Assembly: GCA_022822085.1 (NCBI GenBank) | Contig: JAJECK010000015.1 | Location: 25,782 to 89,781, forward strand | Length of the DNA stretch: 64,000 nucleotides | DNA from: Candidatus Poribacteria bacterium | Lineage (GTDB): Bacteria; Poribacteria; WGA-4E; WGA-3G | Direction: 5' to 3' | Part shown: piece by piece, positions 1 through 64,000 of the stretch | Numbering within the stretch: position 1 is the first letter of the stretch | How the letters are laid out: each line of letters starts with the position of its first letter | Notes under the pieces: model-generated | Database searches by the model: none | Told to the model about the DNA's origin: nothing | What the model saw: only the letters and a program-made list of their open reading frames with translations | Made by a program: the position numbers and the translations under genes

Positions 1-449
1 GGGCAATCATCGGTGGAGCCAGTACTGAAGAAGTTGATGTCTTCATAGAACTTGGGAAATCTTTGGGAGTTGCATTTCAAATTCAGGATGATGTCTTGAA
101 TCTCATTGGAGATGTTGGAAATTACGGTAAAGAAATTGCAGGAGACATTAGTGAGGGCAAACGGACGCTCGTACTTATCCACCTATTCAACGTATGCACT
201 CCAAAAGAAGCACAATCCGTAATTGACATTATGGCAAGACCCCGAACAGAAAAAACTGAGGCAGAGATACAAAGTGTCTTACAACTGATGCATAAATATA
301 ACTCTATTCAATATGCGCAGAAATGTTCTATCGAACTACTACAGGAAGCATCAGAACAATTTACTCATAAGTTTGCCCATCTCCCAAATAACAGGGCAAA
401 GCAACTATTTTTATCATTAATACATTTCTTTGTTGAACGCGAATATTAA
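1..449 (+). CDS. Polyprenyl (geranylgeranyl/farnesyl) diphosphate synthase, C-terminal part. The 5' end lies outside the window.
   Basis: The translation contains the second Asp-rich motif, FQIQDDVLN, followed by GKEIAGDISEGKRTLVLIH. This is characteristic of trans-isoprenyl diphosphate synthases. The frame is open to the window edge. Confidence 0.7.
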   Translation, partial: AIIGGASTEEVDVFIELGKSLGVAFQIQDDVLNLIGDVGNYGKEIAGDISEGKRTLVLIHLFNVCTPKEAQSVIDIMARPRTEKTEAEIQSVLQLMHKYNSIQYAQKCSIELLQEASEQFTHKFAHLPNNRAKQLFLSLIHFFVEREY

Positions 450-467
450 GAAGGAGAACACGTTTCA

Positions 468-1538
468 ATGGCTACTACGGCTATATCATCTGGAAAATTG
501 AGAGGCATAATGAAACTTGCGGATGCAAGTGGTAGATTTAAAATGATGGCGATTGACCAGCGAGGTTCTATGGTAACCGCTCTCGCTGATGTCCTTAGTA
601 TCGAAAAAACTGATGTAAAATACGATGATGTCGCATCCCTTAAGACCTTAATTACAAGGATACTTGCACCAAATGCCACCGCAATTCTTACTGACCCTAT
701 CTATGGACACCCATATTCTATCACTGAAATACCGCGTGATGTCGCACTACTTTTGGCTTACGAAGAATCTGGGTATGTAAGTGAGGGTGTTGCTGAAAAT
801 GAACGTCTTTCCAATCCAATTGAAAATTGGACAATTGCAAAGGCACAACGTGCGGGGGCAGATGCTATCAAACTTCTCGCTTATTACCATCCAGATGCTT
901 CAGAAGCAACCTTGAAACATCAACAAGCATTTGTCAAACATGTTGGAGACGAATGTGAAAAACAGGACATACCATTTCTGCTTGAACTTGTTAGTTATGC
1001 CTTTGAAGGAACGACAAAAAGCCTTGAGTTTGCTAAGCAGAAACCGGATTTGGTCATCCGTAGCGTACAAGAATTTACGGATCCATCCTATAAAGTTGAT
1101 ATTCTAAAGTTAGAATTTCCTGCGGATCTAAAATATACAGATGAATATAAGGACAGTGCATTTTATGCAGGTGCTTCAGCTTATGATTTAAGTGAGGTTA
1201 ATGACATCTGCGAGAAATTGGATGGGACTTCAACATTGCCGTGGGTTATTTTAAGTGCGGGTGTAGATATTGAGGAGTTTATTGAAAACGTCAAACTTGC
1301 TACCGCAGCAGGAGCAAGTGGATTCTTATGTGGACGTGCAATATGGAAAAAAGTTTTTGAATATTATCCTGATATTAGTGCTGTAACAGAATTCCTTGAG
1401 AATGAGGCGACGGCGAATTTTCATAATTCCAATGAAGCCGCAGGCATAGCATTACCTTGGTTTGAGCATCGTCAATTTGGAGGCGCGGAAAACATTCAAC
1501 TTGCGAAGCAATCTGAAAACTGGGTTCAAGATTATTAG
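468..1538 (+). CDS. Class I aldolase of the LacD/YihT family (tagatose-bisphosphate or sulfofructose-phosphate aldolase-like)
   Basis: The N-terminal ...KMMAIDQRGSM... matches the conserved AFDQRG motif of the LacD family. The size and lysine-rich TIM-barrel layout are plausible. A ribosome-binding site (RBS), aaggag, lies upstream. Confidence 0.55.
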   Translation: MATTAISSGKLRGIMKLADASGRFKMMAIDQRGSMVTALADVLSIEKTDVKYDDVASLKTLITRILAPNATAILTDPIYGHPYSITEIPRDVALLLAYEESGYVSEGVAENERLSNPIENWTIAKAQRAGADAIKLLAYYHPDASEATLKHQQAFVKHVGDECEKQDIPFLLELVSYAFEGTTKSLEFAKQKPDLVIRSVQEFTDPSYKVDILKLEFPADLKYTDEYKDSAFYAGASAYDLSEVNDICEKLDGTSTLPWVILSAGVDIEEFIENVKLATAAGASGFLCGRAIWKKVFEYYPDISAVTEFLENEATANFHNSNEAAGIALPWFEHRQFGGAENIQLAKQSENWVQDY

Positions 1539-1632
1539 AGTTGAGTATCAGAAATAATCAACTCTACTCAAATGAGAAATCTTGTGTTCCCGGTTTCTCG
1601 GCTTTTAATCTGGATATTTGATAGACTCAATG

Positions 1633-2112
1633 CTACTCAAGCAAGTTGTCGAGTTTATTTTTAACTTTGCGGGCAATTTCAAACGTGGTCTCTTCAGGTA
1701 TTTGTCCGCCAATTTCGGCAACTAAAACGACAACAGTTTCACGAACAAAAAGCCAATTCGCCCCAGCTTGCCACACTGAATCTCCAAGTTCGACTTGATC
1801 ACTGTCAACTGGTTGATAAACAGATTCACGTCCACCAAGTTTTAGCAAAGTTTGTGCGGATATCCGAAGACGACCTGAATCTGCTGCTGTATAAGCTTCA
1901 TCTGCTGTTTGATAAATCCAATAATGGAGAGCGATTTGCTCAGAAGGTACATGGTTTAACCACCATCGATCACGCCATCCCAATAGCGCAATCGGTTTAG
2001 CAGGGGCTGTCAGCGAATATAACTCTTGTTGAGAACTTAAACGTGCCGAATACTCTGACAAGTCCGATTCTGTTAACTGAATTGATTCCAGGGTAATGTT
2101 CATAATAAACAT
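1633..2112 (-). CDS. Hypothetical protein
   Basis: A 160-166 codon ORF on the minus strand with no recognisable motifs. The start is uncertain (several Met codons at 2133, 2112 and 2103). Confidence 0.35.
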   Translation of the reverse strand: MFIMNITLESIQLTESDLSEYSARLSSQQELYSLTAPAKPIALLGWRDRWWLNHVPSEQIALHYWIYQTADEAYTAADSGRLRISAQTLLKLGGRESVYQPVDSDQVELGDSVWQAGANWLFVRETVVVLVAEIGGQIPEETTFEIARKVKNKLDNLLE

Positions 2113-2351
2113 GATACCATGTTCACGGCACAAATTCTAATTAAAATAAATTTTTATAAACATTTTCTACAAAAATAACAACTAATAGATTAAGCATGTA
2201 GTATCTATATAAAATCTTGGTATTCTATTTAAAGGGGTTTCGGGACTATATCAAAGCATATATTTTGCATACTGAAACGCCAGGCTTTATAAGCATTTAG
2301 ATAAAATTCTCTAAATTGATACTATTGTAATCTAAGTAGTATCAAGTAATT

Positions 2352-3560
2352 ATGAAAATACTTTCACGTTATTGTCTTAAAGAGTTCATACCACCTTTTC
2401 TTATTGCCCTCTTATGTTTTACATGTATAATCCTTTTTGATGAACTTTTTCGACTTGTAAAACTCTTTGTTAAAAAAGGTGTAAATCCATTTTACTTAAT
2501 GGAATCGTTGTTGTATGTAATGCCAGCAACAGTTGTCTTATCTATTCCGATGGCTGCGTTAGTTGCTATCCTTCTGGCGTTAGGAAGATTCTCAACCGAT
2601 TCAGAAATTATGGCAATGCGTGCGCACGGGATAGCATTCCATCAACTTATGATACCGCTGATTAGTGCTACTGTTCTCTTGAGTGCAATTGACTTAGTTA
2701 TGATGGAATATGTTCTTCCAAAAGCAACTCTTGCATCCGTTTCTCTCAAACGCGACATCCAAAGACATAATCCTGCCCTCATTTTGGAAGAGGGTACCGT
2801 CATGAAAGAACTTCAGACTGAAGGTAAACTGTGGATGTACGAATCTACTGACCCAAAAACGGAACGTCTTCAAAATGTAAAAATCTGGGATCAAATATAT
2901 CCAGGACAACCTCGTCTTACGCTTGCCAAAACTGCTACTCTCGGATATGATAATGGGAATGCTAAATTAACACTTTACGATGGTGAAACTTATGAACCAC
3001 AGACAGATGGTTCAGAAGGTTTTAGAGTAACGCATTTTCAACAACAGCACATTTCACTTGACTTTACTAAGGACTTACAACGCGGTGAATATAAGTCGCA
3101 ACATCCGCAAACTATGCGTGTCGGTGAACTAAAAACCCATATTGAAAAATTAGAAAAATCTATAAATCTAAAACCGGATAGAATCTCCGAGTATACCGTT
3201 AATAAACTGCGGTATTCTAAAGTAGAATTTCACAAGAAGTTTGCACTCCCATTTGCCTGCTTAGCGTTTGGTATCATCGGTATCCCACTCGGGTTTATGG
3301 TCAAAAAGAACGGCAGAATGATTGGATTTGGTATTGGATTAGCTGTGATATTACTATATTATCTTCTGCTTCAGATAGGTCAAAATTCTGGTATCAACGG
3401 AAAATTACACCCCGCGTTTGCCATGTGGATTCCTAATATTGTAATTGGTGTAATTGGTATGGTACTCATTATGAGGATGTTCGGTGAAGGCAAACTCAAA
3501 GCTATGCAGAAAAAAGAACGCAAAATACCGTTGGTTGTTAACAGAAAAGCGGAATCTTAA
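2352..3560 (+). CDS. LPS export ABC transporter permease of the LptF/LptG (YjgP/YjgQ) family
   Basis: The N-terminus MKILSRYCLKEFIPPFLIALLCF is typical of YjgP/YjgQ permeases. It has multiple transmembrane segments, a periplasmic loop, and C-terminal transmembrane helices. It is paired with the next gene. Confidence 0.7.
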   Translation: MKILSRYCLKEFIPPFLIALLCFTCIILFDELFRLVKLFVKKGVNPFYLMESLLYVMPATVVLSIPMAALVAILLALGRFSTDSEIMAMRAHGIAFHQLMIPLISATVLLSAIDLVMMEYVLPKATLASVSLKRDIQRHNPALILEEGTVMKELQTEGKLWMYESTDPKTERLQNVKIWDQIYPGQPRLTLAKTATLGYDNGNAKLTLYDGETYEPQTDGSEGFRVTHFQQQHISLDFTKDLQRGEYKSQHPQTMRVGELKTHIEKLEKSINLKPDRISEYTVNKLRYSKVEFHKKFALPFACLAFGIIGIPLGFMVKKNGRMIGFGIGLAVILLYYLLLQIGQNSGINGKLHPAFAMWIPNIVIGVIGMVLIMRMFGEGKLKAMQKKERKIPLVVNRKAES

Positions 3561-3584
3561 TGTGTCATTAACAGGAATAATCAC

Positions 3585-4646
3585 TTGAACATTTTAGACA
3601 GGTATCTACTCAAGGACTACCTAAAGGCATTTTTTGTAGGTTTCCTATTCTTTAGCGCGCTCGTTGTCGTTGTCCGATTATTAGATAAGGACATAAAACA
3701 CTTTGAAGAAGGTATCTCTTACCTCACTGCGGTTAAAATAGTTTTGTACCAAGCACCACGACGGATAATGGAGATAGTCCCGGTTTCAGGTTTTGTCGCT
3801 ATTTTCTTCGTCCTCGGTCGCATGGTTCGCAACAACGAATTTGTTGCGATGAAAGCTGGTGGTATAAGTGTCTATAGAATACTGACACCTGTTATTATTG
3901 TTACGCTGTTACTATGTATAGTTTTCGCAGTATTCTATGATCGAGTTGCTTCTCCCATATTTCATCAGGCAAATCTATTGCAGAAAAAAGCAACACCGAA
4001 ACACGGAAGGTATCTTATATTTAAGGGGAAAGGCAACCGTGAATTTTACTTACATCAAATTAATTTGGTAGAGAAAAAAATTAATAAATTGACAATTTGG
4101 GAGTCAAATGAAGCAGGAGAGATTGATCGCATAATTTTTGCCAAAAATGCAACTTGGACACCGACACACTGGCAGATGAGTAATGGAGACATCCGCTATT
4201 TTGAGTATGGAGTGGAAATAGGGTATGAGACTTTTGATGAGAAGTCAATTGAGCGGCATGAGGATCCCGCTCGTTTCATAGGTAGTGATAAAGACCCGCG
4301 CGCCATGACCATTAAGGAATTAAAGGAACAGATTGCCTATAAAAAGGAAGCTGGACAAATCTCACGAATAGAACAGGTCAAGTTGCATCACAAAATCGCC
4401 TATCCTTTCGCTGCGGTTGTCGTTGTCATGTTAGGCTCACCAATTGCAATCCGGTTTGGAAAAGCAGGATTTTTTGCAGGATTAGTCATTGCATTCTTTC
4501 TGGTATTTATCTATTGGGCAATCTCCTTCGCAACACTTGAAGGATTAAGTGAAAACGGTAAACTTCATCCATTTTTAGCATGTTGGGGTGCAAACATCAT
4601 CTATGGAATTGTTGGTACTTTGCTAATATGGCAAACTCCAAGATAG
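3585..4646 (+). CDS. LPS export ABC transporter permease of the LptF/LptG (YjgP/YjgQ) family, second paralog
   Basis: The N-terminus MNILDRYLLKDYLKAFFVGFLFF is typical. Its architecture matches the upstream gene, giving a classic lptF-lptG tandem. Confidence 0.7.
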   Translation: MNILDRYLLKDYLKAFFVGFLFFSALVVVVRLLDKDIKHFEEGISYLTAVKIVLYQAPRRIMEIVPVSGFVAIFFVLGRMVRNNEFVAMKAGGISVYRILTPVIIVTLLLCIVFAVFYDRVASPIFHQANLLQKKATPKHGRYLIFKGKGNREFYLHQINLVEKKINKLTIWESNEAGEIDRIIFAKNATWTPTHWQMSNGDIRYFEYGVEIGYETFDEKSIERHEDPARFIGSDKDPRAMTIKELKEQIAYKKEAGQISRIEQVKLHHKIAYPFAAVVVVMLGSPIAIRFGKAGFFAGLVIAFFLVFIYWAISFATLEGLSENGKLHPFLACWGANIIYGIVGTLLIWQTPR

Positions 4647-4705
4647 TTATTGATATAAACTGCTTCTGTTACATTTCACAGAACGCAATTTTATCAGATT
4701 AGTCC

Positions 4706-5305
4706 TTGCCTTCGGAACCGAAAATACCTCTCATGATTTCACAAAAATTCGGTAATTTCTTCTTCAGAATCCGAAGTTTCACACCTATTCCATTTATCTT
4801 AGCACTTCTGTATTTCGCAAGACCTACTTGGCTCAGTGCGACTGTCAGTATTCCATTCATTACAGTAGGGGAATTGTTGCGAATTTGGGCAGTAGGTTAT
4901 GCTGGTGGAACGACACGTGCTACTGCTCTCGGTGCCGCACGCGACCTTGTAACCACTGGACCCTATAGTTATGTGCGCAACCCTCTGTATCTCGGAAATT
5001 TACTACTCAGTATCGGAATAACGTTGTTCACGAACATATATTTGCTAATTCCTATCTTAATTATTGGATTTTTCATTCAATATGTGCCTATCATTGCAGT
5101 TGAAGAGACATATTTGTTAGAATCTTGTAGACAAGTATATGAAGAATATCAATCAGAAGTGTCACGTTTTCTCCCGAATTTTCGTCCCTATACAAATCCA
5201 TCATCCCATGACTTTTCTTGGTCACGTGCCTTCAAAAGTGAAAGACGTACCTTGACTGCTATTATCACTGTTATGGCATTGATATTCGCCAGAGTATATG
5301 TATGA
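4706..5305 (+). CDS. Membrane methyltransferase of the isoprenylcysteine carboxyl / phospholipid methyltransferase family
   Basis: The motif GPYSYVRNPLYLGNLL (G-x-Y-x-x-R-[HN]-P-x-Y-x-G) is characteristic of the ICMT/PEMT family. It lies within a polytopic membrane protein. Confidence 0.55.
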   Translation: MPSEPKIPLMISQKFGNFFFRIRSFTPIPFILALLYFARPTWLSATVSIPFITVGELLRIWAVGYAGGTTRATALGAARDLVTTGPYSYVRNPLYLGNLLLSIGITLFTNIYLLIPILIIGFFIQYVPIIAVEETYLLESCRQVYEEYQSEVSRFLPNFRPYTNPSSHDFSWSRAFKSERRTLTAIITVMALIFARVYV

Positions 5306-5560
5306 GTTTATTGTTTATACATAGGGCATACATATTTTCATTGTTATGTAAGGATATGTCATGAAGAAGGATATGTCAGATTTACACTAAAAATTAGTAG
5401 GAACGTTCCGCGTTCCGTCCGCAAGTTCAAACTGCAATTGGACAACGGAGAATCACTTGAATTGCGTCTCTGTTTGTGTTGATAAACCAAATAATTAATG
5501 CACCCGCAGGATGAAACTATATTTACAACGCAATAGGTTGTTTTACAAATATTCACGGAA

Positions 5561-6412
5561 TTGATTTTAGGAGGTGCCACAGCTGTGAAAGGAAGCAAGA
5601 AGGTTAAAATAATCATAAGTATCCTTAGTGTACTAGTTGTTGGGCTCATTGGATGGCAAGTGTTGAAAACCCAAACGCCTGACGTAAAGAAAATCCAACG
5701 AATGAACAAGACAAGCGGGGTAAATGACCGGAGAATCACTAAATATCCGTTTGTTCAGAGTGCTACAGAAAGGGAAACAGAAACACAACAAGAAGAGGTA
5801 GACATTGGACATCCTAAAATAGAAATACTACCTGTTCCAGAGACCGTGCCTACCGCTCAAAGCAGCGATGCTGAAATCAAGGAGTTTCAAGCCTGGCTTT
5901 CCTCCATCGTTAAGGAGGACAATCAAAAGGAAACAGAACAAGAGGATTCAAGTGCAGAAGTGGAAGAGAATAACGAATTCAATTCTGATCTTGAGACATC
6001 ACGTATAAAAATCATGATTGAGGATCAATGGAAAAATAGTCTTGAAACTTACGATATTGAAGGGTATATGTCCGCGATATGGGAAGATAATTTCTTCTAT
6101 GTCAGCGACATGGGCACACCTGATAATCAAGATGACGATCTGATAATTCGGAGTGGTCAACAAGAACGCGAAGCGGCATTGAATATGTTCAATACATTAG
6201 ATAGTATTCAATTGAATCTCTATAGAAATAGAGAAATTGAATTTTTGAGTAGGACGCTCGCTATCGCTGACTACGATTACGAACTCAAACTTTTCTCTCC
6301 AATGCCAATCAAAACAAATCCATCAGGACGCATGATTTTTATCTTGGAACTTCGAGAAGGTACTGATTGGCGTATTCTCGAATGGTATGATTTTGCAAAC
6401 CCAGATCCATAA
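5561..6412 (+). CDS. Hypothetical membrane-anchored acidic protein
   Basis: It has an N-terminal transmembrane helix (IISILSVLVVGLIGW) followed by an E/D/Q-rich region. No motif was recognised. The start may be an internal GTG. Confidence 0.4.
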   Translation: MILGGATAVKGSKKVKIIISILSVLVVGLIGWQVLKTQTPDVKKIQRMNKTSGVNDRRITKYPFVQSATERETETQQEEVDIGHPKIEILPVPETVPTAQSSDAEIKEFQAWLSSIVKEDNQKETEQEDSSAEVEENNEFNSDLETSRIKIMIEDQWKNSLETYDIEGYMSAIWEDNFFYVSDMGTPDNQDDDLIIRSGQQEREAALNMFNTLDSIQLNLYRNREIEFLSRTLAIADYDYELKLFSPMPIKTNPSGRMIFILELREGTDWRILEWYDFANPDP

Positions 6413-6995
6413 GAATTCCTCACACCTAAAATTCGTTTCAATCCAGATTCCATCTCCGTTGGCTGTCCATTGCTTATCAACGTATAACGAGGTTATATAA
6501 TGGATTTTGGCAATCAGGTTTCCCTGTCAGTAGTCATACCAGTATATAATAACGTGAGTTTGATAATAGATATATGAACTTCATTTGTCCGAAATATAGC
6601 TCTCATAGACACGGAAGGTGCGGTTTCCTGACCACACCATTGATATATTAACATATCTCGCTACCCTCTTTAGTTCCATGGAGGACCTAAAACCCCATAC
6701 AAATTACTACCATTTAGCATTAACGGAACAATAAAGAACAGCGAAAATATCGAAAACAAAACAACCCTGTTCTTTATACAAAATTCACTTGACAGTCATA
6801 ACATTAAAGATATAAAATATAAGTAGCGTAATTTATAAGCATAGAATTACGGTGTCAAAGACCAACCTGCTCTGAACCTTTAAGATTACATAGACGAATT
6901 TGTTGACTAATGCACCAACTATGTAGAACCTCTTGAATGTTCGTGAGTGATGATTTAAAACACACCAAATATCCAAACAGAAGGAGAAAATTAAG

Positions 6996-7682
6996 ATGAA
7001 AAAGACATTTTACGCTCTTATCATACCCGCAATACTTACAATTCTGTTTACCCTTCCAGTAAATCTTGCTTTTTCACGTGCTTTTAACAATGATTTTGAA
7101 ACAGGTGACTTAACGGATTGGGAAAAAGAGGGTACAGCATTTGATTTCCAACCCACATGGGGCGACAACCCAACAGCACGCGGCAGAGGACAGCCTTCCC
7201 AACATCAAGGTGAATGGTGGCTCGGACTATTTGAAAAGTATCCGGGAGAAGACAAAGCAAAAGCTCTTGGTGTGAACCCAGGTGCCACACAAGGAGATGC
7301 ACCACAAGGCAAACTTACTTCAATTGAATTCAAAATAATCGGTGATTCCATGAATTTTCTCATCGGTGGTGGTAATCATCCTTGGGGAGGTAATACACCT
7401 TGTTGTGTCAACCTTGAAATTAACGGCGACGTAGAACGAACTGCAACCGGTAATGCCACTGAAACAATGAGTCGAAAAGAGTGGGATGTTTCCGACTTGA
7501 AAGGCCAAACCGCCAAACTTGTCGTTGTAGATCAAAACGGCGGTGGTTGGGGCCATCCAAACTTTGACGATGTACATCAAGCCGATGCAGACGGTGAAAA
7601 TATACCGTGGGATAGAGTCCTTGCCGTTGAAGCACAGGGGAAGTTAGCTGTGAGCTGGGCACAGATGAAAAAGTACTATTAG
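6996..7682 (+). CDS. Secreted protein carrying the conserved C-terminal KLxxxW..K tail
   Basis: An RBS (aaggagaaaattaag) precedes the ATG. It has a signal peptide (MKKTFYALIIPAILTILFTLPVNLAFS). It ends with ...VEAQGKLAVSWAQMKKYY, matching the tail shared by four other secreted proteins in the window. Confidence 0.6.
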   Translation: MKKTFYALIIPAILTILFTLPVNLAFSRAFNNDFETGDLTDWEKEGTAFDFQPTWGDNPTARGRGQPSQHQGEWWLGLFEKYPGEDKAKALGVNPGATQGDAPQGKLTSIEFKIIGDSMNFLIGGGNHPWGGNTPCCVNLEINGDVERTATGNATETMSRKEWDVSDLKGQTAKLVVVDQNGGGWGHPNFDDVHQADADGENIPWDRVLAVEAQGKLAVSWAQMKKYY

Positions 7683-7869
7683 GTGTTAGGTCATACTGTT
7701 ATTAACAACCATTATTACATTATATAATATAGTTTTTCAAAACAGAAGGAGATATTTCAGAGGAATAAATTCGCTTTTTCAATTATGATTTTTTTCCTCA
7801 TCGCTATCTTGTTCATTATGTCTGTTGACATCGCTTTTGCTCGAACATTTACTTGGTTGTAGTCTTAGT

Positions 7870-8382
7870 ATGCTCAGCGACGAAGGCAAGCGATGGATAC
7901 AAGATCAATTCACACATGAAAATAAGAAACTTGAAGAACGCGCTTCTCAGCTTACAAAAAAGAACACTGAACTTATAAAAGTCAATAGCGGTCTGAAGAA
8001 TGAGGATGATCTTCCTTTGCCACCCCAACAGATTCATAGTGAAGTCAAACCTGATAAGATTTTTCGTGTTGGAGATAAGCTTCCATCCTTTACTTTCAAT
8101 GATGTTACCGACTCGAGTATCAAAATGGCTATAGTCGGGCGCGACGCGACGTTCGGCTTCGGTTTCTTTGATGGAATATATTGGGTCGGCGGGATCCTGA
8201 CTGTGCAGGGTGTTAAGTATGGCCCCAGTGTAATAGCAATTTCAGATAAGAAGGCATGGATAGAACTAAAGGATGGAACTCGCTATGTCTGTCTAACTGA
8301 AGGAGGATGCATAATTCGTCAGGAAGATTATATCATCATTCGGGGGGACATAAAAGTTTCTTACAAAAATGGCAGTAAGTAG
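7870..8382 (+). CDS. Hypothetical protein
   Basis: ORF with a coiled-coil-like N-terminus. The ATG at 7870 (MLSDEGK) is preferred over the longer tracker start at 7825. No motif was recognised. Confidence 0.35.
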   Translation: MLSDEGKRWIQDQFTHENKKLEERASQLTKKNTELIKVNSGLKNEDDLPLPPQQIHSEVKPDKIFRVGDKLPSFTFNDVTDSSIKMAIVGRDATFGFGFFDGIYWVGGILTVQGVKYGPSVIAISDKKAWIELKDGTRYVCLTEGGCIIRQEDYIIIRGDIKVSYKNGSK

Positions 8383-8558
8383 GTTTTCACAATGGACTTA
8401 CCGCGATAAACGGACAGCTCAAAATTGAGTTGGATCAAATACGTTAAGCAAAAATCAAATCTCGATAACACGTTACCCTCCAAACCTCACCAAAGTTGCC
8501 ACCGATAAACCTGTCCGTGGCAACTTGATTTTTAACAGAGGTATTCAATGGTCGATAT

Positions 8559-8795
8559 TTATTCCGATAAGTTCAATTGCTTGTTTTGGATTTGCGGCAA
8601 ATAACGAAGTCCATAGGCTATTTCGGTCCATTCTGAAGTTCGTAACAAACTTATCACGGCATTGCGTAGTGCTGCCATGACTTGTGGAATGTTGCCACAT
8701 CGCACATGTGATGCGTCTTCACCAAATAACATATCTCGTGTCCGGAACAACTGCCAGTGAGCGGTCCTGAAAATGTCAAAACCTTTTTGTGATTG
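8559..8795 (-). pseudogene. IS4/ISAs1-type DDE transposase, C-terminal remnant only
   Basis: The minus-strand translation ...TAHWQLFRTRDMLFGEDASHVRCGNIPQVMAALRNAVISLLR matches the C-terminal HW...D..FGEDASR.R....N.A.LR..A.NLL signature of DDE_Tnp_1 transposases. Only about 78 residues are open before an upstream stop, and there are no catalytic-core ORFs. Confidence 0.5.
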
Positions 8796-8960
8796 TCAAT
8801 CGTCCTGCTACAAATTGCAATGTTAGTCAACTCAATCTACAACGGACCAAGTAGAGAAGTTTCAAGGATGAAGACCTTATTTCAATAGAAAATAAGAGGT
8901 GAATATTACTATTTTGTTATACAGGTTTATGCACATCCCTCAATTAAATCTAATACCCAA

Positions 8961-9048
8961 TGTCCGTTGGGTTGAGGGACGAAACCCAACATGGAGTGCT
9001 CTATAATGCGTAAAGATGTTGGGTTTCGCCCCTCAACCCAACCTACGA
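8961..9048. repeat. Hairpin-forming REP/MITE-like repeat (family CGTAGGTyGGGTwGAGG...CCTCwACCCrAC)
   Basis: It is an inverted repeat: gggttgagggacgaaacccaacat ... atgttgggtttcgcccctcaaccc. Other members are at 28440-28545, 44050-44140, 52560-52640 and 52650/52930-53015, with a half copy at 14748-14790. Confidence 0.7.
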
Positions 9049-9194
9049 AGATTTATCAAACTCACGTTCTATTTAGGTGATTGTATCTATAGTTGAAGTT
9101 TGTATACTTTTGCGAATGAGTTTAATAAATCCGTCCGTTTTTTCATGTGAATAGACTAATGCATAACTGATTATAGAAAATCTAATTTTATAAT

Positions 9195-9235
9195 TTAAAT
9201 TATCCTTGACAAAAAAATGAAATTATATTATACTA
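9195..9235 (+). promoter_or_regulatory. Sigma70-like promoter for the 9341 gene
   Basis: TTGACA-17 nt-TATACT (cttgacaaaaaaatgaaattatattatact) lies about 100 nt upstream of the start. Confidence 0.4.
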
Positions 9236-9340
9236 ATAACTTATATATCACAACTGTAATATGTTCATTGATACAATCAAGATGTAATGATATAGGAAGT
9301 AATTTATCCAATTAATTACATTTTCAGATATACATATATA

Positions 9341-10189
9341 ATGGAGGTTTATGTACAAATGAAATCTTGGAATTTGACATTACTTGCAACGATAATATCA
9401 ATAATACTAACTTTTAATATTTCTCTATATTCTTATGCTCAAGGCGAAGCTAATGTGAAAGGCGGCCCTTTGAAAGAAGCTGATTTTTTCACAAAACCAC
9501 CAGGGACAGTAGACGAAGACCATTCTGGCTTTAACACCTGGATCAGCAAGTGGTATGGACCTGATGGAAATTACACAAATACTGGTGGTCCAGGAAATGT
9601 TATAAGAAGAGATCTTATTGACGAAGGGACTGATGGCAAACTAACTCAGGTTACGCTATCTACCCTTGCCGGTTTGCAGAAAACAAAAAATATAGATGAG
9701 ATTGATTGGGAAGATGCAAACGGAGGTCCTCGACAATGGAATGTCTTTGAATTAGATCCTAACAGTGACAATAACATGAATAGGAATGGTCCTGCCGATA
9801 ACATTGACATCTACGGTATTCTTGTAATTGATGCACCGAAGGCGATGACATCTGTAATGTCACCCGCCCACGATAATAATGCACAAATCTGGATTAATGG
9901 CGAAAAATGGTATTATCACCCCGATTGGACCGGCGGCGCAAAAAAGGTTGACTACAACGTTGAAATCAAGCTTCAGAAAGGTGCTAACGTGCTGCTGTAC
10001 CGCGTAAGTGAAGGTGGAGGAGGTGCTTATATGAACCTCCATTTTGATGATGAAACACATGATACGGTCGATATCTATCCAGATGCAGCTACAAACAAAG
10101 ATGAATTCTTCAAAGAAATTGATGGAGTTCTATCTGTAGAACCAGTTGGTAAGTTAACAACTATTTGGGCAGATATTAAACGAGACTAA
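9341..10189 (+). CDS. Secreted protein carrying the conserved C-terminal KLTTIW..IK tail
   Basis: It has a signal peptide (LTLLATIISIILTFNISLYSYAQG). It ends ...VEPVGKLTTIWADIKRD. It is Gly-rich with no enzyme motif. Confidence 0.55.
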   Translation: MEVYVQMKSWNLTLLATIISIILTFNISLYSYAQGEANVKGGPLKEADFFTKPPGTVDEDHSGFNTWISKWYGPDGNYTNTGGPGNVIRRDLIDEGTDGKLTQVTLSTLAGLQKTKNIDEIDWEDANGGPRQWNVFELDPNSDNNMNRNGPADNIDIYGILVIDAPKAMTSVMSPAHDNNAQIWINGEKWYYHPDWTGGAKKVDYNVEIKLQKGANVLLYRVSEGGGGAYMNLHFDDETHDTVDIYPDAATNKDEFFKEIDGVLSVEPVGKLTTIWADIKRD

Positions 10190-10395
10190 TTTACAATACA
10201 TTCATCAGTGTTGATACTTCTTTATATAATTTGGTGGATAGGAATCATCTATACTTCCTATTCGCCATTTTTACTTAATTCCTTATCTTGAATGAAAAAA
10301 TATCGATAATTTGACAGCTACAAGATGGAGTAATGTCAAATATATATTTCTGACATATTCTTGATAATTGTGTCATTAATCGTTATAATTATTAT

Positions 10396-11022
10396 ATGGT
10401 CAACAGAATTTTCATAATTTTTCTTTTATTTTGCATTATACCTGTTTTTCTCGGTTTCATAGGACGTTGGACACAACAGATGAAAATCGGTTATGAAGCC
10501 TATGGTTATCAAGATTATGAGGCAGCTATATTGGTATTTCAAGAAGCTTCATTACAAAAGCCTCACAATCCAATTGCTCATTATAATCTGGGTACAGCAT
10601 ACTACAAACAAGGTAAATTCATGCAAGCTGCTTATGCATTTCAAACAACATTATTAAAAGCGAATGTTTATAATAAAGCTGCTGTCTATTACAACTTAGG
10701 TAATGCTCAGTTTAAGATGCATGACCTATCAGCTGCAGTTGAATCCTATAAGTCAGCATTGCGATTGAATCCAAATGATGTTGATGCTAAACATAATCTA
10801 AACTTGGCACTTGAACTATTAGCTGCAGAACAACAAAACATCACTCCACAACTAAAGAATAACATGCCAAAGCAAGATACTACTAAGCATGAACCTAAAG
10901 ATTTATCAAAATCCGAGACAAATAAACTCCTTGAACTTCTGAGTATGAATGAAAGTAGACGACGAAAAAAGATTCTCAAACAACAACTCAATACTGGAAT
11001 CAGGCGTGATAAAGATTGGTAA
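10396..11022 (+). CDS. TPR-repeat membrane-anchored protein (BatC-like)
   Basis: It has an N-terminal transmembrane segment and TPR motifs (YNLGTAYYKQGKFMQAAYAFQ; YYNLGNAQFKMHDLSAAVESYKSALRLNPND). The C-terminus is a basic coiled coil. Confidence 0.5.
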   Translation: MVNRIFIIFLLFCIIPVFLGFIGRWTQQMKIGYEAYGYQDYEAAILVFQEASLQKPHNPIAHYNLGTAYYKQGKFMQAAYAFQTTLLKANVYNKAAVYYNLGNAQFKMHDLSAAVESYKSALRLNPNDVDAKHNLNLALELLAAEQQNITPQLKNNMPKQDTTKHEPKDLSKSETNKLLELLSMNESRRRKKILKQQLNTGIRRDKDW

Positions 11023-12649
11023 TTTTCACTTCAAGCTGAGTACCTCGTTATTAGGATTTATTACTTTATGTATCTTTTTGATACTTTCACCCACCGTAAT
11101 TGAAAGTAAAGATATAGAAGTCACAGCCGTTGTCTCACCTCGACACATACAATATAACGAGAAAGCAACTATGGAACTCACCATTTCAGGTAAAACACAG
11201 ATAAAACATATCGGTGCACCACAATTCAATTTTTTTCCAAACTTCCTCACTGCCCCACTCGAATCTAAAACAATCCCAAGATTAATTGATGACAAAGTTG
11301 CTGTTTCAATGGTTTGGATCTATGAACTTATACCGCAGAAGATCGGAGAGATGGTTTTACCAGATATCAGTTTCTCTTATCAAGGTATTCCATATTTTGC
11401 TAATCCTGGAAAAATAATTGTAGGTGCAGCTGATACATATCAAAACATCCCAACTGGAGGATTACATAAAGTCGTAGCAAAAGTTGATAAGCATCAGCCC
11501 TACCATAATGAGAAAATTGAGTATAGGTTTCGTTACCTTTATACAACTGTTTTACCTACACCAAAACCTCCGACACCGATACTTCCAAACTTTTCTGGAT
11601 TTGTTGTTGAACGATTCCTAAATCAAAATAATACTACAACAATATTAGATGGCAAGAAATACCATGTGAAAGAAACTGTAGTACATTTGTATCCAAAAAA
11701 ATCTGGTCAAATCCTAATTCAACCTGCTGAGTTAATATTACATTTAGCAGGAAAACCTAAAACATTAAAAACAAGACCAATACCAATAACTGTACAACCA
11801 TTACCTGAACTCGGTAGACCAATAAATTTTAGTGGGGCAGTAGGAGAATATAAAATAACAGCACATGTTGACCGGAAAAGACTTAAAGTCCGAGATGGAC
11901 TGACACTTTCACTTCAAATAAATGGTACTGGAAACAACAATAATCTAATTCCTCCTAATTTGTCAATCAAGAACTTCCGAGTTGATTCGCCAAAACTTGT
12001 CCATGAGGATATTGAATCAAACACACTGTTTTCTTATGTTGTAATACCCTTAAAATCAGGAATATTACAGATACCCGCTATTGAACTTTCATTTTACAAT
12101 CCAACTATAAGGTCATATCAGACAACAAAAACAAACCCTATTCCAATTACAGTAATTCCCACAACACCAACTGCAGATGATGATGATTCCAATTTTCCTT
12201 ACTGGATTTTGTGGTTGGTGTTATTACTCTTGGCAATTGTTCTTGTTTTCATTGGATTTCTATTGTATCGATCAAAATGGCAATCAAACAGTGTTACATC
12301 ATCTTCAGGTGACCTGTCTAATTCCAATGTAGCAGAACACGTCACAATTGATGCATTAGATAATGTTGCTATTGATACGGATTCTGCTTCCTTTGGAGCG
12401 GGACTAATACGAATTCTACATCAAAATCTATGTAAAAAGATAGACGAACCTTATAGGCAACTGACTAATGCAGAAGTTCAAGAAATTTGTCATCAAGTAG
12501 GTGTTCCTATCACTATAGTGCAGGAAACTACTGACATCATCACAAAATGTGAACATCATCGGTTTGCCCCTATACCACTGTCTGTTGAAGAACGCGAAAC
12601 ATTAATTTCTCGCACAAAGGTAGTTATACAACATATTGAATCAACTTGA
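10949..12649 (+). CDS. BatD-like protein: large secreted protein with a C-terminal transmembrane anchor
   Basis: It has an N-terminal signal/TM and a long extracytoplasmic region. A single transmembrane helix (FPYWILWLVLLLLAIVLVFIGFLLY) sits near the C-terminus. This architecture and its position after a TPR protein resemble the Bat aerotolerance cluster. The start is uncertain because the tracker start overlaps the upstream gene by 74 nt. Confidence 0.35.
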   Translation: MKVDDEKRFSNNNSILESGVIKIGNFHFKLSTSLLGFITLCIFLILSPTVIESKDIEVTAVVSPRHIQYNEKATMELTISGKTQIKHIGAPQFNFFPNFLTAPLESKTIPRLIDDKVAVSMVWIYELIPQKIGEMVLPDISFSYQGIPYFANPGKIIVGAADTYQNIPTGGLHKVVAKVDKHQPYHNEKIEYRFRYLYTTVLPTPKPPTPILPNFSGFVVERFLNQNNTTTILDGKKYHVKETVVHLYPKKSGQILIQPAELILHLAGKPKTLKTRPIPITVQPLPELGRPINFSGAVGEYKITAHVDRKRLKVRDGLTLSLQINGTGNNNNLIPPNLSIKNFRVDSPKLVHEDIESNTLFSYVVIPLKSGILQIPAIELSFYNPTIRSYQTTKTNPIPITVIPTTPTADDDDSNFPYWILWLVLLLLAIVLVFIGFLLYRSKWQSNSVTSSSGDLSNSNVAEHVTIDALDNVAIDTDSASFGAGLIRILHQNLCKKIDEPYRQLTNAEVQEICHQVGVPITIVQETTDIITKCEHHRFAPIPLSVEERETLISRTKVVIQHIEST

Positions 12650-12707
12650 TAATTATTTTATGAGGTAATCCAAATTTATTAGTACATATCAACAAGGACA
12701 TCATAAT

Positions 12708-13223
12708 ATGCCAGATATATTAAATCTTTTACTTCGATGGATACACGTCATTGCGGCAGTTGTTTGGATCGGTGGAAACTTGATATTAGCAACGGTAATT
12801 GTTCCGTATTTTCGTCAAAACTTACCACCTGTCCAACGGATTAAACTCCTTACACAGATTGGAAAACGTTTTGAACCGATTGTATGGGGCTGTGTCGGGA
12901 TATTATTTTTTACTGGATTGATCAATGTAGTCAATGCAATTGGTTTTTCCGCAACTGCAGAATCAGCAATTAGTACAACTTTTATGAGAACATTATTTGT
13001 CAAATTGATATTATTTGTTATACTTGTAGTTCTTACAACACTACACAGTTTTGTGTTTGGACCAAAATTAGCGACAGCAATTGAAACATTGGACGAATCA
13101 TTAGAGGAATTGCCAGACGAAGTCAAACCAATCCGAAAACAAATGTCTATTGTGTCGAGTCTAATGGGTGTTGTTTCCGTACTAATATTACTTGCAGCCG
13201 TTGCATTAGGTATGGGTATTTAA
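12708..13223 (+). CDS. Hypothetical integral membrane protein (4 transmembrane segments)
   Basis: It has four hydrophobic helices. No motif was recognised. Confidence 0.45.
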   Translation: MPDILNLLLRWIHVIAAVVWIGGNLILATVIVPYFRQNLPPVQRIKLLTQIGKRFEPIVWGCVGILFFTGLINVVNAIGFSATAESAISTTFMRTLFVKLILFVILVVLTTLHSFVFGPKLATAIETLDESLEELPDEVKPIRKQMSIVSSLMGVVSVLILLAAVALGMGI

Positions 13224-13338
13224 CGAACAATTACTTGATATATCTGTCAAACATGATATAATATATTTATCAATAAATTTAATATACATATCGTTTTAAT
13301 TACGATCTAAAAACAAACACGATATATAGGAGAAATTA

Positions 13339-14025
13339 ATGTATTTTCGATTGAGTTTTTTGCCGTTATTTTTCTGTACAATATTATTCGTTGCCGGTTG
13401 TCATATTCTAATAACAGAACAGGAATGGAGCGACAACTATGCTTTATTGGAAGGCACACTTTCAACAAATCCTGAAATGATTGATGGTGATATTAAAACT
13501 GTTGGTGAAACAAGATCCTCCACAGGTCCGGGAAGACTTTACGGTTCAAGTAATGCAACAGAAGTTATTGTGACTTTACCAGAAAAGAAACTCATACGTA
13601 GGATAGTTATCCATTCTGATAATATCAATAAATTTGCCATATATGCTGATAGAGGAGGCACTTTACATTCAGACACGGATTGGCAATTGGTTAAGGAAGT
13701 TAAAATGGTGAAATCTTTACCAGTAGTTGTCCCGTATATGGATACAATACCAACTGCACGGTTTCGAATTGTTGTCTTAGACACAAAGGACGATGCTACA
13801 CTGGCACGACAAGCAAAAGCAGACTTGATCACTGAAATGGATAGATTTGATAGAGAACAGGAAAATTACAGATATAGCGATCGAGGAACTCGATTTCGTA
13901 CACGCTATCCAGCAAGAATTAGCGAAATTGAGTTTTATGGATATAAATCTGCAGAAGAAACAGCAACAATAAAATCAGATCCGAAACCAAAACATGAAAC
14001 TGAACTTGATCTGATTTTGCAGTAG
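13339..14025 (+). CDS. Hypothetical lipoprotein
   Basis: It has a lipoprotein signal peptide (LFFCTILFVAGC). An RBS (aggaga) lies upstream. Confidence 0.45.
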   Translation: MYFRLSFLPLFFCTILFVAGCHILITEQEWSDNYALLEGTLSTNPEMIDGDIKTVGETRSSTGPGRLYGSSNATEVIVTLPEKKLIRRIVIHSDNINKFAIYADRGGTLHSDTDWQLVKEVKMVKSLPVVVPYMDTIPTARFRIVVLDTKDDATLARQAKADLITEMDRFDREQENYRYSDRGTRFRTRYPARISEIEFYGYKSAEETATIKSDPKPKHETELDLILQ

Positions 14026-14193
14026 AATTTACATTCATAGTATACTCCATATTCAATATCTTGTTGAACAAAGAATGGTGTGGTCTAATACCACACCATT
14101 TTACTATTAATCACGACTTGTGCTAAATAACCGTATGTAAAATATCATTTCACATAAGCAGGATTTTTGTCCGTGTTTTCATTTGTCCATAGG

Positions 14194-14690
14194 TTCTTTA
14201 GTCCCGTAGGGACGATATGTTTATAGTAGCACGTGCTATCCCTATGCTCTTAGTCCTGTCCGAAAATTAAAAAATAATTTAGGTCCTGTGGCGAGGTTAG
14301 GAAGAAATCAACGGGACCAATGCCATTTAGGCATTCCCCGCCTCGCCAGCAGGAGTACAACTGCCCTCACCCAGAAGGAAAAGATCATAAGTTAATCTTC
14401 ATCCAGTTTGCGCTCTTTGACGCACAAACTGGAAGTTTATGCTACAGACACACAAGGTTCCCCTCCTTCTGCTGGCGTGGTTTCCTAACCTCGCCACAGG
14501 ACCCGATTAAATTCTTAATCTTCATTAGAGACTATGTTTATAGCAAAACGTTGAACACAAGTTCTTTAGTCCCGTAGGGACGATATCTGTGTGCCAATGA
14601 AATAATTTTAATTAACATATCGTCCCTACGGGACTAAAGAGGTTTGAGTGACGTTTTTCTATAAACATATCGTCCCTACGGGACTGAAGA
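14194..14690. repeat. Cluster of four copies of a 30-bp interspersed repeat (CTTTAGTCCCGTmGGGACGATATGTTTATAG), including an inverted pair
   Basis: Copies lie at 14194-14226 and 14561-14590 in direct orientation, and at 14613-14640 and 14658-14690 in reverse complement. The same ~30-mer recurs at 29817, 33441, 44166/44213, 56316, 56606 and 62603/62651. The region also holds a copy of the tggcgaggttagga..cctcgcca palindrome (14290-14350, 14455-14500). Confidence 0.75.
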
Positions 14691-14827
14691 AGGACACTCA
14701 AAATCAAAATTCCTTAAGTTGACACCCGCTGAATGCCAAAAAGGCATTCATAGCGTTGATTTACGGGTTTCGTTCCTCAACCCAACGGACAAATTTGTTT
14801 TGTACAAAAACTTACATACCCCCATTT

Positions 14828-14868
14828 TCAAACACTCTTGACATTATCAGATGATTTTGGTATCATAT
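14828..14868 (+). promoter_or_regulatory. Sigma70-like promoter for the 14905 gene
   Basis: TTGACA-17 nt-TATCAT (cttgacattatcagatgattttggtatcat) lies about 40 nt upstream of an RBS (aggtaagg). Confidence 0.4.
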
Positions 14869-14904
14869 CTATAAACCTATCAACTGAATATAGGTAAGGA
14901 TTTT

Positions 14905-16839
14905 ATGTATTATTCATACCACAGAAGAACCACTGTTTACATCATAGGATTGGTCTTCCTTTTTATAACATTCGCACATTCAGAACAGTACGTTACCGTT
15001 GATCGTTCAAATGGTGATAGACTCACAGGACGTTGGATAAAAGCAACAGATACACATTTTGAAATTGAATATAATGGACAGATGTTAAAGTTTCCATTAG
15101 AAGGTAATACGCTTAGTTTTTTTACAAATCTTGAAAATATACCTGATAAACTGGCAACGAAGTATTTTAGGAATGGACTTGATCTGTTAGATATAGAACT
15201 CCCTGACTCAGCAAAGAGTGCATTTGAATTAGCAATACAAGAATCACCCAAATATGCAGATGCACATTATCAACTCGGTTTAATAAATAACAAAGAAGGA
15301 CACATACAAAAAGCATTAACCCATTTTAAATCTGTACTACTGGTAGATGCACAGAAATATGACCTTGTACCTCTACTTGAGGAAATTGCAGAAAATGCAA
15401 TTGTCGCAAAAGATTATACACAAGCAGTCAATGCCAACCAACTCATCATCAGACACTATCCAGAACACCAATCAATTGCAAAGATAAGTTATCAAACAGG
15501 ATTCCTACTTGTAGAAGAATTAGACGATCCTGCAGCTGCACTTGACCTACTTGTTAATACTGTTAATACATCACAACTTTCAGATTCACCTGAATTTGAA
15601 AAGGCTGTATACCTAATCGGTGTATTACAAGCAGATTCTGGTGATCTTGAAACTGCACTTCATACCTTACAACAATTCGTCCGTATTTATCAGGATAGTG
15701 TCTGGGTGAACAGCGCGCTATTAAAACAAGCAACAATCTATCTTAAACTTGAAAATAGGAAAAACGCTGTAAATATTGCCAACTTACTCCTACGACAGAA
15801 TCCAGATGATGCTTCATTGGTCGAACAAGCTAAAGATATAATTAGTGGAAGTGCCTGGACTATCTATACAAAAGATCTTCCTGATCCGAGTATTCAAGCA
15901 ATCGCAGTTGATGGAACTTCTTTATGGGTTGGGACACCGAAAGGAATAGCACAATTTGAAACAGGTGGAAAGGGTGGATGGAAAGTTGTTGAAGGTGTCG
16001 CTTGGATGATCAACACACATGTCACTGTTCCGGATGTCAGAGCAATTGCAGTTAACCCGTCTGGTGTTTGGGTGGGAACCAGAAACCAAGGTGTCGTCCG
16101 ATATAATAAAATTACAAACAAAGTTGAGAGTTATCCTATTGCCGGTGCTCCGAAGTGGATCAGAGATATAGAAATGGATACTGAAGAGATTTGGTTCGCT
16201 TCAGATAAAGGTATTGTACGGCAGATAATAGAAACAGGTGAACAATTCCCATACTATGGTATTGATTCAGTTCCCGATGATATTCATTCAATGGCACTTA
16301 CACCTGATACAGTATGGGTGGGCACATCTGGTGATGACATTGCTGCGTTCAATCGTGAAGAACAACTATGGAATCCACAATATTATATTGACATCACAGA
16401 GGAATCTCAGATTGTTAGGTTTGATGTAATTGAAGGAAAAATGTTGTTTTCATGGTATAACGAAGTAGATAGAACTAATGGGATTTTTTATGTCAATTGG
16501 GATGGAACAGACAATCGCTCGTCCCCAATATATGAGGGTAAAGAATCAAATGATGAGTTAGTCAATATCTTTGTAACAGGTTATGTTGACAAAAGTCTCT
16601 TAGAAGTAGATGACGTAGAACCACTGGACTATCAAGTTTTATGGATTGCTGACAATAGATATGTATATATATACAACCCGTCTAATGATGAATATCCAGG
16701 TGTCATAGGATATCCTAATATAATTCTGGAAGATTTATCAGTACAATGCATTATAGTTGATAAGAATCGGGCATGGATAGGTACAACTAAAGGTATGCTG
16801 ATGATTGAAAAAGATAGGGTTTTACAACTCAGTGAATAA
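14905..16839 (+). CDS. Secreted TPR + beta-propeller (two-component-regulator-propeller / Reg_prop-like) protein
   Basis: It has a signal/TM. N-terminal TPR repeats are present (AKSAFELAIQESPKYADAHYQLG...). The C-terminal half has repeated IxAIAVD..S.WVGT..GI..F units typical of Reg_prop/Y_Y_Y beta-propellers. Confidence 0.5.
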   Translation: MYYSYHRRTTVYIIGLVFLFITFAHSEQYVTVDRSNGDRLTGRWIKATDTHFEIEYNGQMLKFPLEGNTLSFFTNLENIPDKLATKYFRNGLDLLDIELPDSAKSAFELAIQESPKYADAHYQLGLINNKEGHIQKALTHFKSVLLVDAQKYDLVPLLEEIAENAIVAKDYTQAVNANQLIIRHYPEHQSIAKISYQTGFLLVEELDDPAAALDLLVNTVNTSQLSDSPEFEKAVYLIGVLQADSGDLETALHTLQQFVRIYQDSVWVNSALLKQATIYLKLENRKNAVNIANLLLRQNPDDASLVEQAKDIISGSAWTIYTKDLPDPSIQAIAVDGTSLWVGTPKGIAQFETGGKGGWKVVEGVAWMINTHVTVPDVRAIAVNPSGVWVGTRNQGVVRYNKITNKVESYPIAGAPKWIRDIEMDTEEIWFASDKGIVRQIIETGEQFPYYGIDSVPDDIHSMALTPDTVWVGTSGDDIAAFNREEQLWNPQYYIDITEESQIVRFDVIEGKMLFSWYNEVDRTNGIFYVNWDGTDNRSSPIYEGKESNDELVNIFVTGYVDKSLLEVDDVEPLDYQVLWIADNRYVYIYNPSNDEYPGVIGYPNIILEDLSVQCIIVDKNRAWIGTTKGMLMIEKDRVLQLSE

Positions 16840-16866
16840 CAGTTTAAGCAATTATCCGATTGAATC

Positions 16867-17712
16867 ATGCAACAAACAAGTACGAAACAGGTCGTCCGTT
16901 GGAATCTGTCTGAAACAACACAGATAGAAGATGAATTGGTTATTGAAGAACCGCTTGAAATTCGGGTAGGACAGCAGAGTCTTATTGTAGTCATGCGGAC
17001 ACCTGGGCATGATTTTGAACTCGCTGCTGGATTTCTATTTACAGAAAACCTAATTCAATCAGAAGACGACATTGAAATCATTGCCTATTGTGAAGATGAC
17101 AACACAGAATCAGATACTGATAATCTATACACTGGCAGGTCATCATTTCAGAACATTTTAAATGTTCATCTAAAGGATAAGTTGGTACTTGAAGAGGCAG
17201 GATGGCAACGAAATTTCCATGCAAATGCAAGCTGCGGACTCTGTGGGAAAATGACGATTGATTCGGTTAAACATCAAGTAGACCCGTTAGAGCTCGGTGG
17301 ACGATTAAATCATAATGTGTTATATCAACTGAATAATCAACTTAGGGCAGCACAAACTGTCTTTGATAAAACAGGTGGATTACACGCAGCAGGACTTTTC
17401 AATGAGATGGGTGAACCCCTAATTATCAGAGAGGATATCGGTAGACACAATGCAGTTGATAAAGTTATTGGACAAGCATTACTATCAGATATGATTCCGT
17501 TAGATAATCACATTCTGATGGTAAGCGGTCGTGCAAGTTTTGAGATAGTTCAGAAAGCACTTTTTGCCCGTATTCCTATTGTTGTCGCAGTATCCGCAGC
17601 TTCTACACTTGCAGTTGATTTAGCTGAAGAAGGAAACATTACTTTAATAGGTTTTATGCGAGATAAACGCATGGCAGTTTACTGCCATCCTAAGCGAATA
17701 CATAACGAATAG
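16867..17712 (+). CDS. fdhD: Formate dehydrogenase accessory sulfurtransferase FdhD
   Basis: Conserved FdhD motifs are present: ASCGLCGK (active-site Cys), TGGLHAAGLF and VSGRASFEIVQKA. Its length of 281 aa is typical. Confidence 0.8.
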   Translation: MQQTSTKQVVRWNLSETTQIEDELVIEEPLEIRVGQQSLIVVMRTPGHDFELAAGFLFTENLIQSEDDIEIIAYCEDDNTESDTDNLYTGRSSFQNILNVHLKDKLVLEEAGWQRNFHANASCGLCGKMTIDSVKHQVDPLELGGRLNHNVLYQLNNQLRAAQTVFDKTGGLHAAGLFNEMGEPLIIREDIGRHNAVDKVIGQALLSDMIPLDNHILMVSGRASFEIVQKALFARIPIVVAVSAASTLAVDLAEEGNITLIGFMRDKRMAVYCHPKRIHNE

Positions 17713-17838
17713 ACACAAATCTATTAGTACCACCAAGAAATGCTATCTTTTACAGTCCTAGCGTCTCTATATAAGCAAACACAATAAAAAGAGTCTGCGT
17801 TATGAAATACGGAGATTCTGAATATATAGGAGTAACTT

Positions 17839-18126
17839 ATGTTAAATTTCATTTTTGAGAGCATACAAGGAACAGTAAATTTACTTTTTTTTGTTGTCGT
17901 AGTTGGTACAGTTGTTGTTTCATTCGTATACGCTGATAGATTACGAAAACGTCATAGTGCCGATTTTCCTTGGAATAAGGCATTAGCAATAATCGCAATT
18001 GAAGTCGGTTTATGGATAGCATTTAACATATTTTTTGAGATTTTCCAAGCATATTGGGTGTGGATTACAATCGGTACAATAATTGTACTGTATATTATCT
18101 CAAAGAAGAAACGAAGATACAGTTGA
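17839..18126 (+). CDS. Small hypothetical membrane protein (2-3 transmembrane segments)
   Basis: It is hydrophobic. An RBS (ggagtaactt) lies upstream. No motif was recognised. Confidence 0.35.
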   Translation: MLNFIFESIQGTVNLLFFVVVVGTVVVSFVYADRLRKRHSADFPWNKALAIIAIEVGLWIAFNIFFEIFQAYWVWITIGTIIVLYIISKKKRRYS

Positions 18127-18190
18127 TAGAATAGTATGTGAGGTTACAGTCGTTTCGGTAACTTCCCTCACAGTCACATAGGAGAAAACA

Positions 18191-19243
18191 ATGCCGCGAA
18201 CAGGTAGAGCAGTTGTTGCTTATGGAAAGGATTTTGAGATACGTGAATATCCTGTTCCTGACCCCGAACCCAATACGGTCCTACTCCGACAGGAACTTGC
18301 AGGTATATGCGGAACAGACCTTCATAATTGGCAAAATGGTTTTCAAACCGAGATTCTATTAGGACATGAAAACGTTGGAATAGTAGAAGCAATAGGTCCT
18401 GGTGTGAAAACTGATTATGTCGGTAACCCTATCAAAGAGGGAGATAGGGTTATCTTTGCCCCCGGCACTGACTATGGCGGGTACGGATTTCAATGGAATC
18501 CAGATGAAGCACCTCATTTTCGTGGCGGATTTGCTGATTACATGTATCTCTCCTATCCAAATACCTGTTTTATGAGAACTGATATTTCACCAGAGGTAGC
18601 AGTTCTTACAGAACCTTTCACAGTCGGTGTCCACGCAGTTATGCGAGGCAAAATCAAATTTGGTGATACTGTGGTTGTACAGGGTTCTGGAGCAATCGGC
18701 TTGGTAACACTTGCGTGTGCAAAGATGAGCGGTGCAGGTAAAATAATCATGGTAGGTGGGCCCGCAGGACGGTTGGAACTCGCGAAACGGTTTGGAGCAG
18801 ATGTTACGATTGACATTGAGGAAGTTACCACTGCCGAAGAACGGACCGAACTCGTCCAAGCTGAAACACCACGAAATGAAGGTGCAGATGTAGTCTTTGA
18901 ATGTGCAGGGTTTCTCCCTGCCACTCCAGAGGGGTTAGGGTATACAAGACGGAGTGGAACATTTGTAGAAGTTGGGCACTTTGTGGATATGGGTTCAATT
19001 GACTTCAACATCAATCAACTGCTGATGCGAAAAAATCTTCGACTTGAAGCAATATGGGGTAGCCAATACGAGCACTTTATCCGAGGGCTACCCCTGCTTG
19101 AAAAAAGTGATCTACCATTCGCTGATATGATCAGTCATCAGTTACCTCTATCTCAAGTAGAAGATGGATTTAAGGCACTTGATGGCGGATACAGAATTAA
19201 TGGAGAAACTGCAATTAAGATTGCAATTCGTGCACAAGAATAA
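18191..19243 (+). CDS. Zinc-dependent alcohol/polyol dehydrogenase (medium-chain dehydrogenase/reductase (MDR) family)
   Basis: It has the zinc-ligand motif GICGTDLH and a Rossmann motif (VVQGSGAIGL). The length is 350 aa and the RBS is ggagaaaac. Confidence 0.75.
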   Translation: MPRTGRAVVAYGKDFEIREYPVPDPEPNTVLLRQELAGICGTDLHNWQNGFQTEILLGHENVGIVEAIGPGVKTDYVGNPIKEGDRVIFAPGTDYGGYGFQWNPDEAPHFRGGFADYMYLSYPNTCFMRTDISPEVAVLTEPFTVGVHAVMRGKIKFGDTVVVQGSGAIGLVTLACAKMSGAGKIIMVGGPAGRLELAKRFGADVTIDIEEVTTAEERTELVQAETPRNEGADVVFECAGFLPATPEGLGYTRRSGTFVEVGHFVDMGSIDFNINQLLMRKNLRLEAIWGSQYEHFIRGLPLLEKSDLPFADMISHQLPLSQVEDGFKALDGGYRINGETAIKIAIRAQE

Positions 19244-19276
19244 CTAACAGACTAATTTAGACAGGAGATACAGATT

Positions 19277-20296
19277 ATGTCAAAAACCTATCGCGTTGGC
19301 TTTGCTTCGTTAGTCCACGATCATGTTTGGGGTGAACTCAACCGTTGGAAAGCACATCCTCAAGTTGAGATCGTTGCTGCGGGAGATGTCAACGCGGAAT
19401 TGCGCGACCAATTCATATCGGAGACAGATGTTGAAAACGTATACGATTCATGGCAAGAGATGATAGATAAAGAGGAATTAGATTTCGTTCAAGCTTGTGC
19501 TGAGAATAATGCAGGACCAGAGATCGTTGATGCTGCAGCGGCGAAAGGAATTCACGTCGTATCTGAAAAACCGATGGCAGCAAGACTGGCACAAGCCGAT
19601 CAGATGCTGAAATCTGCTGACGATGCAAACATATTACTAATGATCAATTGGCCTACTGCTTGGAGTCCTGCCTTAAATACAGCAATGCAACTTATCAAAG
19701 ATGGCGCGATCGGTGATGTTTTCTATTTCAAATGGCGTTCTGCACATAACGGTCCAATGGAAATTGGTTGTTCCAAGTACTTCTATGAATGGTTATATGA
19801 CGAGGAGAAAAATGGTGCTGGAGCATTGATGGATTACTGTTGTTATTGTGCCGATATGTGTGCGTATCTGCTTGGAAAACCGGAACAAGTAACAGCCTTC
19901 CGTGGCACATTTGTCAAAGACTATCCTGTTCCTGACGACAACGCTGTCATATTGATGAAATACGGTAACGCTTTCGGTATCACTGAAGCATCTTGGACAC
20001 AAAAGACTGGTTATGTTACACCTAATCCTGTGGTCTACGGCACTGAAGGAGCGTTAACTGTAACTGGCAATCAAGTAAATCTGAATCCTGCCGATGGTGA
20101 TGTCCAAGTCATAGACTCTGACCCACTCCCAGAAGGCAAGCGGAACGCTCCAGAATACTTAATTCACTGCTTGGAAACAGGTGAACATATTGATGGGTTA
20201 TGTTGTCCATACATAAGCCGAGACGCACAAGAAATCTTGGAAGCAGGCTTAGTTTCTGCTGATAGTGGAAAAGCTATAAACTTACCAATGACATAA
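19277..20296 (+). CDS. Gfo/Idh/MocA-family NAD(P)-dependent oxidoreductase
   Basis: It has an N-terminal Rossmann fold and the family EKP motif (VVSEKPMAARLAQAD). Confidence 0.75.
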   Translation: MSKTYRVGFASLVHDHVWGELNRWKAHPQVEIVAAGDVNAELRDQFISETDVENVYDSWQEMIDKEELDFVQACAENNAGPEIVDAAAAKGIHVVSEKPMAARLAQADQMLKSADDANILLMINWPTAWSPALNTAMQLIKDGAIGDVFYFKWRSAHNGPMEIGCSKYFYEWLYDEEKNGAGALMDYCCYCADMCAYLLGKPEQVTAFRGTFVKDYPVPDDNAVILMKYGNAFGITEASWTQKTGYVTPNPVVYGTEGALTVTGNQVNLNPADGDVQVIDSDPLPEGKRNAPEYLIHCLETGEHIDGLCCPYISRDAQEILEAGLVSADSGKAINLPMT

Positions 20297-20317
20297 TGTA
20301 AAACAAGGAGAATCTAA

Positions 20318-21076
20318 TTGAGCGAAAGAATACCAATTGCATTACAATTATATTCTGTCAGAGATGACTGTGCAAAAGACCTATCACTCACCCTACAAGC
20401 AGTAGCACAGATGGGATATGAAGGCGTAGAATTTGCTGGATATTACGACAGAAGTGCAGAAGAATTACGTGGTATGTGTGATGACCTTGAACTAAAAATA
20501 GTGGGAACACATACTGGGTTGAACACACTTCTTGGGGATGAACTTGATAAAACTGTTGAGTTCAATAAAACACTCGGTAATCCATATCTAATTGTTCCAG
20601 GATTGGGAGGACAATATACCAATTCACAAGATGCTTGGAAAGAAACTGCTACAATTTTCAACGATATAGCAGAAAAAATCTCCGACCAAGGTCTGTCTAC
20701 TGGCTACCATAACCATGCAAGTGAGTTCATGCCGTTGGAGGGAGAAATCCCTTGGGACACTTTTGCCAGCAATACCCGCGACGATGTCGTCCTACAGATC
20801 GATACGGGGCATGTCCTACGAGCAGGTCAAGACAACGTCCCATTCATTGAACGTTACCCCGGAAGATACAAGATCGTGCACATCAAAGAGTTCTCTGCAA
20901 CCAATGACAAAGCACTCATTGGTGAGGGTGACTTGGCATGGGAAGAATTATTCAACGCATTTGAAACGGTCGGGGGAACTGAATGGTATATCGTTGAGCA
21001 AGAAAGTTATCCGTACCCACCACTTGAATGTGCGAAACGTTGTCTTGATGCACTTAGAAAAATGGGAAAAATATAG
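20318..21076 (+). CDS. Sugar phosphate isomerase/epimerase (xylose-isomerase-like TIM barrel)
   Basis: The layout is typical of AP_endonuc_2/xylose-isomerase-like barrels (IALQLYSVRD...GYEGVEF...HNHASEF...IDTGH...EQESYP). It uses a TTG start. Confidence 0.6.
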   Translation: MSERIPIALQLYSVRDDCAKDLSLTLQAVAQMGYEGVEFAGYYDRSAEELRGMCDDLELKIVGTHTGLNTLLGDELDKTVEFNKTLGNPYLIVPGLGGQYTNSQDAWKETATIFNDIAEKISDQGLSTGYHNHASEFMPLEGEIPWDTFASNTRDDVVLQIDTGHVLRAGQDNVPFIERYPGRYKIVHIKEFSATNDKALIGEGDLAWEELFNAFETVGGTEWYIVEQESYPYPPLECAKRCLDALRKMGKI

Positions 21077-21078
21077 GT

Positions 21079-21822
21079 GTGAGTGAACCCGATGCATCAC
21101 GACCGGATGGTCATTCATACGATGTTGAGACAGAACTTTTACTTTGGTGGGAGGATTATTATTTACCTGTTTTTGAATATGTCCTCCCCAAAATGGGTGA
21201 TCTGCCAGGTAAACGTGTACTTGAGTTAGGCACTGGCACAGGTGGCACAGCAACACTTCTTGCCAAAAAAGGTGCCTCTGTTGTTGGAATTGATCTGTTG
21301 CCCTTTCGGTTAGATGAAGCGAAGGATAGGGTGAAACATCACAATGTCTCTGATTCGGTTGACTTTTCGCTCATGGATGCCACGCATCTTGCATTTCCAG
21401 ATAATACCTTTGATTTTGTAATCTCAAAATCCGTGTTAGTGTTTACTGAACACTCACTTACTGCAAAAGAGTGCTACCGTGTGTTAAAACCGGGTGGTAA
21501 GGCTATTTTCGTAGAGAATATGCAACATCACCCAGCAGTAAAACTGTACCGTAAGTTTTTCTTGAAATATTCTCAAGAATTGCATTACTTTTCACTATCC
21601 GATATTGAAGCGATTACCGTAGAATTTGATGGGATGGAACACAGAGAATTCCATCTTCTCTCTTTAGGTGCGCTATTTTGGCAAAAAGTTATCCCAATCT
21701 CTATCTTCTATCGGTGGACACTCCAAACTCTCAAATCTGTTGATAGATACTTACTACGTCTGTTTCCTTTCCTAAAACGAATCTGTTGGATCACAGCAAT
21801 GATCTGTAATAAAGAGGTCTAA
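21079..21822 (+). CDS. Class I SAM-dependent methyltransferase
   Basis: Motif I is VLELGTGTGGTATLLAKKGASVVGIDL. Motif II/III are spaced appropriately (VISKSVLVF... LKPGGKAIF). It uses a GTG start. Confidence 0.65.
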   Translation: MSEPDASRPDGHSYDVETELLLWWEDYYLPVFEYVLPKMGDLPGKRVLELGTGTGGTATLLAKKGASVVGIDLLPFRLDEAKDRVKHHNVSDSVDFSLMDATHLAFPDNTFDFVISKSVLVFTEHSLTAKECYRVLKPGGKAIFVENMQHHPAVKLYRKFFLKYSQELHYFSLSDIEAITVEFDGMEHREFHLLSLGALFWQKVIPISIFYRWTLQTLKSVDRYLLRLFPFLKRICWITAMICNKEV

Positions 21823-21885
21823 ACACTTGTGCCTTTTTGATTCCATATTAGAGACTAAGATCGTTTCAATAATTTAGAGGCGAGC

Positions 21886-23883
21886 ATGAAAACAACAATT
21901 CCCATAATCACATTTATTCTTGTATTAGTAGGACACGCTTCTCTTGTTTTTGCACAAGATAACACACAAGTTGGTCTACCTGATGGTGCTATTGCGCGAC
22001 TTGGTAAAGGCGGGATCAACATAATGCGATTCTCACCAGATGGCAGCAAACTGGCAGTGGGTACGGATGTCGGAGTGTGGCTTTACGATGTGTCAGATGG
22101 AAATGCAACTGCCCTGTTCACAGATAAACCTGGTCAGGTCAACGCACTTGCATTTTCAAGTGATGAAAAAATACTTGCAAGTGGTGGACACGGAAACCCA
22201 TTCATACAACTGTGGAGCTTGGAGAACGGTACTAAACATTCTACACTGTTTTTTAAAAGCGAATTTAGATATGTTGTTGCCTTGGGATTTATTGGTAATA
22301 CACTTATAAGTTATGATAATAGTGGGAGAATTATTTATTGGAATATAAGCAATGGTGATATTTTAACAGAATTGGAAAAGGTGAATCCAAACCAAGCAGT
22401 TACATTTTCACCTACTACTAATCTTATTGCTGTAGCAGATAATTTACACAAAATACATATATATGATACTTCCTTAAGTGATAAGCATATTGTGTTTCAT
22501 GATGATGGATTAGATGAATTAAAAAAGGATATTTTTGCCTTAGCAATTACATCAAATAACAAAAAACTTGTAAGTGGCAGTGAGGACAAAGCAATTAGAA
22601 TTTGGGATATTGAAAAAAGGAAACTAACAACTTCTCTTAATGTCCATAAATCCACAATCACTTCTGTTGCCATATCACCTGATGACAAAATCCTTGCAAG
22701 TGGAGATGCCAGCAAAGAAATCATCCTTTGGGATGTTGATAATCCTAAAGAACTTAGGACATTATTAGGACACAAAAACACCGTTACTGCATTAGCATTC
22801 TCACCTGATGGTGCTGGCAAATATAGTGGTTGTCTTGCAAGTGGTAGCCATGATGGTACGATCCGGTTTTGGAACCCTGACACAGGTGAGAAACTTGTTA
22901 CTTTTGCTACGGGACATGCCAAATGGATTAAAACTATCGCCTTTTCTGAGAACGGGTCAACACTTGTGAGTGCTAACATGACTGGGAATGCAGTTGTTTG
23001 GAGTTTGAATAGCTATCAAGAAATTGGTAGTTTTACAAATGGAGAAAGCGACTATGCGGCTACAGTTGGATTCACCTCTGATGCTAAGCATTTTGTCTGT
23101 CAGGGGTTAAACGGATGGCAGTTTACGTTTAAGCCTTACGGTTTTGGGTATACCTCAAAAGACGGTGAAAATTATGAAGCACTTCCCCTAAGAATGTGGG
23201 ACATAACCACTCGTGAAGAAGTACAAGGTCCTTGGAATGAAAATTCATGTGATATACTTACATTTTCTGCTGATAACAAAATACTTGCTATCTATGGATC
23301 AGATAATGTATTGGGATGGAACATTGATTCTGCAGAAGAATTGTTTGATCTATCAACTGAGGATATATGGTTCATTGAACACATGGTAATATCGTCTGAC
23401 AATAAATACCTTGCTGTGTATGAATCCTCTGAGAAACTGTATATATGGAATTTAGAAAAACCAGAGGATCCGCCTGTCCAAACTAAATCGGATATTGACT
23501 CGTTGGCATTCTCTCCAGATGGTAATAGTATAGCAATATTGAGGAGTGGGAATATTTTCCTTCATGATATAGAGTCGTTCCCAGATGGTGAACCTGAAGA
23601 AATTCTTACAGACCTACACGGTCATGTAGCAAGAATGATCTTTTCTCCCGATAGTAAAATCCTGATATGCGCTGGATTTTCTGGTGTTATATCAAAAATT
23701 AGTATAAAGTTGTTGGATATGGAAACAGGTCAAGAAATTGGAAACCTTTCAGGACACTCGGAACTGATAGAGACACTCGCATTTTCTCATGATGGGAAAA
23801 TACTTGCCAGTGGCAGTTTTGATGGGACAATATTGCTATGGGATTGGGAAAAAATATCTAAAAGACAAGAAATGGTCAAATAG
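21886..23883 (+). CDS. Secreted WD40-repeat beta-propeller protein (paralog 1)
   Basis: It has a signal peptide. Multiple WD40 units have LASGS.D..I..W motifs. The N-terminal QVGLPDGAIARLGKGGIN block is shared with paralogs at 24393 and 44359. Confidence 0.75.
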   Translation: MKTTIPIITFILVLVGHASLVFAQDNTQVGLPDGAIARLGKGGINIMRFSPDGSKLAVGTDVGVWLYDVSDGNATALFTDKPGQVNALAFSSDEKILASGGHGNPFIQLWSLENGTKHSTLFFKSEFRYVVALGFIGNTLISYDNSGRIIYWNISNGDILTELEKVNPNQAVTFSPTTNLIAVADNLHKIHIYDTSLSDKHIVFHDDGLDELKKDIFALAITSNNKKLVSGSEDKAIRIWDIEKRKLTTSLNVHKSTITSVAISPDDKILASGDASKEIILWDVDNPKELRTLLGHKNTVTALAFSPDGAGKYSGCLASGSHDGTIRFWNPDTGEKLVTFATGHAKWIKTIAFSENGSTLVSANMTGNAVVWSLNSYQEIGSFTNGESDYAATVGFTSDAKHFVCQGLNGWQFTFKPYGFGYTSKDGENYEALPLRMWDITTREEVQGPWNENSCDILTFSADNKILAIYGSDNVLGWNIDSAEELFDLSTEDIWFIEHMVISSDNKYLAVYESSEKLYIWNLEKPEDPPVQTKSDIDSLAFSPDGNSIAILRSGNIFLHDIESFPDGEPEEILTDLHGHVARMIFSPDSKILICAGFSGVISKISIKLLDMETGQEIGNLSGHSELIETLAFSHDGKILASGSFDGTILLWDWEKISKRQEMVK

Positions 23884-24039
23884 AAAGTCTCAATAGATAA
23901 TACATGGGTGTGTAAAGTTTTTGTCACTTATCTGTCTGAACCCGGATTATTGCCAAATCAAAGGTCCGCATCATGGCGTATGCTGCTTTAGGCATTCCCG
24001 GATTTTACCGATTGCTCGGCTTATATGCCTGGAGATGCC

Positions 24040-24215
24040 AAGTTGTTTTGCGTCTGGGCGATAGTCCGTCTTTGTCCCGTCCGCTTCCAGATTGCGATTT
24101 TTTGTACCGTAATCTTCCAGATTGTGCAGTAGTGTGTGCGCAAACTGGAAGTGGACGGGACAAATGTGTGCAAGTAATTATAGATTCCACTATAATGGAA
24201 GGTGACTGAGTTTCA
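24040..24215. repeat. Composite ~170-bp structured repeat element (copy A) with a long imperfect hairpin and a conserved 3' tail
   Basis: It contains gtcccgtccgcttccag...ctggaagtggacgggac, a ~17-bp stem with one mismatch. It also has cttccagattg x2 and the tail acaaatgtgtgcaagtaattatagattccactataa. Homologous copies are at 35925-36110 and 62640-62830. Confidence 0.65.
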
Positions 24216-24392
24216 TGTGAAGACTCATCTATTTATTGAAGGCCGACGTTAATAAAAATTTAAAGCGACTATTTCCTTACTTAGTAGGTTCCTGTTGGAT
24301 TTCAGCAAACATCTATTCCAAATAGATTGAACTCCTGCATCATACCATATAAAATATTAGTAACACATAACATTTCAAATAAAATATCAACC

Positions 24393-26402
24393 ATGAAAAC
24401 ATCGTATTCTTTTTTCACCTTTATTCCTGTGTTAGTAGCAATAGTATCATCTGTTTTGGCAAGAGACAACACACAAGTTGGTCTACCTGATGGTGCTATT
24501 GCACGTCTTGGTAAAGGCGGAATCAATATAATGCAATTCTCACCTGATGGCAGCAAACTGGCAGTGGGAACAGATGTTAGTGTATGGCTATACGATGTGC
24601 CTGATGGAAATGCAACTGCTTTGTTCTCAGATAGTCCAGCGCAGGTTAACGCTCTTGCTTTTTCGAATGATGGAAAAATACTTGCAAGCGGAGGATATGG
24701 AAATCCTACCATACAACTGTGGAATTTGGAGGATGATACACTCCATTCTGACTTTATTCTTACAAGTAAGTCCAATTATGTAAATGCCCTTGTTTTTCAA
24801 GGGCAAATGCTCATTAGCTATGATAGAGTGGGTAACGTATCACGTTGGAATACCGATACTGGAATTATTTCTTCAGAATTGGTGAAAATACCAGCATTTC
24901 CAGCAATATTCTCACAAACAGGTAAAATTCTAACGGCTACAGACAGTTTAGGAAGAATTCACATATATGATACAATTACAAAAGAGAAATATTCAATACT
25001 TGCAGATGTTGAACTAAAAAAAGAATTGCAGTGTTTGAGTATAGCACCTAACGGTAAAACAATTGCATGCGGAGGCAGGGATAATATAATTAGATTATTG
25101 GAAATCGATAATGACAATAAGGTCCAATCATTAATTGGCCAAACAGCAGGAATAATTTCCATTGCTTTCTCCACTGATGGCAAAATTCTTGCAAGTGGTG
25201 ATTCAAATAAAGAAATTACAATCTGGGATGCTGAGAATACCAAGAAACTTAGAAAAATAAGTGGACACACAGGCACTGTAAATGCATTAGCATTTTCACC
25301 TGATGGGGCAGGTAAATATAGCGGTTGTCTTGCCAGTGGTAGCCTTGATGGAACAATCCGATTTTGGAATCCTAACACAGGTGAGGAACTTGTCAGCTTT
25401 GCTACAGGACATACGAAATGGATTAAAACTATCGCCTTTTCTGAGAACGGGTCAACACTTGTGAGTGCTAACATGACTGGAAATGTAGATGTGTGGAGTT
25501 TAAATGGTTATCAAGAAATAGCTACATTCGCGGATGGTGAATGTGATTATGCAGCTTCAGTTGCATTTACCAATGATGCTAAGTATTTTGTCTGCCAAGG
25601 GCTTAACGGCTATACGGTTACATTTGACTCCTACGGTTTTGGATATAAAACAAGAAGAAGTGATAATCTTGAAATACTACCTGTGCAAATGTGGGACATA
25701 ACCACTGGTGAAGAACATTACGGTCCTTGGAATAAGACATCAGGTAATTTATTGGCATTTTCACACGACAATAAAAATCTTGCCATCTATGGTTCTAAAA
25801 TATTGTTGGTTTGGAACACAGAAACTAAAGATGAATTGTTCAATACTGACACTGAGAAAATGTTTCGCATTGATGAGATGGTTTTCTCATCTGACAATAA
25901 AATGATTGCTTTATATGAAACATCAAGGAATGCTAAAATTTGGGATTTAGATAAACCAGATGAGCCATATATTCAAACCAAACATACAACAGATGCATTA
26001 GGGTTCTCTCCATGTGGAAGGTTTTTCGCTACATTAAAAGTAGGTGGTTTTTCATATCCTAAACCGGGAAAAATATTTATTCATATTTTAGATAGGTTTC
26101 CTGATGGCGAACCAATAGAAATTAGTGCCAATATCCACGGTTTTGAAAATAGATTAATCTTTTCTCCTGATAGCAAAACAATTGTTTGGGCAGGGACGTT
26201 AAATATGAGATCAAATGTTCGCATAAAATTATGGGATGTGGAAACTGGTGAAGAAATAAGAACATTATCTGGGCACACTGAACCTATAGAATCGCTTGCA
26301 TTTTCTCATGATGGGAAAATACTTGCCAGTGGCAGTTTTGATGGGACAATATTGCTATGGGATTGGGAAAAAATATCTAAAAGACAAGAAATGGTAAAAT
26401 AG
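24393..26402 (+). CDS. Secreted WD40-repeat beta-propeller protein (paralog 2, tandem duplicate)
   Basis: Architecture matches 21886..23883. The last ~130 nt, including the stop and ~25 nt of 3' flank, are nearly identical to paralog 1. A 50-nt internal block is identical (25430-25490 vs 22930-22990). The ATG at 24393 with a signal peptide is preferred over the tracker start at 24327. Confidence 0.75.
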   Translation: MKTSYSFFTFIPVLVAIVSSVLARDNTQVGLPDGAIARLGKGGINIMQFSPDGSKLAVGTDVSVWLYDVPDGNATALFSDSPAQVNALAFSNDGKILASGGYGNPTIQLWNLEDDTLHSDFILTSKSNYVNALVFQGQMLISYDRVGNVSRWNTDTGIISSELVKIPAFPAIFSQTGKILTATDSLGRIHIYDTITKEKYSILADVELKKELQCLSIAPNGKTIACGGRDNIIRLLEIDNDNKVQSLIGQTAGIISIAFSTDGKILASGDSNKEITIWDAENTKKLRKISGHTGTVNALAFSPDGAGKYSGCLASGSLDGTIRFWNPNTGEELVSFATGHTKWIKTIAFSENGSTLVSANMTGNVDVWSLNGYQEIATFADGECDYAASVAFTNDAKYFVCQGLNGYTVTFDSYGFGYKTRRSDNLEILPVQMWDITTGEEHYGPWNKTSGNLLAFSHDNKNLAIYGSKILLVWNTETKDELFNTDTEKMFRIDEMVFSSDNKMIALYETSRNAKIWDLDKPDEPYIQTKHTTDALGFSPCGRFFATLKVGGFSYPKPGKIFIHILDRFPDGEPIEISANIHGFENRLIFSPDSKTIVWAGTLNMRSNVRIKLWDVETGEEIRTLSGHTEPIESLAFSHDGKILASGSFDGTILLWDWEKISKRQEMVK

Positions 26403-26408
26403 AAAGGC

Positions 26409-26651
26409 TCAATAGATAATACATGCCCCACCGACACAGACACTTCCTGCTTTCTGCGTAACATCCCCTGCTACACTGTTTTCTTCTCCTGTTTCAAATT
26501 CTGAAATTAGAGATTCAGTTCTCTCAGTAGGTTTAGTAAGATTTATCTGTAAAGAGCCGTTTGTAGTCAGAGTAAATGTGCAGCCAGAGAATAGTATAGA
26601 AAATAAAAATACACACAGTAGTGTGATAGTAGGTATGTATTTGGATTTCAC
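26409..26651 (-). CDS. Small hypothetical lipoprotein
   Basis: It has a lipoprotein signal (LCVFLFSILFSGC). It is the last gene of the minus-strand selenoprotein cluster. The short length makes the call tentative. Confidence 0.3.
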   Translation of the reverse strand: MKSKYIPTITLLCVFLFSILFSGCTFTLTTNGSLQINLTKPTERTESLISEFETGEENSVAGDVTQKAGSVCVGGACIIY

Positions 26652-26655
26652 TAAA

Positions 26656-27768
26656 TTATACCTCTATTTTTTGAAGGTTCACTTGGTCAAGCGAGTTATT
26701 TCCTAATTCAAGTCCACTTGCTGATGTAATATGGTTTGCATATTTAGACATAGAACTTAATCCCATCTCCTCGCGTTTCTGATTGACAGTTTGAAGGATT
26801 AATACATCAAGGATAACCGGATCAGCACTTACAAACATTCCGCCAAATTGCCATGCACTTTCTGCGTGGTATGTCGGTCCGTGGTCAAACGAAGCCAACA
26901 ACCCATCAACGATATTCAGAACGACCTTATCCTTTATCACCTTATTTTCATAAATCTCGGCGATAGCAGGATTGCAGTAGAGCGGTCTGCCGTGGAATCT
27001 CCTCGTATTATCCACACTACCAAAAGCCATGTTCTTCAAACATCCGCTAACACCAGACATATCGTGATGCTTCAAGACAGGGACATTAATAACAACATCC
27101 ACCATTTCAGTAATGATACGAGAATAAAGGGAGCGAGTGCTTTCGTTTTCACGTCTTGTGATACTGTCCTTTTCGGTTTCATAGAAAACTTTATCGTCAT
27201 AACCTATGTCTTGTAAATTGGAAGCTAATGTTCGGACATCTCCTTCCTCGGTTCTAATAGGGAATCCTGCACTCAATAGGTGGTCTTCAAACCGGTCCCA
27301 AATGATAATTTGCTTTCTGAGAACACCTGCACTAAATAAAGCATCTACAATTTTATTTACAATGACAGAATGCGTGCTTAACTTTGGGCCAGCAAGTGGA
27401 TTGACTTTTATGCCTACTATATGATCAGGCAAAACAAAGTCTCTCCATGCTTCTTTTGCTGTTTCACGACCGGTAAGTTTAACCATAGCCTGATCCAGCA
27501 TATACGCTACAGCCTCTTCATTAAGTCTATCATCTTCCCACACCTGTTTCCCAAGAACTTCTACGACAGGAGTTAAATTCTCTTTCTGTGTTGGAGGTGT
27601 GAGAACCCGTCCCCCGATTTGTGCAATAGCGGGAAGTGTGGATAGTGCAGCACCACTAACAACCCCAATCGTCGTGAGGAATTCACGACGATTGAACTTG
27701 TTTCGTTGGGACACTGTCTCTTCACAGTCTGACAAGATGTTCGCTATAACCTTATCGTGAGGCTTCAT
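26656..27768 (-). CDS. Tat-signal periplasmic protein, DUF362-like
   Basis: It has a twin-arginine signal (NRREFLTTIGVVSGAALSTLPAIAQ). It is 370 aa. Its ATG overlaps the TAA of the upstream selenoprotein gene by 1 nt (TAATG), implying translational coupling. The family assignment is from memory of overall features and is low confidence. Confidence 0.45.
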   Translation of the reverse strand: MKPHDKVIANILSDCEETVSQRNKFNRREFLTTIGVVSGAALSTLPAIAQIGGRVLTPPTQKENLTPVVEVLGKQVWEDDRLNEEAVAYMLDQAMVKLTGRETAKEAWRDFVLPDHIVGIKVNPLAGPKLSTHSVIVNKIVDALFSAGVLRKQIIIWDRFEDHLLSAGFPIRTEEGDVRTLASNLQDIGYDDKVFYETEKDSITRRENESTRSLYSRIITEMVDVVINVPVLKHHDMSGVSGCLKNMAFGSVDNTRRFHGRPLYCNPAIAEIYENKVIKDKVVLNIVDGLLASFDHGPTYHAESAWQFGGMFVSADPVILDVLILQTVNQKREEMGLSSMSKYANHITSASGLELGNNSLDQVNLQKIEV

Positions 27769-28370
27769 TAGAGTTTACCTAATTCTGATAGGATGGTTGC
27801 AGTAGGTACACGTGAAGCAAAAGAATCTAACGACTTCCATGCAACTGTCCCATCCTGAGCAATAATATACGCTGATGGTCTTGCTATTGTTTCGTCAGTT
27901 TGATCAAGGACATTATATGCGTTAATTACATCTTTGTTAGTGTCTGCAAGTACGGGATACGTGAGTCCTTCTTTCTCAGTAGTGTTCTTTGTAAGACTTA
28001 CATTTTCAGAACTTATTGCGAATAGTTCTGTCCCAGTGTCTTTTATGTTTTCGTAATTTTGTTGCAACTCAACGAGTTGCGAGGTGCAAAGTCCTCAGCC
28101 GCCTGTTCGGTAGAAAACGATTACTACATTTTTTCCATTATCAAGATGTTCGGATAGTGTGTGTAAATTCTCAAACCCATCAGACAGTTCAAAATCTGGA
28201 GCATGTGTGCCAATCACTAAACCCTCACCTAATTCAGTTTCGGATTCGGTTATAGGCGTTGTCACTGTTTCTGTATCTTTAGTTTCATTTATCGGATCAT
28301 CTGATGTCCCACAACCAAATACGCCTATAAGTAACAATGCTAATGTAAGGAAAGTTAATTTTTTATTCAT
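27768..28370 (-). CDS. Selenoprotein: TlpA/ResA-like thiol:disulfide oxidoreductase lipoprotein (thioredoxin fold, redoxin family) with a UxxC active site. The Sec codon is the TGA at 28095-28097.
   Basis: Two tracker ORFs (28095..28451 and 27768..28067) share a frame and are separated only by TGA. Read-through gives ...VVIVFYRTGG-U-GLCTSQLVELQQNYENIK... U aligns with the first Cys of the WCxPC/CxxC motif of TlpA/ResA/Prx-like proteins. Downstream similarity to ResA (..YPVLADTNKDVINAYNV) supports this. A lipoprotein signal (LLLIGVFGCG) starts at the ATG at 28370, with an RBS (aaaggaa). A hairpin sits 14 nt 3' of the UGA. Confidence 0.7.
28064..28080 (-). promoter_or_regulatory. Putative bacterial SECIS stem-loop for selenoprotein 1
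   Basis: The mRNA reads GCAACUC-GUU-GAGUUGC, a 7-bp perfect stem with a G/U loop. It starts 14 nt after the UGA and lies within the codons for SQLVELQ. Confidence 0.6.
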
Positions 28371-28439
28371 ATCATGTATTCCTTTCAAGGATTTTAGTAA
28401 TCCTTGCCTTAATATTTTAACGTGAGTTTGATAATAAAA

Positions 28440-28545
28440 TCCAATAACCACGTAGGTTGGGTTGAGGAACGAAACCCAACATGGAGTGATCTAAAGTGAG
28501 TAAAGATGTTGGGTTCCGTTCCTCAACCCAACGGACACAGACTTA
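28440..28545. repeat. Hairpin-forming REP/MITE-like repeat (same family as 8961-9048) between selenoprotein genes 1 and 2
   Basis: The inverted repeat is acgtaggttgggttgaggaacgaaacccaacat...atgttgggttccgttcctcaacccaacggac. Confidence 0.7.
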
Positions 28546-28575
28546 TGTTTAGAATTATCAAACTCACATTAGGAG

Positions 28576-29706
28576 TTACCAAAGCTTACTCAACTCCTTC
28601 ATAATTCGTGTTGTTGGTACTCGTTTGTCAAATGTATCTATTGATTTCCATACGACTGTGCCATCAGATTCAAGAAGAAATGTAGACGGATTGAGTGCAC
28701 CTGTATCTACTGGAACTTCTACATTGAAAGGTTTGACTGCATCAAGGTTTGTATCAGAAAGGACAGGAAATTCAAGATTTTCTCTATTGACTGTTATTCT
28801 TGTTGCTGGTACATCTTGTATACTAATAGCAAATATTTCAGCATTATCTGCTTTTATTCTATCATAATTATCTTGCAACTCACCGAGTTGCGTTACGCAT
28901 GCAGCTCAGGCACCACCTATGTAAAAGACGACGATAGCATTTTTCCCTTCATCAAGTGTATCGTAAAGTGAATGTAGTTTTCCATTCCCATCAGGCAACT
29001 CAAATTCTGGTGCTTTAGAAAATATTGGTAAACCTTCCCCTGGTTCCTCGGGTTCAACTTCTCTATCACCGATCCCAATTGGTGATAACTTTACATTTAA
29101 TTTCTCAGTCTCATTTGCATCTAAAGGCTTCACTGAGAGATCGTAGACTTCATAATCGGCAGCTTCTATTGTCAAGGTAAACTTCTGTTGAGTCGGAAGA
29201 TTATCAAAATTGAAGATACCCTCATCGGAGGTAATAGTCTCGTCCTGTTTTCCATCTTGATCAGTAAGTTGTACGCGTATCTCAGGTAGTCGTATTCCAG
29301 TTCTGTTGTTCCGAACAAGTCCTATAATATGTGAAACAGGATATGACAATTCTTCAAGTGTGATAGTATCCAACGTAACTGTTTCACCAGCAATAACATT
29401 CACGTTGAATTCCATCTCCTGAAATCCTCGTGCTGAAATACGTAACGTGTAATTTCCTGCTTCAATTTTTCTGAGTGTGAAACCTCCAGTACTTTCCATC
29501 TGCGCGACAACTTTACCGTCTTTTAATAAACGGACCTTGATTGTCCCATCAACGTTTGGTTGTACTTTACCGTGTATAACACCAGTTGTGGTCTCTATTT
29601 CCGGTATTTCACTGACAGGATTTTCTACTGTCTCACATCCAAAGGCAGTTAGGAGTAGTAAGGGAATTGTGAGGAATGTAAATAATCGTCTCATTTTTTT
29701 CTCCAA
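28576..29706 (-). CDS. Selenoprotein: CarboxypepD_reg-like domain + TlpA/ResA-like thioredoxin-fold lipoprotein with a UxxC site. The Sec codon is the TGA at 28906-28908.
   Basis: Tracker ORFs 28906..29706 and 28576..28878 are in frame across a single TGA. The read-through is ...NAIVVFYIGGA-U-AACVTQLGELQDNYDRIK... It has a lipoprotein signal (LLLLTAFGC). The N-terminal ~150 aa resemble a carboxypeptidase-regulatory-like beta-sandwich (GVIHGKV...G.YTLRISARGF). A hairpin sits 14 nt after the UGA. Confidence 0.7.
28875..28891 (-). promoter_or_regulatory. Putative bacterial SECIS stem-loop for selenoprotein 2
   Basis: The mRNA reads GCAACUC-GGU-GAGUUGC, starting 14 nt after the UGA and lying within the TQLGELQ codons. 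Confidence 0.6.
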
Positions 29707-30107
29707 TTGTATATTAATTATTAATATAGTAACGTCTTATGCTAAATAATTATTTGTAAAACATTGTTATACATAAAGAGGAGGATTTGACCGTATATCT
29801 TTGCTTTGGATGATCTTTAGTCCCATCCGGACGATATGTTTATATGTTAAATCCATTTTATGCGAATACAATACAAACAAATAGTTAACTGACACAAGTC
29901 GTTATAGTAAATTTATTTTATCGAGTTACATTTGACATAGTTCAATTTAAGTGATTTATAGCAGTTTTTAGAATTGATTGGACATTAGGGAATTGTCGGA
30001 GGGAACTCCGATTCCCAACTATCATTGAGTTAAGTCTCGATTCGGAGACCGCTCCTACAGAATATGAAAAGTCATGAAAATAAAACACAACATCAATACA
30101 TCTCACA

Positions 30108-31214
30108 TTATAACTTCCCTAACTGGTCAATAATATCTTCATTTGGAACACGATGCCCTAAACGTTCATCAAGGAATGTCCATGCCACTATACCATTCCG
30201 ATTTAGTATAAAAGTGGCAGGACGTGCGATATGTTTGTTGTTTGGATCAACGACATTATAATCGGCGATCATCTTCTTTTCACTATCAGCGAGTACAGTG
30301 AACTTTAGTCCTTCTTTATCAACTGTTTGCTTTGATGAAGCCACGGTATCAGAACTAATTGCTATGAGTTCTGCACCTTTAGCTTTGATTTTTGCGTAGT
30401 CATCTTGCAACTCTCCGAGTTGCGAAACACAGAAAGGTCACCACCCTCCACGATAAAAGACTATGACTAACTTGGTGTCTCCGATAAATTCATCAAGCGA
30501 ACGTACTTGGTTGTTGCTGTCTGACAGTTCAAACCCTGGAGCTTGACTGCAGTCGATTAGTCCATTACCCGGATCTAAATCCACATTTTCACGAATCATT
30601 GATGTAAGTTTTACATCTATTTCAAAAGTGTTGCCAGCTTCAATTGCATCCACTGTTTGATCATACATCTCGTAACAAGTATGGGTGATTGATAGTGTGA
30701 AAGCATTATCAGCAGGTAGATTTTCAAAAATAAAGGTTCCGTCATCAGAAGTCAAGGTTTCATATTCTTGACCCGATGTTTCTGTAAGTTTAATTAGGAT
30801 ATTGGATAACGGATTGCCTGTTTCTTCATCAGTTAATTGACCATTCAAATGTGCAATAGGTTCTTCTAATGGTGAGAGTGTTACTTTATCAAGCACATAA
30901 GTTTCACCTGCAACAATATCGACTTTAAGTTCTGTTGTTTCATAACCTTTTGCGGATATTTCTACAGTATATTCGCCCTTTTCTATCTCACCCAGATCAT
31001 AATTTCCTACAGAATCAGCTTGTGCGATGAGTTGACCATCTTTCAGAAGACGAACATGAATTGTAACTCCTTCGATCTCTTCAACCTGTACCTGAAGTTT
31101 ACCTGATTCTAACTGAACTTCGTCAATTTTATCAATCGGATCTTCAGTTGATCCACAATTCAGTCCAACCAATATTAACAAAGCCAATGCAATGAGTGCC
31201 ATTGTCTGTTTCAT
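30108..31214 (-). CDS. Selenoprotein: CarboxypepD_reg-like domain + TlpA/ResA-like thioredoxin-fold lipoprotein with a W-U-P-F-C site. The Sec codon is the TGA at 30438-30440.
   Basis: Tracker ORFs 30438..31271 and 30108..30410 are in frame across a single TGA. The read-through is ...KLVIVFYRGGW-U-PFCVSQLGELQDDYAKIK... WUPFC mirrors the thioredoxin WCGPC motif. The probable start is the ATG at 31214 (MKQTMALIALALLILVGLNC lipoprotein signal) with an RBS (aaggaaa). A hairpin sits 14 nt after the UGA. Confidence 0.7.
30407..30423 (-). promoter_or_regulatory. Putative bacterial SECIS stem-loop for selenoprotein 3
   Basis: The mRNA reads GCAACUC-GGA-GAGUUGC, starting 14 nt after the UGA. The flanking uuuc/aaga can extend the stem with one mismatch. 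Confidence 0.6.
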
Positions 31215-31288
31215 GATTATATGTTTCCTTAATCTTATCTTTACTTCACTGTTTTTCAATACCTTCGCCAATAATTAACGGACTTCCA

Positions 31289-31362
31289 GATTGTGCATAT
31301 TGTAGCACATTCATCCTTGATTGTGCATATTATAGCACATTCATCCTTGATTGTGCATATAA
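31289..31362. repeat. Tandem direct repeat, 30-bp unit x ~2.5 (gattgtgcatattgtagcacattcatcctt)
   Basis: Exact tandem copies lie immediately upstream of the selenoprotein-3 start. The unit shares the cttccagattgtgca motif with the composite repeat element at 24040. Confidence 0.7.
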
Positions 31363-31625
31363 CCTTTATTGTCAGTCTGCTGAAAAGTCATTTCTATTGT
31401 CAAATCAGGATCTATGACAATTAAAAACGCTTCAGCAAAAATCTCAAACTATTAATAATCATGTAATCCTACAATATCACAAATCAATGGAAGAACAACA
31501 CTGTATTCTCATTATGCTGAAGCATTAAAAAATGGCGAAGGTATTGATTTTTATAAAGAGATACTATTTTGTAAATTGATATTATTTTGTAGGTAGGTGA
31601 GACAAATCACCTACAACAATGAAAC

Positions 31626-32432
31626 CTAATGGGACGCACGTTGTTTAATAGTTCCCCAAGTCGTGGTCAATTTATCTTGTGCTTCAACAGAAGTTATATT
31701 CACAAGACCGTCAGACATAATAGAATTTATATCGTCTTCAGTCAAGGCGACGTTATAGAGTGCAACTTCATCAATGATCCCATTTGTATATCGGTCAAAA
31801 TGTCTTCCGATATGAAACACACCTTCAGCCGTTCCGTATCCATCATCGGTATTGAAATCGACTGCAGCTTCCATTTTGCCATCAATCCAAATAGATGCTT
31901 TACCGGTATCGGTATTCGCTACACCAGCAACAAAATGCCAATTGTCATCACCAATTTCTGTTGTGCTCTGAGGTCTGAAACTGGTATTACCACTATCGCG
32001 TAAGAAGAAAGTTACCTTGTTATCGCCACCACCGTTCCAAATCATGTACCACGGTGTTGCTTGAGATTTATCTTCATAATTCTTTCCTGCAAGTGAACCA
32101 CCGACCTTCGTTCCTTTGAAATGTGCAGTGAGAGAAAAGGATGTTCCAGACTCAAATGCTACGGTATCGGAATGTGCAACTTCAACCCAATCGTCTGTTC
32201 CATCAAATTGAAGTGCTTTCCCAAATTTTCCATCAACCCAGGTTGCCCCGTGTATTTGACCTTCATTATCTTGACTTGATGAATCACCTGCTACTGTGCC
32301 TGCACCTTCATCAAAAAGCCATAATCCAGTGATATTCTCATATCCATATTCAGCAAAACTTGGATATGCTATTAGTAAAGCGAGACCTATAAACAAAGTT
32401 AACGTAAATCCAAAATATTTCATATTGTCCAT
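31626..32432 (-). CDS. Secreted LamG/concanavalin-A-like lectin-fold protein carrying the conserved C-terminal tail
   Basis: It has a signal peptide (FTLTLFIGLALLIAYPSFA). It is a paralog of 32441..33238 (shared WLFDEGAG..DSS..N.G...GA.WVDG.FGKAL.F.GTDDWVEV.HSDTV.F..GTSFS...H.KG). It ends ...VEAQDKLTTTWGTIKQRASH. Confidence 0.6.
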   Translation of the reverse strand: MDNMKYFGFTLTLFIGLALLIAYPSFAEYGYENITGLWLFDEGAGTVAGDSSSQDNEGQIHGATWVDGKFGKALQFDGTDDWVEVAHSDTVAFESGTSFSLTAHFKGTKVGGSLAGKNYEDKSQATPWYMIWNGGGDNKVTFFLRDSGNTSFRPQSTTEIGDDNWHFVAGVANTDTGKASIWIDGKMEAAVDFNTDDGYGTAEGVFHIGRHFDRYTNGIIDEVALYNVALTEDDINSIMSDGLVNITSVEAQDKLTTTWGTIKQRASH

Positions 32433-32440
32433 ATCCTTTC

Positions 32441-33238
32441 TTATTGTAATTGTCGTTTAATCTTACCCCATGTTGTTGTAAGTTTACCAACAGCAGCGAC
32501 TGCTGCTGCTTCTTCCAAACCATTATTCATAATCGTATCCATTTCATCTTCACTCAAGGCAACATTAAATAGTCCAACATCATCAATGATTCCTTTAGTA
32601 TAACGGTCAAAGTGCCTTGCGATGTGAAAGACACTATCATTCGTACCGTAACCTTCAGAAACATCTAATGTGTCTTCCTGATTCTTTTTACCATCTATCC
32701 ACAAGGATATTTTTTTTGCATCTGCATCTGCAACTGCAGCGATAAAATGCCATTTTTCATCTGAGACAGGCACGGTACTATCTATTTTTGAATTCTTATC
32801 TGCTGAGGTGCGAAGATAGAAAGAAACATTTTGGTCTTGACCACCGTTCCAAAGCAGATACCAAGGTTTGACCTGTGATGTATCTTCATAGCCTTTGCCA
32901 ACAAGTGAACCTCCTACTGCTGAACCTTTGTAATGAAGTGTAATAGAAAAGGAAGTTCCCTTCTTAAACCCAACAGTATCTGAATGTTGAACTTCTACCC
33001 ACCCATCAGTACCATTAAATTCAAGTGCTTTGCCAAATTGACCGTCTACCCATTTTGCTCCGCCTATAACTTTTCCATCATTGCCATTACCAGATGAATC
33101 ATTTGCTTTATCACCGTTCCCTTCGTTAAAAAGCCACATCCCCATAATGTTGTCTGCATTTAAGGCAGCTTGTGACGGAAGGATAAGGAAACAGAATGTA
33201 ATTAGACAGAGTACAAAAATAAATAATATTCTCATCAA
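32441..33238 (-). CDS. Secreted LamG/concanavalin-A-like lectin-fold protein carrying the conserved C-terminal tail
   Basis: It has a signal peptide. It is paralogous to the downstream gene. It ends ...AAVGKLTTTWGKIKRQLQ. Confidence 0.6.
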   Translation of the reverse strand: MMRILFIFVLCLITFCFLILPSQAALNADNIMGMWLFNEGNGDKANDSSGNGNDGKVIGGAKWVDGQFGKALEFNGTDGWVEVQHSDTVGFKKGTSFSITLHYKGSAVGGSLVGKGYEDTSQVKPWYLLWNGGQDQNVSFYLRTSADKNSKIDSTVPVSDEKWHFIAAVADADAKKISLWIDGKKNQEDTLDVSEGYGTNDSVFHIARHFDRYTKGIIDDVGLFNVALSEDEMDTIMNNGLEEAAAVAAVGKLTTTWGKIKRQLQ

Positions 33239-33580
33239 ATTCTCCTTATGTTTTTTATCTAATTTCTTATCAACATTTTCTCATGCTCATAGATTGAAAC
33301 CAACTGATAAAGTATAACATTAATATGGCGTTGCGTCAAGCATATTTGATTATGAAGCAGGGTTATTTAGTTTTATGAATATTCATTGAATGAGTGTAAC
33401 AAGGTGTTTATATCATATAAAGGAATTTCATTTAAGCACCCTCTTCAGTCCCGTCCGAAAACTCTTTTAAATACGGTGTTTTTGTAAATTGACATCTATG
33501 AGATATTGCGTAAATGCGACCAACATTAAGCCATAACTCTGAGCCATGCACATCAACGAAAGATTCTTACGAACTAAATA

Positions 33581-33623
33581 ACCCTGAAATCAACTTGATA
33601 TTATTGGAAAAATATGTCATAAT
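33581..33623 (+). promoter_or_regulatory. Sigma70-like promoter with the upstream AAATAACCCTG element
   Basis: The sequence is aaataaccctg-9 nt-TTGATA-17 nt-(TG)tCATAAT, which includes an extended -10. It lies about 70 nt upstream of the 33692 start. Confidence 0.5.
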
Positions 33624-33691
33624 GATTATACACAGTTACATTATATCTCGTGTGTTTATATCGCACAAAAAATAAGGAATGGAAACAAAAT

Positions 33692-34864
33692 ATGCCACTT
33701 AGTAGGAAAATACGTTATGGAATGGTGGGTGGTGGTCCGGATGCATTCATTGGAGCTGTGCATCGGAAAGCTGCGGCACTTGATGGGGAAATTGATCTGG
33801 TCGCTGGTGCCTTTTCTTCTTCGCCTGAAAAATCAAAACAACAAGGAACAGAACTATTTCTTGATGATGACCGTGTCTACGGTTCATATAAGGAGATGGC
33901 TGAAAAGGAAAGTCAACTTCCTGAGGGAAAAAGGATTGACTTTGTTTCAATTGTTACCCCCAATCACGTTCACTTTGATGTAGCAAAAACCTTTATTGAA
34001 GCCGGTTTCCATGTTGTCTGTGATAAACCCATGACAACGACAGTGGAAGATGCAGAAACCCTATGTAATCTTGTAAAATCACACGATGTTATATTTGCAT
34101 TGACCCACAACTACACTGGTTACCCTATGGTTAAGCAAGCACGTGAACTTGTTAAAGAGGGTAAACTTGGGACACTACGTAAAATAGTTGTGGAATATCC
34201 GCAAGGATGGCTTTCTACTTTTCTTGAAAACGAAGGTGCGAAGCAAGCAGTCTGGCGGACAGATCCAAAACAGGCTGGCGCATCTTCTTGTATAGGGGAC
34301 ATCGGTTCACATGCCGAGAATTTGGCACACTATATTACTGGACTTGAAATGGAAGAGGTGTGTGCTGATATGACCACCTTTGTTGAGGGACGTTTGTTAG
34401 AGGATGATGGAAATCTCTTGGTACATTATGAAAACGGAGTTCGTGGCGTGCTTTTCGCTTCACAAATCTCTGTAGGGGAAGAAAACAACCTCCGAATCAG
34501 AGTATATGGTACAGATGCGTCGCTTGAATGGCATCAAGAAAATCCGAATTACCTGTCTGTCCGTTATCCTGATGGTCCAGAACAGGTATATAAACGTGGG
34601 AATGATTATCTTGCAGAGATTACACAACACAATTCAAGAATACCTTTTGGACACCCAGAGGCGTTTATAGAAGCCTTTGCCAATATTTATGTCAATGCTT
34701 CACGGACAATGGCATCGAAAATTGCAGGAGAATCCCCAGATGAATTTGACACCGATTTCCCAACAGTGCAAGATGGCGCGCGCGGTGTCCACTTCATAAA
34801 TACCGCGGTGGAGAGCGGCAAACAACGTGGATGGGTGGATGCAGCCTATACGCCTCCAGAGTAA
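33692..34864 (+). CDS. Gfo/Idh/MocA-family oxidoreductase
   Basis: The N-terminus has IRYGMVGGGPDAFIG (Rossmann) and ...CDKPMTTTVEDAE (EKP-like motif). The ATG at 33692 with an RBS (aaggaatgg) is preferred over the tracker start at 33650. Confidence 0.75.
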   Translation: MPLSRKIRYGMVGGGPDAFIGAVHRKAAALDGEIDLVAGAFSSSPEKSKQQGTELFLDDDRVYGSYKEMAEKESQLPEGKRIDFVSIVTPNHVHFDVAKTFIEAGFHVVCDKPMTTTVEDAETLCNLVKSHDVIFALTHNYTGYPMVKQARELVKEGKLGTLRKIVVEYPQGWLSTFLENEGAKQAVWRTDPKQAGASSCIGDIGSHAENLAHYITGLEMEEVCADMTTFVEGRLLEDDGNLLVHYENGVRGVLFASQISVGEENNLRIRVYGTDASLEWHQENPNYLSVRYPDGPEQVYKRGNDYLAEITQHNSRIPFGHPEAFIEAFANIYVNASRTMASKIAGESPDEFDTDFPTVQDGARGVHFINTAVESGKQRGWVDAAYTPPE

Positions 34865-34923
34865 CTACAAGGCTAAGGTATTGATCAGATATTGTTACAA
34901 ATGATGTAAAAAGGAGAAAAAAT

Positions 34924-35922
34924 ATGGCAAGACCTGTTACTTTATTTACAGGACAATGGGCAGATTTGACACTTGAAGATTTAGCAAAGAAAGCCAGCGA
35001 GTGGGGATATGACGGATTAGAACTTGCTTGCTGGGGAGATCATTTTGAGACTGATAAAGCACTTTCAGATGATAGTTATTGTCAAGGTAGGCATGACTTA
35101 CTTGAAAAATATGGGTTGAAAGTTTGGTCAATAAGTAATCACCTCGTTGGTCAAGCAGTATGCGATAATATTGATGGACGACATCAAGCAATTTTGTCAG
35201 AACAAATTTGGGGTGATGGAGATCCTGAAGGTGTGCAAAACCGCGCAGCTGAAGAGATGAAAAACACTGCCCGCGCTGCAGCAGCACTCGGCGTTGATGT
35301 TGTTAACGGATTTACGGGGAGTTCAATTTGGCATTTACTCTATTCGTTTCCACCAGTAGACCCTTCACAAATTGATGCTGGATTTAAAGATTTCGCAGAC
35401 AAATGGAATCCTATATTCGATGTTTTTGATGAAGTAGGCGTTAAATTTGGACTTGAAGTCCATCCAACTGAAATAGCATTTGACATCGTAACGGCTGAGC
35501 GTGCAATTGAAGCACTTGACGGTAGAGAAACCTTTGGTTTCAACTACGACCCCAGTCATCTCGGTTATCAAGGAGTTGACTATGTAGCATTTATTGAACG
35601 ATTAGGGGATCGTATCTATCACGTACACATGAAGGATGTCTGGTGGGCGGACACGCCACGGTTGTCCGGTGTATTCGGTGGACATTTGAACTTTGGCGAT
35701 TCAAAACGCTTCTGGGATTTTCGTTCTATCGGTCGTGGCAGTATCAATTTTGAGGAGATTATCCGTGCACTCAACAATATAGGATATGAGGGTCCACTCT
35801 CTATTGAATGGGAAGACAGTGGAATGGACAGAGAACATGGCGCAAGCGAAGCATGTGTTGCTGTAAAAAGTTACGATTTTGAACCTTCAGCTGTCGCCTT
35901 TGATGCTGCATTTGAAGAATAG
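34924..35922 (+). CDS. Sugar phosphate isomerase/epimerase (xylose-isomerase-like TIM barrel)
   Basis: It has the typical layout ([14 protein letters not shown]...FGLEVHPTE...YDPSHL...VHMKD...IEWED). The RBS is aaaggaga. Confidence 0.65.
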
Positions 35923-35924
35923 TC

Positions 35925-36110
35925 CTATACGATTGTTATTATCTTATAGTAGAATCCAAAAATATATACACACTTTTGGTACGTTAAACCTAAACCGCTG
36001 GACTGTGCCGTAGCACAAACTTTCCAGTTTGTGCAGTAGTGTCTGCGCAAACTGGAAAGTTTGCGGTACAAATGTGTGCAAGTAATTATAGATTCCACTA
36101 TAATATCTAC
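35925..36110. repeat. Composite ~170-bp structured repeat element (copy B)
   Basis: It shares atagtagaatccaaaaatatatacacacttttgg..cgttaaacctaaaccg, then the long hairpin caaactttccagtttg..(16-nt loop)..caaactggaaagtttg, then the tail acaaatgtgtgcaagtaattatagattccactataat. It aligns with 62640-62830 and 24040-24215. Confidence 0.7.
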
Positions 36111-36140
36111 AAATTTACACCGCATAGATGGCTTTAATGA

Positions 36141-37235
36141 ATGGGAAAAGGTACTGTTTATACATCTGAATCGCGTTCATTTTACGATAGGCGAACTGGA
36201 ACGCATATTCGTCAGATAACGACTGCTTCCGCACATCACCATCATCCGTTCTTTATTATTCCAGCGTATGATGATAACATGAAGCGTCTGATATTTGTGT
36301 CACATCGGACAGGTACACCGCAGATTTTTGCTGAAGAACGTAGCACAGGACAGCTCAGACAACTCACTGACAGGACTGAATTTAGCGAATGGTCAGTTCA
36401 TCCTTCTCACGATGGAGGTGCTGTGTTTTTTACCGCGGGTACAAGTGGATGGCGACTTGACTTGGAAACGTTGGAAGAACGCGAATTAGTGAACTTCTCT
36501 GCAACAGAAATGCAAGATGAAGGTATGGTCGCTGCAGCGATGGGAACAACAGCGTTAAGTCACGATGACAAATGGTGGGCAGTGCGTTATAGAGTTGGCG
36601 ATGAGTCAGTTCTGAAAATTGTCAGTACGGAGACTGGTGAGTCTGAAATTATTCTACGCAGGGACAGTATCGCGCATCTCCAATTTTGTCCTGATGATTC
36701 CAACTTACTCTATTATGCCGGTCCGCTAACTGACCGAGTTTGGGTTATACACCGTGATGGCACAGGCAACAGAAGATTGTATGCGCGTAATACTGAAAAA
36801 AATGAGTGGATTACACACGAAACTTGGATACCGGGCACACGTGAGTTAGCATTCGTTGATTGGCAACGTGGTGTTCGGTGTATCAATGTTGATACCGATG
36901 AAGAACGACAAGTTACGTCATTCAATGCTTGGCACGCAATATGCAATCCGGAGGGCACTTTAATGGTGGCAGACACGAATTTTCCCGATATCGGTATCCA
37001 AACTTTTAATCCGAGAGATGGAATAGGTGAACCAATTCCCCTTTGTTATCCGAATGCTTCATCATTAGGAGAACATTGGGACGGACAATTTCCTTATGCT
37101 GATGGTCCGGTCCAGGTATATGCTCCGCAGCATACGCATCCACATCCTTCATTTAGTCCTGATGGAAAATATGTTGTATTTACTTCAGATAGAAGCGGAT
37201 TCGCACAAATTTATGAAGCGACTTATACAACCTAA
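36141..37235 (+). CDS. TolB-like/PD40 beta-propeller protein (oligogalacturonate-lyase-like family is possible)
   Basis: Repeated ..SPDG..V.F.S.R.G..QI.. PD40-like units are present (HPSFSPDGKYVVFTSDRSGFAQIYEA). There is no signal peptide. The family call is tentative. Confidence 0.4.
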   Translation: MGKGTVYTSESRSFYDRRTGTHIRQITTASAHHHHPFFIIPAYDDNMKRLIFVSHRTGTPQIFAEERSTGQLRQLTDRTEFSEWSVHPSHDGGAVFFTAGTSGWRLDLETLEERELVNFSATEMQDEGMVAAAMGTTALSHDDKWWAVRYRVGDESVLKIVSTETGESEIILRRDSIAHLQFCPDDSNLLYYAGPLTDRVWVIHRDGTGNRRLYARNTEKNEWITHETWIPGTRELAFVDWQRGVRCINVDTDEERQVTSFNAWHAICNPEGTLMVADTNFPDIGIQTFNPRDGIGEPIPLCYPNASSLGEHWDGQFPYADGPVQVYAPQHTHPHPSFSPDGKYVVFTSDRSGFAQIYEATYTT

Positions 37236-37514
37236 AGTTATTACAGAATTCCATAAGCAGTTAGTTATAGGTAAAGTATGAAAGAACTAATCAGTCAGAA
37301 AAATTTAAGGACATTGATAGATATACCAGAACCATGATACAATTATCAATTATTAACAGTTGCTATACGTAACGAAATAATGCCTTAAATCAAATAACAT
37401 TATGTTCAAATTCTCATGAACCAGATTTCATGCATAGATTCTTTGAGTATTATTGAAGAAATGTAAGCAAAATCCTATAGTGATTTTGACTTATTATAAT
37501 AAGTCAAAATCTTA

Positions 37515-38168
37515 TTGAAGACCTTCATGAACATAAGAGGACTGTACTACATCACACATATTGACAACTTGTCATCTATTTTAAAGAGAGGAATCTTATG
37601 TCATGAAAGAATTGATGCTCTACAAATTCAGAACACGCCAATCTATGATATTGATCTTGTTAATAGACGGAAGGAAAGAAACACTCCGGATGGCAAGAAT
37701 CTCTGGCATTATGTAAACCTATTTTTTCAACCTCGTAACTCAATGCTCTATGGAGTTATAAAGTCAAATGGCATGAAGAACATCGCGGTGTTGGGAATAT
37801 CCAGAAATGTGTTGGACAGACAAGGAATCTTCATAACCAATGGAATTGCATGGAAAAGTTGTACTCAAATTTATCGAAAATCAATGGGAATGCAGTTCCT
37901 TGAGAAACAACAGGAAATACTCCAAAATGACGATTGGATTGACTGGCTCCATTCATCTAAAGTTAAAAATCAACTAATGGCTGAATGTTTGGTTCCTAAA
38001 CAAGTTGAGACAGAGTATATAAGAAAATTTATTGTTGCAGATAAGAGTGTAGCAGATTCAATAAAATGTAACCTTTCCAATGATAATATTCAGAAATTAG
38101 TTGTTGCAGCTAATAACGAAAACAACATATTCACTCCATTCAGCAAAAAAACTGTGATTTCAGCCTAA
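37515..38168 (+). CDS. DarT-like DNA ADP-ribosyltransferase (DUF4433)
   Basis: The N-terminus LYYITHIDNLSSILKRGIL matches the DarT/DUF4433 signature. A conserved ...MAECLVP... block (putative catalytic Glu) is present. It is 217 aa. Confidence 0.6.
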   Translation: MKTFMNIRGLYYITHIDNLSSILKRGILCHERIDALQIQNTPIYDIDLVNRRKERNTPDGKNLWHYVNLFFQPRNSMLYGVIKSNGMKNIAVLGISRNVLDRQGIFITNGIAWKSCTQIYRKSMGMQFLEKQQEILQNDDWIDWLHSSKVKNQLMAECLVPKQVETEYIRKFIVADKSVADSIKCNLSNDNIQKLVVAANNENNIFTPFSKKTVISA

Positions 38169-38239
38169 TACGGAACATATATGTCATAAGTAGGTACCGA
38201 ATGTTTATAATGACAAAATAACGTGATAAAAAATACAAT

Positions 38240-39451
38240 ATGAAGGGTCGTACAATGCAGAATAATAGTCTTTACTATATTACTCATTTAGACAACTTAC
38301 AATCAATTTTTGCAAACGGGATTCTATCCTTTGATAGATTGAAGTCAGAAAATAGAAATGTCATCTCAATATTTAAGGGAAAGACTAAGGCAAAGGATGA
38401 TATTAGTCTTAGATCCTCAATCGTTCCACAATTTTGCAAAGACAATTTATTGAGTTACGTCAGTCTCTATTTTCAACCACGTAACCCATTGTTGTATCGC
38501 GCTATTCTGGAAATTGGTCTCGAAAATCTTGTCATTCTTGAAGTTGCAAACACAGTCCTTAGTAACCCTGGAGTAGTCATTACCGATGGCAAATCCACTG
38601 AAGAGCTAACACAGTTCTATCCATGTCCTCAGGGTTTAAAAAGAATTAAGCAGTTGGACAAAACAATTCGGAGCGATTGGTGGAAAAAATGTGACGGATC
38701 AAAACGACAAATCATGGCAGAATGTTTAGTACCGGAGTCTGTCATTCCTGAGTACATTCGTTCAATTATCATGGCAGACGAAATAGAGACTTTACTTGGA
38801 AAGATAATGTTAGATAATATTAAATTACCCATTGTTTGTCAACCTGAGAAATTCTTCCAACCAAAACGGAGGATTGCTGTAAGTGAAAATATTACACTCA
38901 TTGATGGTGGTGATATGTTTTTCTCTGAGATGCAGACATTTACAATAACAGTCAACCTTCAAGGAATAATGGGTAAAGGTTTGGCTTTACGTGCTAGAGA
39001 ACAATTTTCTGACGTTTATGTTGAATATGAGAAAGCATGTAGAACTAAGAAAATCACTGCTGATCGTCCTTACATTTACAAGCGCGAGGAATCCGTTCTC
39101 CATGAGTTAGTGGATATAGAACCATACCGTAACAAGATTAGGACTCCCTACAGATGGTTTCTGCTTTTTGCAACAAAACGACATTGGAAAACAAACTCAC
39201 GTATTGAGGATATTGAGAATGGTTTGAAATGGGTACAGGAATACGCCAAAACGGAAGGTATGCGATCACTTGCCATGCCTGCTCTAGGTTGTGCTTTAGG
39301 AGGCTTAAATTGGAAAGATGTCGCACCTTTGATGTGCAAATATCTTGATGTAATTGGAATACCTATTGAGATCTATCTTCCCCGAGAATACCCAATTGAA
39401 TCTAGATATCTATCAGAATCACATTTATTTGCACATCAGGCAGTTAGTTAG
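38240..39451 (+). CDS. Fusion protein: N-terminal DarT-like (DUF4433) domain + C-terminal macrodomain (DarG-like ADP-ribose glycohydrolase)
   Basis: The N-terminus LYYITHLDNLQSIFANGIL and ...IMAECLVPESVIPEYI parallel the upstream gene. The C-terminal half has macrodomain motifs: NLQGIMGKGLALRAREQF, ATKRHWKTNSRIEDIENGL and AMPALGCALGGLNWKDVAPLM. Confidence 0.6.
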   Translation: MKGRTMQNNSLYYITHLDNLQSIFANGILSFDRLKSENRNVISIFKGKTKAKDDISLRSSIVPQFCKDNLLSYVSLYFQPRNPLLYRAILEIGLENLVILEVANTVLSNPGVVITDGKSTEELTQFYPCPQGLKRIKQLDKTIRSDWWKKCDGSKRQIMAECLVPESVIPEYIRSIIMADEIETLLGKIMLDNIKLPIVCQPEKFFQPKRRIAVSENITLIDGGDMFFSEMQTFTITVNLQGIMGKGLALRAREQFSDVYVEYEKACRTKKITADRPYIYKREESVLHELVDIEPYRNKIRTPYRWFLLFATKRHWKTNSRIEDIENGLKWVQEYAKTEGMRSLAMPALGCALGGLNWKDVAPLMCKYLDVIGIPIEIYLPREYPIESRYLSESHLFAHQAVS

Positions 39452-39686
39452 ACTACAGTTACTTTCGTTAGGACAAGTGAGAACACTTAGACAATTTAGG
39501 TAATGACACATTCATATCGTATATAATAGTCGGCAAACATTTTTTTGTTGAACAACGGACGAATATTAATGGTAAAACATTACTTAAAATTGAATCGCTC
39601 TAAATGATCCCTTGAATCTCTAGATTAAACAGAGTTATTAAACGAATTCAAATTCTTATAAAAATTTACAATAACAGGAGAAAAAA

Positions 39687-41078
39687 ATGCCAGTAGTAAT
39701 TCCCCGCCTAATAGTAGAGGTGTTTCAACACACCAATTTTCGTGGTAGAATGGGGTATGTATTAGAACCTGTTCCGCACACCGGACATATAGGTTTTCAA
39801 GACAATATCTCTTCACTTAGAGTTTATAAAGGACCAAACTTTTCTGGTAGTCCCAATTACAAAGTAATCTTACATCAACATGTCAACTATAAAGGGAAAA
39901 AACTCCCACTCGGTCCCGGTTTTTACCCTAATTTACACGATGTAGCATTCAATTTTGCTGATAGAGTATCATCCATAAGTTTCGGTTCAACAATTGATGT
40001 CGTCGGACCTGAATGGGGCACTATTCCGATGATTGTGGATTGCTATGAACACGTTGAATTTAAAGGCAAGAAAATCACAATCCTACGTGATATTGCAAAC
40101 CTACGAACACCTCAAGGTGGTACTTGGTTTGAAGATAGAATCTCGTCAATACGCATCTTCAAAGGTCCTAACTTTCCACCGGATGGTGCAGAAGTTGTAT
40201 TCTATGAACATCCTGATTTTGAAGGGGCAAAGTTATCTATACGAATGGAGCCTTCCGAATTCAAAAAAGAATTTCCCAACCTTCATTTACTTCCACAAAG
40301 TTTCGGAGATTCAATATCCGCTATAAAGATTGAAGGATGGGCATCGTCAGGTGAGTTCTCAGAAATGGTGTTTGAAGACGAATTTATTGGAAACGATATG
40401 CGACCAGAATGGAAATGGGTAGACCCGCAGGGCGGAGGCGGTTGGACAGAACGACAAGGGTATTTGGAAATGCGTACTGACCCGGGTCAAGATTTATGGC
40501 ACGGCCCAAATGGGCGCGACGGAGATATGACGGCACCCAGGCTCCTCATGGAAGTATCTGAGGACTTTTCTATTGAAACACGGATGCGTATCTCACCACA
40601 ATTGAGGGAACACGGTGGATTAATAGTATGGAAAAATGAAAATCAGTTCGTCCGATTAGAAAAGACATCCGGACCCCATGCATTTCGGGGTGATGTCCGT
40701 TTTGAAAGACATGTAAATAGACGTTTCCATCTCGTTGGACGTGGCGGCATGCGGAATGTCCGGGAACTTTTCCTACGGTTAGAAAGACGTGGAAATCAAT
40801 TCTCTTCTTTTGCAAGCCAAGATGGAATCCATTGGAAAGGTGTTGGCATCACACGGGTTGCAATGGGACCGAGAGTACAAGTCGGTTTGCATGCACTCTG
40901 TCCCGGCAACATACCGCCGACAATGACACGTTTCGATTATTTCCGTATCTTCAAACGTAAAGGTGAAGCATCACAATATGTATCCATTTTTGCTGAACAA
41001 CCTGATGAACAGTCCGATGCTGAAACTGAACGTGAACGTGCAGATGATCGTCGTCGTGCTATGCGTGACTTAACGTAG
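39687..41078 (+). CDS. Beta/gamma-crystallin-repeat + DUF1349-like (ConA-like jelly-roll) domain protein
   Basis: Four Greek-key-like units are present (VEVFQHTNFRG...ISSLRV; VILHQHVNYKG...VSSISF; CYEHVEFKG...ISSIRIF; VVFYEHPDFEG...ISAIKI). A C-terminal region (WKWVDPQGGGGWTERQGYLEMRTDPGQDLWHGPN..APRLL) resembles the DUF1349/ConA-like fold. The acidic tail is low complexity. There is no signal peptide. Confidence 0.4.
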   Translation: MPVVIPRLIVEVFQHTNFRGRMGYVLEPVPHTGHIGFQDNISSLRVYKGPNFSGSPNYKVILHQHVNYKGKKLPLGPGFYPNLHDVAFNFADRVSSISFGSTIDVVGPEWGTIPMIVDCYEHVEFKGKKITILRDIANLRTPQGGTWFEDRISSIRIFKGPNFPPDGAEVVFYEHPDFEGAKLSIRMEPSEFKKEFPNLHLLPQSFGDSISAIKIEGWASSGEFSEMVFEDEFIGNDMRPEWKWVDPQGGGGWTERQGYLEMRTDPGQDLWHGPNGRDGDMTAPRLLMEVSEDFSIETRMRISPQLREHGGLIVWKNENQFVRLEKTSGPHAFRGDVRFERHVNRRFHLVGRGGMRNVRELFLRLERRGNQFSSFASQDGIHWKGVGITRVAMGPRVQVGLHALCPGNIPPTMTRFDYFRIFKRKGEASQYVSIFAEQPDEQSDAETERERADDRRRAMRDLT

Positions 41079-41220
41079 TTGAATAAACACCAAGATTATT
41101 TGTACGATATGGTGTTTGAATTTCAATGTTGTAAATCTTAACGTCCAGTATTCAATTCTAAACAAGGCTTGTTAGATACATATTAAATATTTAGCAAGTC
41201 TTTCCTTAAAAGGAGACATC

Positions 41221-42057
41221 ATGTTTGACAAAACTTATTTATTCACAACAACCTTGATTTTAGTTATATTTTCCACGGTGATTATGATACCAACTTATGC
41301 AGCAAAGGGGGCAGTCGTGAATGGTTTAGTTGCATATTGGTCGTTTGATAGAGATACAGTGCAAATCGCTAAACATGCAGAGGATGTATTATCAGGACTA
41401 AAGGCAATAGTTGATGGCGATCCTGAACTTGCACCTGCAGCTGATTGTATAGTAGGAGAATGTGTGTTACTTGATGGTATTGATGATTACTTCCTTGTAG
41501 ATGATTCAGATCCTCCGAAGATTGACAGAGATTGGGATGAAATTACCTTGGAGTGTTGGGTCAAAATTAATGCATTAGACGACAGTTGGAATCGTATCAT
41601 CTCACTTGACGACCAACCCACTAATACAAAAGTTGTAACCTTGTATTACGATGATGATGACAACCAACATGGCTTTTTTGTTAAGGCAGGCGGAAAAAAT
41701 TCAGATCCAGCACAACATAATGTACTTGAGGATATCCCGCTGAATGAATGGTTGCATCTTGTGGGTACTTATGATGGTTCGGATGCACATTACTATGTCA
41801 ATGGAAAGCTGGAAAAACAGCATGCAATGGCAGGTGGAAAAATATCAAAAGGTGGTCTTCTGTTAGGCATTGGAGATAGATCGGATGGAATCAATGCAGA
41901 TGCTATTCAGGGTTATCTTGATGAATTCCGTGTTTATGATCGCGCATTGACAGCCGCTGAAGTAAAAAACAATATGAATGCTGAAGGGCTTGATGTGAGT
42001 CCCTCATCAAATCATCTGAGTGTAACTTGGGGACAAATTAAAGCGAGACGGAGGTAA
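41221..42057 (+). CDS. Secreted LamG-like protein carrying the conserved C-terminal tail
   Basis: It has a signal peptide (LFTTTLILVIFSTVIMIPTYAA). It has a LamG_3-like core (VAYWSFD...LDGIDDYFLV...ITLECWVK...GTYDG...YVNGKL). It ends ...HLSVTWGQIKARRR. Confidence 0.55.
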   Translation: MFDKTYLFTTTLILVIFSTVIMIPTYAAKGAVVNGLVAYWSFDRDTVQIAKHAEDVLSGLKAIVDGDPELAPAADCIVGECVLLDGIDDYFLVDDSDPPKIDRDWDEITLECWVKINALDDSWNRIISLDDQPTNTKVVTLYYDDDDNQHGFFVKAGGKNSDPAQHNVLEDIPLNEWLHLVGTYDGSDAHYYVNGKLEKQHAMAGGKISKGGLLLGIGDRSDGINADAIQGYLDEFRVYDRALTAAEVKNNMNAEGLDVSPSSNHLSVTWGQIKARRR

Positions 42058-42061
42058 AAGC

Positions 42062-43090
42062 TTGGAAAATGATGGTGCACAATCTTTAGAGACAATTGGT
42101 ATTGGCGTTATCGGATGCGGGGGTATGGGGAGAAGCCTGGCAAATGGGGCAAACGCTGTTGAAGGCATTGATGTCGTTTGTGTGAGTGATCTTCAAGAGG
42201 AATTGGCTAAAGCACTTGCAGAGAATCTCGGCACAGAATATACAACGGATTATCATCAACTACTTGCGAATGACAATATCCGTGCAGTACTTATTGCATC
42301 ACCACCATTCTTACATGCACAGATGGCAGTCGATGCAGCAAATGCAGGAAAACATGTTTTCTCTGAAAAACCGATGGCACCGACATTAGAAGATTGTGAT
42401 GCGATGCTGAGTGCTGCGTCAGAAAATAATGTGTCCTTAACAATCGGTTTGGTTTGTAGATATCATGCAACACATTCTAAAGTCAGAGAGATAGTGCATA
42501 GCGGTGAACTCGGTGCACCTGTCAATATGATGGTACATCGCATCGGCGGTCCGTGGCGAGGAGGAAATCGCACACCGTGGCGGTTGGAACGAGCAAAATC
42601 CGGTGGAAGTCTCATGGAAATTAATGCACATGAGATTGATTTTATGCGGTGGACATGTGGAGAAGTAATCTCTGTATTTGGTGCAGGTGGTAAATATGTG
42701 CAAAAGGATACAGACTATCCAGATGTCGTGCTGGCTTCGCTGAAATTTGAAAATGGATCAGTAGGTTTGCTGCATTCAAGTCATGCTGCAGCTGTTGGAG
42801 GTTATGGCGGTCGTGTTGACTGTGAAAAAGGCACCATCTATTTTCCACAAATATGGGGTGGGGATGCATCTATTCAGATAAAACCGTTTGAGGAAGAAGA
42901 AAGAAGGATCCGAATTGGGGATATAATCGTACCGCCCCCCGTTCAACAGGAGATACGTGTGTTTGTAGATGCAGTTCGCAACGGTACAACGCCTCCAATT
43001 ACTGGTGTTGATGGTCGTGCTGCTGTCGAAATTGCTCTCGCAGCATATCAATCCGTAGAAACTGGACAACCGGTGTCATTGCCATTGTAG
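42062..43090 (+). CDS. Gfo/Idh/MocA-family oxidoreductase
   Basis: It has IGIGVIGCGGMGRSLA (Rossmann) and FSEKPMAPTLEDCD (EKP motif). It uses a TTG start. Confidence 0.75.
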   Translation: MENDGAQSLETIGIGVIGCGGMGRSLANGANAVEGIDVVCVSDLQEELAKALAENLGTEYTTDYHQLLANDNIRAVLIASPPFLHAQMAVDAANAGKHVFSEKPMAPTLEDCDAMLSAASENNVSLTIGLVCRYHATHSKVREIVHSGELGAPVNMMVHRIGGPWRGGNRTPWRLERAKSGGSLMEINAHEIDFMRWTCGEVISVFGAGGKYVQKDTDYPDVVLASLKFENGSVGLLHSSHAAAVGGYGGRVDCEKGTIYFPQIWGGDASIQIKPFEEEERRIRIGDIIVPPPVQQEIRVFVDAVRNGTTPPITGVDGRAAVEIALAAYQSVETGQPVSLPL

Positions 43091-43100
43091 AGGAGAACAA

Positions 43101-44039
43101 ATGAAAATTTCTGTATGGGACGGTGGTCTTTCAGATACTTATATGAAACAAGTTACACAGCTCGGTGCAGATTACATAGATTTTGGAAACGGTGGGTCTT
43201 TCCCAGGGGTAAAAGAACAAGGATACCCCGATTTAGACGAACTGTTGAAAATGAAAAAACAGATTCGCTCTTACGGTTTGGACATCAACCGCGTGACACT
43301 ACCGAACATCACTGAGAAGTTTATGAAAGGCCAAACAGGCTGTGAAATAGAACTTGAGAATACATGTAATGCGTTAAAGGTGTTTGCTGAAGCTGGTGTT
43401 CCTATTGCACGGCAAAGGTTCTGGGGAGATACTTTTGACTATTTGATGACCCGTTATTCTGCGGTGCACCGAGGCGGTTATATCTCCCGTGGAGAGAGCC
43501 GCGCAGCCACGAAAAACCCGCCAGATACACCGACAAGAGAAGAACTTGATGAATGGTGGAAAAGGTTTTGTGAGGTATACGGAGCATTAGTTCCAATCGC
43601 AGATGAATATGGCATAAAGTTGGCTATCCATCCATCTGATGTCCCGAACCCAGATACACCTCTTGGTAGTCTTGGGTTTCACCGAGTAATAGACGCGTTC
43701 CCAAGCAGAAATGTAGGTTATCTATACTGTTGTGGTACGCGTGCGGAAGCTGGTGGTAGTGCAATTGTACTTGATGAAATTAACAATTATGGACGAAAAG
43801 GACGTATATTTATGGTACACCTCCGGAATGTGCGTGGTAGTCTGGCAACCGCAGGGGCATTTGAGGAGTCACTCCTTGATGACGGTGATATGAACATGGT
43901 CAAAATTGTTCGAGAACTACAGAAGGTTGGATTTGATGGATGTATCAATGCTGACCATATACCAAGGTTGGAAGGGAATGTTGGATTAGCATACTCTGTT
44001 GGTTACATTAAGGCAATATTCGCTGCATTAGCAGCATAG
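43101..44039 (+). CDS. Mannonate dehydratase (UxuA)-family TIM-barrel protein, short form
   Basis: Blocks similar to UxuA are present: KLAIHPSDVPNPDTPLGSLGFHRVI (cf. MAVHPDDPP..ILGLPRIV), RIFMVHLRNVRGS (cf. IYFTHLRSTMRE) and ADHIPRLEG. Length is 312 aa versus ~390 for E. coli UxuA. Confidence 0.5.
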   Translation: MKISVWDGGLSDTYMKQVTQLGADYIDFGNGGSFPGVKEQGYPDLDELLKMKKQIRSYGLDINRVTLPNITEKFMKGQTGCEIELENTCNALKVFAEAGVPIARQRFWGDTFDYLMTRYSAVHRGGYISRGESRAATKNPPDTPTREELDEWWKRFCEVYGALVPIADEYGIKLAIHPSDVPNPDTPLGSLGFHRVIDAFPSRNVGYLYCCGTRAEAGGSAIVLDEINNYGRKGRIFMVHLRNVRGSLATAGAFEESLLDDGDMNMVKIVRELQKVGFDGCINADHIPRLEGNVGLAYSVGYIKAIFAALAA

Positions 44040-44049
44040 TGGAGTGTCC

Positions 44050-44240
44050 AGACTAAACTTGTAGGTCGGGTAGAGGCACGAAACCCGACACGTGATGATT
44101 ATGTCTATCATGTCGGGTTTCGTGCCTCTACCCGACGGACTTATTTAGTCAGGCTATCCACTATTTCTTTAGTCCTGTCCGGACGATATGTTAATATTAT
44201 TTCATCGGCACACAGATATCGTCCGGACGGGACTAAAGAC
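44050..44240. repeat. REP/MITE-like hairpin repeat (44050-44140) followed by an inverted pair of the 30-bp interspersed repeat (44166-44196 and 44213-44240)
   Basis: The hairpin is gtaggtcgggtagaggcacgaaacccgacacg...catgtcgggtttcgtgcctctacccgacggac. The inverted pair is ctttagtcctgtccggacgatatgtt / cagatatcgtccggacgggactaaag. Confidence 0.7.
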
Positions 44241-44358
44241 ACGGACAATATACAGAAATTTAACATTAACGTAATAGTACAAAACCGTAGAAAATATTGA
44301 AAACAAAAAACCCTGTTAGAAATGGTATAAGCATTGCCAGCTGTGTCGTACTCATGCC

Positions 44359-46431
44359 TTAAGGGTTTAACTTCTGTTTGATAGATTCCCAATCCCACAG
44401 GATGACAGTACCATCTCTACTTGCAGTGGCTAAAGTCTTTCTATCTGGAAAGAACGCTAAATCGTTGACCAAATCGGTATGTCCTTTGAGGATATTCGAG
44501 ACGTTGAATGTACGTGTTTCCCGCACTTGTATTGTCCCGTTAGATCCACCACTAACAATGCTTGTATCATCAGGAGAAAACCGTAGACATCTACAGACTT
44601 CATTAGTACGACCTGAAGATATTCGCTCACCTGATGACACATCCCAGATATAAATTTCATCATAACTCATACTTGCCAATGTTTTTCCACTTGGTGAGAA
44701 TACTAACCTACGTATTGCATTTTTCTGTCCAGTTAGTGTAAGCCGTTTAGTCCCCTTTTCTATGTCCCAAAGGTGAATTATCTTGTCTTTGCCACCACTC
44801 GCTAATAGGTCTCCATTCGGTGATAGTGCCAATGTACTAAGAGAACCTGTAGAGCCATTAAGAGTGTAGACCGGTGCTATCGTCTTGACATTAGTCAACA
44901 GTCTTTTCAATATAGGTTTTGTCTGGATCGGAATGTTCCATATATGAAACTTACCGATTTGTTCATTCTGAGTTGCAGTTGCTAATCTATTCCCTACATT
45001 AGAGAATACAAAAGTTGGTATCTTATATGGGGGAACTTCAATCCCAGTTATAGTCAATCTCTTCCTTTTTTCGGAGGTGTCCCACAGTTCATAAGTATTT
45101 TCAGGACTCCAATCCTTTATTACAACATACTTTGCATCTGATGAAATTGCAAGAGGGGTTTCCCAGTTGAAGAAAGTTCCTGTCAAGTGATGGCCGACAT
45201 TGGTGTCCCAATTCTGTATTTGATAATTCATAAAATGCCCAGTTATTAGAGCATTATTCTCCTCCGAAATGGCTAAATTAACGACTTCTGATGCATGTCC
45301 CGAACAAGCAAGTTGCTGTCGACCAGTGTTAGCATCCCAAACCCGAATTGTACCATCTTTGCTGCCTGTAAGAAGTCTATTTCCATCAGGTGAATATGTT
45401 ATGTCTGAGATTGTGTATTTATGTCGAGTGAGTCTTTGCTTGGGAAAGAAACGTCTTATTTTTCCAAGCCAACCTTGTTGTTTTGCTGTGGCATCCCATA
45501 GATATATACTCCCATCGTGCCCACCACTAACAAGGGTTTTGCCATTCGGTGAAAATGCAAGCGCGGAAAAACTTATAGGTGCTTTGAACGATACCTGTGA
45601 TTCCTGTGTATCCATATTCCATAACTTGATAGTCCGAAAGTTATCACCACTTGCAAGTGTCTTACTATCTGGCGAAAAAGCTAAGGATTGAATAGACCGT
45701 TCATGTCCCGATAGTGTGAACAGAAGCTTAGAATTAGCCGTGTCCCATAAATGGATTGGAGTTTTTCTCTTTGAGCGGTGTTTTGACACTGCTAAGGCAA
45801 GAAAGCGTCCATCAGGTGAAAGTCCAATTACTGGACTATGTGTATCCTCAAAATCGAAATTTATACTCTTTATTTCGATCGGTTTTGGTGCTGACCGTTC
45901 ATTAAAACGCAAATGGACTATTTTATTCTGCGCCCTGCTTACACCTACCATCTCAGGACGATCTGCAGATAAGAGAACTGATGAATACTTGCTTTTTTCA
46001 ATAACAATAATGGTTTGGAGTTCACCAGTATCTGCATCCCATTGTACTATCTTTCCTCCTGAAACTGCTCCAATCAGTGTACTGCCATCCACTGAAAACA
46101 TTACTCCCTTAACATTCTGTCTATCTCCTTTTAATAGTGAAATCTCTGTTCCAGTCTTTGCATCATACATCCAGATGCCAATCGTGGTTGCCACTGCAAA
46201 CCAATTACCGTCGGGTGAAAATTTGATGTCATTTATACTGCCTTTACCTAAACGTGCTTTTGCACCTTCAGGTAACTGCCATCGGGAGTAGTTTACATTT
46301 GATGTAGGGAATGTCAATTCTATTGTATCACGATTCATCAACCTTCTGACGAATAATATCGAAGCAAGAACTGCAAGTATAGATATAAGAATCACTATGA
46401 GTATAGCAAAAGAGCGACGAGATAATTTCAT
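44359..46431 (-). CDS. Secreted WD40-repeat beta-propeller protein (paralog 3)
   Basis: It has an N-terminal TM/signal. WQLPEGAKARLGKGSINDIKFSPDGNWFAVATTIGIWMYDAKTG parallels the N-termini of paralogs 1 and 2. Many WD40 units are present (LASGS.D.TI.LWD). Confidence 0.7.
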   Translation of the reverse strand: MKLSRRSFAILIVILISILAVLASILFVRRLMNRDTIELTFPTSNVNYSRWQLPEGAKARLGKGSINDIKFSPDGNWFAVATTIGIWMYDAKTGTEISLLKGDRQNVKGVMFSVDGSTLIGAVSGGKIVQWDADTGELQTIIVIEKSKYSSVLLSADRPEMVGVSRAQNKIVHLRFNERSAPKPIEIKSINFDFEDTHSPVIGLSPDGRFLALAVSKHRSKRKTPIHLWDTANSKLLFTLSGHERSIQSLAFSPDSKTLASGDNFRTIKLWNMDTQESQVSFKAPISFSALAFSPNGKTLVSGGHDGSIYLWDATAKQQGWLGKIRRFFPKQRLTRHKYTISDITYSPDGNRLLTGSKDGTIRVWDANTGRQQLACSGHASEVVNLAISEENNALITGHFMNYQIQNWDTNVGHHLTGTFFNWETPLAISSDAKYVVIKDWSPENTYELWDTSEKRKRLTITGIEVPPYKIPTFVFSNVGNRLATATQNEQIGKFHIWNIPIQTKPILKRLLTNVKTIAPVYTLNGSTGSLSTLALSPNGDLLASGGKDKIIHLWDIEKGTKRLTLTGQKNAIRRLVFSPSGKTLASMSYDEIYIWDVSSGERISSGRTNEVCRCLRFSPDDTSIVSGGSNGTIQVRETRTFNVSNILKGHTDLVNDLAFFPDRKTLATASRDGTVILWDWESIKQKLNP

Positions 46432-46435
46432 GTGC

Positions 46436-47059
46436 TTATTTCCTTGTTGAGTTTAGTAGATGCTCATAGATAGATTGCGCATGAATATAGTCCTCTGGTG
46501 TGTTGATATTGAAGAAGGAAAGTCCATCGGGATCGTACAATTTCCATTTCTCTGGATGGATAGACAAGACATTTGCATGTTCCTGCAACGCATGGACGCG
46601 TAATTCAGATTGCTGCAACATCTCCTCAATTATCGGAATGCATTGTTTAGAATACACTGTACATAGGGTTTGGAGGGTTTTCTGTGTATCGCTTACCTTT
46701 TTGGTTGTAGGCATTACTGCATCATAGTTTCCTAATACAGAAACAAGATAATTGAGTAGATTTGGGTTCAAAAATGGACTATCGCAACCGACACAGATTA
46801 CCGTTTGATGTGATGCGTTTTTCAAACCAGAATGAATGCCCCCTAATGTGCCTACATTCTGTATAATATCGTGATGCATTTCAATATCCAGATGTGCATA
46901 TTCATCTGGCTTATTTGTGATAAGGAGCAGTTCATCAGCGATTGACTTCATGCCCTTGATGACATGACCGATGAGTGTGTCGCTTCCCAGACGCAGAAAA
47001 GCCTTATTTTGTCCCATCCGACGGCTTTTTCCGCCTGCTAAGATTACTCCTGTTACCAT
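46436..47059 (-). CDS. mobA: Molybdenum cofactor guanylyltransferase MobA
   Basis: The N-terminus MVTGVILAGGKSRRMGQNKAFL is the canonical MobA nucleotide-binding motif. It is 207 aa. Confidence 0.75.
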   Translation of the reverse strand: MVTGVILAGGKSRRMGQNKAFLRLGSDTLIGHVIKGMKSIADELLLITNKPDEYAHLDIEMHHDIIQNVGTLGGIHSGLKNASHQTVICVGCDSPFLNPNLLNYLVSVLGNYDAVMPTTKKVSDTQKTLQTLCTVYSKQCIPIIEEMLQQSELRVHALQEHANVLSIHPEKWKLYDPDGLSFFNINTPEDYIHAQSIYEHLLNSTRK

Positions 47060-48456
47060 TTCATTGGGTCTCTATTGTTTTCAACAAGCCTCGGGCCAAA
47101 TCGGCTTTCCATCGTTGCGCGTAATTCTTGAACCAATTCCTTATTAGATTCAGCAATATTGTGCAATTCTTCTGGATCGTCTTCAAGATTATACAGTTCA
47201 ATGAAACCTTCTCGGTTTTCTATTAATTTATGTGTATGTGTCCGAATACAAGTGAAGTTTATCAGTCTGCTGACCGCCTCACTTCGGTGTGTATCTGTTT
47301 CTCCGTGAAGTACTGGTGCAATTGATTTTGCATCAATATTTTCCAACACTGGAACACCCGCCATATCACAAATAGTCGGATTTAAGTCATTTAATTCAAC
47401 CAATGTATTTGAGATGCGATGTGGTTCTATTCTTGGTCCTGCTACAATAAGAGGGACTCTTAGCGATGCTTCATACGCCAAACTCTTTGTGTATAGTCCG
47501 TGGTCACCGAGCATTTCACCGTGGTCGCTTGAATAGATAATATAGGTGTTTTCAAGCATGCCGCGTTCTTCCAATGCATTTAGCATGTTGCCGATTTGAC
47601 TGTCTATGAGTTCAGTGGCAGCGCAATACTGTTGTCGTGTGATTTTAATTTCTTCAGGACTTATATTGACGACACGTTTTTTTACCCAATTTGGTTTTCC
47701 GTCCATATTGTCTTTGATGGGTTCTGGCATATCGGACTGACGGTACTTGTCACCATATTCCGTAGGTGGATCGAAGGGATCGTGCGGTCCAACAAAACTG
47801 ACAAACATATGCCAAGGAAAATCATCAGGGACAGTTTGAATGAATTCGGTTGCGCGTCTGCCGATATATGAATCTTCAAAATCCTCTGTTGGCAGTACAG
47901 AATCGTAAGAACCGTTTTTTATCCATCCACCGGATGAACTTCTATTCCGGTAATCTTGATGAAATTTTTCTAACAGCCCCTTTTCCTGTAGATAATGTGT
48001 ATAGGGACCGATGGGTGTTGGTGATTTGCCGGCATGCATTTTTCCTTCACACTCTTCTGGATGTGTGAATCCCCAACCATACGCGCGAGGTCGGTCTCCG
48101 TAACGACCGTTGTATCCGTCAGGTTTTGCAAGGTCCAGTTTTCCTACACATCCAACACGATACCCGTAATTGCGAAGTTGTTGGTAGTAGGTTGGCACGG
48201 TGGCAGGTAGGAAACTTCCATTTGCGAGCGATCCGAGACGCGAAGGTTGGACACCTGAAGCTAAACCGATTCTGGATGGTGCACAGACGGGCGCGTTCAC
48301 GGTGCAATTTGGAAAATTTACACCCATTTCTGTTAATCTGCGTAGGTTCGGTGTGTTAAGTGCATTGGGAGCATTTTCATCTGTTTCTACATAGTCATAT
48401 CTGTGTTGATCAGACATTATGAATAGTACGTTTGGTCTATCTGTTTTTCTGTTCAT
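47053..48456 (-). CDS. Sulfatase (formylglycine-dependent arylsulfatase family)
   Basis: It has the N-terminal PNVLFIMSDQHRYD and the C-x-P-x-R formylglycine motif in NAPVCAPSRIGLASG. It is 467 aa. Its start overlaps the mobA stop by 7 nt. Confidence 0.8.
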   Translation of the reverse strand: MNRKTDRPNVLFIMSDQHRYDYVETDENAPNALNTPNLRRLTEMGVNFPNCTVNAPVCAPSRIGLASGVQPSRLGSLANGSFLPATVPTYYQQLRNYGYRVGCVGKLDLAKPDGYNGRYGDRPRAYGWGFTHPEECEGKMHAGKSPTPIGPYTHYLQEKGLLEKFHQDYRNRSSSGGWIKNGSYDSVLPTEDFEDSYIGRRATEFIQTVPDDFPWHMFVSFVGPHDPFDPPTEYGDKYRQSDMPEPIKDNMDGKPNWVKKRVVNISPEEIKITRQQYCAATELIDSQIGNMLNALEERGMLENTYIIYSSDHGEMLGDHGLYTKSLAYEASLRVPLIVAGPRIEPHRISNTLVELNDLNPTICDMAGVPVLENIDAKSIAPVLHGETDTHRSEAVSRLINFTCIRTHTHKLIENREGFIELYNLEDDPEELHNIAESNKELVQELRATMESRFGPRLVENNRDPMKW

Positions 48457-48575
48457 ATTCCTCCGTTCTTTTCCGTTGTATGGAAAATTATAGGTGTTAG
48501 AAACTAATGCAGCGGTTTTTCTACCTTAAAGCGATTATATCATAGTTTTGTTGTCCGGTCAATATATTGAAAACA

Positions 48576-48621
48576 AAATAACCCTGAATAATTTGACCGA
48601 AACTTGTGTTTATGCTAAAAT
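48576..48621 (+). promoter_or_regulatory. Sigma70-like promoter with the upstream AAATAACCCTG element
   Basis: The sequence is aaataaccctg-6 nt-TTGACC-17 nt-TAAAAT. It lies about 120 nt upstream of the TPR gene at 48746. Confidence 0.5.
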
Positions 48622-48745
48622 CCATTTTACACTATAAATGATTACAAAAATTACATTCTGGTTAACTTTATGTATGTCAATATTACAAAATTTTAACTTC
48701 AATTTATACCTTACCACATTATTCCTATAATGAAGGAGGTAAAAG

Positions 48746-49885
48746 ATGAAAGAGAAACAATCTGGTGAGTCTATACAAGAATCTGAAGAACAAATAGACG
48801 CAGAGACAGACGGTGCAGATGAGAAACCGGATATATATGCATCAATACAACATAGATTTAATGATTTACGGAGTGAATATCTTGATGCCCGGTCAAAATC
48901 TATCAACAGATGGTTAGCATTTATATGCATTGTGCTACTATTTTTTACTATACTCATTCCGATTATAACAGGTATTGCTGCGTATTTTATCTATGATCGG
49001 TTTGGCGACCTCCAGGAACAGATGTTGATACATGTGAAAACGGCAGAAAAACATTCATCGGATTCTGCTAAAAATGCCGCTGAAGCTGCGAAATTCCTTA
49101 AGGAAATTAAGGGACATAATAGGACAGTCAAGGGAATAGTAACTAAATTAACGAGTAAGGATTTCACAAATCCGAATAAAGTAGAGATTTTACAATCTAC
49201 TATAGAAGATATATTAAGAAATCCAGCAATTTCTCTTGAAGACAAGGCAATCATTGAAGCGTATAGACTGCAGAGAGCAGGGAATATAGCAGAGGCTATC
49301 GAGAAATGGCGTTCTATCGCTAACACTGCTAAAGGTGTAAATAATGAATTGGTTGCCCGTGCGTTCTTTTCAATGGGTTATCTCCATTCGCAGCAAGACG
49401 AAAAGGATCAGGCTATTTCCGCTTTTGACAAAGCAATTGAGATGATGCCAACTTTTGCGGATGCTTATACCAGTCGTGGTGTTGTAAGGAGTTCACTCGG
49501 TAATCTTGAGGAGGCTATTGCTGACCACAGTGAAGCAATACGCTTGAATCCGAATTTGGTTGAGGCGTATATCAATCGTGGCACGGCTAAACGCTCTCTA
49601 AATCAGCATGAGGCAGCGATTTCAGATTTTGATGAAGCGATACGATTGGATGCAAATTCGGCTGTGGCTTGGACATTACGCGGTGTGTCTAAGGGTGCAC
49701 TTGGACGACACCAGGAGGCAGTTGCTGACCATAATGAGGCAATTCGACTCAAACCCAATTATGTTGATGCCTATATCAATCGTGGATCAGCGAAACGTGC
49801 GCTTGGTGACCATGAGGGTGGGAAGAAGGATATGGATAAGGCTTTGGATTTGGCTCAGGAGTTGAAGGTGAGTGGCGGAGAGTGA
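48746..49885 (+). CDS. TPR-repeat protein with an N-terminal transmembrane anchor
   Basis: The TM is WLAFICIVLLFFTILIPIITGIAAYFI. At least five canonical TPR units follow (AYTSRGVVRSSLGNLEEAIADHSEAIRLNPN; AYINRGTAKRSLNQHEAAISDFDEAIRLDAN; ...). Confidence 0.6.
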   Translation: MKEKQSGESIQESEEQIDAETDGADEKPDIYASIQHRFNDLRSEYLDARSKSINRWLAFICIVLLFFTILIPIITGIAAYFIYDRFGDLQEQMLIHVKTAEKHSSDSAKNAAEAAKFLKEIKGHNRTVKGIVTKLTSKDFTNPNKVEILQSTIEDILRNPAISLEDKAIIEAYRLQRAGNIAEAIEKWRSIANTAKGVNNELVARAFFSMGYLHSQQDEKDQAISAFDKAIEMMPTFADAYTSRGVVRSSLGNLEEAIADHSEAIRLNPNLVEAYINRGTAKRSLNQHEAAISDFDEAIRLDANSAVAWTLRGVSKGALGRHQEAVADHNEAIRLKPNYVDAYINRGSAKRALGDHEGGKKDMDKALDLAQELKVSGGE

Positions 49886-49899
49886 TAGGACCACATATT

Positions 49900-49976
49900 A
49901 AATTATAACGGCTTTGCGAAGCACAACACATAACCATCATGATCCTTCAACTCAAAAGCACGCAAATCATATAAAA
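49900..49976 (-). pseudogene. Duplicated 3'-terminal fragment of the VOC/glyoxalase gene
   Basis: About 75 nt closely match 52017-52090 (acggctttgcgaa.ca.a.cataaccatcatgatcctt.aactcaaaagc.cgca), which is the stop codon and last ~20 codons of 52020..52415. No upstream coding continuation exists. Confidence 0.35.
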
Positions 49977-50518
49977 CTACAGTTGATATTCTATTTTTCT
50001 TTGAATTCCATTACATATTGATGTATAATTCTTGAAGTACTTCACACTATAGTAAATTGGAGGTATAGATAACTGTACATAATCGTTCCTATCAGAATAA
50101 TCAAATTTACTTGTGATATCGTCTTCTGGGTAGTAGTTGGTTATTCTAACGATTCCCTTGTTAGACAAGTTAAGAATGCAGATTATTTCTGAACATAAAC
50201 TCACTGAATTTGCAGTTAGACATTCAACCCAGACCGGGCATTATACGTTGGATCAATTTGGTACGACAAAGAAATTTCAAGTCGGTAAATGAGTTACGTG
50301 AAATTTTTCCTCACGCCGATCTTGTGAAAAAGGAAAATCCTATCCAACAAAAGCAACGGGTTCCTTACAGTAAGTAATCAACTACATACACAATTTTCAA
50401 TATTGGTGGGAACAAAGCGCGACTTATTACAATTTTGCGGTATGATTCACGACAAGTCGTAATTCATAAAGTACTGACACATGCCGAGTACGATGTATGG
50501 AACAAAAAGAGGTGACAT

Positions 50519-51088
50519 GTGATATTAACTGAAATACCAAATCCACAAAATATATTATCAACATTTACACCTTTTGGATCATCTGCATTGCGTGCACACA
50601 TCATGTCAAATCAAGCGTTACTTGGCTCAACATTACCTTACACAAAAGGATTTGTTGATATTTCACCTTACCCTGAAACTACAACACAGTGGCTAATAAG
50701 TTTGCTGGAACTGTTCACAAGTATCGTAAATCGTAATGAAGATCTGAGTCAGGTTGTAGTGACGGAAACCGAGTACCAACAGCTTTTAGAATTCCTGGAT
50801 GATTTCATACATATTGTCGGTGAAGACGAAAACCACCCTTTAACCGCAACAATGACATTGATCGGTGGACTAATTAAAGCGTATGAGGATCAACATTTTC
50901 CAAAACTAAATACTCTCTTCCCCGAACTTACAGAAGGGCATCTGTTGAAACTAATGGCAACGATAGTGATGCGCCTGCTACGCTTTCAGGACAGATTAAC
51001 ACAGATTTCGTCATCGTATTATATTCCATCGGTTGTCTCCTTTGGAATGGTGGTCCGTCAGATCGAGCTATTTCTGCATCCGACTTAG
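50519..51088 (+). CDS. Hypothetical protein
   Basis: It is 189 aa with no motif recognised. It uses a GTG/ATG start. Confidence 0.3.
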   Translation: MILTEIPNPQNILSTFTPFGSSALRAHIMSNQALLGSTLPYTKGFVDISPYPETTTQWLISLLELFTSIVNRNEDLSQVVVTETEYQQLLEFLDDFIHIVGEDENHPLTATMTLIGGLIKAYEDQHFPKLNTLFPELTEGHLLKLMATIVMRLLRFQDRLTQISSSYYIPSVVSFGMVVRQIELFLHPT

Positions 51089-51192
51089 CAATTTCTATAA
51101 ACCCGGATTATGCCAGCATCCACACATGTCGTGGTGAAGTAAAGTCCGGACTTAATGATATTAAGGGGGCAAAGACAGATCACCAGTCCGCC

Positions 51193-51612
51193 TTGAAACT
51201 TGCAGAAAAACAGGGAGAAGATGATTTTAGTGATATTATAAAGGAACGACTAAAGGAGCTTGATATCGTAGAGGCTACTTTTGCTTATCTCTCTGACTCT
51301 AAATTCTCGGAATTTTCCATTATCAGAGAGTGTGGTATTCAGATAGGCACAATCCATAGCAGTGCTGACTTTGTGCTTTGCGATACAAAAGGAAACTATA
51401 TCACTATAGCAGAATGCAAATATACCACAAGTTTTGATAATGATGCGTATAGCCATGGACCACTGAAGAGTTACCTCTGTGCAACTGACACACTGTTTGG
51501 TATATTTGCCTCCAGCATAAATCCAGATTCATGGATTTTCTATGAAAATTTGCGACACAATCGGTTTCAACAAATTAAGCGTTCCGATTTTGAAAAGCAA
51601 GTCCTTGTGTAG
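51193..51612 (+). CDS. Hypothetical protein, possibly a PD-(D/E)xK-like nuclease fold, with a start-codon-less TPR-like extension upstream
   Basis: VLCDTKGNYITIAECKYT fits a D...E.K nuclease-like motif only weakly. The same frame is open back to 50887 and encodes a TPR-like segment (AISINPDYASIHTCRGEVKSGLNDIKGAKTDHQSALKL) with no ATG/GTG/TTG. It may be a truncated gene remnant. Confidence 0.3.
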   Translation: MKLAEKQGEDDFSDIIKERLKELDIVEATFAYLSDSKFSEFSIIRECGIQIGTIHSSADFVLCDTKGNYITIAECKYTTSFDNDAYSHGPLKSYLCATDTLFGIFASSINPDSWIFYENLRHNRFQQIKRSDFEKQVLV

Positions 51613-51699
51613 AATAGAGAATCAACAAGTGAGTAGGCATTATAAATTAGCAAGATGTTGCTATTTTCGTGAATTATAGTAAAAACTACAATTACCTGG

Positions 51700-51940
51700 A
51701 CAGTGGCGAGGTTAGGAAACCTCGCCAGCGTGAATGTGCAAGGACCTGGACAGTGGCGAGGTTAGGAAACCTCGCCAGCGTGAGTGTGCTGGCGAGGTTA
51801 GGAAGAAATCAACGGTATGAATCATGGAGCATGCCATACGCGCATGCTTCTTTAGGCATTCCCCGCCTCGCCAGCGAGCGTGTGCAATTACCTGGACAGT
51901 GGCGAGGTTAGGAAACCTCGCCAGCGTTATGGTGTGGGGA
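51700..51940. repeat. Cluster of palindromic hairpin repeats (TGGCGAGGTTAGGAAACCTCGCCA core). The 41-bp unit occurs three times with an embedded related element.
   Basis: The unit acctggacagtggcgaggttaggaaacctcgccagcgtgartgtgca is at 51703, 51744 and 51888. An inserted segment (ctggcgaggttaggaagaaatcaacgg...gcattccccgcctcgccagc) is also at 14290-14350. Each unit has a 10-bp perfect stem and a 4-nt loop. Confidence 0.7.
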
Positions 51941-52019
51941 TTGTTGTTCATTGAAATGTGAACATATTATCGGATTTTACTATAATACAATTAGAGAAAC
52001 TAAGATTTAAGTTCTCCTC

Positions 52020-52415
52020 TCACAACGGCTTTGCGAAACATAAGACATAACCATCATGATCCTTTAACTCAAAAGCGCGCAGACCGTCATCCGTATCTTC
52101 AAGCGGCTCGTGAAATTCTAATCCACGAGACTGAAATTCAGCATAGAGACCGTCGGGATTTGGTGTATAAATAAATGCATCCCATCGTGCCCACTCATGC
52201 CGCGTGTGGTTTGGTACTGGATGGATATATTCTGTTATCTCTTTCAGCAGAACCTTGACGTTATCACGAGCCACGATACCGAAATACGGATCGTCTTCTG
52301 GTACAAGTAAATCAGTTTTAAAACCGAGTTGATTGTTATAGAAGTCAATTGACTCGGCAAGATTGTCAACAATGAAAAAGGGATAGATTCTCTCAAGTCT
52401 CAAATTGTTTGCCAT
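52020..52415 (-). CDS. VOC-family (glyoxalase/bleomycin-resistance/dioxygenase fold) protein
   Basis: It has the betaalphabetabetabeta module signature (IYPFFIVDNLAESIDFYNNQLGF ...). It is 131 aa. Confidence 0.6.
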   Translation of the reverse strand: MANNLRLERIYPFFIVDNLAESIDFYNNQLGFKTDLLVPEDDPYFGIVARDNVKVLLKEITEYIHPVPNHTRHEWARWDAFIYTPNPDGLYAEFQSRGLEFHEPLEDTDDGLRAFELKDHDGYVLCFAKPL

Positions 52416-52559
52416 CGTCTATCCTCCCGTTTCTTTCCAATATCCTAACAGGTTTCTCTTTTGCATTCAACGTAAAAAGTTGGACATACTTTCGCGCCTT
52501 CAGCCTTGACAAGGTTATTTAGTTTTAAGTATTCCTGTTGATGTGTGTTACTTAGAGTT

Positions 52560-53015
52560 TATCTTGTCCGTTGAGTTCGTGAACCCCAACACATATCGAT
52601 AAATGTTGGGTTTCGTTCCTCAACCTAACCTACGATACTAATATAACGAAAGGGGCGTAGGTCGGGTAGAGCGTGAGCGAAACCTATAAGCGTCAATTTA
52701 GTGAGTAAAGTGCATCTGGAACACCTGTCGCCCCTCTGGGCTTTGGCCACACACAGGCATCATCTGCTATACACCTGTCGCCTCTCTGGGGCTATCTTCA
52801 ATCATATATCAGCACCAGCGGTGCGAAAGGTATATAGAATTCACAGGCCAAAAGAAACCAAGCACCAGCGGTGCGAAAGGGTGTCCGATAAAATTGGATT
52901 TCCAACTATAAAACAAGAGACAGGCTCTTAAATTGATGCCTATGGGTAGAGCGTGAGCGAAACCTGACATTCACGGCACGTGTCGGGTTTCGCTCACGCT
53001 CTACCCGACCTACGA
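52560..53015. repeat. MITE-like composite bounded by REP/MITE hairpin-repeat arms, with internal direct repeats
   Basis: There is a complete hairpin at 52560-52640 and arms cgtaggtcgggtagagcgtgagcgaaacct (52650) ... aggtttcgctcacgctctacccgacctacg (53015). The interior holds direct repeats cacctgtcgccyctctggg x2 and agcaccagcggtgcgaaagg x2. The tracker ORF 52701..52931 is probably non-coding. Confidence 0.55.
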
Positions 53016-53058
53016 TATAACTACCAGTAATAATCATAAACTGAATATTCTTAAAACT

Positions 53059-53115
53059 AAATAACCCTGCGTCCTTGAAGAAGCAGTTGAAAATTTCAGC
53101 GTTTTACGGTATACT
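53059..53115 (+). promoter_or_regulatory. Sigma70-like promoter with the upstream AAATAACCCTG element
   Basis: The sequence is aaataaccctg ... TTGAAA-17 nt-TATACT. This places the TSS near 53122, so the TPR gene likely starts at 53165. Confidence 0.45.
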
Positions 53116-53164
53116 CATTGTGATCGCCTCACAGGCTATAAAACAAAAAAGCGGGAGAGACAGA

Positions 53165-53893
53165 ATGGCACAACAAAGACGAAGGAAAAATCGAACAAAA
53201 ACCAAAGCGGTATACCTGAAACGCGGCGATATGTATAACAGGCAACGGGAGTTTACTAAAGCGAAAGCAGCTTTTTTGAAAGTGCTCGCGATAGATGCAG
53301 ATGACGCGGACGCGCATCACAATATCGGCATAACCTACATGGCACTTGAGGCACCTGAAACAGCGATGTCCCACTTCAAGAAGGCACTCGCTCTGAATCC
53401 TAAAATGTCTGAAGTGTATTACAAACTGGGGTACGTTTACGTAGAATTGAAAAGATTTGAAGATGCAATGGAGATGGGCACTGCCGCACTCGCAGCTGAT
53501 AGAGATGAAGAAAAGGAAAAGGCACACTACGTTCTCGGACGCGCCTACATCGGACTGGACGCTTACGAAAAGGCACTCTATCATTTTCAGCAGGCACGCG
53601 AGCTTGGACTGGATTCCATAGAGCTTGATTTCTATATCGGGAACACTTACGCTTTCTTGGGCGAATATGATCTGGCATTAGAGCATTTGCAGCAGTCACT
53701 TACCCAGAATCCAGAAATTCCCTTGGTACACAATAGCATTGCATTGGTTTATATGAGGCAGGGTAAGTTTGAAGAGGCAGAAGAATATATTACTGACGCG
53801 CTTTTGCTCGATCCTAGCTGTGAGGCCACTCACGAAGTTTTGGAACTGTTTGAAAAAGAGCAAAAGGCACAAAAACAGGAGGAAAATACTTGA
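53165..53893 (+). CDS. TPR-repeat protein
   Basis: The basic N-terminus (MAQQRRRKNRTK) is followed by at least six TPR units (AHHNIGITYMALEAPETAMSHFKKALALNPKMSEVYYKLGYVY...). The start was moved to the ATG at 53165, downstream of the predicted promoter. Confidence 0.55.
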   Translation: MAQQRRRKNRTKTKAVYLKRGDMYNRQREFTKAKAAFLKVLAIDADDADAHHNIGITYMALEAPETAMSHFKKALALNPKMSEVYYKLGYVYVELKRFEDAMEMGTAALAADRDEEKEKAHYVLGRAYIGLDAYEKALYHFQQARELGLDSIELDFYIGNTYAFLGEYDLALEHLQQSLTQNPEIPLVHNSIALVYMRQGKFEEAEEYITDALLLDPSCEATHEVLELFEKEQKAQKQEENT

Positions 53894-54861
53894 CAGCAAC
53901 ACTCAGATGGGGTGTCCTCGGATGCGGAAATGTCGCAGAACATAAAGGGGGTCCACCACTCTATTCCGTTGATGATTCAGAACTGATTGCAGTGATGCGA
54001 CGGGACCAAGCAAAAGCAGAAGACTTCGCTGAAAGACATGGAGCAAAACGCGCCTATACAGATGTAGATAAACTCCTGTCAGACGATGAAATAAATGCGA
54101 TATACATTGCAACCCCGCCAAATCTTCACTGTGAACAGACTATCCAGGCTGCACACGCAGGTAAGCATATCCTCTGTGAGAAACCGATGGCTATGTCGGT
54201 GAATGAGTGTCAACAGATGGTGGATGCATGCCGTGAAGCTGGTGTCACCTTAATGCTTGCCTACTACCGAAATCACTATCCGAATATAGAGAAGTTGAAA
54301 GCATTGATGACTGATGGAGCGATTGGTGATGTTGTGCTGGCACGTATCAACTGTACTGGTTACTATAACCCAAATCGTCAAGACTTGAAGAATTGGCGTA
54401 TCAATCCTGAGATAAGCGGTGGCGGTGTTTTAATGGATATCGGTAGTCATCGCATTAGTCTGTTGCAGTATCTAATGGGAGATGTAGCGTCTGTCAGAGG
54501 ATATGCAGAGACTGTACATTTAGATGCTGAAGTTGACGATTCTGCTGTGTTTTCCCTCCGTTTTGAAAGTGGTGCGCATGCCGTTGCGAATATCAATTGG
54601 AATGTGGGTGTTGGCGTTGACGATGTTGAGGTATATGGCACAAAGGGTTGTCTTAGGTGTTCACCTTTGAATTCCGGGAATCTGACACTTGAAACAAAAT
54701 CTGCTGGAGTAAATGAGTTTTCTCAAACACCTTTACCATATACGCATACTGGACTTGTCCAAAATTTTGTAAATCACATTAGAACAGGTGAACCGATCCG
54801 ATGTACGGGTGAATTGGGTTTGCAAACAAACGCTATAATTGCAAAGATAATGCAAGATTAA
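53890..54861 (+). CDS. Gfo/Idh/MocA-family oxidoreductase
   Basis: It has WGVLGCGNVAEHKGG (Rossmann) and ILCEKPMAMSVNECQ (EKP motif). It uses a TTG start overlapping the upstream stop. Confidence 0.7.
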   Translation: MTATLRWGVLGCGNVAEHKGGPPLYSVDDSELIAVMRRDQAKAEDFAERHGAKRAYTDVDKLLSDDEINAIYIATPPNLHCEQTIQAAHAGKHILCEKPMAMSVNECQQMVDACREAGVTLMLAYYRNHYPNIEKLKALMTDGAIGDVVLARINCTGYYNPNRQDLKNWRINPEISGGGVLMDIGSHRISLLQYLMGDVASVRGYAETVHLDAEVDDSAVFSLRFESGAHAVANINWNVGVGVDDVEVYGTKGCLRCSPLNSGNLTLETKSAGVNEFSQTPLPYTHTGLVQNFVNHIRTGEPIRCTGELGLQTNAIIAKIMQD

Positions 54862-54862
54862 G

Positions 54863-56017
54863 TTAACCGATCCGCTTGGATTCTTGTGTTAACCATTCAC
54901 CGTATCCGCGCGGCATATCAGCGGGAGGAGGTAATCCTGACTCCTCGCGCCACCGTAGCAACGGATGTGTACGATCAGCCTGTGGTAAATTTACCCGCTT
55001 GCCATAAGCAGCAGATTCAAAAATGCCCATCATCATCTCAATGACATGTCTTCCCTCATACCCACTGCACACGTGCGGTCTACCTTCATCCAAAGCATTG
55101 ACATAATCTTCAACAAACCAGTAATCCATTTCAGATGCACTGCTTTTGGAATCGTAATGTTCGGGGTAAATTAATTCTAACGATTCCCATTTGTCATTGT
55201 TGCCATCAGGTAGATAATGTGGTGTGGGTAAGAAATGTGCACCCCCCAGTTTCCAGAAGAGTCTTCCTTCTGTCCCGAAGAGTTCCATAGTATAGGCGTT
55301 TGTATCCATTTTATTAAAGCGGTGTTGTAATAATGTGCCGGTAACGTTACCTTCATATTGCATTGTGGCTGTGATATATTCACCTGCGATAGTTCCCATA
55401 CCACTTGGTGATGGGGCAACGTCTTCAGGGGTAATCGGTTTTCCACCCGTTGTAAGATGTGCAACAACACTCTTACAACGTTTCCCAAAATGAAGCATGT
55501 TGTTGAGCATGTGTGTACCGATATTCATCAAGCCGTATCCACCATAATAGCCTTTACCACTACCGTAAATATATCGTAAATTACCGATCTTCCCGGCATT
55601 GTAAGCGTGCGCAATCGCTTGCATTGACGCACCGACTCTTCCTTGATGGTGTACAGCAACCTGAACACCCTTTTCTTCTGCTTTTGCGATCACATCATCT
55701 GCTTGATCAAGATCAACACACATCGGCTTTTCAACTTCAATATTGACACCGTGCTCTAAAACACGCATACATAAATCGTAGTGTAACTCTGTTGCTGTTG
55801 GAATTGCTACGATGTCTGGTGAAGTTTGTTTTATCATCTCATCAAGATCAGAAAAACGAGCAGAGACCTTGAGTTCATCGCCCAATGTGTTGGACCGCTC
55901 TTCGAGTAGGTCGCAGAGTCCCACTATTTCTGTTCGTGGGTGTGCGTGATATGCCCGCGCTGCAGCAGAACCTCGGCCCCTACAACCTAATATTGCTACC
56001 CGATATGTTTTCATAGA
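54863..56017 (-). CDS. Gfo/Idh/MocA-family oxidoreductase
   Basis: It has MKTYRVAILGCRGRGSAAARAYH (Rossmann) and NIEVEKPMCVDLDQAD (EKP motif). The ATG at 56017 with an RBS (aaggaaatg) is preferred over the tracker start at 56053. Confidence 0.75.
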   Translation of the reverse strand, partial: SMKTYRVAILGCRGRGSAAARAYHAHPRTEIVGLCDLLEERSNTLGDELKVSARFSDLDEMIKQTSPDIVAIPTATELHYDLCMRVLEHGVNIEVEKPMCVDLDQADDVIAKAEEKGVQVAVHHQGRVGASMQAIAHAYNAGKIGNLRYIYGSGKGYYGGYGLMNIGTHMLNNMLHFGKRCKSVVAHLTTGGKPITPEDVAPSPSGMGTIAGEYITATMQYEGNVTGTLLQHRFNKMDTNAYTMELFGTEGRLFWKLGGAHFLPTPHYLPDGNNDKWESLELIYPEHYDSKSSASEMDYWFVEDYVNALDEGRPHVCSGYEGRHVIEMMMGIFESAAYGKRVNLPQADRTHPLLRWREESGLPPPADMPRGYGEWLTQESKRIG

Positions 56018-56695
56018 CATTTCCTTATAGTTCAGGACGGACGCATTCCGCATGATATAGTAAAACTTATACCATTTCTATTTAAGAAACTGTCATAAAG
56101 GCTTCCTTAAAGTCCCACTGATAAGGGGAATTTAGGAGGTTCTTCCAATTAGCGATGAGACTTTATTATTTAGAAATGGTATTACAATTAATGGTGCACT
56201 ACTGTAGCGCACACTGTTAGGTTGCGTCGTTTAATACAATACACAAACTAAATGAAGATTAAGAAATTAAATCGGTCCTTTTCATTATACATATTCGGTA
56301 CATTTCAAGTGCTCTTCAGTCGCGTCCAGACGATATGTTTATAGAATACCGCTTGACAACACAAACATAAACTCATAGCAGTTTGTGTACGCGTTGCTTC
56401 GCATAAAGGGCATATTTTTTATTTAATTCTTTCTTAATCGTCGCTGTTCCCCTTAAAACTAGTCAGAATAGTATATCAAAAATGAAACAATGTTGCAAAA
56501 AGAATTATCCAATTAATCACGAGTTGTGCAAAATAACTAATCGCAATATATATACTTACATAAACAGAATGCCTTGTCCATATTTCACTTTTGTTGGCAC
56601 CTTCTTTAGTCCCGTCCGGACGATATGTTTATAGCAGAATAATGCTAATAGTCATAAACAAATTAATACAAAACCCTTACACACCCATTTTTTAA

Positions 56696-56737
56696 TATTT
56701 TCTTGACATTTCTACAAAAATAGTGTATCCTTATATG
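56696..56737 (+). promoter_or_regulatory. Candidate leader promoter for the CRISPR array
   Basis: TTGACA-17 nt-TATCCT (cttgacatttctacaaaaatagtgtatcct) lies in the AT-rich region about 250 nt upstream of the first repeat. Confidence 0.35.
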
Positions 56738-56970
56738 CATAATCCCAAACGCGATTCGTCACTGCTCAAAAAAATCAGTCCAAATTGCTTATCAACCCAG
56801 ACAGTGACTTGATCAGCAGCGTGTTCATTCAAAAAATCGTGTTTGGTGTAGTGTTCATGCGGATTCTTCGGCAATTTTTCAAAATTTTTATCCGAAAAAA
56901 TCCCGAAATTCTGTCGCGTTTGGTTTTGGCAATTTTAGCCCGCACTGTGACTGGGTTCGCAGGGGGTGCT

Positions 56971-57428
56971 GTTCGGAAACACCTTCCCGTTTGAAGGGAA
57001 TTGAAACTTGACTACTCCGTCGTCTCCCGGTCCACCAACTGCTACTGTTCGGAAACACCTTCCCGTTTGAAGGGAATTGAAACAGGTCGAAAGTAATGAT
57101 CAGTTCGTCGTCATCGGTTAGGACGTTCGGAAACACCTTCCCGTTTGAAGGGAATTGAAACATAATGCCTTTTGAAGATTTTGTTGATGAAGATTTTGAG
57201 TTCGGAAACACTTTCCGTTTGAAGGGAATTGAAACAAAAAAAGGGTGGAAGATTGGAAGGATTCTGAAAGTCCTTACTGTTTGAAGGGAACCGAAGCAAA
57301 AAGGGTGGAAGGGTGGAAGATTAGAAGGAGTTCGGAAACCCCTTACTGTTTGAAGGGAATTGCAACTCTTCCAATCTTCCATCCTTCTTTCGTTCTGAAA
57401 GTCCATACTGTTTGAAGGGAACCGAAAC
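56971..57428 (+). CRISPR. CRISPR array: 37-bp repeat GTTCGGAAACACCTTCCCGTTTGAAGGGAATTGAAAC, four well-conserved plus three degenerate repeats
   Basis: Repeats are at 56971-57007, 57047-57083, 57125-57161 and 57199-57234 (the last has a 1-nt deletion), with unique spacers of 39, 41 and 37 bp. Degenerate repeats follow at ~57262-57297, 57330-57366 and ~57391-57428. The repeat ends in ATTGAAAC, the typical Cas6-type 8-nt 5' handle. It contains the internal palindrome cccgtttgaaggg. No cas genes lie within the window. Confidence 0.8.
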
Positions 57429-57496
57429 TCTTCCACCCTTCCACCCTTCTTCCACTGTCAGTTCAAAGTTTTTCCACAATAATAAGAGGCGGCTCT

Positions 57497-58069
57497 ATGA
57501 AATGCTTTACGTGGGAATATGGCCAGTTAACCACAGGTATACAGGTTGAGAGAGATGGCAGCCTTGGCATTATCGTGTCTCTCGGTCAAGATGGAAGAGG
57601 AGCGGGGAACTATCAGGAAAAAGTTGAATTGCTTCGAAAAAACCCGCCTGAAATAAAGGAGGGGGCTATCTTTGATGCACACCCTGTTAAGATTACCGCA
57701 AACTTAGAGCAAGACAGGTACTTTTATATGCTCGCAAAACCCACCGAACCTGACCCCCGCTTTATCGTGAGAATTCTCACAAGATGGGTATACGCCTACC
57801 GAACACACGGCAAATGGAGAACCATAAAAGGCAATCCTGAAGACCTTGTCGTTGGATGCGGTACCGACGATATAGTCATTAGACAAAATCCCACTTGGTA
57901 TGATGGCATCGTGCTGTTCTCCCCCGGTGATGCAGTTCGTGTGAAGCCGGAGGGTGCTCACGAAAATGAAAAATACGCTCTGGTTTGTGATGAGGACGGT
58001 ATGCATGACCTATTCTTTGGCGAATACAAAAACAAGTTTGCTACCGTGATCAAAGAGGAGTTCATCTAA
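57497..58069 (+). CDS. Hypothetical protein immediately downstream of the CRISPR array
   Basis: It is 190 aa. An RBS (aagaggcgg) lies upstream. No motif was recognised. Confidence 0.4.
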   Translation: MKCFTWEYGQLTTGIQVERDGSLGIIVSLGQDGRGAGNYQEKVELLRKNPPEIKEGAIFDAHPVKITANLEQDRYFYMLAKPTEPDPRFIVRILTRWVYAYRTHGKWRTIKGNPEDLVVGCGTDDIVIRQNPTWYDGIVLFSPGDAVRVKPEGAHENEKYALVCDEDGMHDLFFGEYKNKFATVIKEEFI

Positions 58070-58514
58070 TACATCGTAACGGCGAGTTCTCAAAACTCCC
58101 TCTCCCAATGTACACTTTAAAAATTTTGTTCTGTCTGTTCTATGGCTGGAATATACTGTGCGGGACGGCTCATTCAACATCAGAATAGTAAATCGTAAGT
58201 AAAATTGTATGTTAACAAATCTTGACATTCACCGAAATTTAATGGTACCCTTAAATGAAGGAGGCGAATATCATGAGAAAATTATTAAGTTGGATGAAGA
58301 AAGCGTTTATATTTCTTTTGAAAAATCGGCGCGGCAATATTTATCGGTGACATCAATGATTTAGCAAGGTGTTCGTCAACACCTTTACAGGCAGGTAACG
58401 CTAATCGTTATTTGCCTATTTTGTTTGCATAAATGGCATTCATAGCGTTCGGACAGAACTCAGGAAATCTCGGTTGAAAACCACGCCTACAATGTCCGAG
58501 GGGGCAAATCCTGG

Positions 58515-59222
58515 TCATCTTGATTCACGTGCTGCTTCTATTCTCTCCAACATTTCTTCTACGCTCACATCTTCGCCCTCGTCTAAATCTTCCATTATTC
58601 TATCAGCTTCCCTCTCTTGTGCTAATAATGCATCGAGTTTATCGGATGCTTGTTTAGAATATTCGGAGAGTATTTCAAGTGATTCTTTACGCTGATCATT
58701 TAGTTTTTTCAATTTTTCAGCTCCCACACCGATAGCGTCAAAGTCTATAGGTTTCGCTTTGTATAGGACTTTTAATTCCTCAGTTAATTTAGAAGATGCT
58801 AATTGTCCCTCATCATACAGTTTTAAGGCTGTGGCTGCTTTGGGCGGTAGATTTTGGACGACTATATCGGTGAAAACTGGGTGAACAGTCAATTCACCTG
58901 TATTATCCGTTTCTTCGGGTGTGGTACTATCGTCAGTAGGTTGTGCCGTTTCACGAGGTTCTAATGCTATATCCGTGTCATTACTTTGGACAGACGTGTC
59001 TTCAGGTGATGTATCAGGTTGTTCTGGTGTGCTTTTATCCACTTTTACCTGTTTTACCGTTCTATCTTTCGGTATTGTGCCTTGTTGTTCTGGCGCGTCT
59101 TTATAGATTTTTACCGGTTCTGCATTCTTTATTCTGAGATAATGATTGCGCCAAAGTCCGATACCGACACCAACAATAACAACACAAATGAGAATAATAA
59201 CTAAACGCACTGTTCTTTTCAT
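58515..59222 (-). CDS. Hypothetical membrane-anchored acidic coiled-coil protein
   Basis: It has an N-terminal transmembrane helix (LVIILICVVIVGVGIGLW). There is a Pro/Thr/Glu-rich linker and a C-terminal coiled coil (ELKVLYKAKPIDFDAIGVGAEKLKKLNDQRKESLEILSEYSKQ). Confidence 0.4.
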   Translation of the reverse strand: MKRTVRLVIILICVVIVGVGIGLWRNHYLRIKNAEPVKIYKDAPEQQGTIPKDRTVKQVKVDKSTPEQPDTSPEDTSVQSNDTDIALEPRETAQPTDDSTTPEETDNTGELTVHPVFTDIVVQNLPPKAATALKLYDEGQLASSKLTEELKVLYKAKPIDFDAIGVGAEKLKKLNDQRKESLEILSEYSKQASDKLDALLAQEREADRIMEDLDEGEDVSVEEMLERIEAARESR

Positions 59223-59512
59223 TTTATGCCTACCTTTTTAGGTGTTGAGATATTATATCTATATATGTATTAGACAGAAATTTGACCTTTTACGTTCAAG
59301 TTTTTTTGCTGGTGTTGAATACAGGCATGGTTGGGAAACCGCCTACAATGCTTTCATGTAATTATTGCTTGATTGTGAGCAGTGCTTTCATGTGGACATC
59401 TCATCTCAAATACAATCAAATCAAAACTATATATAGAAACATGAATAGACGATTATCTTCAGCCCAGCGATGAAACAGGTATCCAGCATAAGTTTGGGGT
59501 TTTCGACGTCAA

Positions 59513-60668
59513 TCAATGCGTATGCAAAGTAATAGGCACACGCTGTGTGCCGTCAATATCAAAAGACTGTAAACTCGACGGCACGCGGAAGGGCCTGCTA
59601 CTATGCATGGTCAATCTGTATATCCCTTCTTGATTTCTGCCCAACGCACTGTTTGCTTGCCATTGGGGATGATAGGCAATGCGCCACCATTCCAATGTGC
59701 CTTTGATCCTTCCGTCAAGAATGTAATCCCATATCTGTAGCGAGATCATACTTGTAAATCTTTGATATACCAGCACGCTTGTTCTCTCTATCATATTCGG
59801 ACGCACTGAATAGCACAAAACGCTGCTCATCCATCCATTCAACAGAATTCGGACTCCAATTCTCAGGTATTTTCAAAGTTCGGGTGGTGTCGTCGTCTAT
59901 GGTGTGGATGATACAACGAAATGTTCCAAGTGCTTGAATTTGAAGAAAGAAACCCCCATCTTTACCTTCAATTCTTTTAACCCCAATATCCATTTCAGCA
60001 TATTATATCTGTTTGCCATCAGGTGACCAACGGGGTTGAAAACGATGCATTTCACCTTTTTCATGATCGGGGTGTGTCCATTGACGCGGGTTGTCTCCAT
60101 TTGCATCGACTATCCAAAGGTTTTTCTCAATAACATCATGGTCGTCATTGATAAAGACAATTTGCTTTCCATCTGGCGACCAGTCGCAGTGATACACATG
60201 ATTTCTGAGTATCTGATTTATCTCACGAGTATCAATATCTATTGTGTAGAGACCTAACAGCGAATCGTGGTAGAGAAGTTCTCTACCATCGGGAGAATAC
60301 CTCAAGTCTATTACTGAACCTAACTTGTCCGTGAGCTGCCGGGCATTCGATCCATTTGTATTCATGATGAAAATATCAGGATGAGTGCTGTAGTCATTCG
60401 GTGTTGTGTCCCGCATTAACGCTATCCGTCTACCGTTAGGCGACCATATCGGCATCCATTCGGAGTATGGATTTTCGTTTATGGGTGTGATGTTTCTACC
60501 GTTGTCATCCATCACATAGATTTGAGATACTCCGTTTTTGCTTTTACTAAATATGATTTTGGCGTTGGCTGTTGCTACACATAGCAGCAGTATGAGACTG
60601 ATACATAACGTTGTTCGTAGTGTGTGCATGGTTTTCTCCTTCGGTTTGTTCTGTTGATATGTTAGCAA
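59513..60668 (-). pseudogene. PD40/TolB-like beta-propeller gene disrupted by an in-frame TAA and a downstream frameshift
   Basis: ORF 60003..60668 has a signal peptide and PD40 repeats (WMPIWSPNGRRIAL; RYSPDGRELLY; CDWSPDGKQIVF; RWSPDGKQI). It stops mid-motif at a TAA at 60003-60005. The same frame continues (YAEMDIGVKRIEGKDGGFF...) to 59715. A further overlapping ORF at 59513..59842 is in another frame. Confidence 0.5.
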
Positions 60669-60877
60669 TTTATGTGCCAGATATAGTCAGTGAATTTGTG
60701 CGTGGTGCTGCACGACTATGGGCAGATGTTGGTGTTGTTTACACGTATTAGTGCAGGACATTGTAGCGGTTTCTAACTGCGATCAAGATATTTGTTTAAA
60801 CTTTTCTAATTAAATAGCGTTATATAATCAAGGTTATACAACGCTATCGCTGTTTTAAAAGAGGGCACATCTGAACA

Positions 60878-61547
60878 ATGGCTGCTATCCGTATTTTCAT
60901 CAGTAGTGTCCAAAATGAATTTGCTCAAGAACGCAAAGCAATGCGCGACTATTTGCTGAACGATGCATTGCTCAGTAGATTCTTTGATGTGTTTCTATTT
61001 GAGGACGTTCCTGCATCTACATTGTATCTGGATGAACTAACACAATCCGAACTCTATGTGGGGATTTTCTAATTTAACATTGGAGCAATTAAGGGTTGCG
61101 CACACGTCAATTCCTACTAATCCACTGCTTGCTGAACCTTTATACCTTGTAAAGTACATTGAACGGATGGGAACAGGAACATTAGACATGATACGCCGTT
61201 GCGGGGATGCAGGATTGCCTGAACCCGAATTTGACGATAGTAGTGGATTTAAGGTGACGATATGGCGTGCCAATCCAAAAGGGCAGCCAGAGACGCAAGC
61301 ACATAACTTAACATCAAAGGCACTCAATCTAATTGCAGACGGACCGAGGCAGAAATCAGAATTGTCTAAAAGTTTAGGACAGAAACGGATATCGGGGCGA
61401 CTCAACAAAGTTGTCCAACACCTGCTGAGTGATGAGATGATTGAATATACACTGCCAGATAAACCGACGAGTCGCCTGCAGAAATATCGCTTGACAGAAA
61501 AGGGAAGAACTGAACTATTGAATATGAAATCAATGAAAGAGGATTAA
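60878..61547 (+). pseudogene. Remnant of a DUF4062 + ATPase + HATPase_c_4 (RecG-C-terminal-like / Schlafen-AlbA-type) gene, internally deleted or frameshifted
   Basis: ORF 60878..61072 encodes a DUF4062-like N-terminus (MAAIRIFISSVQNEFAQERKAMRDYL). The overlapping out-of-frame ORF 61056..61547 encodes the typical C-terminal ...YIERMGTGTLDMIRRCGDAGLPEPEFDD.. block. The central ATPase portion is absent. Confidence 0.4.
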
Positions 61548-61626
61548 GTTAACCCGAGTTTGCTAATAAAAAACAGTAACCACTGTCCGTTAGGAACCCA
61601 CCTACAATATAAAATATGGAGAATTT

Positions 61627-62553
61627 ATGGAAAACGCTCTTGAGAAACAACGAACATCAATTTCTGAACTGCGTCCGCAGATCGAAAACCTTATCCAGTC
61701 GAGTATTTCTGCTAATACGAAAAAGGCATATCAACGCGCTTTACAAGGGATCGAAAATTGGCTGCCCGCAGGTGAGCCGTTGTCGGATCACTTGCTGGCT
61801 GCGTATTTGACAGAACTGCACGAGAAAGGAAAATCCCCATCAACCATCTCGCAGGTTGTGGCTGCAGTGAAATGGCAGATGAAACATCAACCCGGAGCCG
61901 ACTTTCCGTTGCCGACTACCTACGCGACTTTGGCGGGTATCCGGCGTGATGGTAAGGCACGAGGACGTGGACAGGTGGACGGTATGATTTGGCAAGATGT
62001 AGAACGGGTCTGTATTCTGGCAGAAACCGATGGCACACTCGCGGGGTTACGAGATTCCGCTATGATACGGTTGATGAGCGATTGCCTGCTGCGTATCAGT
62101 GAAGTGGTTGCAGTGAACGCTGGCGATTTGAAGGAGCGGACGCTGTCGGTACAGGCTTCAAAATCTGACCAGGAGGGGCGCGGGGAAAGTCTTTATGTGT
62201 GTGATAGAACTCGCGATATCTTGACGAAATATAAAGAGATGGGCAGTATTCAGGAAGGCCCGATGTTCCGACAGATTCGCCGTGGTGGACATATTCAGGA
62301 GAACAGACTGCACGATCATTCTGCTCGGAGAATCGTCCAGAAACGTGCATCGGATGCGGGTGTAGTCGGGTTTATCTCTGGGCATTCGTTGCGTGTTGGT
62401 TCTGCAATGTCGCTGGCTTCCGCTGGTGCGACTGTAGTTGATATGCAGGTTGCGGGACGGTGGAAGTCGTCTCAGATGCCGGCGCATTATGCGAAGGCGG
62501 AATTGGCAGAACGCGGTGCTATTGCGCGGTTTAAGGATGGAAAAATGCAATGA
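61627..62553 (+). CDS. Tyrosine-type site-specific recombinase (phage-integrase family)
   Basis: It has a SAM-like N-terminal domain. The C-terminal catalytic region has ...GLRDSAMIRLMSDCLLRISEVVAV... and HSLRVGSAMSLASAGATVVDMQVAGRWKSSQMPAHYAK, with the conserved HxxR and a C-terminal Tyr. The RBS is tggagaatttatg. Confidence 0.75.
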   Translation: MENALEKQRTSISELRPQIENLIQSSISANTKKAYQRALQGIENWLPAGEPLSDHLLAAYLTELHEKGKSPSTISQVVAAVKWQMKHQPGADFPLPTTYATLAGIRRDGKARGRGQVDGMIWQDVERVCILAETDGTLAGLRDSAMIRLMSDCLLRISEVVAVNAGDLKERTLSVQASKSDQEGRGESLYVCDRTRDILTKYKEMGSIQEGPMFRQIRRGGHIQENRLHDHSARRIVQKRASDAGVVGFISGHSLRVGSAMSLASAGATVVDMQVAGRWKSSQMPAHYAKAELAERGAIARFKDGKMQ

Positions 62554-62594
62554 ATGTGTCAACCGTGCAATGTTAATAGAAATGTGATGAACCA

Positions 62595-62830
62595 ACCATC
62601 CTTAGGCCCGTCCGGACGATATGTTTATAGATCGCGCATGTACACGGTCCCTTTAGTCCCGTCCGGACGATATGTTATAGTATAATCCAAAAATATATAC
62701 ACACTTTTGATTCGTTAAACCTAAACCGTAGGACTGTGCTGTACCATAAACTTCCAGTTTGTGCAGTAGTGTGTGTGCAAACTGGAAAGTTCACGTTACA
62801 TAGGTGTGCAATTAATTATAGATTCCACTA
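62595..62830. repeat. Two copies of the 30-bp interspersed repeat followed by the composite ~170-bp structured element (copy C)
   Basis: The repeat copies ccttaggcccgtccggacgatatgtttatag and cctttagtcccgtccggacgatatgttatag are at 62603 and 62651. The element follows at 62682-62830 and aligns with 35940-36110. Confidence 0.7.
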
Positions 62831-62847
62831 TAAAACTAAATACCCTG

Positions 62848-62903
62848 CTAAACGTTGAATACACTTGCAATTGTAAGATATTTCTGATAAAATACACAAA
62901 AAG
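62848..62903 (+). promoter_or_regulatory. Sigma70-like promoter with the upstream AAATACCCTG element
   Basis: The sequence is aaataccctg ... TTGCAA-17 nt-TAAAAT. It lies about 25 nt upstream of an RBS (aaggatggaaag) and the ATG at 62926. Confidence 0.45.
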
Positions 62904-62925
62904 TCATTGTCAAAGGATGGAAAGA

Positions 62926-64000
62926 ATGGCATTACCTAAGATGGCACGAGTCAGACAACATTTTGATACACCAGTTCTCACTGATTTACACGCAGCAATC
63001 CACACAGAATTAGATAGAATTGAAACCAAAGCGATTATTAACCCAGGCGAAACCGTCGCAATAACTGCAGGCAGCCGAGGTGTAGCAAATATCGCGATAG
63101 CAGTGAAGGCAATCGTTGACTATCTCAAGAAGATTGAGGCAAAACCTTTTATTGTCCCCGCAATGGGGAGCCACGGTGGTGCTACTGCAGAAGGACAACG
63201 CACGGTATTAGAACATTACGGTATCACTGAAAAAACCGTTGGGGCACCAGTCAAATCGTCAATGGATGTTGTTAAACTTGGAACATTACCACAAGCAGGA
63301 ACAGACGATTTACCTGTTTACATGGATAAATGTGCAGCTGAAGCAGATCATATTGTACCGCTCAATCGTATCAAAGCACATACTGATTTCAACGGATCTA
63401 TTGAGAGTGGTTTGATGAAGATGATGGTCATTGGTCTCGGAAAACAGCAGGGGGCAAACTACTATCACCGTGCTTTCTTTCAATTCGGGTTTGAACATGT
63501 CATAACTGCTGTCGGTGGGTTCATACTTGACACTGGAAAGATCGCATTCGGTGTTGGACTCATTGAAAATGCACACGAAGATACTGCAAAGGTTGTTGCT
63601 ATACCTGCCAATCAATTGCTACAGACTGAACGCGAACTGCTTGTGCAATCAAAATCAATGATGGGTAAACTACCTTTTGATGAACTTGATCTGCTGATTG
63701 TAGATTGGGCAGGGAAAAATATCAGTGGAACAGGTATGGATACAAATGTTATTGGCAGGATGATGCAAAATTTTGAACCTGAACCGCTCAAACCTGCAAT
63801 ACTACGCATCTTTGTCCGTGATCTTACTGAGGAGAGTGATGGCAACGCAACTGGAATCGGACTCGCAGATTTCACAACCACACGACTTGTTGAACAGATT
63901 GACCGACACGCAACTTACATGAACGGAATCACTGCCCTCGGTCCACAAAAATCAAAGGTCCCATTTTATTACGATACTGATCAAGAAGCAATTGAAGTAG
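62926..64000 (+). CDS. LarA-like (DUF2088 / lactate-racemase N-terminal domain) protein. The 3' end lies outside the window.
   Basis: The frame is open from the ATG at 62926 to the window end and encodes ...IINPGETVAITAGSRGVANIA...VPAMGSHGGAT... This resembles the LarA-family N-terminal domain. Overlapping minus-strand ORFs are judged spurious. The family assignment is tentative. Confidence 0.4.
   Translation, partial: MALPKMARVRQHFDTPVLTDLHAAIHTELDRIETKAIINPGETVAITAGSRGVANIAIAVKAIVDYLKKIEAKPFIVPAMGSHGGATAEGQRTVLEHYGITEKTVGAPVKSSMDVVKLGTLPQAGTDDLPVYMDKCAAEADHIVPLNRIKAHTDFNGSIESGLMKMMVIGLGKQQGANYYHRAFFQFGFEHVITAVGGFILDTGKIAFGVGLIENAHEDTAKVVAIPANQLLQTERELLVQSKSMMGKLPFDELDLLIVDWAGKNISGTGMDTNVIGRMMQNFEPEPLKPAILRIFVRDLTEESDGNATGIGLADFTTTRLVEQIDRHATYMNGITALGPQKSKVPFYYDTDQEAIEV

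Follow-up and report, generated by a model that had tools for sequence, protein, structure and literature searches.

Insertion sequences of the ISAs1 family have inverted repeats of 14-22 bp that start with CAGGG and direct repeats of about 10 bp (PMC11946415; PMC6305408). The Poribacteria element described here resembles the known members (ISAs1 of Aeromonas salmonicida, ISEc1/H-repeat, IS1358 and ISArsp11) in its length of about 1.3 kb, its single DDE transposase, its 18-bp terminal inverted repeats (TIRs) beginning with CAGGG and its 9-10-bp target-site duplications. Unlike them, its lineage is Poribacteria-specific among the 18-mer matches listed below, has massively amplified MITE derivatives and shows a one-sided association with a site 8-9 bp ahead of -35 hexamers; no description of such a -35-phased association was found for the ISAs1 family in the searchable literature.

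Like Correia of Neisseria, RUP, ERIC and Nezha, these MITEs are short, non-coding, TIR-bounded, multi-copy and intergenic, are mobilised by a resident transposase supplied in trans, and frequently lie beside promoters. Correia insertions duplicate TA, and their own ends contain or generate promoter hexamers, whereas the predicted Poribacteria promoters lie wholly outside the element, predate it and stand at a fixed distance from its end. IS5 at glpFK, flhDC and bgl of E. coli also occupies a defined position upstream of a sigma-70 promoter and turns an A-tract-rich end towards it, but the IS5 cases are few selected loci much farther upstream (about -100 and beyond), in contrast to hundreds of sites per genome at -45 to -54 of predicted promoters in Poribacteria. 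Ty1, Ty3, Tf1 and TRE5-A share the narrow window upstream of transcription start regions, a 'safe haven' off coding sequence; they differ in their LTR or non-LTR retroelement chemistry and in tethering to transcription factors, so that the resemblance is one of behaviour and not of family membership. Comparable promoter homing is not known to us from any bacterial DDE transposon. UP elements and class I activator sites likewise present A-rich DNA upstream of -35 with two spacings one helical turn apart, whereas the A-rich part of the TIR lies at about -59 to -71 instead of -40 to -60, is unconserved at orthologs and is bounded by duplications.

The recurring motif and the ends of an ISAs1-family element

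The window is the whole 64-kb stretch of Poribacteria DNA analysed here. An initial annotation had reported a recurring motif upstream of several of its promoters, and the recurrence is genuine: AAAYAACCCTG has five exact matches (6759-6769 +, 33358-33368 -, 33576-33586 +, 48576-48586 + and 53059-53069 +) against 0.12 expected from dinucleotide-preserving shuffles of the window (n=100), none of which reached five. The conserved block, AAAAC(T/A)AAA(T/C)AACCCTG, is 17-18 nt and thus longer than first given, and with variants included the window holds eight copies. Three of these had been overlooked (33358-33374, -; 52510-52526, -, with one mismatch; 44299-44315, +, a variant), and the + copy reported near 62848 is present, although as a variant with a 1-nt deletion (AAAACTAAATA-CCCTG, 62832-62847) rather than an exact match.

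Judged from the DNA around its copies, the motif is the TIR of a Poribacteria ISAs1-family insertion sequence and its MITEs. The proposal that it was an UP-like element or the site of a dedicated co-regulating activator gives way to this identity, given that inverted copies enclose a transposase gene and are bordered by 9-bp duplications. From its outer end the TIR reads 5'-CAGGGTTATTTAGTTTTA (17-18 bp) and would be the end bound and cleaved by the transposase. The 18-mer AAAACTAAATAACCCTGC matched more than 115 stretches among 185,579 species genomes; among the 80 matches listed, 75 were from Candidatus Poribacteria MAGs (at least 25 assemblies) and the five found elsewhere are apparently due to chance. 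Five full-length elements of 1315-1316 bp carry outward-facing copies at both ends and a single 387-aa ORF (L005 4762-6077, L034 2856-4170, L066 6583-7898, L090 1372-2686 and L109 5921-7235). Pfam assigned DDE_Tnp_1_assoc and DDE_Tnp_1 to the three copies searched (L034, L090 and L005), and the L034 ORF scored 234 bits against NCBIfam NF033564 (ISAs1 family transposase; cut-off 70). Both ends of the L034 element have the 18 bp of CAGGGTTATTTAGTTTTA in common, and duplications flank L034 (AGGAATTGG), L090 (CTTGTGGTG) and L109 (GCGGGCAGG). Transposase type, a length within about 1.2-1.5 kb with a single ORF, TIRs starting with CAGGG and direct repeats of 8-10 bp all agree with the ISAs1 family.

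The derivatives span 120-900 bp, with interiors made up mostly of REP-like hairpins. Their classification as MITEs follows from elements of 122-560 bp that have the same TIRs and 9-bp duplications, lack the transposase ORF and belong to several sequence families; elements of 122-142 bp with the motif at both ends show 9-10-bp duplications (L067 CTGATTCCGT, L064 AATCAAACTG, L021 CATCTATAG). Among 76 outward-facing pairs, duplications matched at 9/9 positions in 25, at 8/9 in six and at 7/9 in seven, and several duplications measured 10 bp. In 173 of 204 copies the DNA inward of the motif is repeat DNA of family type and the DNA outward of it is unique. A REP/BIME identity was considered and rejected, since the 17-nt motif is not palindromic and the GC-rich REP-like hairpins are internal MITE cargo. 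From these comparisons, the identical 17-18 nt stand upstream of unrelated genes because the elements moved there, with 9 bp of target duplicated at each insertion; empty orthologous sites, one with a single copy of the duplicated 9-mer, are indirect evidence of this movement.

Elements and predicted promoters in the window

All promoters considered here are consensus predictions in an uncultivated phylum. The features of the window are as follows.

6753-6769, + strand: TIR copy AAAACAAAACAACCCTG, right-end remnant of an ISAs1-type element (sequence comparison)
6789-6794 and 6813-6818, + strand: TTGACA and TAAAAT, predicted promoter of gene 6996-7682 (228-aa protein)
8568-8771, - strand: relic of an ISAs1-family transposase gene, C-terminal ~72 aa (tblastn E = 8e-13)
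33311-33339, - strand: predicted LamG promoter (-35 TTGACG 33334-33339, 17-nt spacer, -10 TATACT 33311-33316)
33358-33586: 229-bp MITE-like element with outward-facing TIRs 33358-33374 (-) and 33570-33586 (+)
33595-33623, + strand: predicted GFO/IDH/MocA promoter (TTGATA 33595-33600, 17-nt spacer, CATAAT 33618-33623)
44299-44315, + strand: degenerate TIR copy GAAAACAAAAAACCCTG in a convergent intergenic region
48557-48562, - strand: -35 of the predicted promoter of gene 47053-48456
48570-48586, + strand: solo TIR remnant AAAACAAAATAACCCTG, wedged between two divergent predicted promoters
48593-48598 and 48616-48621, + strand: TTGACC and TAAAAT, predicted promoter of TPR gene 48746-49885
52510-53069: 560-bp composite MITE with outward-facing TIRs 52510-52526 (-, AAAACTAAATAACCTTG) and 53053-53069 (+)
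53087-53115, + strand: predicted promoter of TPR gene 53165-53893 (TTGAAA 53087-53092, 17-nt spacer, TATACT 53110-53115)
62832-62847, + strand: TIR tip with the 1-nt deletion
62865-62870 and 62888-62893, + strand: TTGCAA and TAAAAT, predicted LarA-like promoter, 17 nt past the TIR tip

Positions 6731-6769 show 77% resemblance to the right end of a full-length element and are followed by a target-site copy of 9 nt at 6770-6778 (TTCTTTATA). The relic at 8568-8771, with 44% identity to a Poribacteria ISAs1 transposase, is the window's only transposase trace. The two MITE examples of the window are 33358-33586 and 52510-53069. The first occupies the divergent spacer between the LamG gene (32441-33235, -) and the GFO/IDH/MocA gene (33692-34864, +) and is probably old, as no target-site duplication is recognisable; the LamG -35 begins 18 nt past one TIR end and the GFO/IDH/MocA promoter 8 nt past the other. 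The second has an interior of REP-like hairpins and a degenerate 9-bp duplication (CAGCCTTGA / CGTCCTTGA, 7/9 match), and the promoter of TPR gene 53165-53893 lies 17 nt past its TIR end. A different 165-nt repeat (62671-62834) adjoins the tip at 62832-62847 inwardly, and the LarA-like gene starts at 62917 or 62926. Two REP-like hairpins precede the copy at 44299-44315.

Six of the eight copies are followed by a sigma-70-like predicted promoter, TTGaca-17/18-TAnAAT, with gaps from CCCTG to -35 of 19, 18, 8, 6, 17 and 17 nt in positional order, in agreement with the 6-22 nt given in the initial annotation; no promoter is in phase with the copies at 44299-44315 and 52510-52526. A position-weight-matrix scan gave 14 window genes a strong predicted promoter, five of which have the motif, and the sixth motif-bearing promoter, that of the GFO/IDH/MocA gene, is weaker and scores under the cut-off.

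Phasing to promoters across Poribacteria DNA

In 915 kb of Poribacteria DNA with 216 copies (190 ends in the TTG count), the association between motif and promoter proved non-random, at a fixed distance and far stronger than the window alone could show. TTG begins 16-19 nt past CCCTG at 87 of 190 ends (46%), a good -10 accompanies 63% of the phased TTGs against 2% in the control, and a co-directional gene follows 70 of 83 phased TTGs. Strong predicted promoters within 160 nt outward number 55, and 40 of them begin 16-19 nt after CCCTG; the inward control gave no promoter peak. Of all ends, 21% have a strong promoter in phase, whereas random intergenic sites would be expected to have one in 0.28% of cases (p ~1e-61). 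A minor spacing class at 6-10 nt lies about one helical turn closer, and TTG counts are back at background by offsets 20-22. T/T/G at +18 to +20 and G at +39/40 also stand out in composition by position, for which no promoter model is needed. Copies aimed at a co-directional gene start prevail by 125 to 52. Since about half of the ends lack a promoter in phase and 29% point at a convergent gene end, targeting of any kind would be a preference rather than a rule. The phasing is also one-sided: of 36 elements whose duplications are intact, 21 have one phased end and three have two, or 15 and none when a good -10 is required.

A fixed position relative to -35, with its sharp 17-18 nt peak and minor 6-10 nt class, and a highly conserved sequence are what a genuine cis-regulatory site of a regulon would show, whether UP element or dedicated activator site, independent of mobile DNA. 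We regard this as most improbable, as the inverted copies enclose a transposase gene and have target-site duplications, many copies are upstream of no gene, more than half are not before an in-phase promoter, and the downstream genes are functionally unrelated (LamG, GFO/IDH/MocA, TPR, LarA-like and one unknown). The motif is moreover identical across more than 25 species while the adjoining promoter DNA diverges.

Three window promoters were compared with those of close relatives, and in all three cases the promoter is retained there and the motif is missing. The GFO/IDH/MocA orthologs L118, L119 and L120 (91-94% aa identity) retain TTGAAA-17-cATAAT, and the LarA-like orthologs L200, L201 and L202 (84-88%) retain TTGCAT-17-TAGAAT, in each case without a TIR; LarA-like orthologs L198 and L199 (91-92%) have the TIR exactly 17 nt upstream, as in the window. 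The orthologs of gene 6996 in L203 and L206 also keep the promoter without a TIR, and L206 has a single copy of ATCTTTACA in place of the window's post-TIR 9-mer TTCTTTATA. The motif thus does not represent a conserved activator site that would define a regulon, and by this comparison the adjoining promoters are older host promoters that predate the insertions. An UP element, which is A/T-rich and spans about -40 to -60, was rejected on position as well: with CCCTG ending at about -54, the main class has its A-rich block at about -59 to -71, beyond the classical location, and the 17-18 nt between CCCTG and -35 are unconserved target DNA. Only the minor class would put the A-rich block in the UP window. 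A TIR end may nevertheless modulate an adjacent promoter secondarily.

Proposed target choice and its alternatives

It is highly probable that TIR identity combined with insertion relative to promoters best explains the observations as a whole. As to the cause of the phasing, preferential insertion of the transposon 8-9 bp upstream of -35 boxes is the most likely reading, and we consider it probable. The transposase would pick its target relative to the promoter, with 8-9 bp left between the 9-bp duplication and the -35 hexamer downstream of it; CCCTG would then end 17-18 nt before TTGACA, at about -54, and a minor class of insertions would fall one helical turn nearer the promoter (6-10 nt).

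In fixed insertions, from which the phasing is read, target preference and position-dependent selection are not fully separable, and two selective accounts have to be weighed. Under the first, insertion is roughly random and the A-rich TIR tip (about -54 to -71) serves as an upstream promoter element, either by bending the DNA or by docking a protein, transposase or host factor, in contact with RNA polymerase; selection retains phased copies, and promoters could be tuned around them. Such co-option is compatible with the TIR identity and competes with targeted insertion only over the cause of the phasing. It is in agreement with spacing classes (6-10 and 16-19 nt) about one helical turn apart, with the persistence of the solo TIR 48570-48586 between divergent promoters after loss of the rest of the element, and with the retention in the window, L198 and L199 of the TIR tip 17 nt from the same promoter where all inward DNA has been replaced. 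IS5 reportedly activates glpFK and flhDC from upstream via a bent A-tract/IHF region at its end, which speaks in favour of co-option. We nonetheless judge co-option rather unlikely as the cause. Elements with perfect duplications, which are therefore young, are already phased as often as older ones (24/36 vs 26/40), and random intergenic insertion would be in phase only 0.28% of the time, so that selection would have to purge more than 99% of insertions, whereas many neutral-looking copies survive in convergent spacers. Furthermore, orthologous promoters without a TIR work or at least are conserved, and the A-rich part of the main class lies outside the classical UP-element window.

The second account invokes only filtering after random insertion: elements would be harmful elsewhere near a gene, and the nearest tolerated upstream position would be over-represented. 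The intergenic location of 91% of the 216 copies and the near absence of strong promoters less than 6 nt from an element end would fit. A tolerance boundary, however, predicts a step with a broad tail, and the observed peak is 2 nt wide, with 31 strong promoters at 17-18 nt against nine in all past 19 nt (at most one per offset), which makes filtering alone improbable.

Returning to targeted insertion, we lean, by a narrower measure than for the insertion preference itself, towards repeated homing of the ISAs1 lineage and its MITEs 8-9 bp upstream of sigma-70 -35 boxes, by reading promoter DNA or contacting RNA polymerase. Candidate routes of recognition are direct reading of -35 or upstream DNA shape and contact with promoter-bound RNA polymerase; Pfam found only the standard ISAs1 domains in the transposase and no additional one to account for promoter recognition. 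On its promoter side each insertion would restore an identical 9 bp, so that a site could be hit again. Newer elements would push older, decaying ones outward, and repeated hits would yield repeat-packed intergenic regions with the freshest TIR nearest the promoter.

Several loci bear on such re-use. A MITE with a perfect duplication occupies, in L033, the exact junction of an older decayed TIR, and its 9 bp are those also used by the element in the ortholog L030; head-to-head pairs 8-9 nt apart occur in L104, L078 and L086. Position-by-position composition gives a C-N7-G target signature at +1 and +9 past CCCTG, in which the C at +1 is inflated because the 18-mer used to collect the loci includes that C. 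In the ortholog pairs L037/L071 and window/L198 the 9 nt adjoining the TIR diverge more than the DNA beyond, so a simple 'same target, same duplication' model is insufficient.

These results remove a false lead, as there is no hidden regulon behind the motif. They reveal instead a previously undescribed and highly successful ISAs1/MITE lineage that shapes most intergenic regions of the uncultivated sponge-symbiont phylum Poribacteria, with a density of eight element ends per 64 kb in the window. That the phasing to pre-existing promoters is one-sided and sharp to 2 nt suggests a bacterial cut-and-paste-type transposase whose target choice is directed by promoters, a behaviour for which, to our knowledge, there is no described precedent. 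If true, promoter homing would be a prokaryotic counterpart of the promoter targeting of Ty1, Ty3 and Tf1 and would explain why, in these genomes, the same upstream sequence accompanies a third or more of strong promoters. Should the ends modulate transcription as well, promoter architecture would be correlated genome-wide because of them, and motif-discovery pipelines would mistake this for a regulon, as the initial annotation did.

Motif copies in the window and in Poribacteria

The 64-kb window holds five exact copies of the block AAAYAACCCTG. Dinucleotide-preserving shuffles predict 0.12, and in 100 of them the count never reached five. The shorter AACCCTG is enriched only about two-fold, so the signal resides in the longer block, and the flanks of the window copies define a conserved unit of 17-18 nt, AAAAC(T/A)AAA(T/C)AACCCTG. 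The initial annotation reported AAA(T/C)AACCCTG 6-22 nt upstream of -35 hexamers. This recurrence is real, since six of the eight copies counted here are followed by a near-consensus, sigma-70-type predicted promoter (spacer 17-18 nt), and gaps of 19, 18, 8, 6, 17 and 17 nt between CCCTG and the -35 agree with the distance described. The site listed near 62848 does hold a copy, in the form of a one-base-deletion variant at 62832-62847. Three copies had been missed:

Additional motif copies in the window
33358-33374, minus strand, motif copy
52510-52526, minus strand, motif copy with one mismatch
44299-44315, variant motif copy

The surrounding genes are typical of Poribacteria (LamG, GFO/IDH/MocA, xylose-isomerase-like TIM barrel, TPR and WD40 proteins). 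Neither Rfam, at gathering thresholds, nor tRNA scans matched a known RNA in the window, and the motif is thus not part of one.

Scanning the 18-mer AAAACTAAATAACCCTGC against one genome per bacterial or archaeal species returned more than 115 matching stretches. Among the 80 matches listed, 75 fall in Candidatus Poribacteria MAGs (25 or more assemblies) and five are single occurrences in unrelated taxa, which is about the chance level for an 18-mer; within these matches the motif therefore occurs in multiple copies and is specific to the phylum. It is identical between species despite diverged surrounding DNA, in comparison loci (L-numbers below) that were ascertained by a perfect 18-mer match.

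The motif as an ISAs1-family terminal inverted repeat

Alignment of 120 copies with their flanks revealed that the DNA beyond CCCTG (outward) is unique to each locus and that the opposite, inward side belongs to a handful of repeat families, into which 173 of 204 copies cluster. Many copies are arranged as outward-facing inverted pairs. Five pairs lie 1315-1316 bp apart and each encloses a single 387-aa ORF; the three scanned with Pfam (L034, L090 and L005) contain DDE_Tnp_1_assoc and DDE_Tnp_1 domains, and that of L034 scores 234 bits (cut-off 70) against the NCBIfam model NF033564, 'ISAs1 family transposase'. The two ends of the L034 insertion sequence (IS) have CAGGGTTATTTAGTTTTA in common, its right end corresponding to repeat family F3 and its left end to F4. 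ISAs1 elements measure about 1.3 kb; their inverted repeats (14-22 bp) start with CAGGG and their direct repeats span about 10 bp (PMC11946415), ISArsp11 being one example (PMC6305408). Given that size, inverted repeats, direct repeats and transposase fit these defining features, the motif is the terminal inverted repeat (TIR) of an ISAs1-family IS and of its derived MITEs; the Poribacteria element agrees with both classes in every criterion that could be tested. No intact transposase was found within the 64-kb window, which retains a relic at 8568-8771 (44% identity over the C-terminal 72 aa, E = 8e-13).

The short pairs, 122-142 bp long, represent classical MITEs with the motif at each end and direct target repeats at their flanks. 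Across 76 adjacent outward-facing pairs, a 9-bp duplication is perfect in 25, matches at 8/9 positions in six and at 7/9 in seven; a few outward-facing pairs display 10-bp duplications. Two elements in the window retain both ends.

Direct repeats flanking MITEs, and two-ended elements of the window
L064, flanking repeat AATCAAACTG
L067, flanking repeat CTGATTCCGT
L073, flanking repeat ACCGCGCTG
L021, flanking repeat CATCTATAG
L022, flanking repeat CCAAATTAA
33358-33586, two-ended element, 229 bp, duplication no longer recognisable
52510-53069, two-ended element, 560 bp, duplication 7/9

At positions 211-711 of L023 (OZ250160.1) a 122-bp MITE occurs four times in tandem with a 126-nt period and 4-nt separators (CTTC), an arrangement that suggests a tandem array and not separate insertion events. 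In genome CAXXUA01 a composite repeat, about 780-880 bp long and bounded by 14-bp inverted ends of its own (CAATACCTTCGCCA ... TGGCGAAGGTATTG), is present at L038 2660-3470, L061 6610-7420, L096 3680-4400 and L107 3920-4700. It holds a complete ISAs1-type MITE pair together with hairpins, indicating a non-autonomous element mobilised within another.

Other readings of the repeat DNA were discarded. Directly inward of the motif lie AT-rich palindromes (TGAATATTCA, TCAATATATTGA) that were considered as sites of a dimeric factor; these, like an IHF-like WATCAA site, vary by MITE family and are not general. An inward-facing promoter in family F1 (TTGATG-16-TATATC) lacks conservation between families. 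IS200/IS605-RAYT ends and TnpB omega-RNA-like 'scaffold plus guide' structures, suggested by the GTAG-headed hairpins and the constant gap of 17-18 nt, were both rejected because of the true inverted terminal repeats, the 9-bp duplications and the DDE transposase.

Further repeats and genes of the window

Several other repeats were noticed. REP-like hairpins built on CTTTAGTCCCGTCCGGACGATAT...ATATCGTCCGGACGGGACTAAAG contribute at least eight half-sites, all intergenic, and are also frequent within MITEs of other Poribacteria genomes (e.g. L038, L030). The hairpins of a second, GC-rich family, GT(A/T)GG(T/G)(C/T)GGGT(A/T)GAGG..CGAAACCC(G/A)AC, are often GTAG-headed like REPs and form the core of the MITE family ending at 53069. 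A repeat of about 165 nt terminates in GTGCAAGTAATTATAGATTCCACTATAAT, readable as a predicted promoter (-35, 17 nt, -10); its copies stand directly upstream of the genes at 24393, 36141 and 62926, the last one adjoining and truncating the ISAs1 TIR at 62834, and it may be a separate promoter-carrying mobile repeat.

Other repeats in the window
14183-14690, 29802-29844, 44154-44239, 56301-56633 and 62587-62673, REP-like hairpins
8966-9056, 14760-14792, 28456-28546, 44060-44142, 52603-52690 and 52940-53022, GC-rich hairpins
24103-24196 (partial), 35940-36104 and 62671-62834, 165-nt repeat
51670-51934, 69-nt unit in three copies, each with the hairpin GGCGAGGTTAGGAAACCTCGCC, which is found again within MITEs at other Poribacteria loci (e.g. 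L199, L030)
56971-57451, CRISPR-like array, seven copies of a repeat of about 37 nt (GTTCGGAAACACCTTCCCGTTTGAAGGGAATTGAAAC and a diverged variant), start-to-start spacing 62-78 nt

The ORF called across the CRISPR-like array (56888-57436) is probably spurious, and Pfam gave no cas match in the scanned neighbouring ORFs. Two adjacent DarT-domain (ssDNA thymidine ADP-ribosyltransferase) genes at 37527-39451, the second fused to a Macro domain, make up a DarT/DarG-like toxin-antitoxin or defence pair in which the DarT-Macro fusion is unusual. A gene for a WD40/beta-propeller protein, about 2 kb long, is duplicated in tandem (21885-23906 and 24392-26425, 78-87% nucleotide identity), and a further WD40 gene (690 aa) lies at 44359-46431. 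On the minus strand, at 28576-31271, a CarboxypepD_reg-domain gene followed by a 100-aa AhpC/Redoxin-like gene occurs at least twice, a local cassette duplication; an additional Redoxin-like gene is located at 27768-28067.

Predicted promoters at the element ends

In the window, the TIR is carried by five of the 14 genes with a strong predicted promoter and by the weaker GFO promoter. The relation was quantified in the window together with 115 other loci, 915 kb of Poribacteria DNA in total with 216 motif copies, 91% of them intergenic, with 125 oriented toward a co-directional gene start and 52 toward a convergent gene end. When the first 160 nt outward of every end were searched with a simple -35/-10 weight matrix, 55 strong promoters were predicted. 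Measured from the G of CCCTG, 40 of them begin at 16-19 nt (mode 17-18) and another six at 6-10 nt; an identical inward search, run as control, gave no peak. An in-phase strong promoter adjoins 40 of 191 ends, compared with a probability of 0.0028 at a random intergenic position (p about 1e-61). Position-by-position base composition, which is independent of any promoter model, displays T/T/G at +18/+19/+20 and G at +39/+40, the latter being what would be the TG of an extended -10. Positions +1 and +9 show a C-N7-G signature of the kind that a 9-bp staggered cut in a weakly palindromic target should leave. Under a relaxed criterion, 87 of 190 ends have a phased TTG (starting 16-19 nt outward), over a background of about four per offset. 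A good -10 at 16-18-nt spacing follows 63% of these TTGs against 2% of TTGs inside genes, and a co-directional gene follows 70 of 83, which argues that the phased sites are real gene promoters, as predicted by consensus, with nearly half of the element ends adjoining one in phase.

Three window promoters were compared with orthologous loci. For the GFO/IDH/MocA gene (33692-34864), orthologs with 91-94% protein identity and syntenic downstream genes (L118, L119 and L120) retain TTGAAA-17-(c)ATAAT and have unrelated DNA at the position of the TIR. For the LarA-like gene (62926 onwards), two orthologs (L198 and L199, 91-92%) share with the window a TIR exactly 17 nt upstream of TTGCAA-17-TAAAAT; in three others (L200, L201 and L202, 84-88%) the promoter is conserved (TTGCCT or TTGCAT, 17-nt spacer, TAGAAT) without the TIR. 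The gene at 6996-7682 has orthologs (L203, 96%; L206, 82%) that retain a TTGACA promoter without the TIR, and L206 presents a single ATCTTTACA, the unduplicated target, exactly in place of TTCTTTATA, the stretch directly after CCCTG in the window. In each of the three comparisons the promoter predates the insertion and persists without the motif, so that the motif cannot be an activator site on which these promoters depend, nor the marker of a regulon. The proposal of an UP-like element or of a dedicated activator site for co-regulation therefore fails on orthologous-promoter conservation and also on position (main class).

Since the duplication measures 9 bp, insertion took place 8-9 bp upstream of the -35 hexamer. 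Elements with an intact duplication, presumably young, are no less frequently phased than the others: 24 of 36 bear a phased TTG at one or both ends (one end in 21, both in three), against 26 of 40 without such a duplication; when a good -10 is also required, the 36 young elements give 15 and zero, respectively. A palindromic target, CAA-N8-[9 bp]-N8-TTG, was rejected as the source of the TTG peak, since the phasing is one-sided and occurs together with a -10 and a gene. A peak this sharp speaks against a mere 'tolerated zone', and phasing already in young copies against slow post-insertion evolution. The same site is struck repeatedly: in L033 a MITE flanked by a perfect duplication lies exactly where an older, decayed TIR has its outer edge, at the same 9 bp as the element of the orthologous L030 locus, and head-to-head elements share an 8-9-nt spacer at L104, L078 and L086. 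In the ortholog pairs L037/L071 and window/L198, the 9 nt beside the TIR differ more than the DNA beyond, which a simple model of one shared target and duplication does not account for. Each insertion would recreate a copy of the target on the promoter side and leave the site available; such re-use would explain why the divergent intergenic regions 33358-33586 and 52510-53069 are full of repeat DNA bracketed by outward TIRs.

We moderately favour a promoter-directed target choice by the transposase, which might recognise the shape of the -35 and upstream DNA or contact bound RNA polymerase; its domains are only the standard ISAs1 ones. A less probable alternative is selection, or that the A-rich TIR tip was co-opted as a promoter module on the upstream side; this fits the two spacing classes one helical turn apart, the persistence of a solo TIR (48570-48586) between two divergent promoters, and the retention of the tip in the window, L198 and L199 where everything inward has been replaced. 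IS5 activates glpFK and flhDC, a partial precedent for such co-option.

The searchable literature contained nothing relevant on the motif sequence or Poribacteria intergenic repeats, and no precedent in work on ISAs1 MITEs and target preference; neither this element nor Poribacteria MITEs nor promoter-phased ISAs1 insertion was found described there. The element is a previously undescribed representative of the known ISAs1 family, and its one-sided, 2-nt-sharp phasing to predicted sigma-70 promoters, not previously known from any bacterial DDE transposon, has its closest behavioural analogues in the eukaryotic Ty1, Ty3 and Tf1. The association of motif and promoter is stronger than the initial annotation could see; a transposon-end explanation replaces its regulon, and the apparent promoter homing is what stays of real interest.

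Follow-up and report, generated by a model that had tools for sequence, protein, structure and literature searches.

A C-terminal peptide of ~18 residues, present on proteins encoded in the window (the whole 64,000-nucleotide stretch of DNA that was analyzed), is probably a tag by which putative machinery addresses or anchors proteins; hundreds of unrelated secreted binding proteins of Poribacteria bear it. The tag is hydrophilic and cationic, is independent of the fold of the body that it follows, and lies at a near-fixed distance (1-3 residues) from the free carboxyl end; a short, variable linker joins it to binding proteins that are exported by Sec and mostly have a single domain. We lean toward the view that this modular element is read by a common envelope partner on exported binding proteins. 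Poribacteria live in sponges as abundant, uncultured symbionts and also have free-living relatives; a role in host interaction has long been suspected for their many LamG, Kelch, WD40/PD40 and LRR proteins.

All five open reading frames (ORFs) in which the initial annotation had noticed the tail were present with the C-termini reported for them, and each begins with a hydrophobic signal-like segment. Protein 1 (6996..7682, forward strand; 228 aa; 41.7 bits against a tail HMM) consists of a signal peptide, a body without a Pfam match and the tag LAVEAQGKLAVSWAQMKKYY (7620..7679, forward strand); members of its family form tandem arrays in other Poribacteria. Protein 2 (9341..10189, forward strand; 282 aa) has a signal peptide, a weakly CBM35/PA14-like beta-sandwich (the Foldseek similarity of its AlphaFold2 model being weak, TM 0.2-0.3), and the tag LSVEPVGKLTTIWADIKRD (10130..10186, forward strand). 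Its 610 homologs are all ~275 aa long, and every named one is a 'hypothetical protein' of Poribacteria. Two adjacent genes on the reverse strand encode Laminin_G_3 proteins with signal peptides and tags: protein 3 (31626..32432; 268 aa; 23.8 bits; tag TSVEAQDKLTTTWGTIKQRASH at 31629..31694, reverse strand) and protein 4 (32441..33238; 264-265 aa, with a TTG/ATG choice of start; tag AAVAAVGKLTTTWGKIKRQLQ at 32444..32506, reverse strand). P0286, from ENA contig ERZ23491298 scaffold_236, has exactly the same sequence as the product of the latter. Protein 5 (41221..42057, forward strand; 278 aa) likewise has a signal peptide and Laminin_G_3, and ends in DVSPSSNHLSVTWGQIKARRR; its tag is diverged, with a one-residue insertion and NH in place of GK (LDVSPSSNHLSVTWGQIKARRR, 41989..42054, forward strand), and it scored 7 bits (7.1), versus 24-42 bits for the other four. 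Thus a Laminin_G_3 body is found in three of the five, where the Pfam match stops ~15-30 residues short of the C-terminus, and two bodies have no Pfam match. A sixth tagged gene, on the reverse strand at 59611..60668, encodes a signal peptide and a PD40 beta-propeller but is split over three frames (60003-60668, 59715-59993 and 59611-59718), the sign of a pseudogene or else of a frameshift in the assembly; it ends in IIPNGKQTVRWAEIKKGYTD and a stop codon, and its tag (LPIIPNGKQTVRWAEIKKGYTD, 59614..59679, reverse strand) scored 15.8 bits with the tail HMM. When the window was scanned in six frames for the core W[GAS]x[IMLV]K, eight occurrences were found, each no more than 7 residues from a stop; five of the eight are in long ORFs, for which the chance of falling in the last ~10 of ~270 residues is ~4% each.

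The shared tail is real, as first described, but at ~18 residues it is longer than the ~14 originally assigned to it, with a conserved V and P/A upstream. Its consensus is [LT]-[APS]-V-[EDSQ]-[PA]-x-G-K-L-[AT]-T-x-W-[GA]-x-[IM]-K, after which come 1-3 residues, mostly basic, and the stop codon. V at -4 and P/A at -2 are kept in 94% and 93% of tags, respectively, at positions that the search pattern left free. Exactly 1-3 residues follow the invariant Lys in 170 of 190 tags, 40% of these trailing residues being K/R, and the invariant Trp is internal, 5-8 residues from the protein end. Among the 190 tags the final residue is most often R (55), K (37), Y (32) or Q (21). In Lpp-type covalent attachment, peptidoglycan is linked to the epsilon-amino group of a C-terminal Lys; only 37 of the 190 tags end in Lys, the invariant Lys lying 1-3 residues upstream. 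All synonymous codons are in use at the conserved tag residues, and the information at codon positions 1, 2 and 3 is 1.0, 1.17 and 0.30 bits. Because synonymous codons vary freely, selection works on the peptide, and the tag is under purifying selection at the protein level.

Beyond the window, a degenerate DNA pattern was scanned over 185,579 species genomes, the counts being taken among the matches listed and hence representing a sample. In that sample, 136 of 137 matches end 0-6 codons ahead of a stop. The 118 listed tag loci comprise 108 from named Poribacteria and 9 from unclassified MAGs; the sole listed locus from another phylum (Planctomycetales) is the one internal, chance match. Judging from this large and consistent sample of sequences, the tag appears to be restricted to Candidatus Poribacteria among the matches listed. 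The tail HMM, which had been proposed as a means of finding further members, found many: at 10 bits or more it gave 188 C-terminal versus 3 'internal' matches in 1.15 million residues of six-frame ORFs, two of the latter lying only 11-12 residues from a stop, so that the motif is essentially always at the extreme C-terminus and is not equally common internally. When 1.84 billion representative proteins were scanned exhaustively with HMMER, 501 clusters reached E<=1e-3, and the tag was C-terminal in 143 of the best 149 matches. Named database homologs of tagged proteins are all from Poribacteria and are labeled 'hypothetical' or 'LamG domain-containing'. Searching 40-aa tail segments against a 5.8-billion-protein collection returned 16 short fragments, a retrieval bound to query length and not a census.

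Export of the tagged proteins is strongly indicated by their N-termini, which are signal-peptide-like in 152 of 161 tagged ORFs (94%) versus 34% of 530 untagged neighbours, in keeping with the initial description; a lipobox occurs in only 4 of the 161. The bodies, which had been called unrelated or only partly related, fall into 24 BLAST-unrelated clusters and include Laminin_G_3, Kelch, PD40, LRR and LTD (lamin-tail), CBM9, DUF3108-like and 3-keto-disaccharide hydrolase-like domains by Pfam, as well as WD40, many others having no Pfam match at all; at least 10 unrelated folds carry the tag. Tagged genes are often found in tandem arrays.

AlphaFold2 modeled the body of protein 2 with pLDDT ~90 and its tag (residues 266-282) with pLDDT below 50; in the LamG protein 4 the corresponding values were ~90 and ~50, with the tag undocked from the jelly-roll. 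These predictions suggest that the tag does not pack on its own domain. The tail is probably a small beta-hairpin, with [LT]-x-V as the first strand, [ED]-P-x-G-K as the turn and L-T-T-x-W as the second strand, a proposal based on the residue pattern and on a weak resemblance to a blade turn in designed propellers (A-I-N-P-N-G-K-L); the AlphaFold2 models show a helix at this place, with low confidence, and not a hairpin. When PDB sequences were searched with the tail profile, the only matches were weak ones to turn motifs of designed propellers and one to a 10-mer of an adhesin, due to chance. An amphipathic helix of the MinD/FtsA type, which targets membranes, was rejected, since the Pro-, Gly- and Thr-rich sequence speaks against a helix.

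We propose that tagged proteins would first be exported by Sec and relieved of their signal peptides, after which the exposed tail would be read in trans by a common cell-envelope partner, whether receptor, translocon or attaching enzyme. Such a partner might hold lectin-like and repeat proteins at the cell surface or move them across the outer membrane. More tentatively, and with somewhat less than even confidence, the tag may be the cargo signal of an undescribed sorting or surface-attachment system unique to Poribacteria, with a dedicated receptor, translocon or ligase. The co-varying sortase, protease or outer-membrane partner that was to be looked for did not emerge in the window or among recurrent neighbours of the 118 listed loci, and Pfam annotation of 40 other window ORFs gave no machinery candidate. 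When the neighbours at these loci and in the window were clustered, the recurrent ones were abundant paralog families (Gfo/Idh/MocA, PhyH, sulfatase and epimerase), the remainder reflecting family-specific synteny (Bat-like TPR/BatD and LptF/G). The checks first proposed, as far as they can be run in silico, favour the initial reading. Since no partner was found in these places, a sorting or anchoring signal is the best inference rather than a demonstrated function.

The lack of a machinery gene near the listed loci and in the window would also suit a self-sufficient envelope anchor, in which the cationic Trp tail binds an anionic envelope component (LPS, phospholipid head groups or peptidoglycan) directly and keeps the protein at a membrane surface, without dedicated machinery. 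The mean net charge of the tag (+2.5), its invariant or nearly invariant Trp and two Lys, the K/R-rich trailing residues and its exposure in the AlphaFold2 models are consistent with such binding. However, the segment is hydrophilic on average (Kyte-Doolittle mean over the last 20 residues, -0.39), and simple electrostatic or interfacial anchors usually drift, whereas in the tag G, K, L, W, K, V and P hardly vary between unrelated families or deep lineages and stand at a fixed spacing from the C-terminus. Near-invariance and fixed spacing indicate recognition by a specific protein, and we regard direct anchoring as unlikely.

A second alternative is that the tag is a cut-down second signal for a T9SS-like pathway, using the same outer-membrane export and attachment machinery as T9SS C-terminal domains (CTDs). 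Genuine CTDs of ~90 aa (NYPNPFNPETWIPY...RKMxILK and a stop) do occur in poribacterial loci above the TIGR04183 cutoff, CTD matches on poribacterial repeat proteins were reported by Kamke et al. 2014 (PMC3909097), and WD40 and protein-2-like beta-sandwich bodies bear either a CTD or the short tag. Like the tag, the T9SS type A CTD stands at the very C-terminus of proteins that have a signal peptide, are exported by Sec and differ widely in their bodies. Its genes are scattered, with no machinery next to them, its end is likewise hydrophobic-Lys-basic, and the two share poribacterial genomes and body types. Unlike the tag, the CTD is a folded Ig-like domain of ~70-100 residues, for which ~18 residues are too few; no extra domain was seen in the AlphaFold2 models, and only ~15-30 residues separate the end of the Pfam body match from the stop. 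Neither HMM nor profile-profile comparison showed any similarity: of 15 full tagged proteins and 3 isolated tails, none matched TIGR04183/Por_Secre_tail at E<=10, while a poribacterial 97-aa CTD, as positive control, scored 32.1 bits against a cutoff of 23, and hhalign of tag versus CTD gave a probability of 0.3%. Furthermore, Kamke et al. 2014 reported no T9SS structural genes in poribacterial genomes (PMC3909097), no later literature reporting them was found, and literature searches on Poribacteria with T9SS, with LamG and on motif strings gave nothing relevant beyond that paper. This pathway is thus a distinctly unlikely destination for the tag.

The strictly terminal position and the fixed distance from the free carboxylate are typical of recognition that includes the C-terminus, as by a protease of the periplasm, tail-specific or with a PDZ domain (Prc/Ctp/DegP-like), which would mature, activate or degrade the tagged proteins; the exposed, flexible state predicted by AlphaFold2 also fits. 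Yet PDZ-type recognition depends chiefly on the last 1-3 residues, which in the tag are the least conserved, and a degron under strong purifying selection on hundreds of unrelated binding proteins would be hard to explain, making a protease signal very improbable. That the tail is the last strand of a shared domain such as LamG, or a by-product of a DNA or RNA element (MITE, terminator), as the three LamG proteins in the window and the frequent tandem arrays might suggest, is effectively refuted and retains next to no probability, given that the tag also occurs on propellers, LRR, CBM9 and Pfam-less bodies, that the Pfam LamG match stops well short of it and AlphaFold2 leaves it undocked, and that third codon positions are nearly free and nothing is conserved past the stop codon.

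The tag provides a sequence handle for listing the tagged exported proteome of any poribacterial genome, where annotation pipelines now label these proteins 'hypothetical' or 'LamG domain-containing', and a bait for finding the putative machinery by synthetic peptide or phylogenetic profiling. Whereas the T9SS-like CTDs of Poribacteria were flagged in 2014 as cargo without a known pathway (PMC3909097), the tag is a second, far more compact C-terminal signature, common to at least 500 protein clusters. Its architecture, that of a putative sorting signal with neither a TM helix nor a folded domain, is absent from Pfam and NCBIfam. If a sorting system unique to Poribacteria does exist, it would define their surface and secreted proteome, including lectin-like and eukaryote-like repeat proteins, and such surface proteins would be a means by which uncultured sponge symbionts meet the host and host glycans.

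Among characterized signals, PEP-CTERM/exosortase, LPXTG/sortase and GlyGly-CTERM/rhombosortase are also short, lineage-restricted C-terminal signatures on unrelated signal-peptide proteins, but they combine a motif with a hydrophobic TM helix and a basic cluster. The tag has no hydrophobic segment, and no TM-like window was present after residue 50 in any of 161 tagged ORFs, which bears out the initial impression of a tail without a hydrophobic helix. It also stands outside known sorting signals, as had been suspected: no Pfam or NCBIfam sorting model, the NCBIfam/TIGRFAM CTERM models included, matched any tagged protein or tail. The OMP beta-signal is similarly short, C-terminal, strand-like, equipped with an aromatic residue and read by envelope machinery; it differs in that its aromatic residue (usually Phe) is terminal and stands on an outer-membrane beta-barrel protein, while the Trp of the tag is internal and the bodies are soluble sandwiches and propellers. 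Two further candidates were rejected: BMC or encapsulin cargo peptides mark cytoplasmic cargo, whereas tagged proteins have Sec signal peptides, and in a RiPP-like Lys-Trp crosslinked core the 'leader' would have to be diverse signal-peptide-bearing folded domains. Dockerin, through cohesin, is likewise a C-terminal module, one by which binding or enzymatic bodies of different kinds could be fixed to a single scaffold, but it is a Ca-binding duplicated-helix domain of ~60-70 aa, to which the much shorter tag has no similarity, and Pfam scans of 25 tagged proteins detected none. Poribacteria do encode cohesin and dockerin proteins. Dockerin-like repeats were seen only in separate CTD-bearing proteins, and the same body types occur either with the tag or with dockerin and a T9SS-type CTD.

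The shared C-terminal tail, or tag, is a cationic peptide of Sec-type exported proteins that is restricted, among the matches listed, to one phylum, is strictly C-terminal and is independent of the body that carries it. It is real, and no description of it was found in Pfam, NCBIfam or the literature searched. All five open reading frames for which the initial annotation had claimed it, 6996..7682(+), 9341..10189(+), 31626..32432(-), 32441..33238(-) and 41221..42057(+) (proteins 1 to 5), are present in the window with the C-termini as quoted, and all five possess a hydrophobic, signal-like N-terminal segment, in keeping with the signal peptides claimed for them. In a six-frame scan, the core W[GAS]x[IMLV]K occurred eight times in the window, in each case within seven residues of a stop codon; five of these matches belong to long ORFs (242-297 codons), for which the chance of the core falling in the last ~10 residues is ~4% each. 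The scan also revealed a sixth tagged gene at 59611-60668(-), encoding a signal peptide and a PD40 beta-propeller in three frames, the last piece of which ends IIPNGKQTVRWAEIKKGYTD at its stop codon; alignment to intact tagged PD40 homologs holds to approximately residue 231 and then breaks. Laminin_G_3 is the body of three window proteins, with a Pfam match that stops well short of the tail, and two window bodies have no Pfam match.

Back-translation of the tail gave a degenerate DNA pattern (~37 bits), which was scanned against one genome per species for 185,579 species, a collection of 596 billion bases in which, counting both strands, we estimate that ~10 matches would be expected by chance. 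At least 118 stretches matched. Among the 118 listed, 108 belong to MAGs or SAGs that bear the name Poribacteria; four unclassified ‘uncultured bacterium’ MAGs account for nine and a Planctomycetales MAG for one. To judge from isolate names, the source MAGs would include material from sponges, from the deep pelagic zone, and from sediments or springs. In all but one of the 137 pattern matches listed, a stop follows after 0-6 codons, the exception being the Planctomycetales match, 151 codons from the stop, which we take to be a chance match. A tail HMM built from these tails and run on all stop-to-stop frames of the window and loci (1.15 million residues) found the extreme C-terminal placement that the initial annotation had anticipated, with 188 C-terminal versus 3 ‘internal’ matches at 10 bits or more, two of the latter being just 11-12 residues from a stop. 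Below ~5 bits the ratio of C-terminal to internal matches was back at background. The HMM gained ~50 weaker copies of the tag, which often lie in tandem arrays. When 1.84 billion representative proteins were searched exhaustively with HMMER, using a profile of the window sequences and tag-bearing fragments, 501 clusters were found at E<=1e-3; the tag ended no more than 8 residues from the C-terminus in 143 of the top 149, the exceptions being one low-complexity false positive and short read-through fragments. One 100-aa metagenomic fragment (P0176) carries two tandem copies of the tag (...GKLTATWGLIKRTQFDAAVEPVDKLTITWG...).

Conservation was also evident at positions left unconstrained by the search pattern: 94% of tails have V at -4, 93% have P or A at -2, and position -3 is acidic or polar. 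Written out in full, the element is thus [LT]-[APS]-V-[EDSQ]-[PA]-x-G-K-L-[AT]-T-x-W-[GA]-x-[IM]-K, with a short tail after it. Exactly 1-3 residues lie beyond the invariant Lys in 170 of 190 tags, with Arg or Lys making up 40% of them; on average, the tag carries a net charge of +2.5. The conserved residues take all of their synonymous codons (six for Leu; four each for Gly, Val and Thr), codon positions 1, 2 and 3 hold 1.0, 1.17 and 0.30 bits of information, respectively, and the 60 nt 3′ of the stop hold at most 0.06 bits. Conservation thus acts on the peptide, and a DNA or RNA element is ruled out; the tag, which lacks a TM helix, is maintained by selection on protein sequence.

Using one liberal N-terminal hydrophobicity heuristic for every gene in the loci, a signal-peptide-like N-terminus was called in 152 of 161 tagged ORFs (94%) versus 178 of 530 untagged neighbours (34%), which agrees with the expectation that tag bearers are signal-peptide proteins. 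A lipobox was found in only 4 of the 161, and a further TM-like segment in none. By BLAST, the bodies form 24 clusters with no relationship to one another; by Pfam, they include Laminin_G_3, Kelch and PD40 propellers, an LRR plus lamin-tail domain, CBM9, a DUF3108-like domain, and a 3-keto-disaccharide-hydrolase or GH59-lectin-like sandwich; several lack any Pfam match. Most tagged proteins are, to judge from their median length of 261 aa, single-domain binding modules. In databases, relatives go by no name other than ‘hypothetical protein’ or ‘LamG domain-containing protein [Candidatus Poribacteria bacterium]’. Of the long tagged ORFs, just one has a cytoplasmic-type N-terminus. This ORF, at 4492-6294(-) of one scanned stretch (L106), joins in a single open frame a sigma-54 response regulator (receiver and AAA+), a partial Peptidase_S9 and the tag, and is probably an assembly chimera or gene fusion.

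The variety of folds and AlphaFold2 models oppose the idea that the tail is a structural strand of the body. In particular, it is not a LamG boundary strand, a reading the initial annotation had considered: it follows many unrelated folds, Pfam LamG ends earlier, and the models agree. With family alignments, the body of protein 2, which weakly resembles CBM35/PA14 sandwiches, was modelled at pLDDT >90 and residues 266-282 at <50, while for the LamG protein 4 the jelly-roll was modelled and the tag region had a pLDDT of ~50.

The statement that the tail has no hydrophobic helix and matches no known signal withstood scrutiny, as the last 20 residues of tagged ORFs are hydrophilic on average (KD -0.39) and, with the threshold relaxed to E<=10, none of the 15 tagged proteins and 3 isolated tails searched matched a Pfam or NCBIfam sorting model. 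Because a TM helix is absent, the architecture of PEP-CTERM, LPXTG and GlyGly-CTERM is ruled out. The tag shares the logic of the known C-terminal sorting classes but proved to belong to none of those testable. We group it with C-terminal sorting or anchoring signals, and there is a substantial chance that it marks a new system. We propose that it is a putative address or docking signal that would be read in trans in the envelope, probably as a small beta-hairpin; designed propeller blades contain a strand-turn-strand, A-I-N-P-N-G-K-L, to which its V-E-P-x-G-K-L shows a weak match. The near-invariant residues and the fixed spacing to the carboxyl end speak for recognition by a particular protein rather than for non-specific attachment to lipid or LPS. 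That the tag is a self-sufficient anchor is less likely.

Somewhat less likely still is that the tag provides a second signal for a candidate T9SS-like route. Poribacterial repeat proteins match the model of the T9SS C-terminal sorting domain (CTD), and T9SS genes are reported to be absent (Kamke et al. 2014, PMC3909097). The CTDs that we found in the loci are ~90 aa long, of the form NYPNPFNPETWIPY...RKMxILK at the stop codon, and one, serving as a positive control, scored 32.1 bits on TIGR04183 (cutoff 23); to these the short tag bears no relation (hhalign probability 0.3%). Genuine type-A CTDs are found in three scanned stretches, L012 (both strands), L081 and L088, on WD40 plus dockerin and cohesin plus dockerin proteins. 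Since WD40 bodies and the protein-2-type sandwich carry either the short tag or a dockerin and CTD, the two behave as alternative C-terminal modules. Three window WD40-repeat proteins of ~690 aa, at 21886-23883(+), 24327-26402(+) and 44359-46431(-), have neither tag nor CTD and are homologous to the poribacterial proteins that combine WD40, dockerin and T9SS CTD. That the tag is a processing signal seems to us very improbable.

The suggestion that a sortase, protease or outer-membrane partner might co-vary with the tag yielded no candidate, as none stood out among the 862 clustered genes of the loci and window. Recurrent untagged neighbours were Gfo/Idh/MocA oxidoreductases, PhyH dioxygenases, sulfatases, epimerases and one cohesin/dockerin protein. 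Two cases of synteny are family-specific: a Bat-like TPR protein and a BatD-domain protein directly downstream of protein 2 (10396-12649(+)), and LptF, LptG and an ICMT/PEMT-type membrane methyltransferase upstream of protein 1 (2352-5305(+)). The Bat-like TPR neighbour accompanies protein-2 family members in ~15 poribacterial loci, and the LptF/LptG/methyltransferase neighbours recur beside tandem arrays of the protein-1 family (2-4 copies per 8 kb) in several loci of other genomes. The remaining window genes are housekeeping or metabolic. The LamG pair (proteins 3 and 4) adjoins two untagged, paralogous CarboxypepD_reg/PEGA-domain proteins with signal-like N-termini, at 28906-29706(-) and 30438-31271(-), the latter of which appears to run on into a redoxin-like C-terminal part. 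Immediately upstream of protein 5 is an untagged 463-aa protein (39687-41078(+)) with two beta/gamma-crystallin domains, a DUF1349/GH43_C2 ConA-like domain and no obvious signal peptide. DarT is an ssDNA thymidine ADP-ribosyltransferase toxin that is normally separate from its macro-domain antitoxin, DarG; in the window, a single 403-aa ORF at 38240-39451(+) possesses an N-terminal DarT domain and a C-terminal Macro domain.

What the first reader, a model, noticed from the sequence alone, without database searches (positions are those of the whole stretch)
14194..62682. Genome-scale 30-bp interspersed repeat CTTTAGTCCCGTCCGGACGATATGTTTATAG, frequently in inverted pairs (MITE-like)
I count at least 12 copies in intergenic DNA at 14194, 14561, 14613(rc), 14658(rc), 29817, 33441 (partial), 44166, 44213(rc), 56316, 56606, 62603 and 62651. 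Variants have GTAGGGAC for GTCCGGAC. Inverted pairs about 20-25 nt apart (14561/14613 and 44166/44213) would form ~30-bp hairpins. Two copies sit in the CRISPR leader region. Such density suggests an active or recently active miniature element, or a protein/RNA binding site.
Basis: seen in the sequence. Interest (0 to 1): 0.5.

Follow-up and report, generated by a model that had tools for sequence, protein, structure and literature searches.

The report
REP-like hairpin repeats of Poribacteria
The 31-base repeat is real and is a family of small hairpin-forming intergenic repeats (REP/REPIN type) found throughout Candidatus Poribacteria; in related genomes the same repeats bracket a small IS200-like tyrosine (Y1/HUH) transposase gene of a subclass that the published survey recorded as having no such repeats.

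Summary
All 12 listed positions are real to within 3 nt: 11 full copies and one truncated. I found one more copy, split by a 262-bp MITE. None is expected by chance.

The window is a Candidatus Poribacteria metagenome scaffold. The motif occurs in many Poribacteria species, and 280 of 281 copies lie outside long ORFs.

Each unit is a 5-bp hairpin (GTCCC-GTA-GGGAC) followed by a conserved 3' tail, GATATGTTTATAG. All five stem pairs show compensatory changes.

Copies form direct pairs 50-53 nt apart and convergent pairs that fold into 23-bp hairpins. Composites of the form >><< are common. Divergent pairs are essentially absent, and there are no target-site duplications.

In every locus fetched by the protein rather than by the motif (5 distinct Poribacteria places, 2 Flavobacterium), the same repeats bracket a 153-170-aa Y1 transposase as -> -> [gene] <- <-. 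This enzyme matches subclass 1.2 of Quentin et al. 2018, which they listed as "REP: no".

In this genome a derived variant (AG to CC) accounts for 7 of 11 copies, against 1 of 268 elsewhere. That argues for recent spread within the lineage.

Verdict: a REP/REPIN-type system, a new variant of a known kind. The transposase was not found in the window, and mobility is inferred.

The parts
14196..14226 (+). REP unit, AG type (CTTTAGTCCCGTAGGGACGATATGTTTATAG). It is the first unit of a five-unit cluster (-> -> -> <- <-) spanning 14196-14689.
   Evidence: hairpin GTCCC/GGGAC at -3.9 kcal/mol
14246..14261 (+). 5' half of a REP unit (CTCTTAGTCCTGTCCG) that is split by an inserted 262-bp MITE
   Evidence: (I7)
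14262..14523 (.). Inserted MITE with terminal inverted repeats. Its right end (..TTAATCTTCAT) matches the ends of an IS630-family (DDE_3) element that sits in REP loops in L178. It is not part of the REP family; it uses the REP as a target.
   Evidence: (I7)
14524..14543 (+). 3' half of the split REP unit (TAGAGACTATGTTTATAG)
14564..14639 (.). REPIN-like doublet. Two 23-nt arms (14564-14586 on +, 14617-14639 on -) surround a 30-nt loop and fold as a 23-bp hairpin.
   Evidence: -26.3 kcal/mol, z -8.8; homologous to 44167-44238 including the loop (I2: 49 nt at 92%)
14659..14689 (-). REP unit, AG type. It forms a direct pair with the 14609-14639 unit at 50-nt spacing.
14690..14725 (.). Outer flank of the cluster (..TCCTTAAGTTGACACC). 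It matches the outer inverted repeat that bounds >><< composites in other genomes.
29815..29845 (+). REP unit, CC type, lying inside a ~175-nt element (about 29731-29903) with its own terminal inverted repeats
   Evidence: (D14)
33443..33458 (+). Truncated REP unit (CTTCAGTCCCGTCCG). The junction resembles the left junction of the MITE at 14262.
44167..44238 (.). REPIN-like doublet, CC type. Arms are 44167-44189 (+) and 44216-44238 (-), with a 26-nt loop. It lies between convergent genes.
   Evidence: -23.7 kcal/mol, z -9.1
56314..56344 (+). REP unit, a diverged CC type, 626 nt upstream of the CRISPR array
56604..56634 (+). It is 336 nt upstream of the first CRISPR repeat and preceded by the left half of the ~175-nt TIR element (from about 56518).
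   Evidence: D14
62600..62630 (+). REP unit, CC type; first of a direct pair. It starts 47 nt after the stop codon of a tyrosine recombinase gene.
62651..62680 (+). REP unit, CC type, with a 1-nt deletion in the tail; second of the direct pair at 51-nt spacing

Best explanation
The repeat is a REP-type element: a repetitive extragenic palindrome that also occurs as REPIN-like doublets and BIME-like clusters.

**The unit.** It is about 31 nt within a period of about 51 nt. It has a short 5' flank (CTTYA), a 5-bp hairpin with a 3-nt loop (GTCCC-GTA-GGGAC), and a conserved single-stranded 3' tail (GATATGTTTATAG).

**The cognate protein.** It is a 153-170-aa Y1/HUH tyrosine transposase of the IS200 clade. 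Its signature motifs match subclass 1.2 of Quentin et al. 2018. In Poribacteria and Flavobacterium genomes this gene is bracketed as -> -> [Y1] <- <-, with the tails pointing at the gene.

**Shown.**
- The repeats are strictly extragenic.
- The stem covaries while the tail is conserved.
- The >><< and >< composites elsewhere in the genome have the architecture of the Y1 locus with the gene replaced by a ~22-30-nt loop.
- There are no target-site duplications.
- A derived AG-to-CC subfamily dominates in this lineage only.

**Inferred.** By analogy with IS608/ISDra2 TnpA and with TnpA-REP, the enzyme recognises the hairpin on single-stranded DNA. It cuts and rejoins next to the hairpin, and so copies or moves REP units and doublets in trans.

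Secondary host effects, for example on transcripts or on DNA structure, are possible but untested.
For: **Reality and extent**
- 11 full copies in the window against 0 expected.
- The tail 10-mer ATGTTTATAG occurs 348 times in 1.07 Mb of Poribacteria loci against about 2 expected.

**Extragenic position**
- 280 of 281 copies lie outside ORFs of 200 aa or more, which cover 69% of the sequence (p = 2e-141).

**Hairpin under selection**
- The test set was anchored only on the tail. All 5 stem pairs show compensatory changes.
- 57 double-change cells were observed against 19.8 +/- 3.5 in shuffles (0 of 500 reach it).
- 80% of cells are paired, against 41-55% when the partner column is slid.
- 18 fully paired stem/loop types occur, including GCCCC/GGGGC, GTTCC/GGAAC, GCTCC/GGAGC, GCCCT/AGGGC and GCACC/GGTGC.

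**Architecture**
- Direct spacing is 50-53 nt.
- Convergent pairs are 41 nt start to start.
- Only 1 divergent pair was seen.
- Cluster types: >><< 16, ><< 19, >< 6.

**No target-site duplication**
- Flank matches are no longer than at random positions.

**Link to a Y1 transposase, found starting from the motif**
- In 7 of 37 non-Poribacteria loci, the motif lies within 0-1.2 kb of a Y1_Tnp gene (PF01797, E = 6.5e-30), and weaker variants of it cluster beside the gene.
- L131 has three direct copies about 60 nt upstream of a Y1 gene.

**The same link, found starting from the protein**
- Five distinct Poribacteria places (L178, L179 with its near-identical copy L180, L181, L182, L185) and Flavobacterium L183 and L184 all show direct units upstream and inverted units downstream of the gene. 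At L178 the upstream unit is only a partial one, 16 nt before the ATG.
- In the best case, L179, the proximal unit ends 21 nt before the ATG and the first inverted unit starts 4 nt after the stop.

**The protein**
- It scores 88 bits on the NCBIfam IS200 model (cutoff 55) and matches the ISDra2 and IS608 TnpA structures at E of about 1e-9 to 1e-10.
- Its motifs DHIH, WQ and Y---Q--HH fit subclass 1.2.

**Protein and repeat track each other**
- The Y1 proteins flanked upstream by GTCCC units are 87% identical to each other. They are 65-68% identical to those flanked by other stems.

**Lineage-specific spread**
- The CC variant makes up 7 of 11 copies in the window and 1 of 268 elsewhere.
Against: - No Y1 gene lies in the window or in the 8.5 kb beyond it that I could read. 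The cognate gene is shown only in other Poribacteria genomes, not in this one.
- No transposition event, insertion polymorphism or enzymatic activity was observed. None of the fetched loci was orthologous to a REP site in the window.
- The classical REP hallmark is absent. That hallmark is GTAG or GTGG 0-2 nt 5' of the hairpin foot. Here GTAG occurs only inside the loop and 3' arm, and it is missing in the AGA- and AGC-loop variants.
- The enzyme fails the NCBIfam model for REP-associated tyrosine transposases (32.9 bits against a cutoff of 80).
- The 31 nt are strongly conserved across many species. That could also reflect a host function.
- The strand bias expected for single-strand transposition was not detectable. 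Net orientation against GC skew or gene strand in 56 loci gave p = 0.28.
Confidence: 0.8

Rival explanations
1. The motif is a host regulatory or architectural site. It would be an operator for a transcription factor, a binding site for a nucleoid protein, or a CRISPR-leader signal, conserved because the host needs it. The Y1 gene would merely share that site.
For: - The 31 nt are conserved at 64-100% per position across many species.
- Some copies lie upstream of genes and near a promoter-like sequence in the CRISPR leader.
- REPs in enterobacteria are known to bind host proteins (background cited in PMC2817692 and PMC3479197).
Against: - There is no fixed position relative to gene starts. 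Copies occur between convergent genes (44167-44238), just after stop codons (62600), and in tandem arrays of 7-13 units and ~30 units.
- Stem sequence changes freely as long as pairing is kept. That is the signature of recognition by structure, not of a double-stranded operator.
- A CRISPR array with this repeat was seen only in the window and its overlapping copy L122.
- This reading is not exclusive of mobility.
Confidence: 0.1
2. It is a classical MITE: a deletion derivative of a DDE-transposase insertion sequence, mobilised through its terminal inverted repeats.
For: - The inverted pairs look like terminal inverted repeats.
- >><< composites carry a further outer inverted repeat (ATAGGTGTCAATTTAAGGA ... 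TCCTTAAATTGACACCTAT).
- Some solo units sit inside a ~175-nt element with its own inverted ends.
- IS630-family elements are present in these genomes.
Against: - No target-site duplications were found.
- Many copies are solo, in direct pairs, or in tandem arrays, which TIR-based cut-and-paste does not produce.
- The stem covaries.
- The gene actually bracketed by the units is a Y1 transposase, not a DDE enzyme.
- The IS630-family element uses the motif as a target and interrupts it.
Confidence: 0.04
3. It is primarily an RNA element, such as an mRNA-stabilising 3' hairpin, a terminator or attenuator, or a small RNA. Its spread would then be secondary.
For: - Several copies lie just downstream of genes (62600; 44167-44238).
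- Units upstream of the Y1 gene end 16-21 nt before its ATG (the L178 one is only a partial unit), so they would be in its 5' UTR if the promoter lies upstream of them.
Against: - There is no Rfam match in the window.
- No T-run follows the hairpin.
- A 5-bp stem is weak: -3.9 kcal/mol when folded as single-stranded DNA, z = -2.6.
- Copies occur in both orientations relative to neighbouring genes.
- This reading does not explain the bracketing of a transposase gene.
Confidence: 0.04
4. The arrays are a degenerate or miniature CRISPR-like system, with a 31-nt repeat and ~20-nt spacers.
For: Regular 50-53-nt periodicity, with arrays of up to 13 units in L088 and ~30 in L178.
Against: - The 'spacers' within an array are nearly identical to one another, so these are tandem duplications of a ~51-nt unit.
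- The spacers are too short.
- Most copies are solo or in inverted clusters.
Confidence: 0.01

Closest known systems
REP / REPIN / BIME elements with their RAYT (TnpA-REP) genes, forming 'REPtrons' (Nunvar 2010, PMC2817692; Bertels & Rainey 2011, PMC3116915; Corneloup 2021, PMC8266576)
   Same: - Short, extragenic, hairpin-forming repeats at high copy number.
- Inverted doublets that form long hairpins, and mosaic clusters.
- A small Y1/HUH gene flanked by the same repeats in inverted orientation.
- No target-site duplications.
- Several repeat variants per genome, each apparently paired with its own Y1 paralogue.
   Different: - The stem is only 5 bp, the bottom of the 5-13-bp range that Di Nocera et al. 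(PMC3733652) list for GTAG REPs and below the 7-bp minimum of Quentin et al.'s REP search.
- There is no GTAG/GTGG tag 5' of the hairpin foot.
- Instead, a 13-nt conserved 3' tail ends in TATAG in Poribacteria or GGTAG in Flavobacterium.
- There is a strict ~51-nt period.
- The enzyme belongs to the IS200 clade (Y---Q--HH), not to class 2 (Y---NP), and scores below the cutoff of the REP_Tyr_transpos model.
TnpA-Y1 subclass 1.2 (Quentin, Siguier, Chandler & Fichant 2018, PMC6006769)
   Same: - The signature motifs DH[IV]H, WQ and Y---Q--HH.
- A length of about 150 aa.
- A conserved C-terminal extension (SF+EEY..L..F.V.YD.+Y.F).
- Presence in Bacteroidetes.
   Different: - That survey lists this subclass as 'REP: no', as lacking IS200-type end structures, and as largely restricted to Cyanobacteria and Bacteroidetes.
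- Here all seven distinct protein-selected places examined carry flanking hairpin repeats, and the subclass is widespread in Candidatus Poribacteria.
- Their REP search required stems of 7-20 nt with GTAG/GTGG next to the stem, so it would not detect these units.
IS200/IS605 insertion sequences (IS608, ISDra2) and their miniature palindrome-associated derivatives
   Same: - The transposase matches the IS200 family model and the TnpA crystal structures.
- It is recognised through small subterminal hairpins.
- No target-site duplication.
   Different: - IS200/IS605 ends carry hairpins in the same orientation on one strand, and the whole IS is present in multiple copies.
- Here the flanks are inverted.
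- Each Y1 protein was seen on one or a few contigs.
- What is multicopy is the repeat, not the gene.
REP-targeting insertion sequences (for example ISPpu9 in Pseudomonas putida, PMC12288879; IS1397 and ISKpn1 from my own knowledge)
   Same: Other mobile elements insert specifically into the REP hairpin. Here these are an IS630-family IS, its MITE, and a 34-nt mini-hairpin.
   Different: A different IS family is involved, and insertion is at the TA within the 3-nt loop. This concerns elements that exploit the REP, not the REP itself.

Membership tests
REP/REPIN-RAYT system (REPtron) | Short palindromic repeat, many copies, extragenic | tested here: met
   281 copies in the Poribacteria loci plus the window; 280 lie outside ORFs of 200 aa or more, which cover 69% of the sequence
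REP/REPIN-RAYT system (REPtron) | Hairpin maintained by selection (compensatory changes) | tested here: met
   All 5 pairs show changes on both sides; 57 double-change cells against 19.8 +/- 3.5 in shuffles, 0 of 500 as high; slid controls are lower
REP/REPIN-RAYT system (REPtron) | Inverted doublets (REPINs) and mosaic clusters (BIMEs) | tested here: met
   >< 6, ><< 19, >><< 16 clusters; doublets fold at -24 to -26 kcal/mol with z about -9
REP/REPIN-RAYT system (REPtron) | A Y1/HUH transposase gene flanked by the same repeats in inverted orientation | tested here: met
   Seen in L131, L178-L182 and L185 (Poribacteria) and in L183 and L184 (Flavobacterium). The upstream unit at L178 is partial. 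Not present in the window itself.
REP/REPIN-RAYT system (REPtron) | Conserved GTAG/GTGG tetranucleotide 0-2 nt 5' of the hairpin foot | tested here: not met
   The 5' flank is TTTA, TTCA or CTAA. GTAG occurs only within the loop and 3' arm, and is absent in the AGA- and AGC-loop variants.
REP/REPIN-RAYT system (REPtron) | The transposase belongs to TnpA-REP (class 2, Y---NP; NCBIfam NF047646) | tested here: not met
   NF047646 scores 30-33 bits against a cutoff of 80; the Y motif is YIKNQETHH
REP/REPIN-RAYT system (REPtron) | The transposase is single-copy per genome while the repeats are numerous | tested here: inconclusive
   Each Y1 protein looked up was read on 1-3 contigs. However, two different Y1 genes lie within 4 kb in both L181 and L182. 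Whole genomes could not be scanned.
REP/REPIN-RAYT system (REPtron) | The enzyme cleaves and rejoins single-stranded REP DNA | not testable with these tools
   Needs the in vitro cleavage and strand-transfer assay described in PMC8266576
TnpA-Y1 subclass 1.2 (Quentin et al. 2018) | Motifs DH[IV]H, WQ, Y---Q--HH; about 148 aa; a specific C-terminal domain | tested here: met
   By inspection of P0121, P0133, P0212, P0240 and the Flavobacterium proteins. The authors' own HMMs were not available.
IS200/IS605 insertion sequence | The transposase matches the IS200 family model and fold | tested here: met
   NF033573 scores 77-88 bits against a cutoff of 55; PF01797 matches; PDB 2XM3, 2A6M and 2VJV match at E of about 1e-9 to 1e-10
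IS200/IS605 insertion sequence | Left-end and right-end hairpins in the same orientation on one strand, and the whole element multicopy | tested here: not met
   The flanking units are inverted relative to each other (-> gene <-). No second identical gene copy was seen.
DDE-type MITE | Terminal inverted repeats plus target-site duplication | tested here: not met
   The best flank match is 0-3 nt even when boundaries are allowed to shift by +/-3 nt. That is no better than at random positions.
CRISPR array | Unique spacers between identical repeats | tested here: not met
   Inter-unit segments within an array are near-identical (L088, L031, L085)

The most novel reading that the evidence does not exclude
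Subclass-1.2 Y1 transposases, so far an orphan IS200-related group recorded as having no associated repeats, would be the engines of their own REP-like populations. Their substrates are mini-hairpins with 5-bp stems, a ~51-nt period and a conserved 3' tail. The gene together with its repeats is found in Poribacteria and in Bacteroidota (Flavobacterium and related MAGs); the motif alone also turned up in single loci of MAGs labelled Ignavibacteriaceae, Kapaibacterium, Desulfobacterales, Lachnospiraceae and others, where I saw no Y1 gene. This would be a second, independent REPtron-type lineage, arising inside the IS200 clade rather than in the RAYT clade. Its hairpins would in turn serve as landing pads for an IS630-family IS and its MITE, and for a 34-nt mini-hairpin.
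Probability: 0.5. Interest if true: 0.6.

Novelty: new variant of a known kind. Interest (0 to 1): 0.5.

Why it matters
- It assigns a plausible substrate, and hence a function, to a Y1/HUH subclass that the only dedicated survey left without either.
- It shows that repeat searches tuned to stems of 7 bp or more with a GTAG tag miss a widespread family.
- It offers a second, IS200-derived example of the long-term partnership between a transposase and its repeats. This can be compared with the RAYT/REPIN systems used as models of within-genome replicators.
- It explains a substantial part of the unusually repeat-rich intergenic DNA of Poribacteria, an uncultivated group known mainly from marine sponges. 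These repeats probably affect assembly and binning of such genomes.
- The enzyme is small and its substrate is now precisely defined, so the idea can be tested directly in vitro.

Tried and rejected
**Searches and tests that gave nothing**
- Rfam at gathering thresholds and a tRNA scan of the window found nothing.
- A full-text literature search for the hairpin sequence gave only unrelated hits. No paper combines Poribacteria with REPINs.
- Looking for orthologous sites to test presence or absence failed. No fetched locus is syntenic with a REP site of the window; the only shared segments are repeats plus two genes at 67-73% identity.
- A strand-bias test was inconclusive. The 7 copies that are solo or in direct pairs in the window plus the 8.5 kb beyond it are all on the + strand, which has the positive cumulative GC skew. 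But net orientation in 56 8-kb loci does not correlate with GC skew or gene strand (p = 0.28). Orientation along large contigs is only loosely consistent.

**Transposase leads that did not pan out**
- The first search for a cognate transposase in 84 Poribacteria loci found only L083. That is a class-2 RAYT flanked by an unrelated REP (GTAGTAGGGCAATTCATTGCCCG), so I rejected it as the partner.
- A protein search with a Flavobacterium Y1 returned only Flavobacterium-like relatives and was of no use for Poribacteria.

**Interpretations considered and dropped**
- Tyrosine recombinase site. The gene at 61627-62553 is a Phage_integrase that ends 47 nt before a REP pair, but a homologue lies near the motif in only one other locus.
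- CRISPR-like arrays were rejected because the spacers are near-identical.
- The non-Poribacteria hits are not chance. Nearly all (33 of the 37 loci) carry the same AGTCCCGTAGGGACGATAT, although the two central bases were free in the search pattern.

Full report
**1. The observation**

The 31-mer CTTTAGTCCCGTCCGGACGATATGTTTATAG matches 7 times at up to 3 mismatches, against 0.00 expected in shuffles. Its 23-nt core finds 11 copies:
- plus strand: 14196, 14564, 29815, 44167, 56314, 56604, 62600, 62651
- minus strand: 14617-14639, 14667-14689, 44216-44238

The partial copy at 33443 is real. It is split by a 262-bp inverted-repeat element: 14246-14261, then the insert at 14262-14523, then 14524-14543.

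The two inverted pairs have 23-nt arms and loops of 30 and 26 nt. They are homologous to each other including the loop (I2). They fold as single-stranded DNA at -26.3 and -23.7 kcal/mol, with z about -9.

Region 14196-14689 is one cluster of five units (-> -> -> <- <-), with the MITE sitting in the second unit.

**2. Where the window comes from, and how far the family extends**

A window protein maps to ENA metagenome scaffold KELL22-1_SAMN22237337 scaffold_236, which is 107,410 bp.

I scanned one genome per species with AGTCCCGTNNGGACGATAT. Most are from Candidatus Poribacteria MAGs of many species, including complete chromosomes.

A profile of the 31-mer finds 281 copies in these loci plus the window. 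The cross-species consensus is CTTTAGTCCCGTAGGGACGATATGTTTATAG. Conservation also extends to positions outside the search pattern.

Of the 281 copies, 280 lie outside ORFs of 200 aa or more, which cover 69% of the DNA.

**3. Anatomy**

The unit is a 5-bp hairpin with a 3-nt loop, followed by a conserved tail.

I collected units by the tail alone (ATGTTTATAG: 348 occurrences against about 2 expected; 110 distinct 31-mers). In that set all five stem pairs show compensatory changes:
- 57 double-change cells against 19.8 +/- 3.5 in shuffles (0 of 500 as high)
- 80% of cells paired, against 41-55% when the partner column is slid

Stem variants include GCCCC/GGGGC, GTTCC/GGAAC, GCTCC/GGAGC, GCCCT/AGGGC, GCACC/GGTGC and ATCCC/GGGAT.

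The arrangement of units is highly ordered:
- Direct neighbours are 50-53 nt apart.
- Convergent neighbours are 41 nt apart.
- Divergent neighbours are essentially absent (1 case).
- Cluster types are solo 44, << 26, ><< 19, >><< 16 and >< 6. Many of the 'solos' have a diverged partner.

Long arrays are tandem duplications of a ~51-nt unit with near-identical inter-unit segments, so they are not CRISPR-like (13 units in L088). L178 has ~30 units downstream of the Y1 gene.

Flanks of >< and >><< clusters show no target-site duplication beyond chance.

**4. The link to a transposase**

The non-Poribacteria hits of the scan come from Bacteroidota and from MAGs labelled Ignavibacteriaceae, Desulfobacterales and others. 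Nearly all (33 of the 37 loci) carry the same AGTCCCGTAGGGACGATAT, although the two central bases were left free in the pattern. They are therefore not chance matches.

In 7 of these 37 loci the exact motif lies 0-1.2 kb from a ~153-aa gene, and weaker variants of it cluster beside that gene. The gene matches Pfam Y1_Tnp (E = 6.5e-30) and the NCBIfam IS200 model.

A metagenome scan with the Poribacteria-specific 27-mer returned L131. There, three direct units lie about 60 nt upstream of a Y1 gene.

Using that fragment as a query returned 157-aa proteins that NCBI names 'IS200/IS605 family transposase [Candidatus Poribacteria bacterium]'. They sit on contigs whose lengths match complete Poribacteria chromosomes already seen in the scan.

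I then fetched loci by protein, independently of the motif. All show the same picture:
- **L179 (and its near-identical copy L180).** Two exact units lie upstream, the proximal one ending 21 nt before the ATG. Inverted units start 4 nt after the stop.
- **L178.** A partial unit lies 16 nt before the ATG, and about 30 inverted units lie downstream.
- **L181 and L185.** The same layout, with the GCCCT/AGGGC variant.
- **L182.** The same layout, with GCCCC-AGA-GGGGC.
- **Flavobacterium L183 and L184.** The same layout, with ATCCC/GGGAT and GTCCC/GGGAC hairpins at 51-nt spacing.

The >><< composites scattered through the genomes are thus the Y1 locus with the gene replaced by a short loop.

The Y1 proteins with GTCCC units upstream are 87% identical to each other. 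They are 65-68% identical to those flanked by other stems.

**5. What the enzyme is**

- It passes the IS200 family model (77-88 bits against a cutoff of 55).
- It fails the REP-associated tyrosine transposase model (30-33 bits against a cutoff of 80).
- Its closest solved structures are ISDra2 and IS608 TnpA.
- Its motifs (DHIH, WQ, Y---Q--HH), its length and its C-terminal extension fit subclass 1.2 of Quentin et al. 2018.

Quentin et al. describe that subclass as low-copy, lacking IS200-type end structures and largely limited to Cyanobacteria and Bacteroidetes. Their table lists it as 'REP: no'. Their REP search required stems of 7-20 nt with GTAG/GTGG next to the stem. It would not detect 5-bp stems.

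**6. Evidence of recent spread in this lineage**

In the window, 7 of 11 copies carry a derived double change (GTAGGGAC to GTCCGGAC). They lie in five separate intergenic regions. Only 1 of 268 copies in other Poribacteria loci carries it. One more CC copy lies 2.7 kb beyond the window.

A shared two-base derived state in dispersed copies is most simply explained by copying from a variant master. Concerted evolution with a co-evolving protein cannot be excluded.

**7. Mechanism**

Shown:
- extragenic hairpin repeats with covarying stems
- ordered clusters
- no duplications at the flanks
- a Y1/HUH gene bracketed by the units
- protein clades that track stem variants
- a lineage-specific subfamily

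Inferred from the IS608/ISDra2 and TnpA-REP paradigms (PMC6006769, PMC8266576): the enzyme binds the hairpin on single-stranded DNA. It cleaves and rejoins beside it, guided by the bases flanking the stem, and so moves or copies units in trans.

The conserved 13-nt tail ends in TATAG in Poribacteria and GGTAG in Flavobacterium. It is a candidate cleavage or guide region, but this was not tested.

**8. Comparison and novelty**

Functionally and architecturally this is a REP/REPIN/REPtron system. It fails two defining features of the classical family: the GTAG tag 5' of the stem, and a class-2 TnpA-REP enzyme. Nor is it an IS200/IS605 insertion sequence, because the flanks are inverted and what is multicopy is the repeat rather than the gene.

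I therefore rate it a new variant of a known kind. The association of subclass 1.2 with repeats contradicts the published table for that subclass. I found no paper describing it, though the library searched is incomplete.

**9. Limits**

- No Y1 gene lies in the window, and the genome of the window could not be scanned.
- No insertion polymorphism could be examined.
- The strand-bias test was inconclusive.
- Genome-wide copy number is unknown, because the scan was truncated. Window density is 13 copies in 64 kb, which would extrapolate to the order of hundreds to a thousand per genome. That is an extrapolation, not a count.

Noticed in passing
window 14262-14523 and 33458 onward; L178 about 1682-2905 and 6026-7294: An IS630-family IS (Pfam DDE_3) and its 262-bp MITE derivative are inserted precisely in the loop of the REP hairpin: GTCCCTA|ATGAAGTTAAAAT...AACTTCAT|ACGGGAC. 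The duplicated target is probably the loop TA. The same junction recurs in L021, L048, L063, L069, L085 and L103, so the REP loop appears to be a preferred landing site.
   Followed up: partly
L028, L039, L077, L108, L178, L179; related sequences in window about 14300-14345 and 14716-14760: A 34-nt mini-hairpin (CAAATCAACGCCAAATGCGCGTTTGGCATTTGKC) is found inserted between GTCCCTAC and GGGAC of REP units in several genomes. It is a second small element that targets the same hairpin.
   Followed up: partly
window 29731-29903 (complete); left halves at about 14112-14226 and 56518-56634; also L021, L025, L083, L112: A ~175-nt element with its own terminal inverted repeats (CACGASTTGTGCWAAATAAC ... 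GTTAACTGRCACAAGTCGT) carries one REP unit in its middle. Three 'solo' REPs of the window belong to it.
   Followed up: partly
window 56971-57428: A CRISPR array of 7 repeats (GTTCGGAAACACCTTCCCGTTTGAAGGGAATTGAAAC). The last four repeats are degenerate and have similar spacers. No cas-type Pfam hit appears among the called genes within about 5 kb on either side, so the array may be an orphan or decaying one.
   Followed up: partly
window 8961-9047, 28451-28537, 44048-44153, 52603-52634, 52656-53014, 14765-14791: A second abundant hairpin family (GTTGGGTTGAGGnACGAAACCCAAC and the variant GTCGGGTAGAG..GAAACCCGAC), often as inverted pairs. It is unrelated in sequence to the REP studied here.
   Followed up: no
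window 24103-24196, 36010-36104, 62740-62834: A ~95-nt repeat lies upstream of three plus-strand genes. It consists of a hairpin (CTTCCAGTTTGTGCA..TGCAAACTGGAAAG) followed by TGTGCAAGTAATTATAGATTCCACTATAAT, which looks promoter-like.
   Followed up: no
window 51670-51934; 14284-14310 and 14474-14500: A further repeat, GGCGAGGTTAGGAAACCTCGCC. It occurs as a tandem array at 51.7 kb and also forms the inner part of the MITE's inverted repeats at 14.3-14.5 kb.
   Followed up: no
L083 6996-7766 (minus strand): A classical class-2 RAYT (NHYH, YIHYNP) in a Poribacteria MAG, flanked on both sides by pairs of a different REP (GTAGTAGGGCAATTCATTGCCCG). Poribacteria therefore carry at least two unrelated REP/Y1 systems.
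   Followed up: partly
window 61627-62553: A tyrosine recombinase gene (Phage_integrase) ends 47 nt before the REP pair at 62600/62651. A homologue lies about 1 kb from a REP in L021. The association is not enriched elsewhere.
   Followed up: partly
window 14196-62651 plus L122 (window coordinate 66738): All 7 REP copies that are solo or in direct pairs, i.e. outside the inverted clusters, are on the + strand, which has the positive cumulative GC skew. The bias was not reproduced as a correlation with skew or gene strand across 56 other loci (p = 0.28).
   Followed up: partly
window 21886-23883 and 24327-26402: Two adjacent paralogous WD40-repeat genes, 78-87% identical over long stretches. 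A third WD40 gene on the minus strand at 44359-46431 shares repeat units with them.
   Followed up: no
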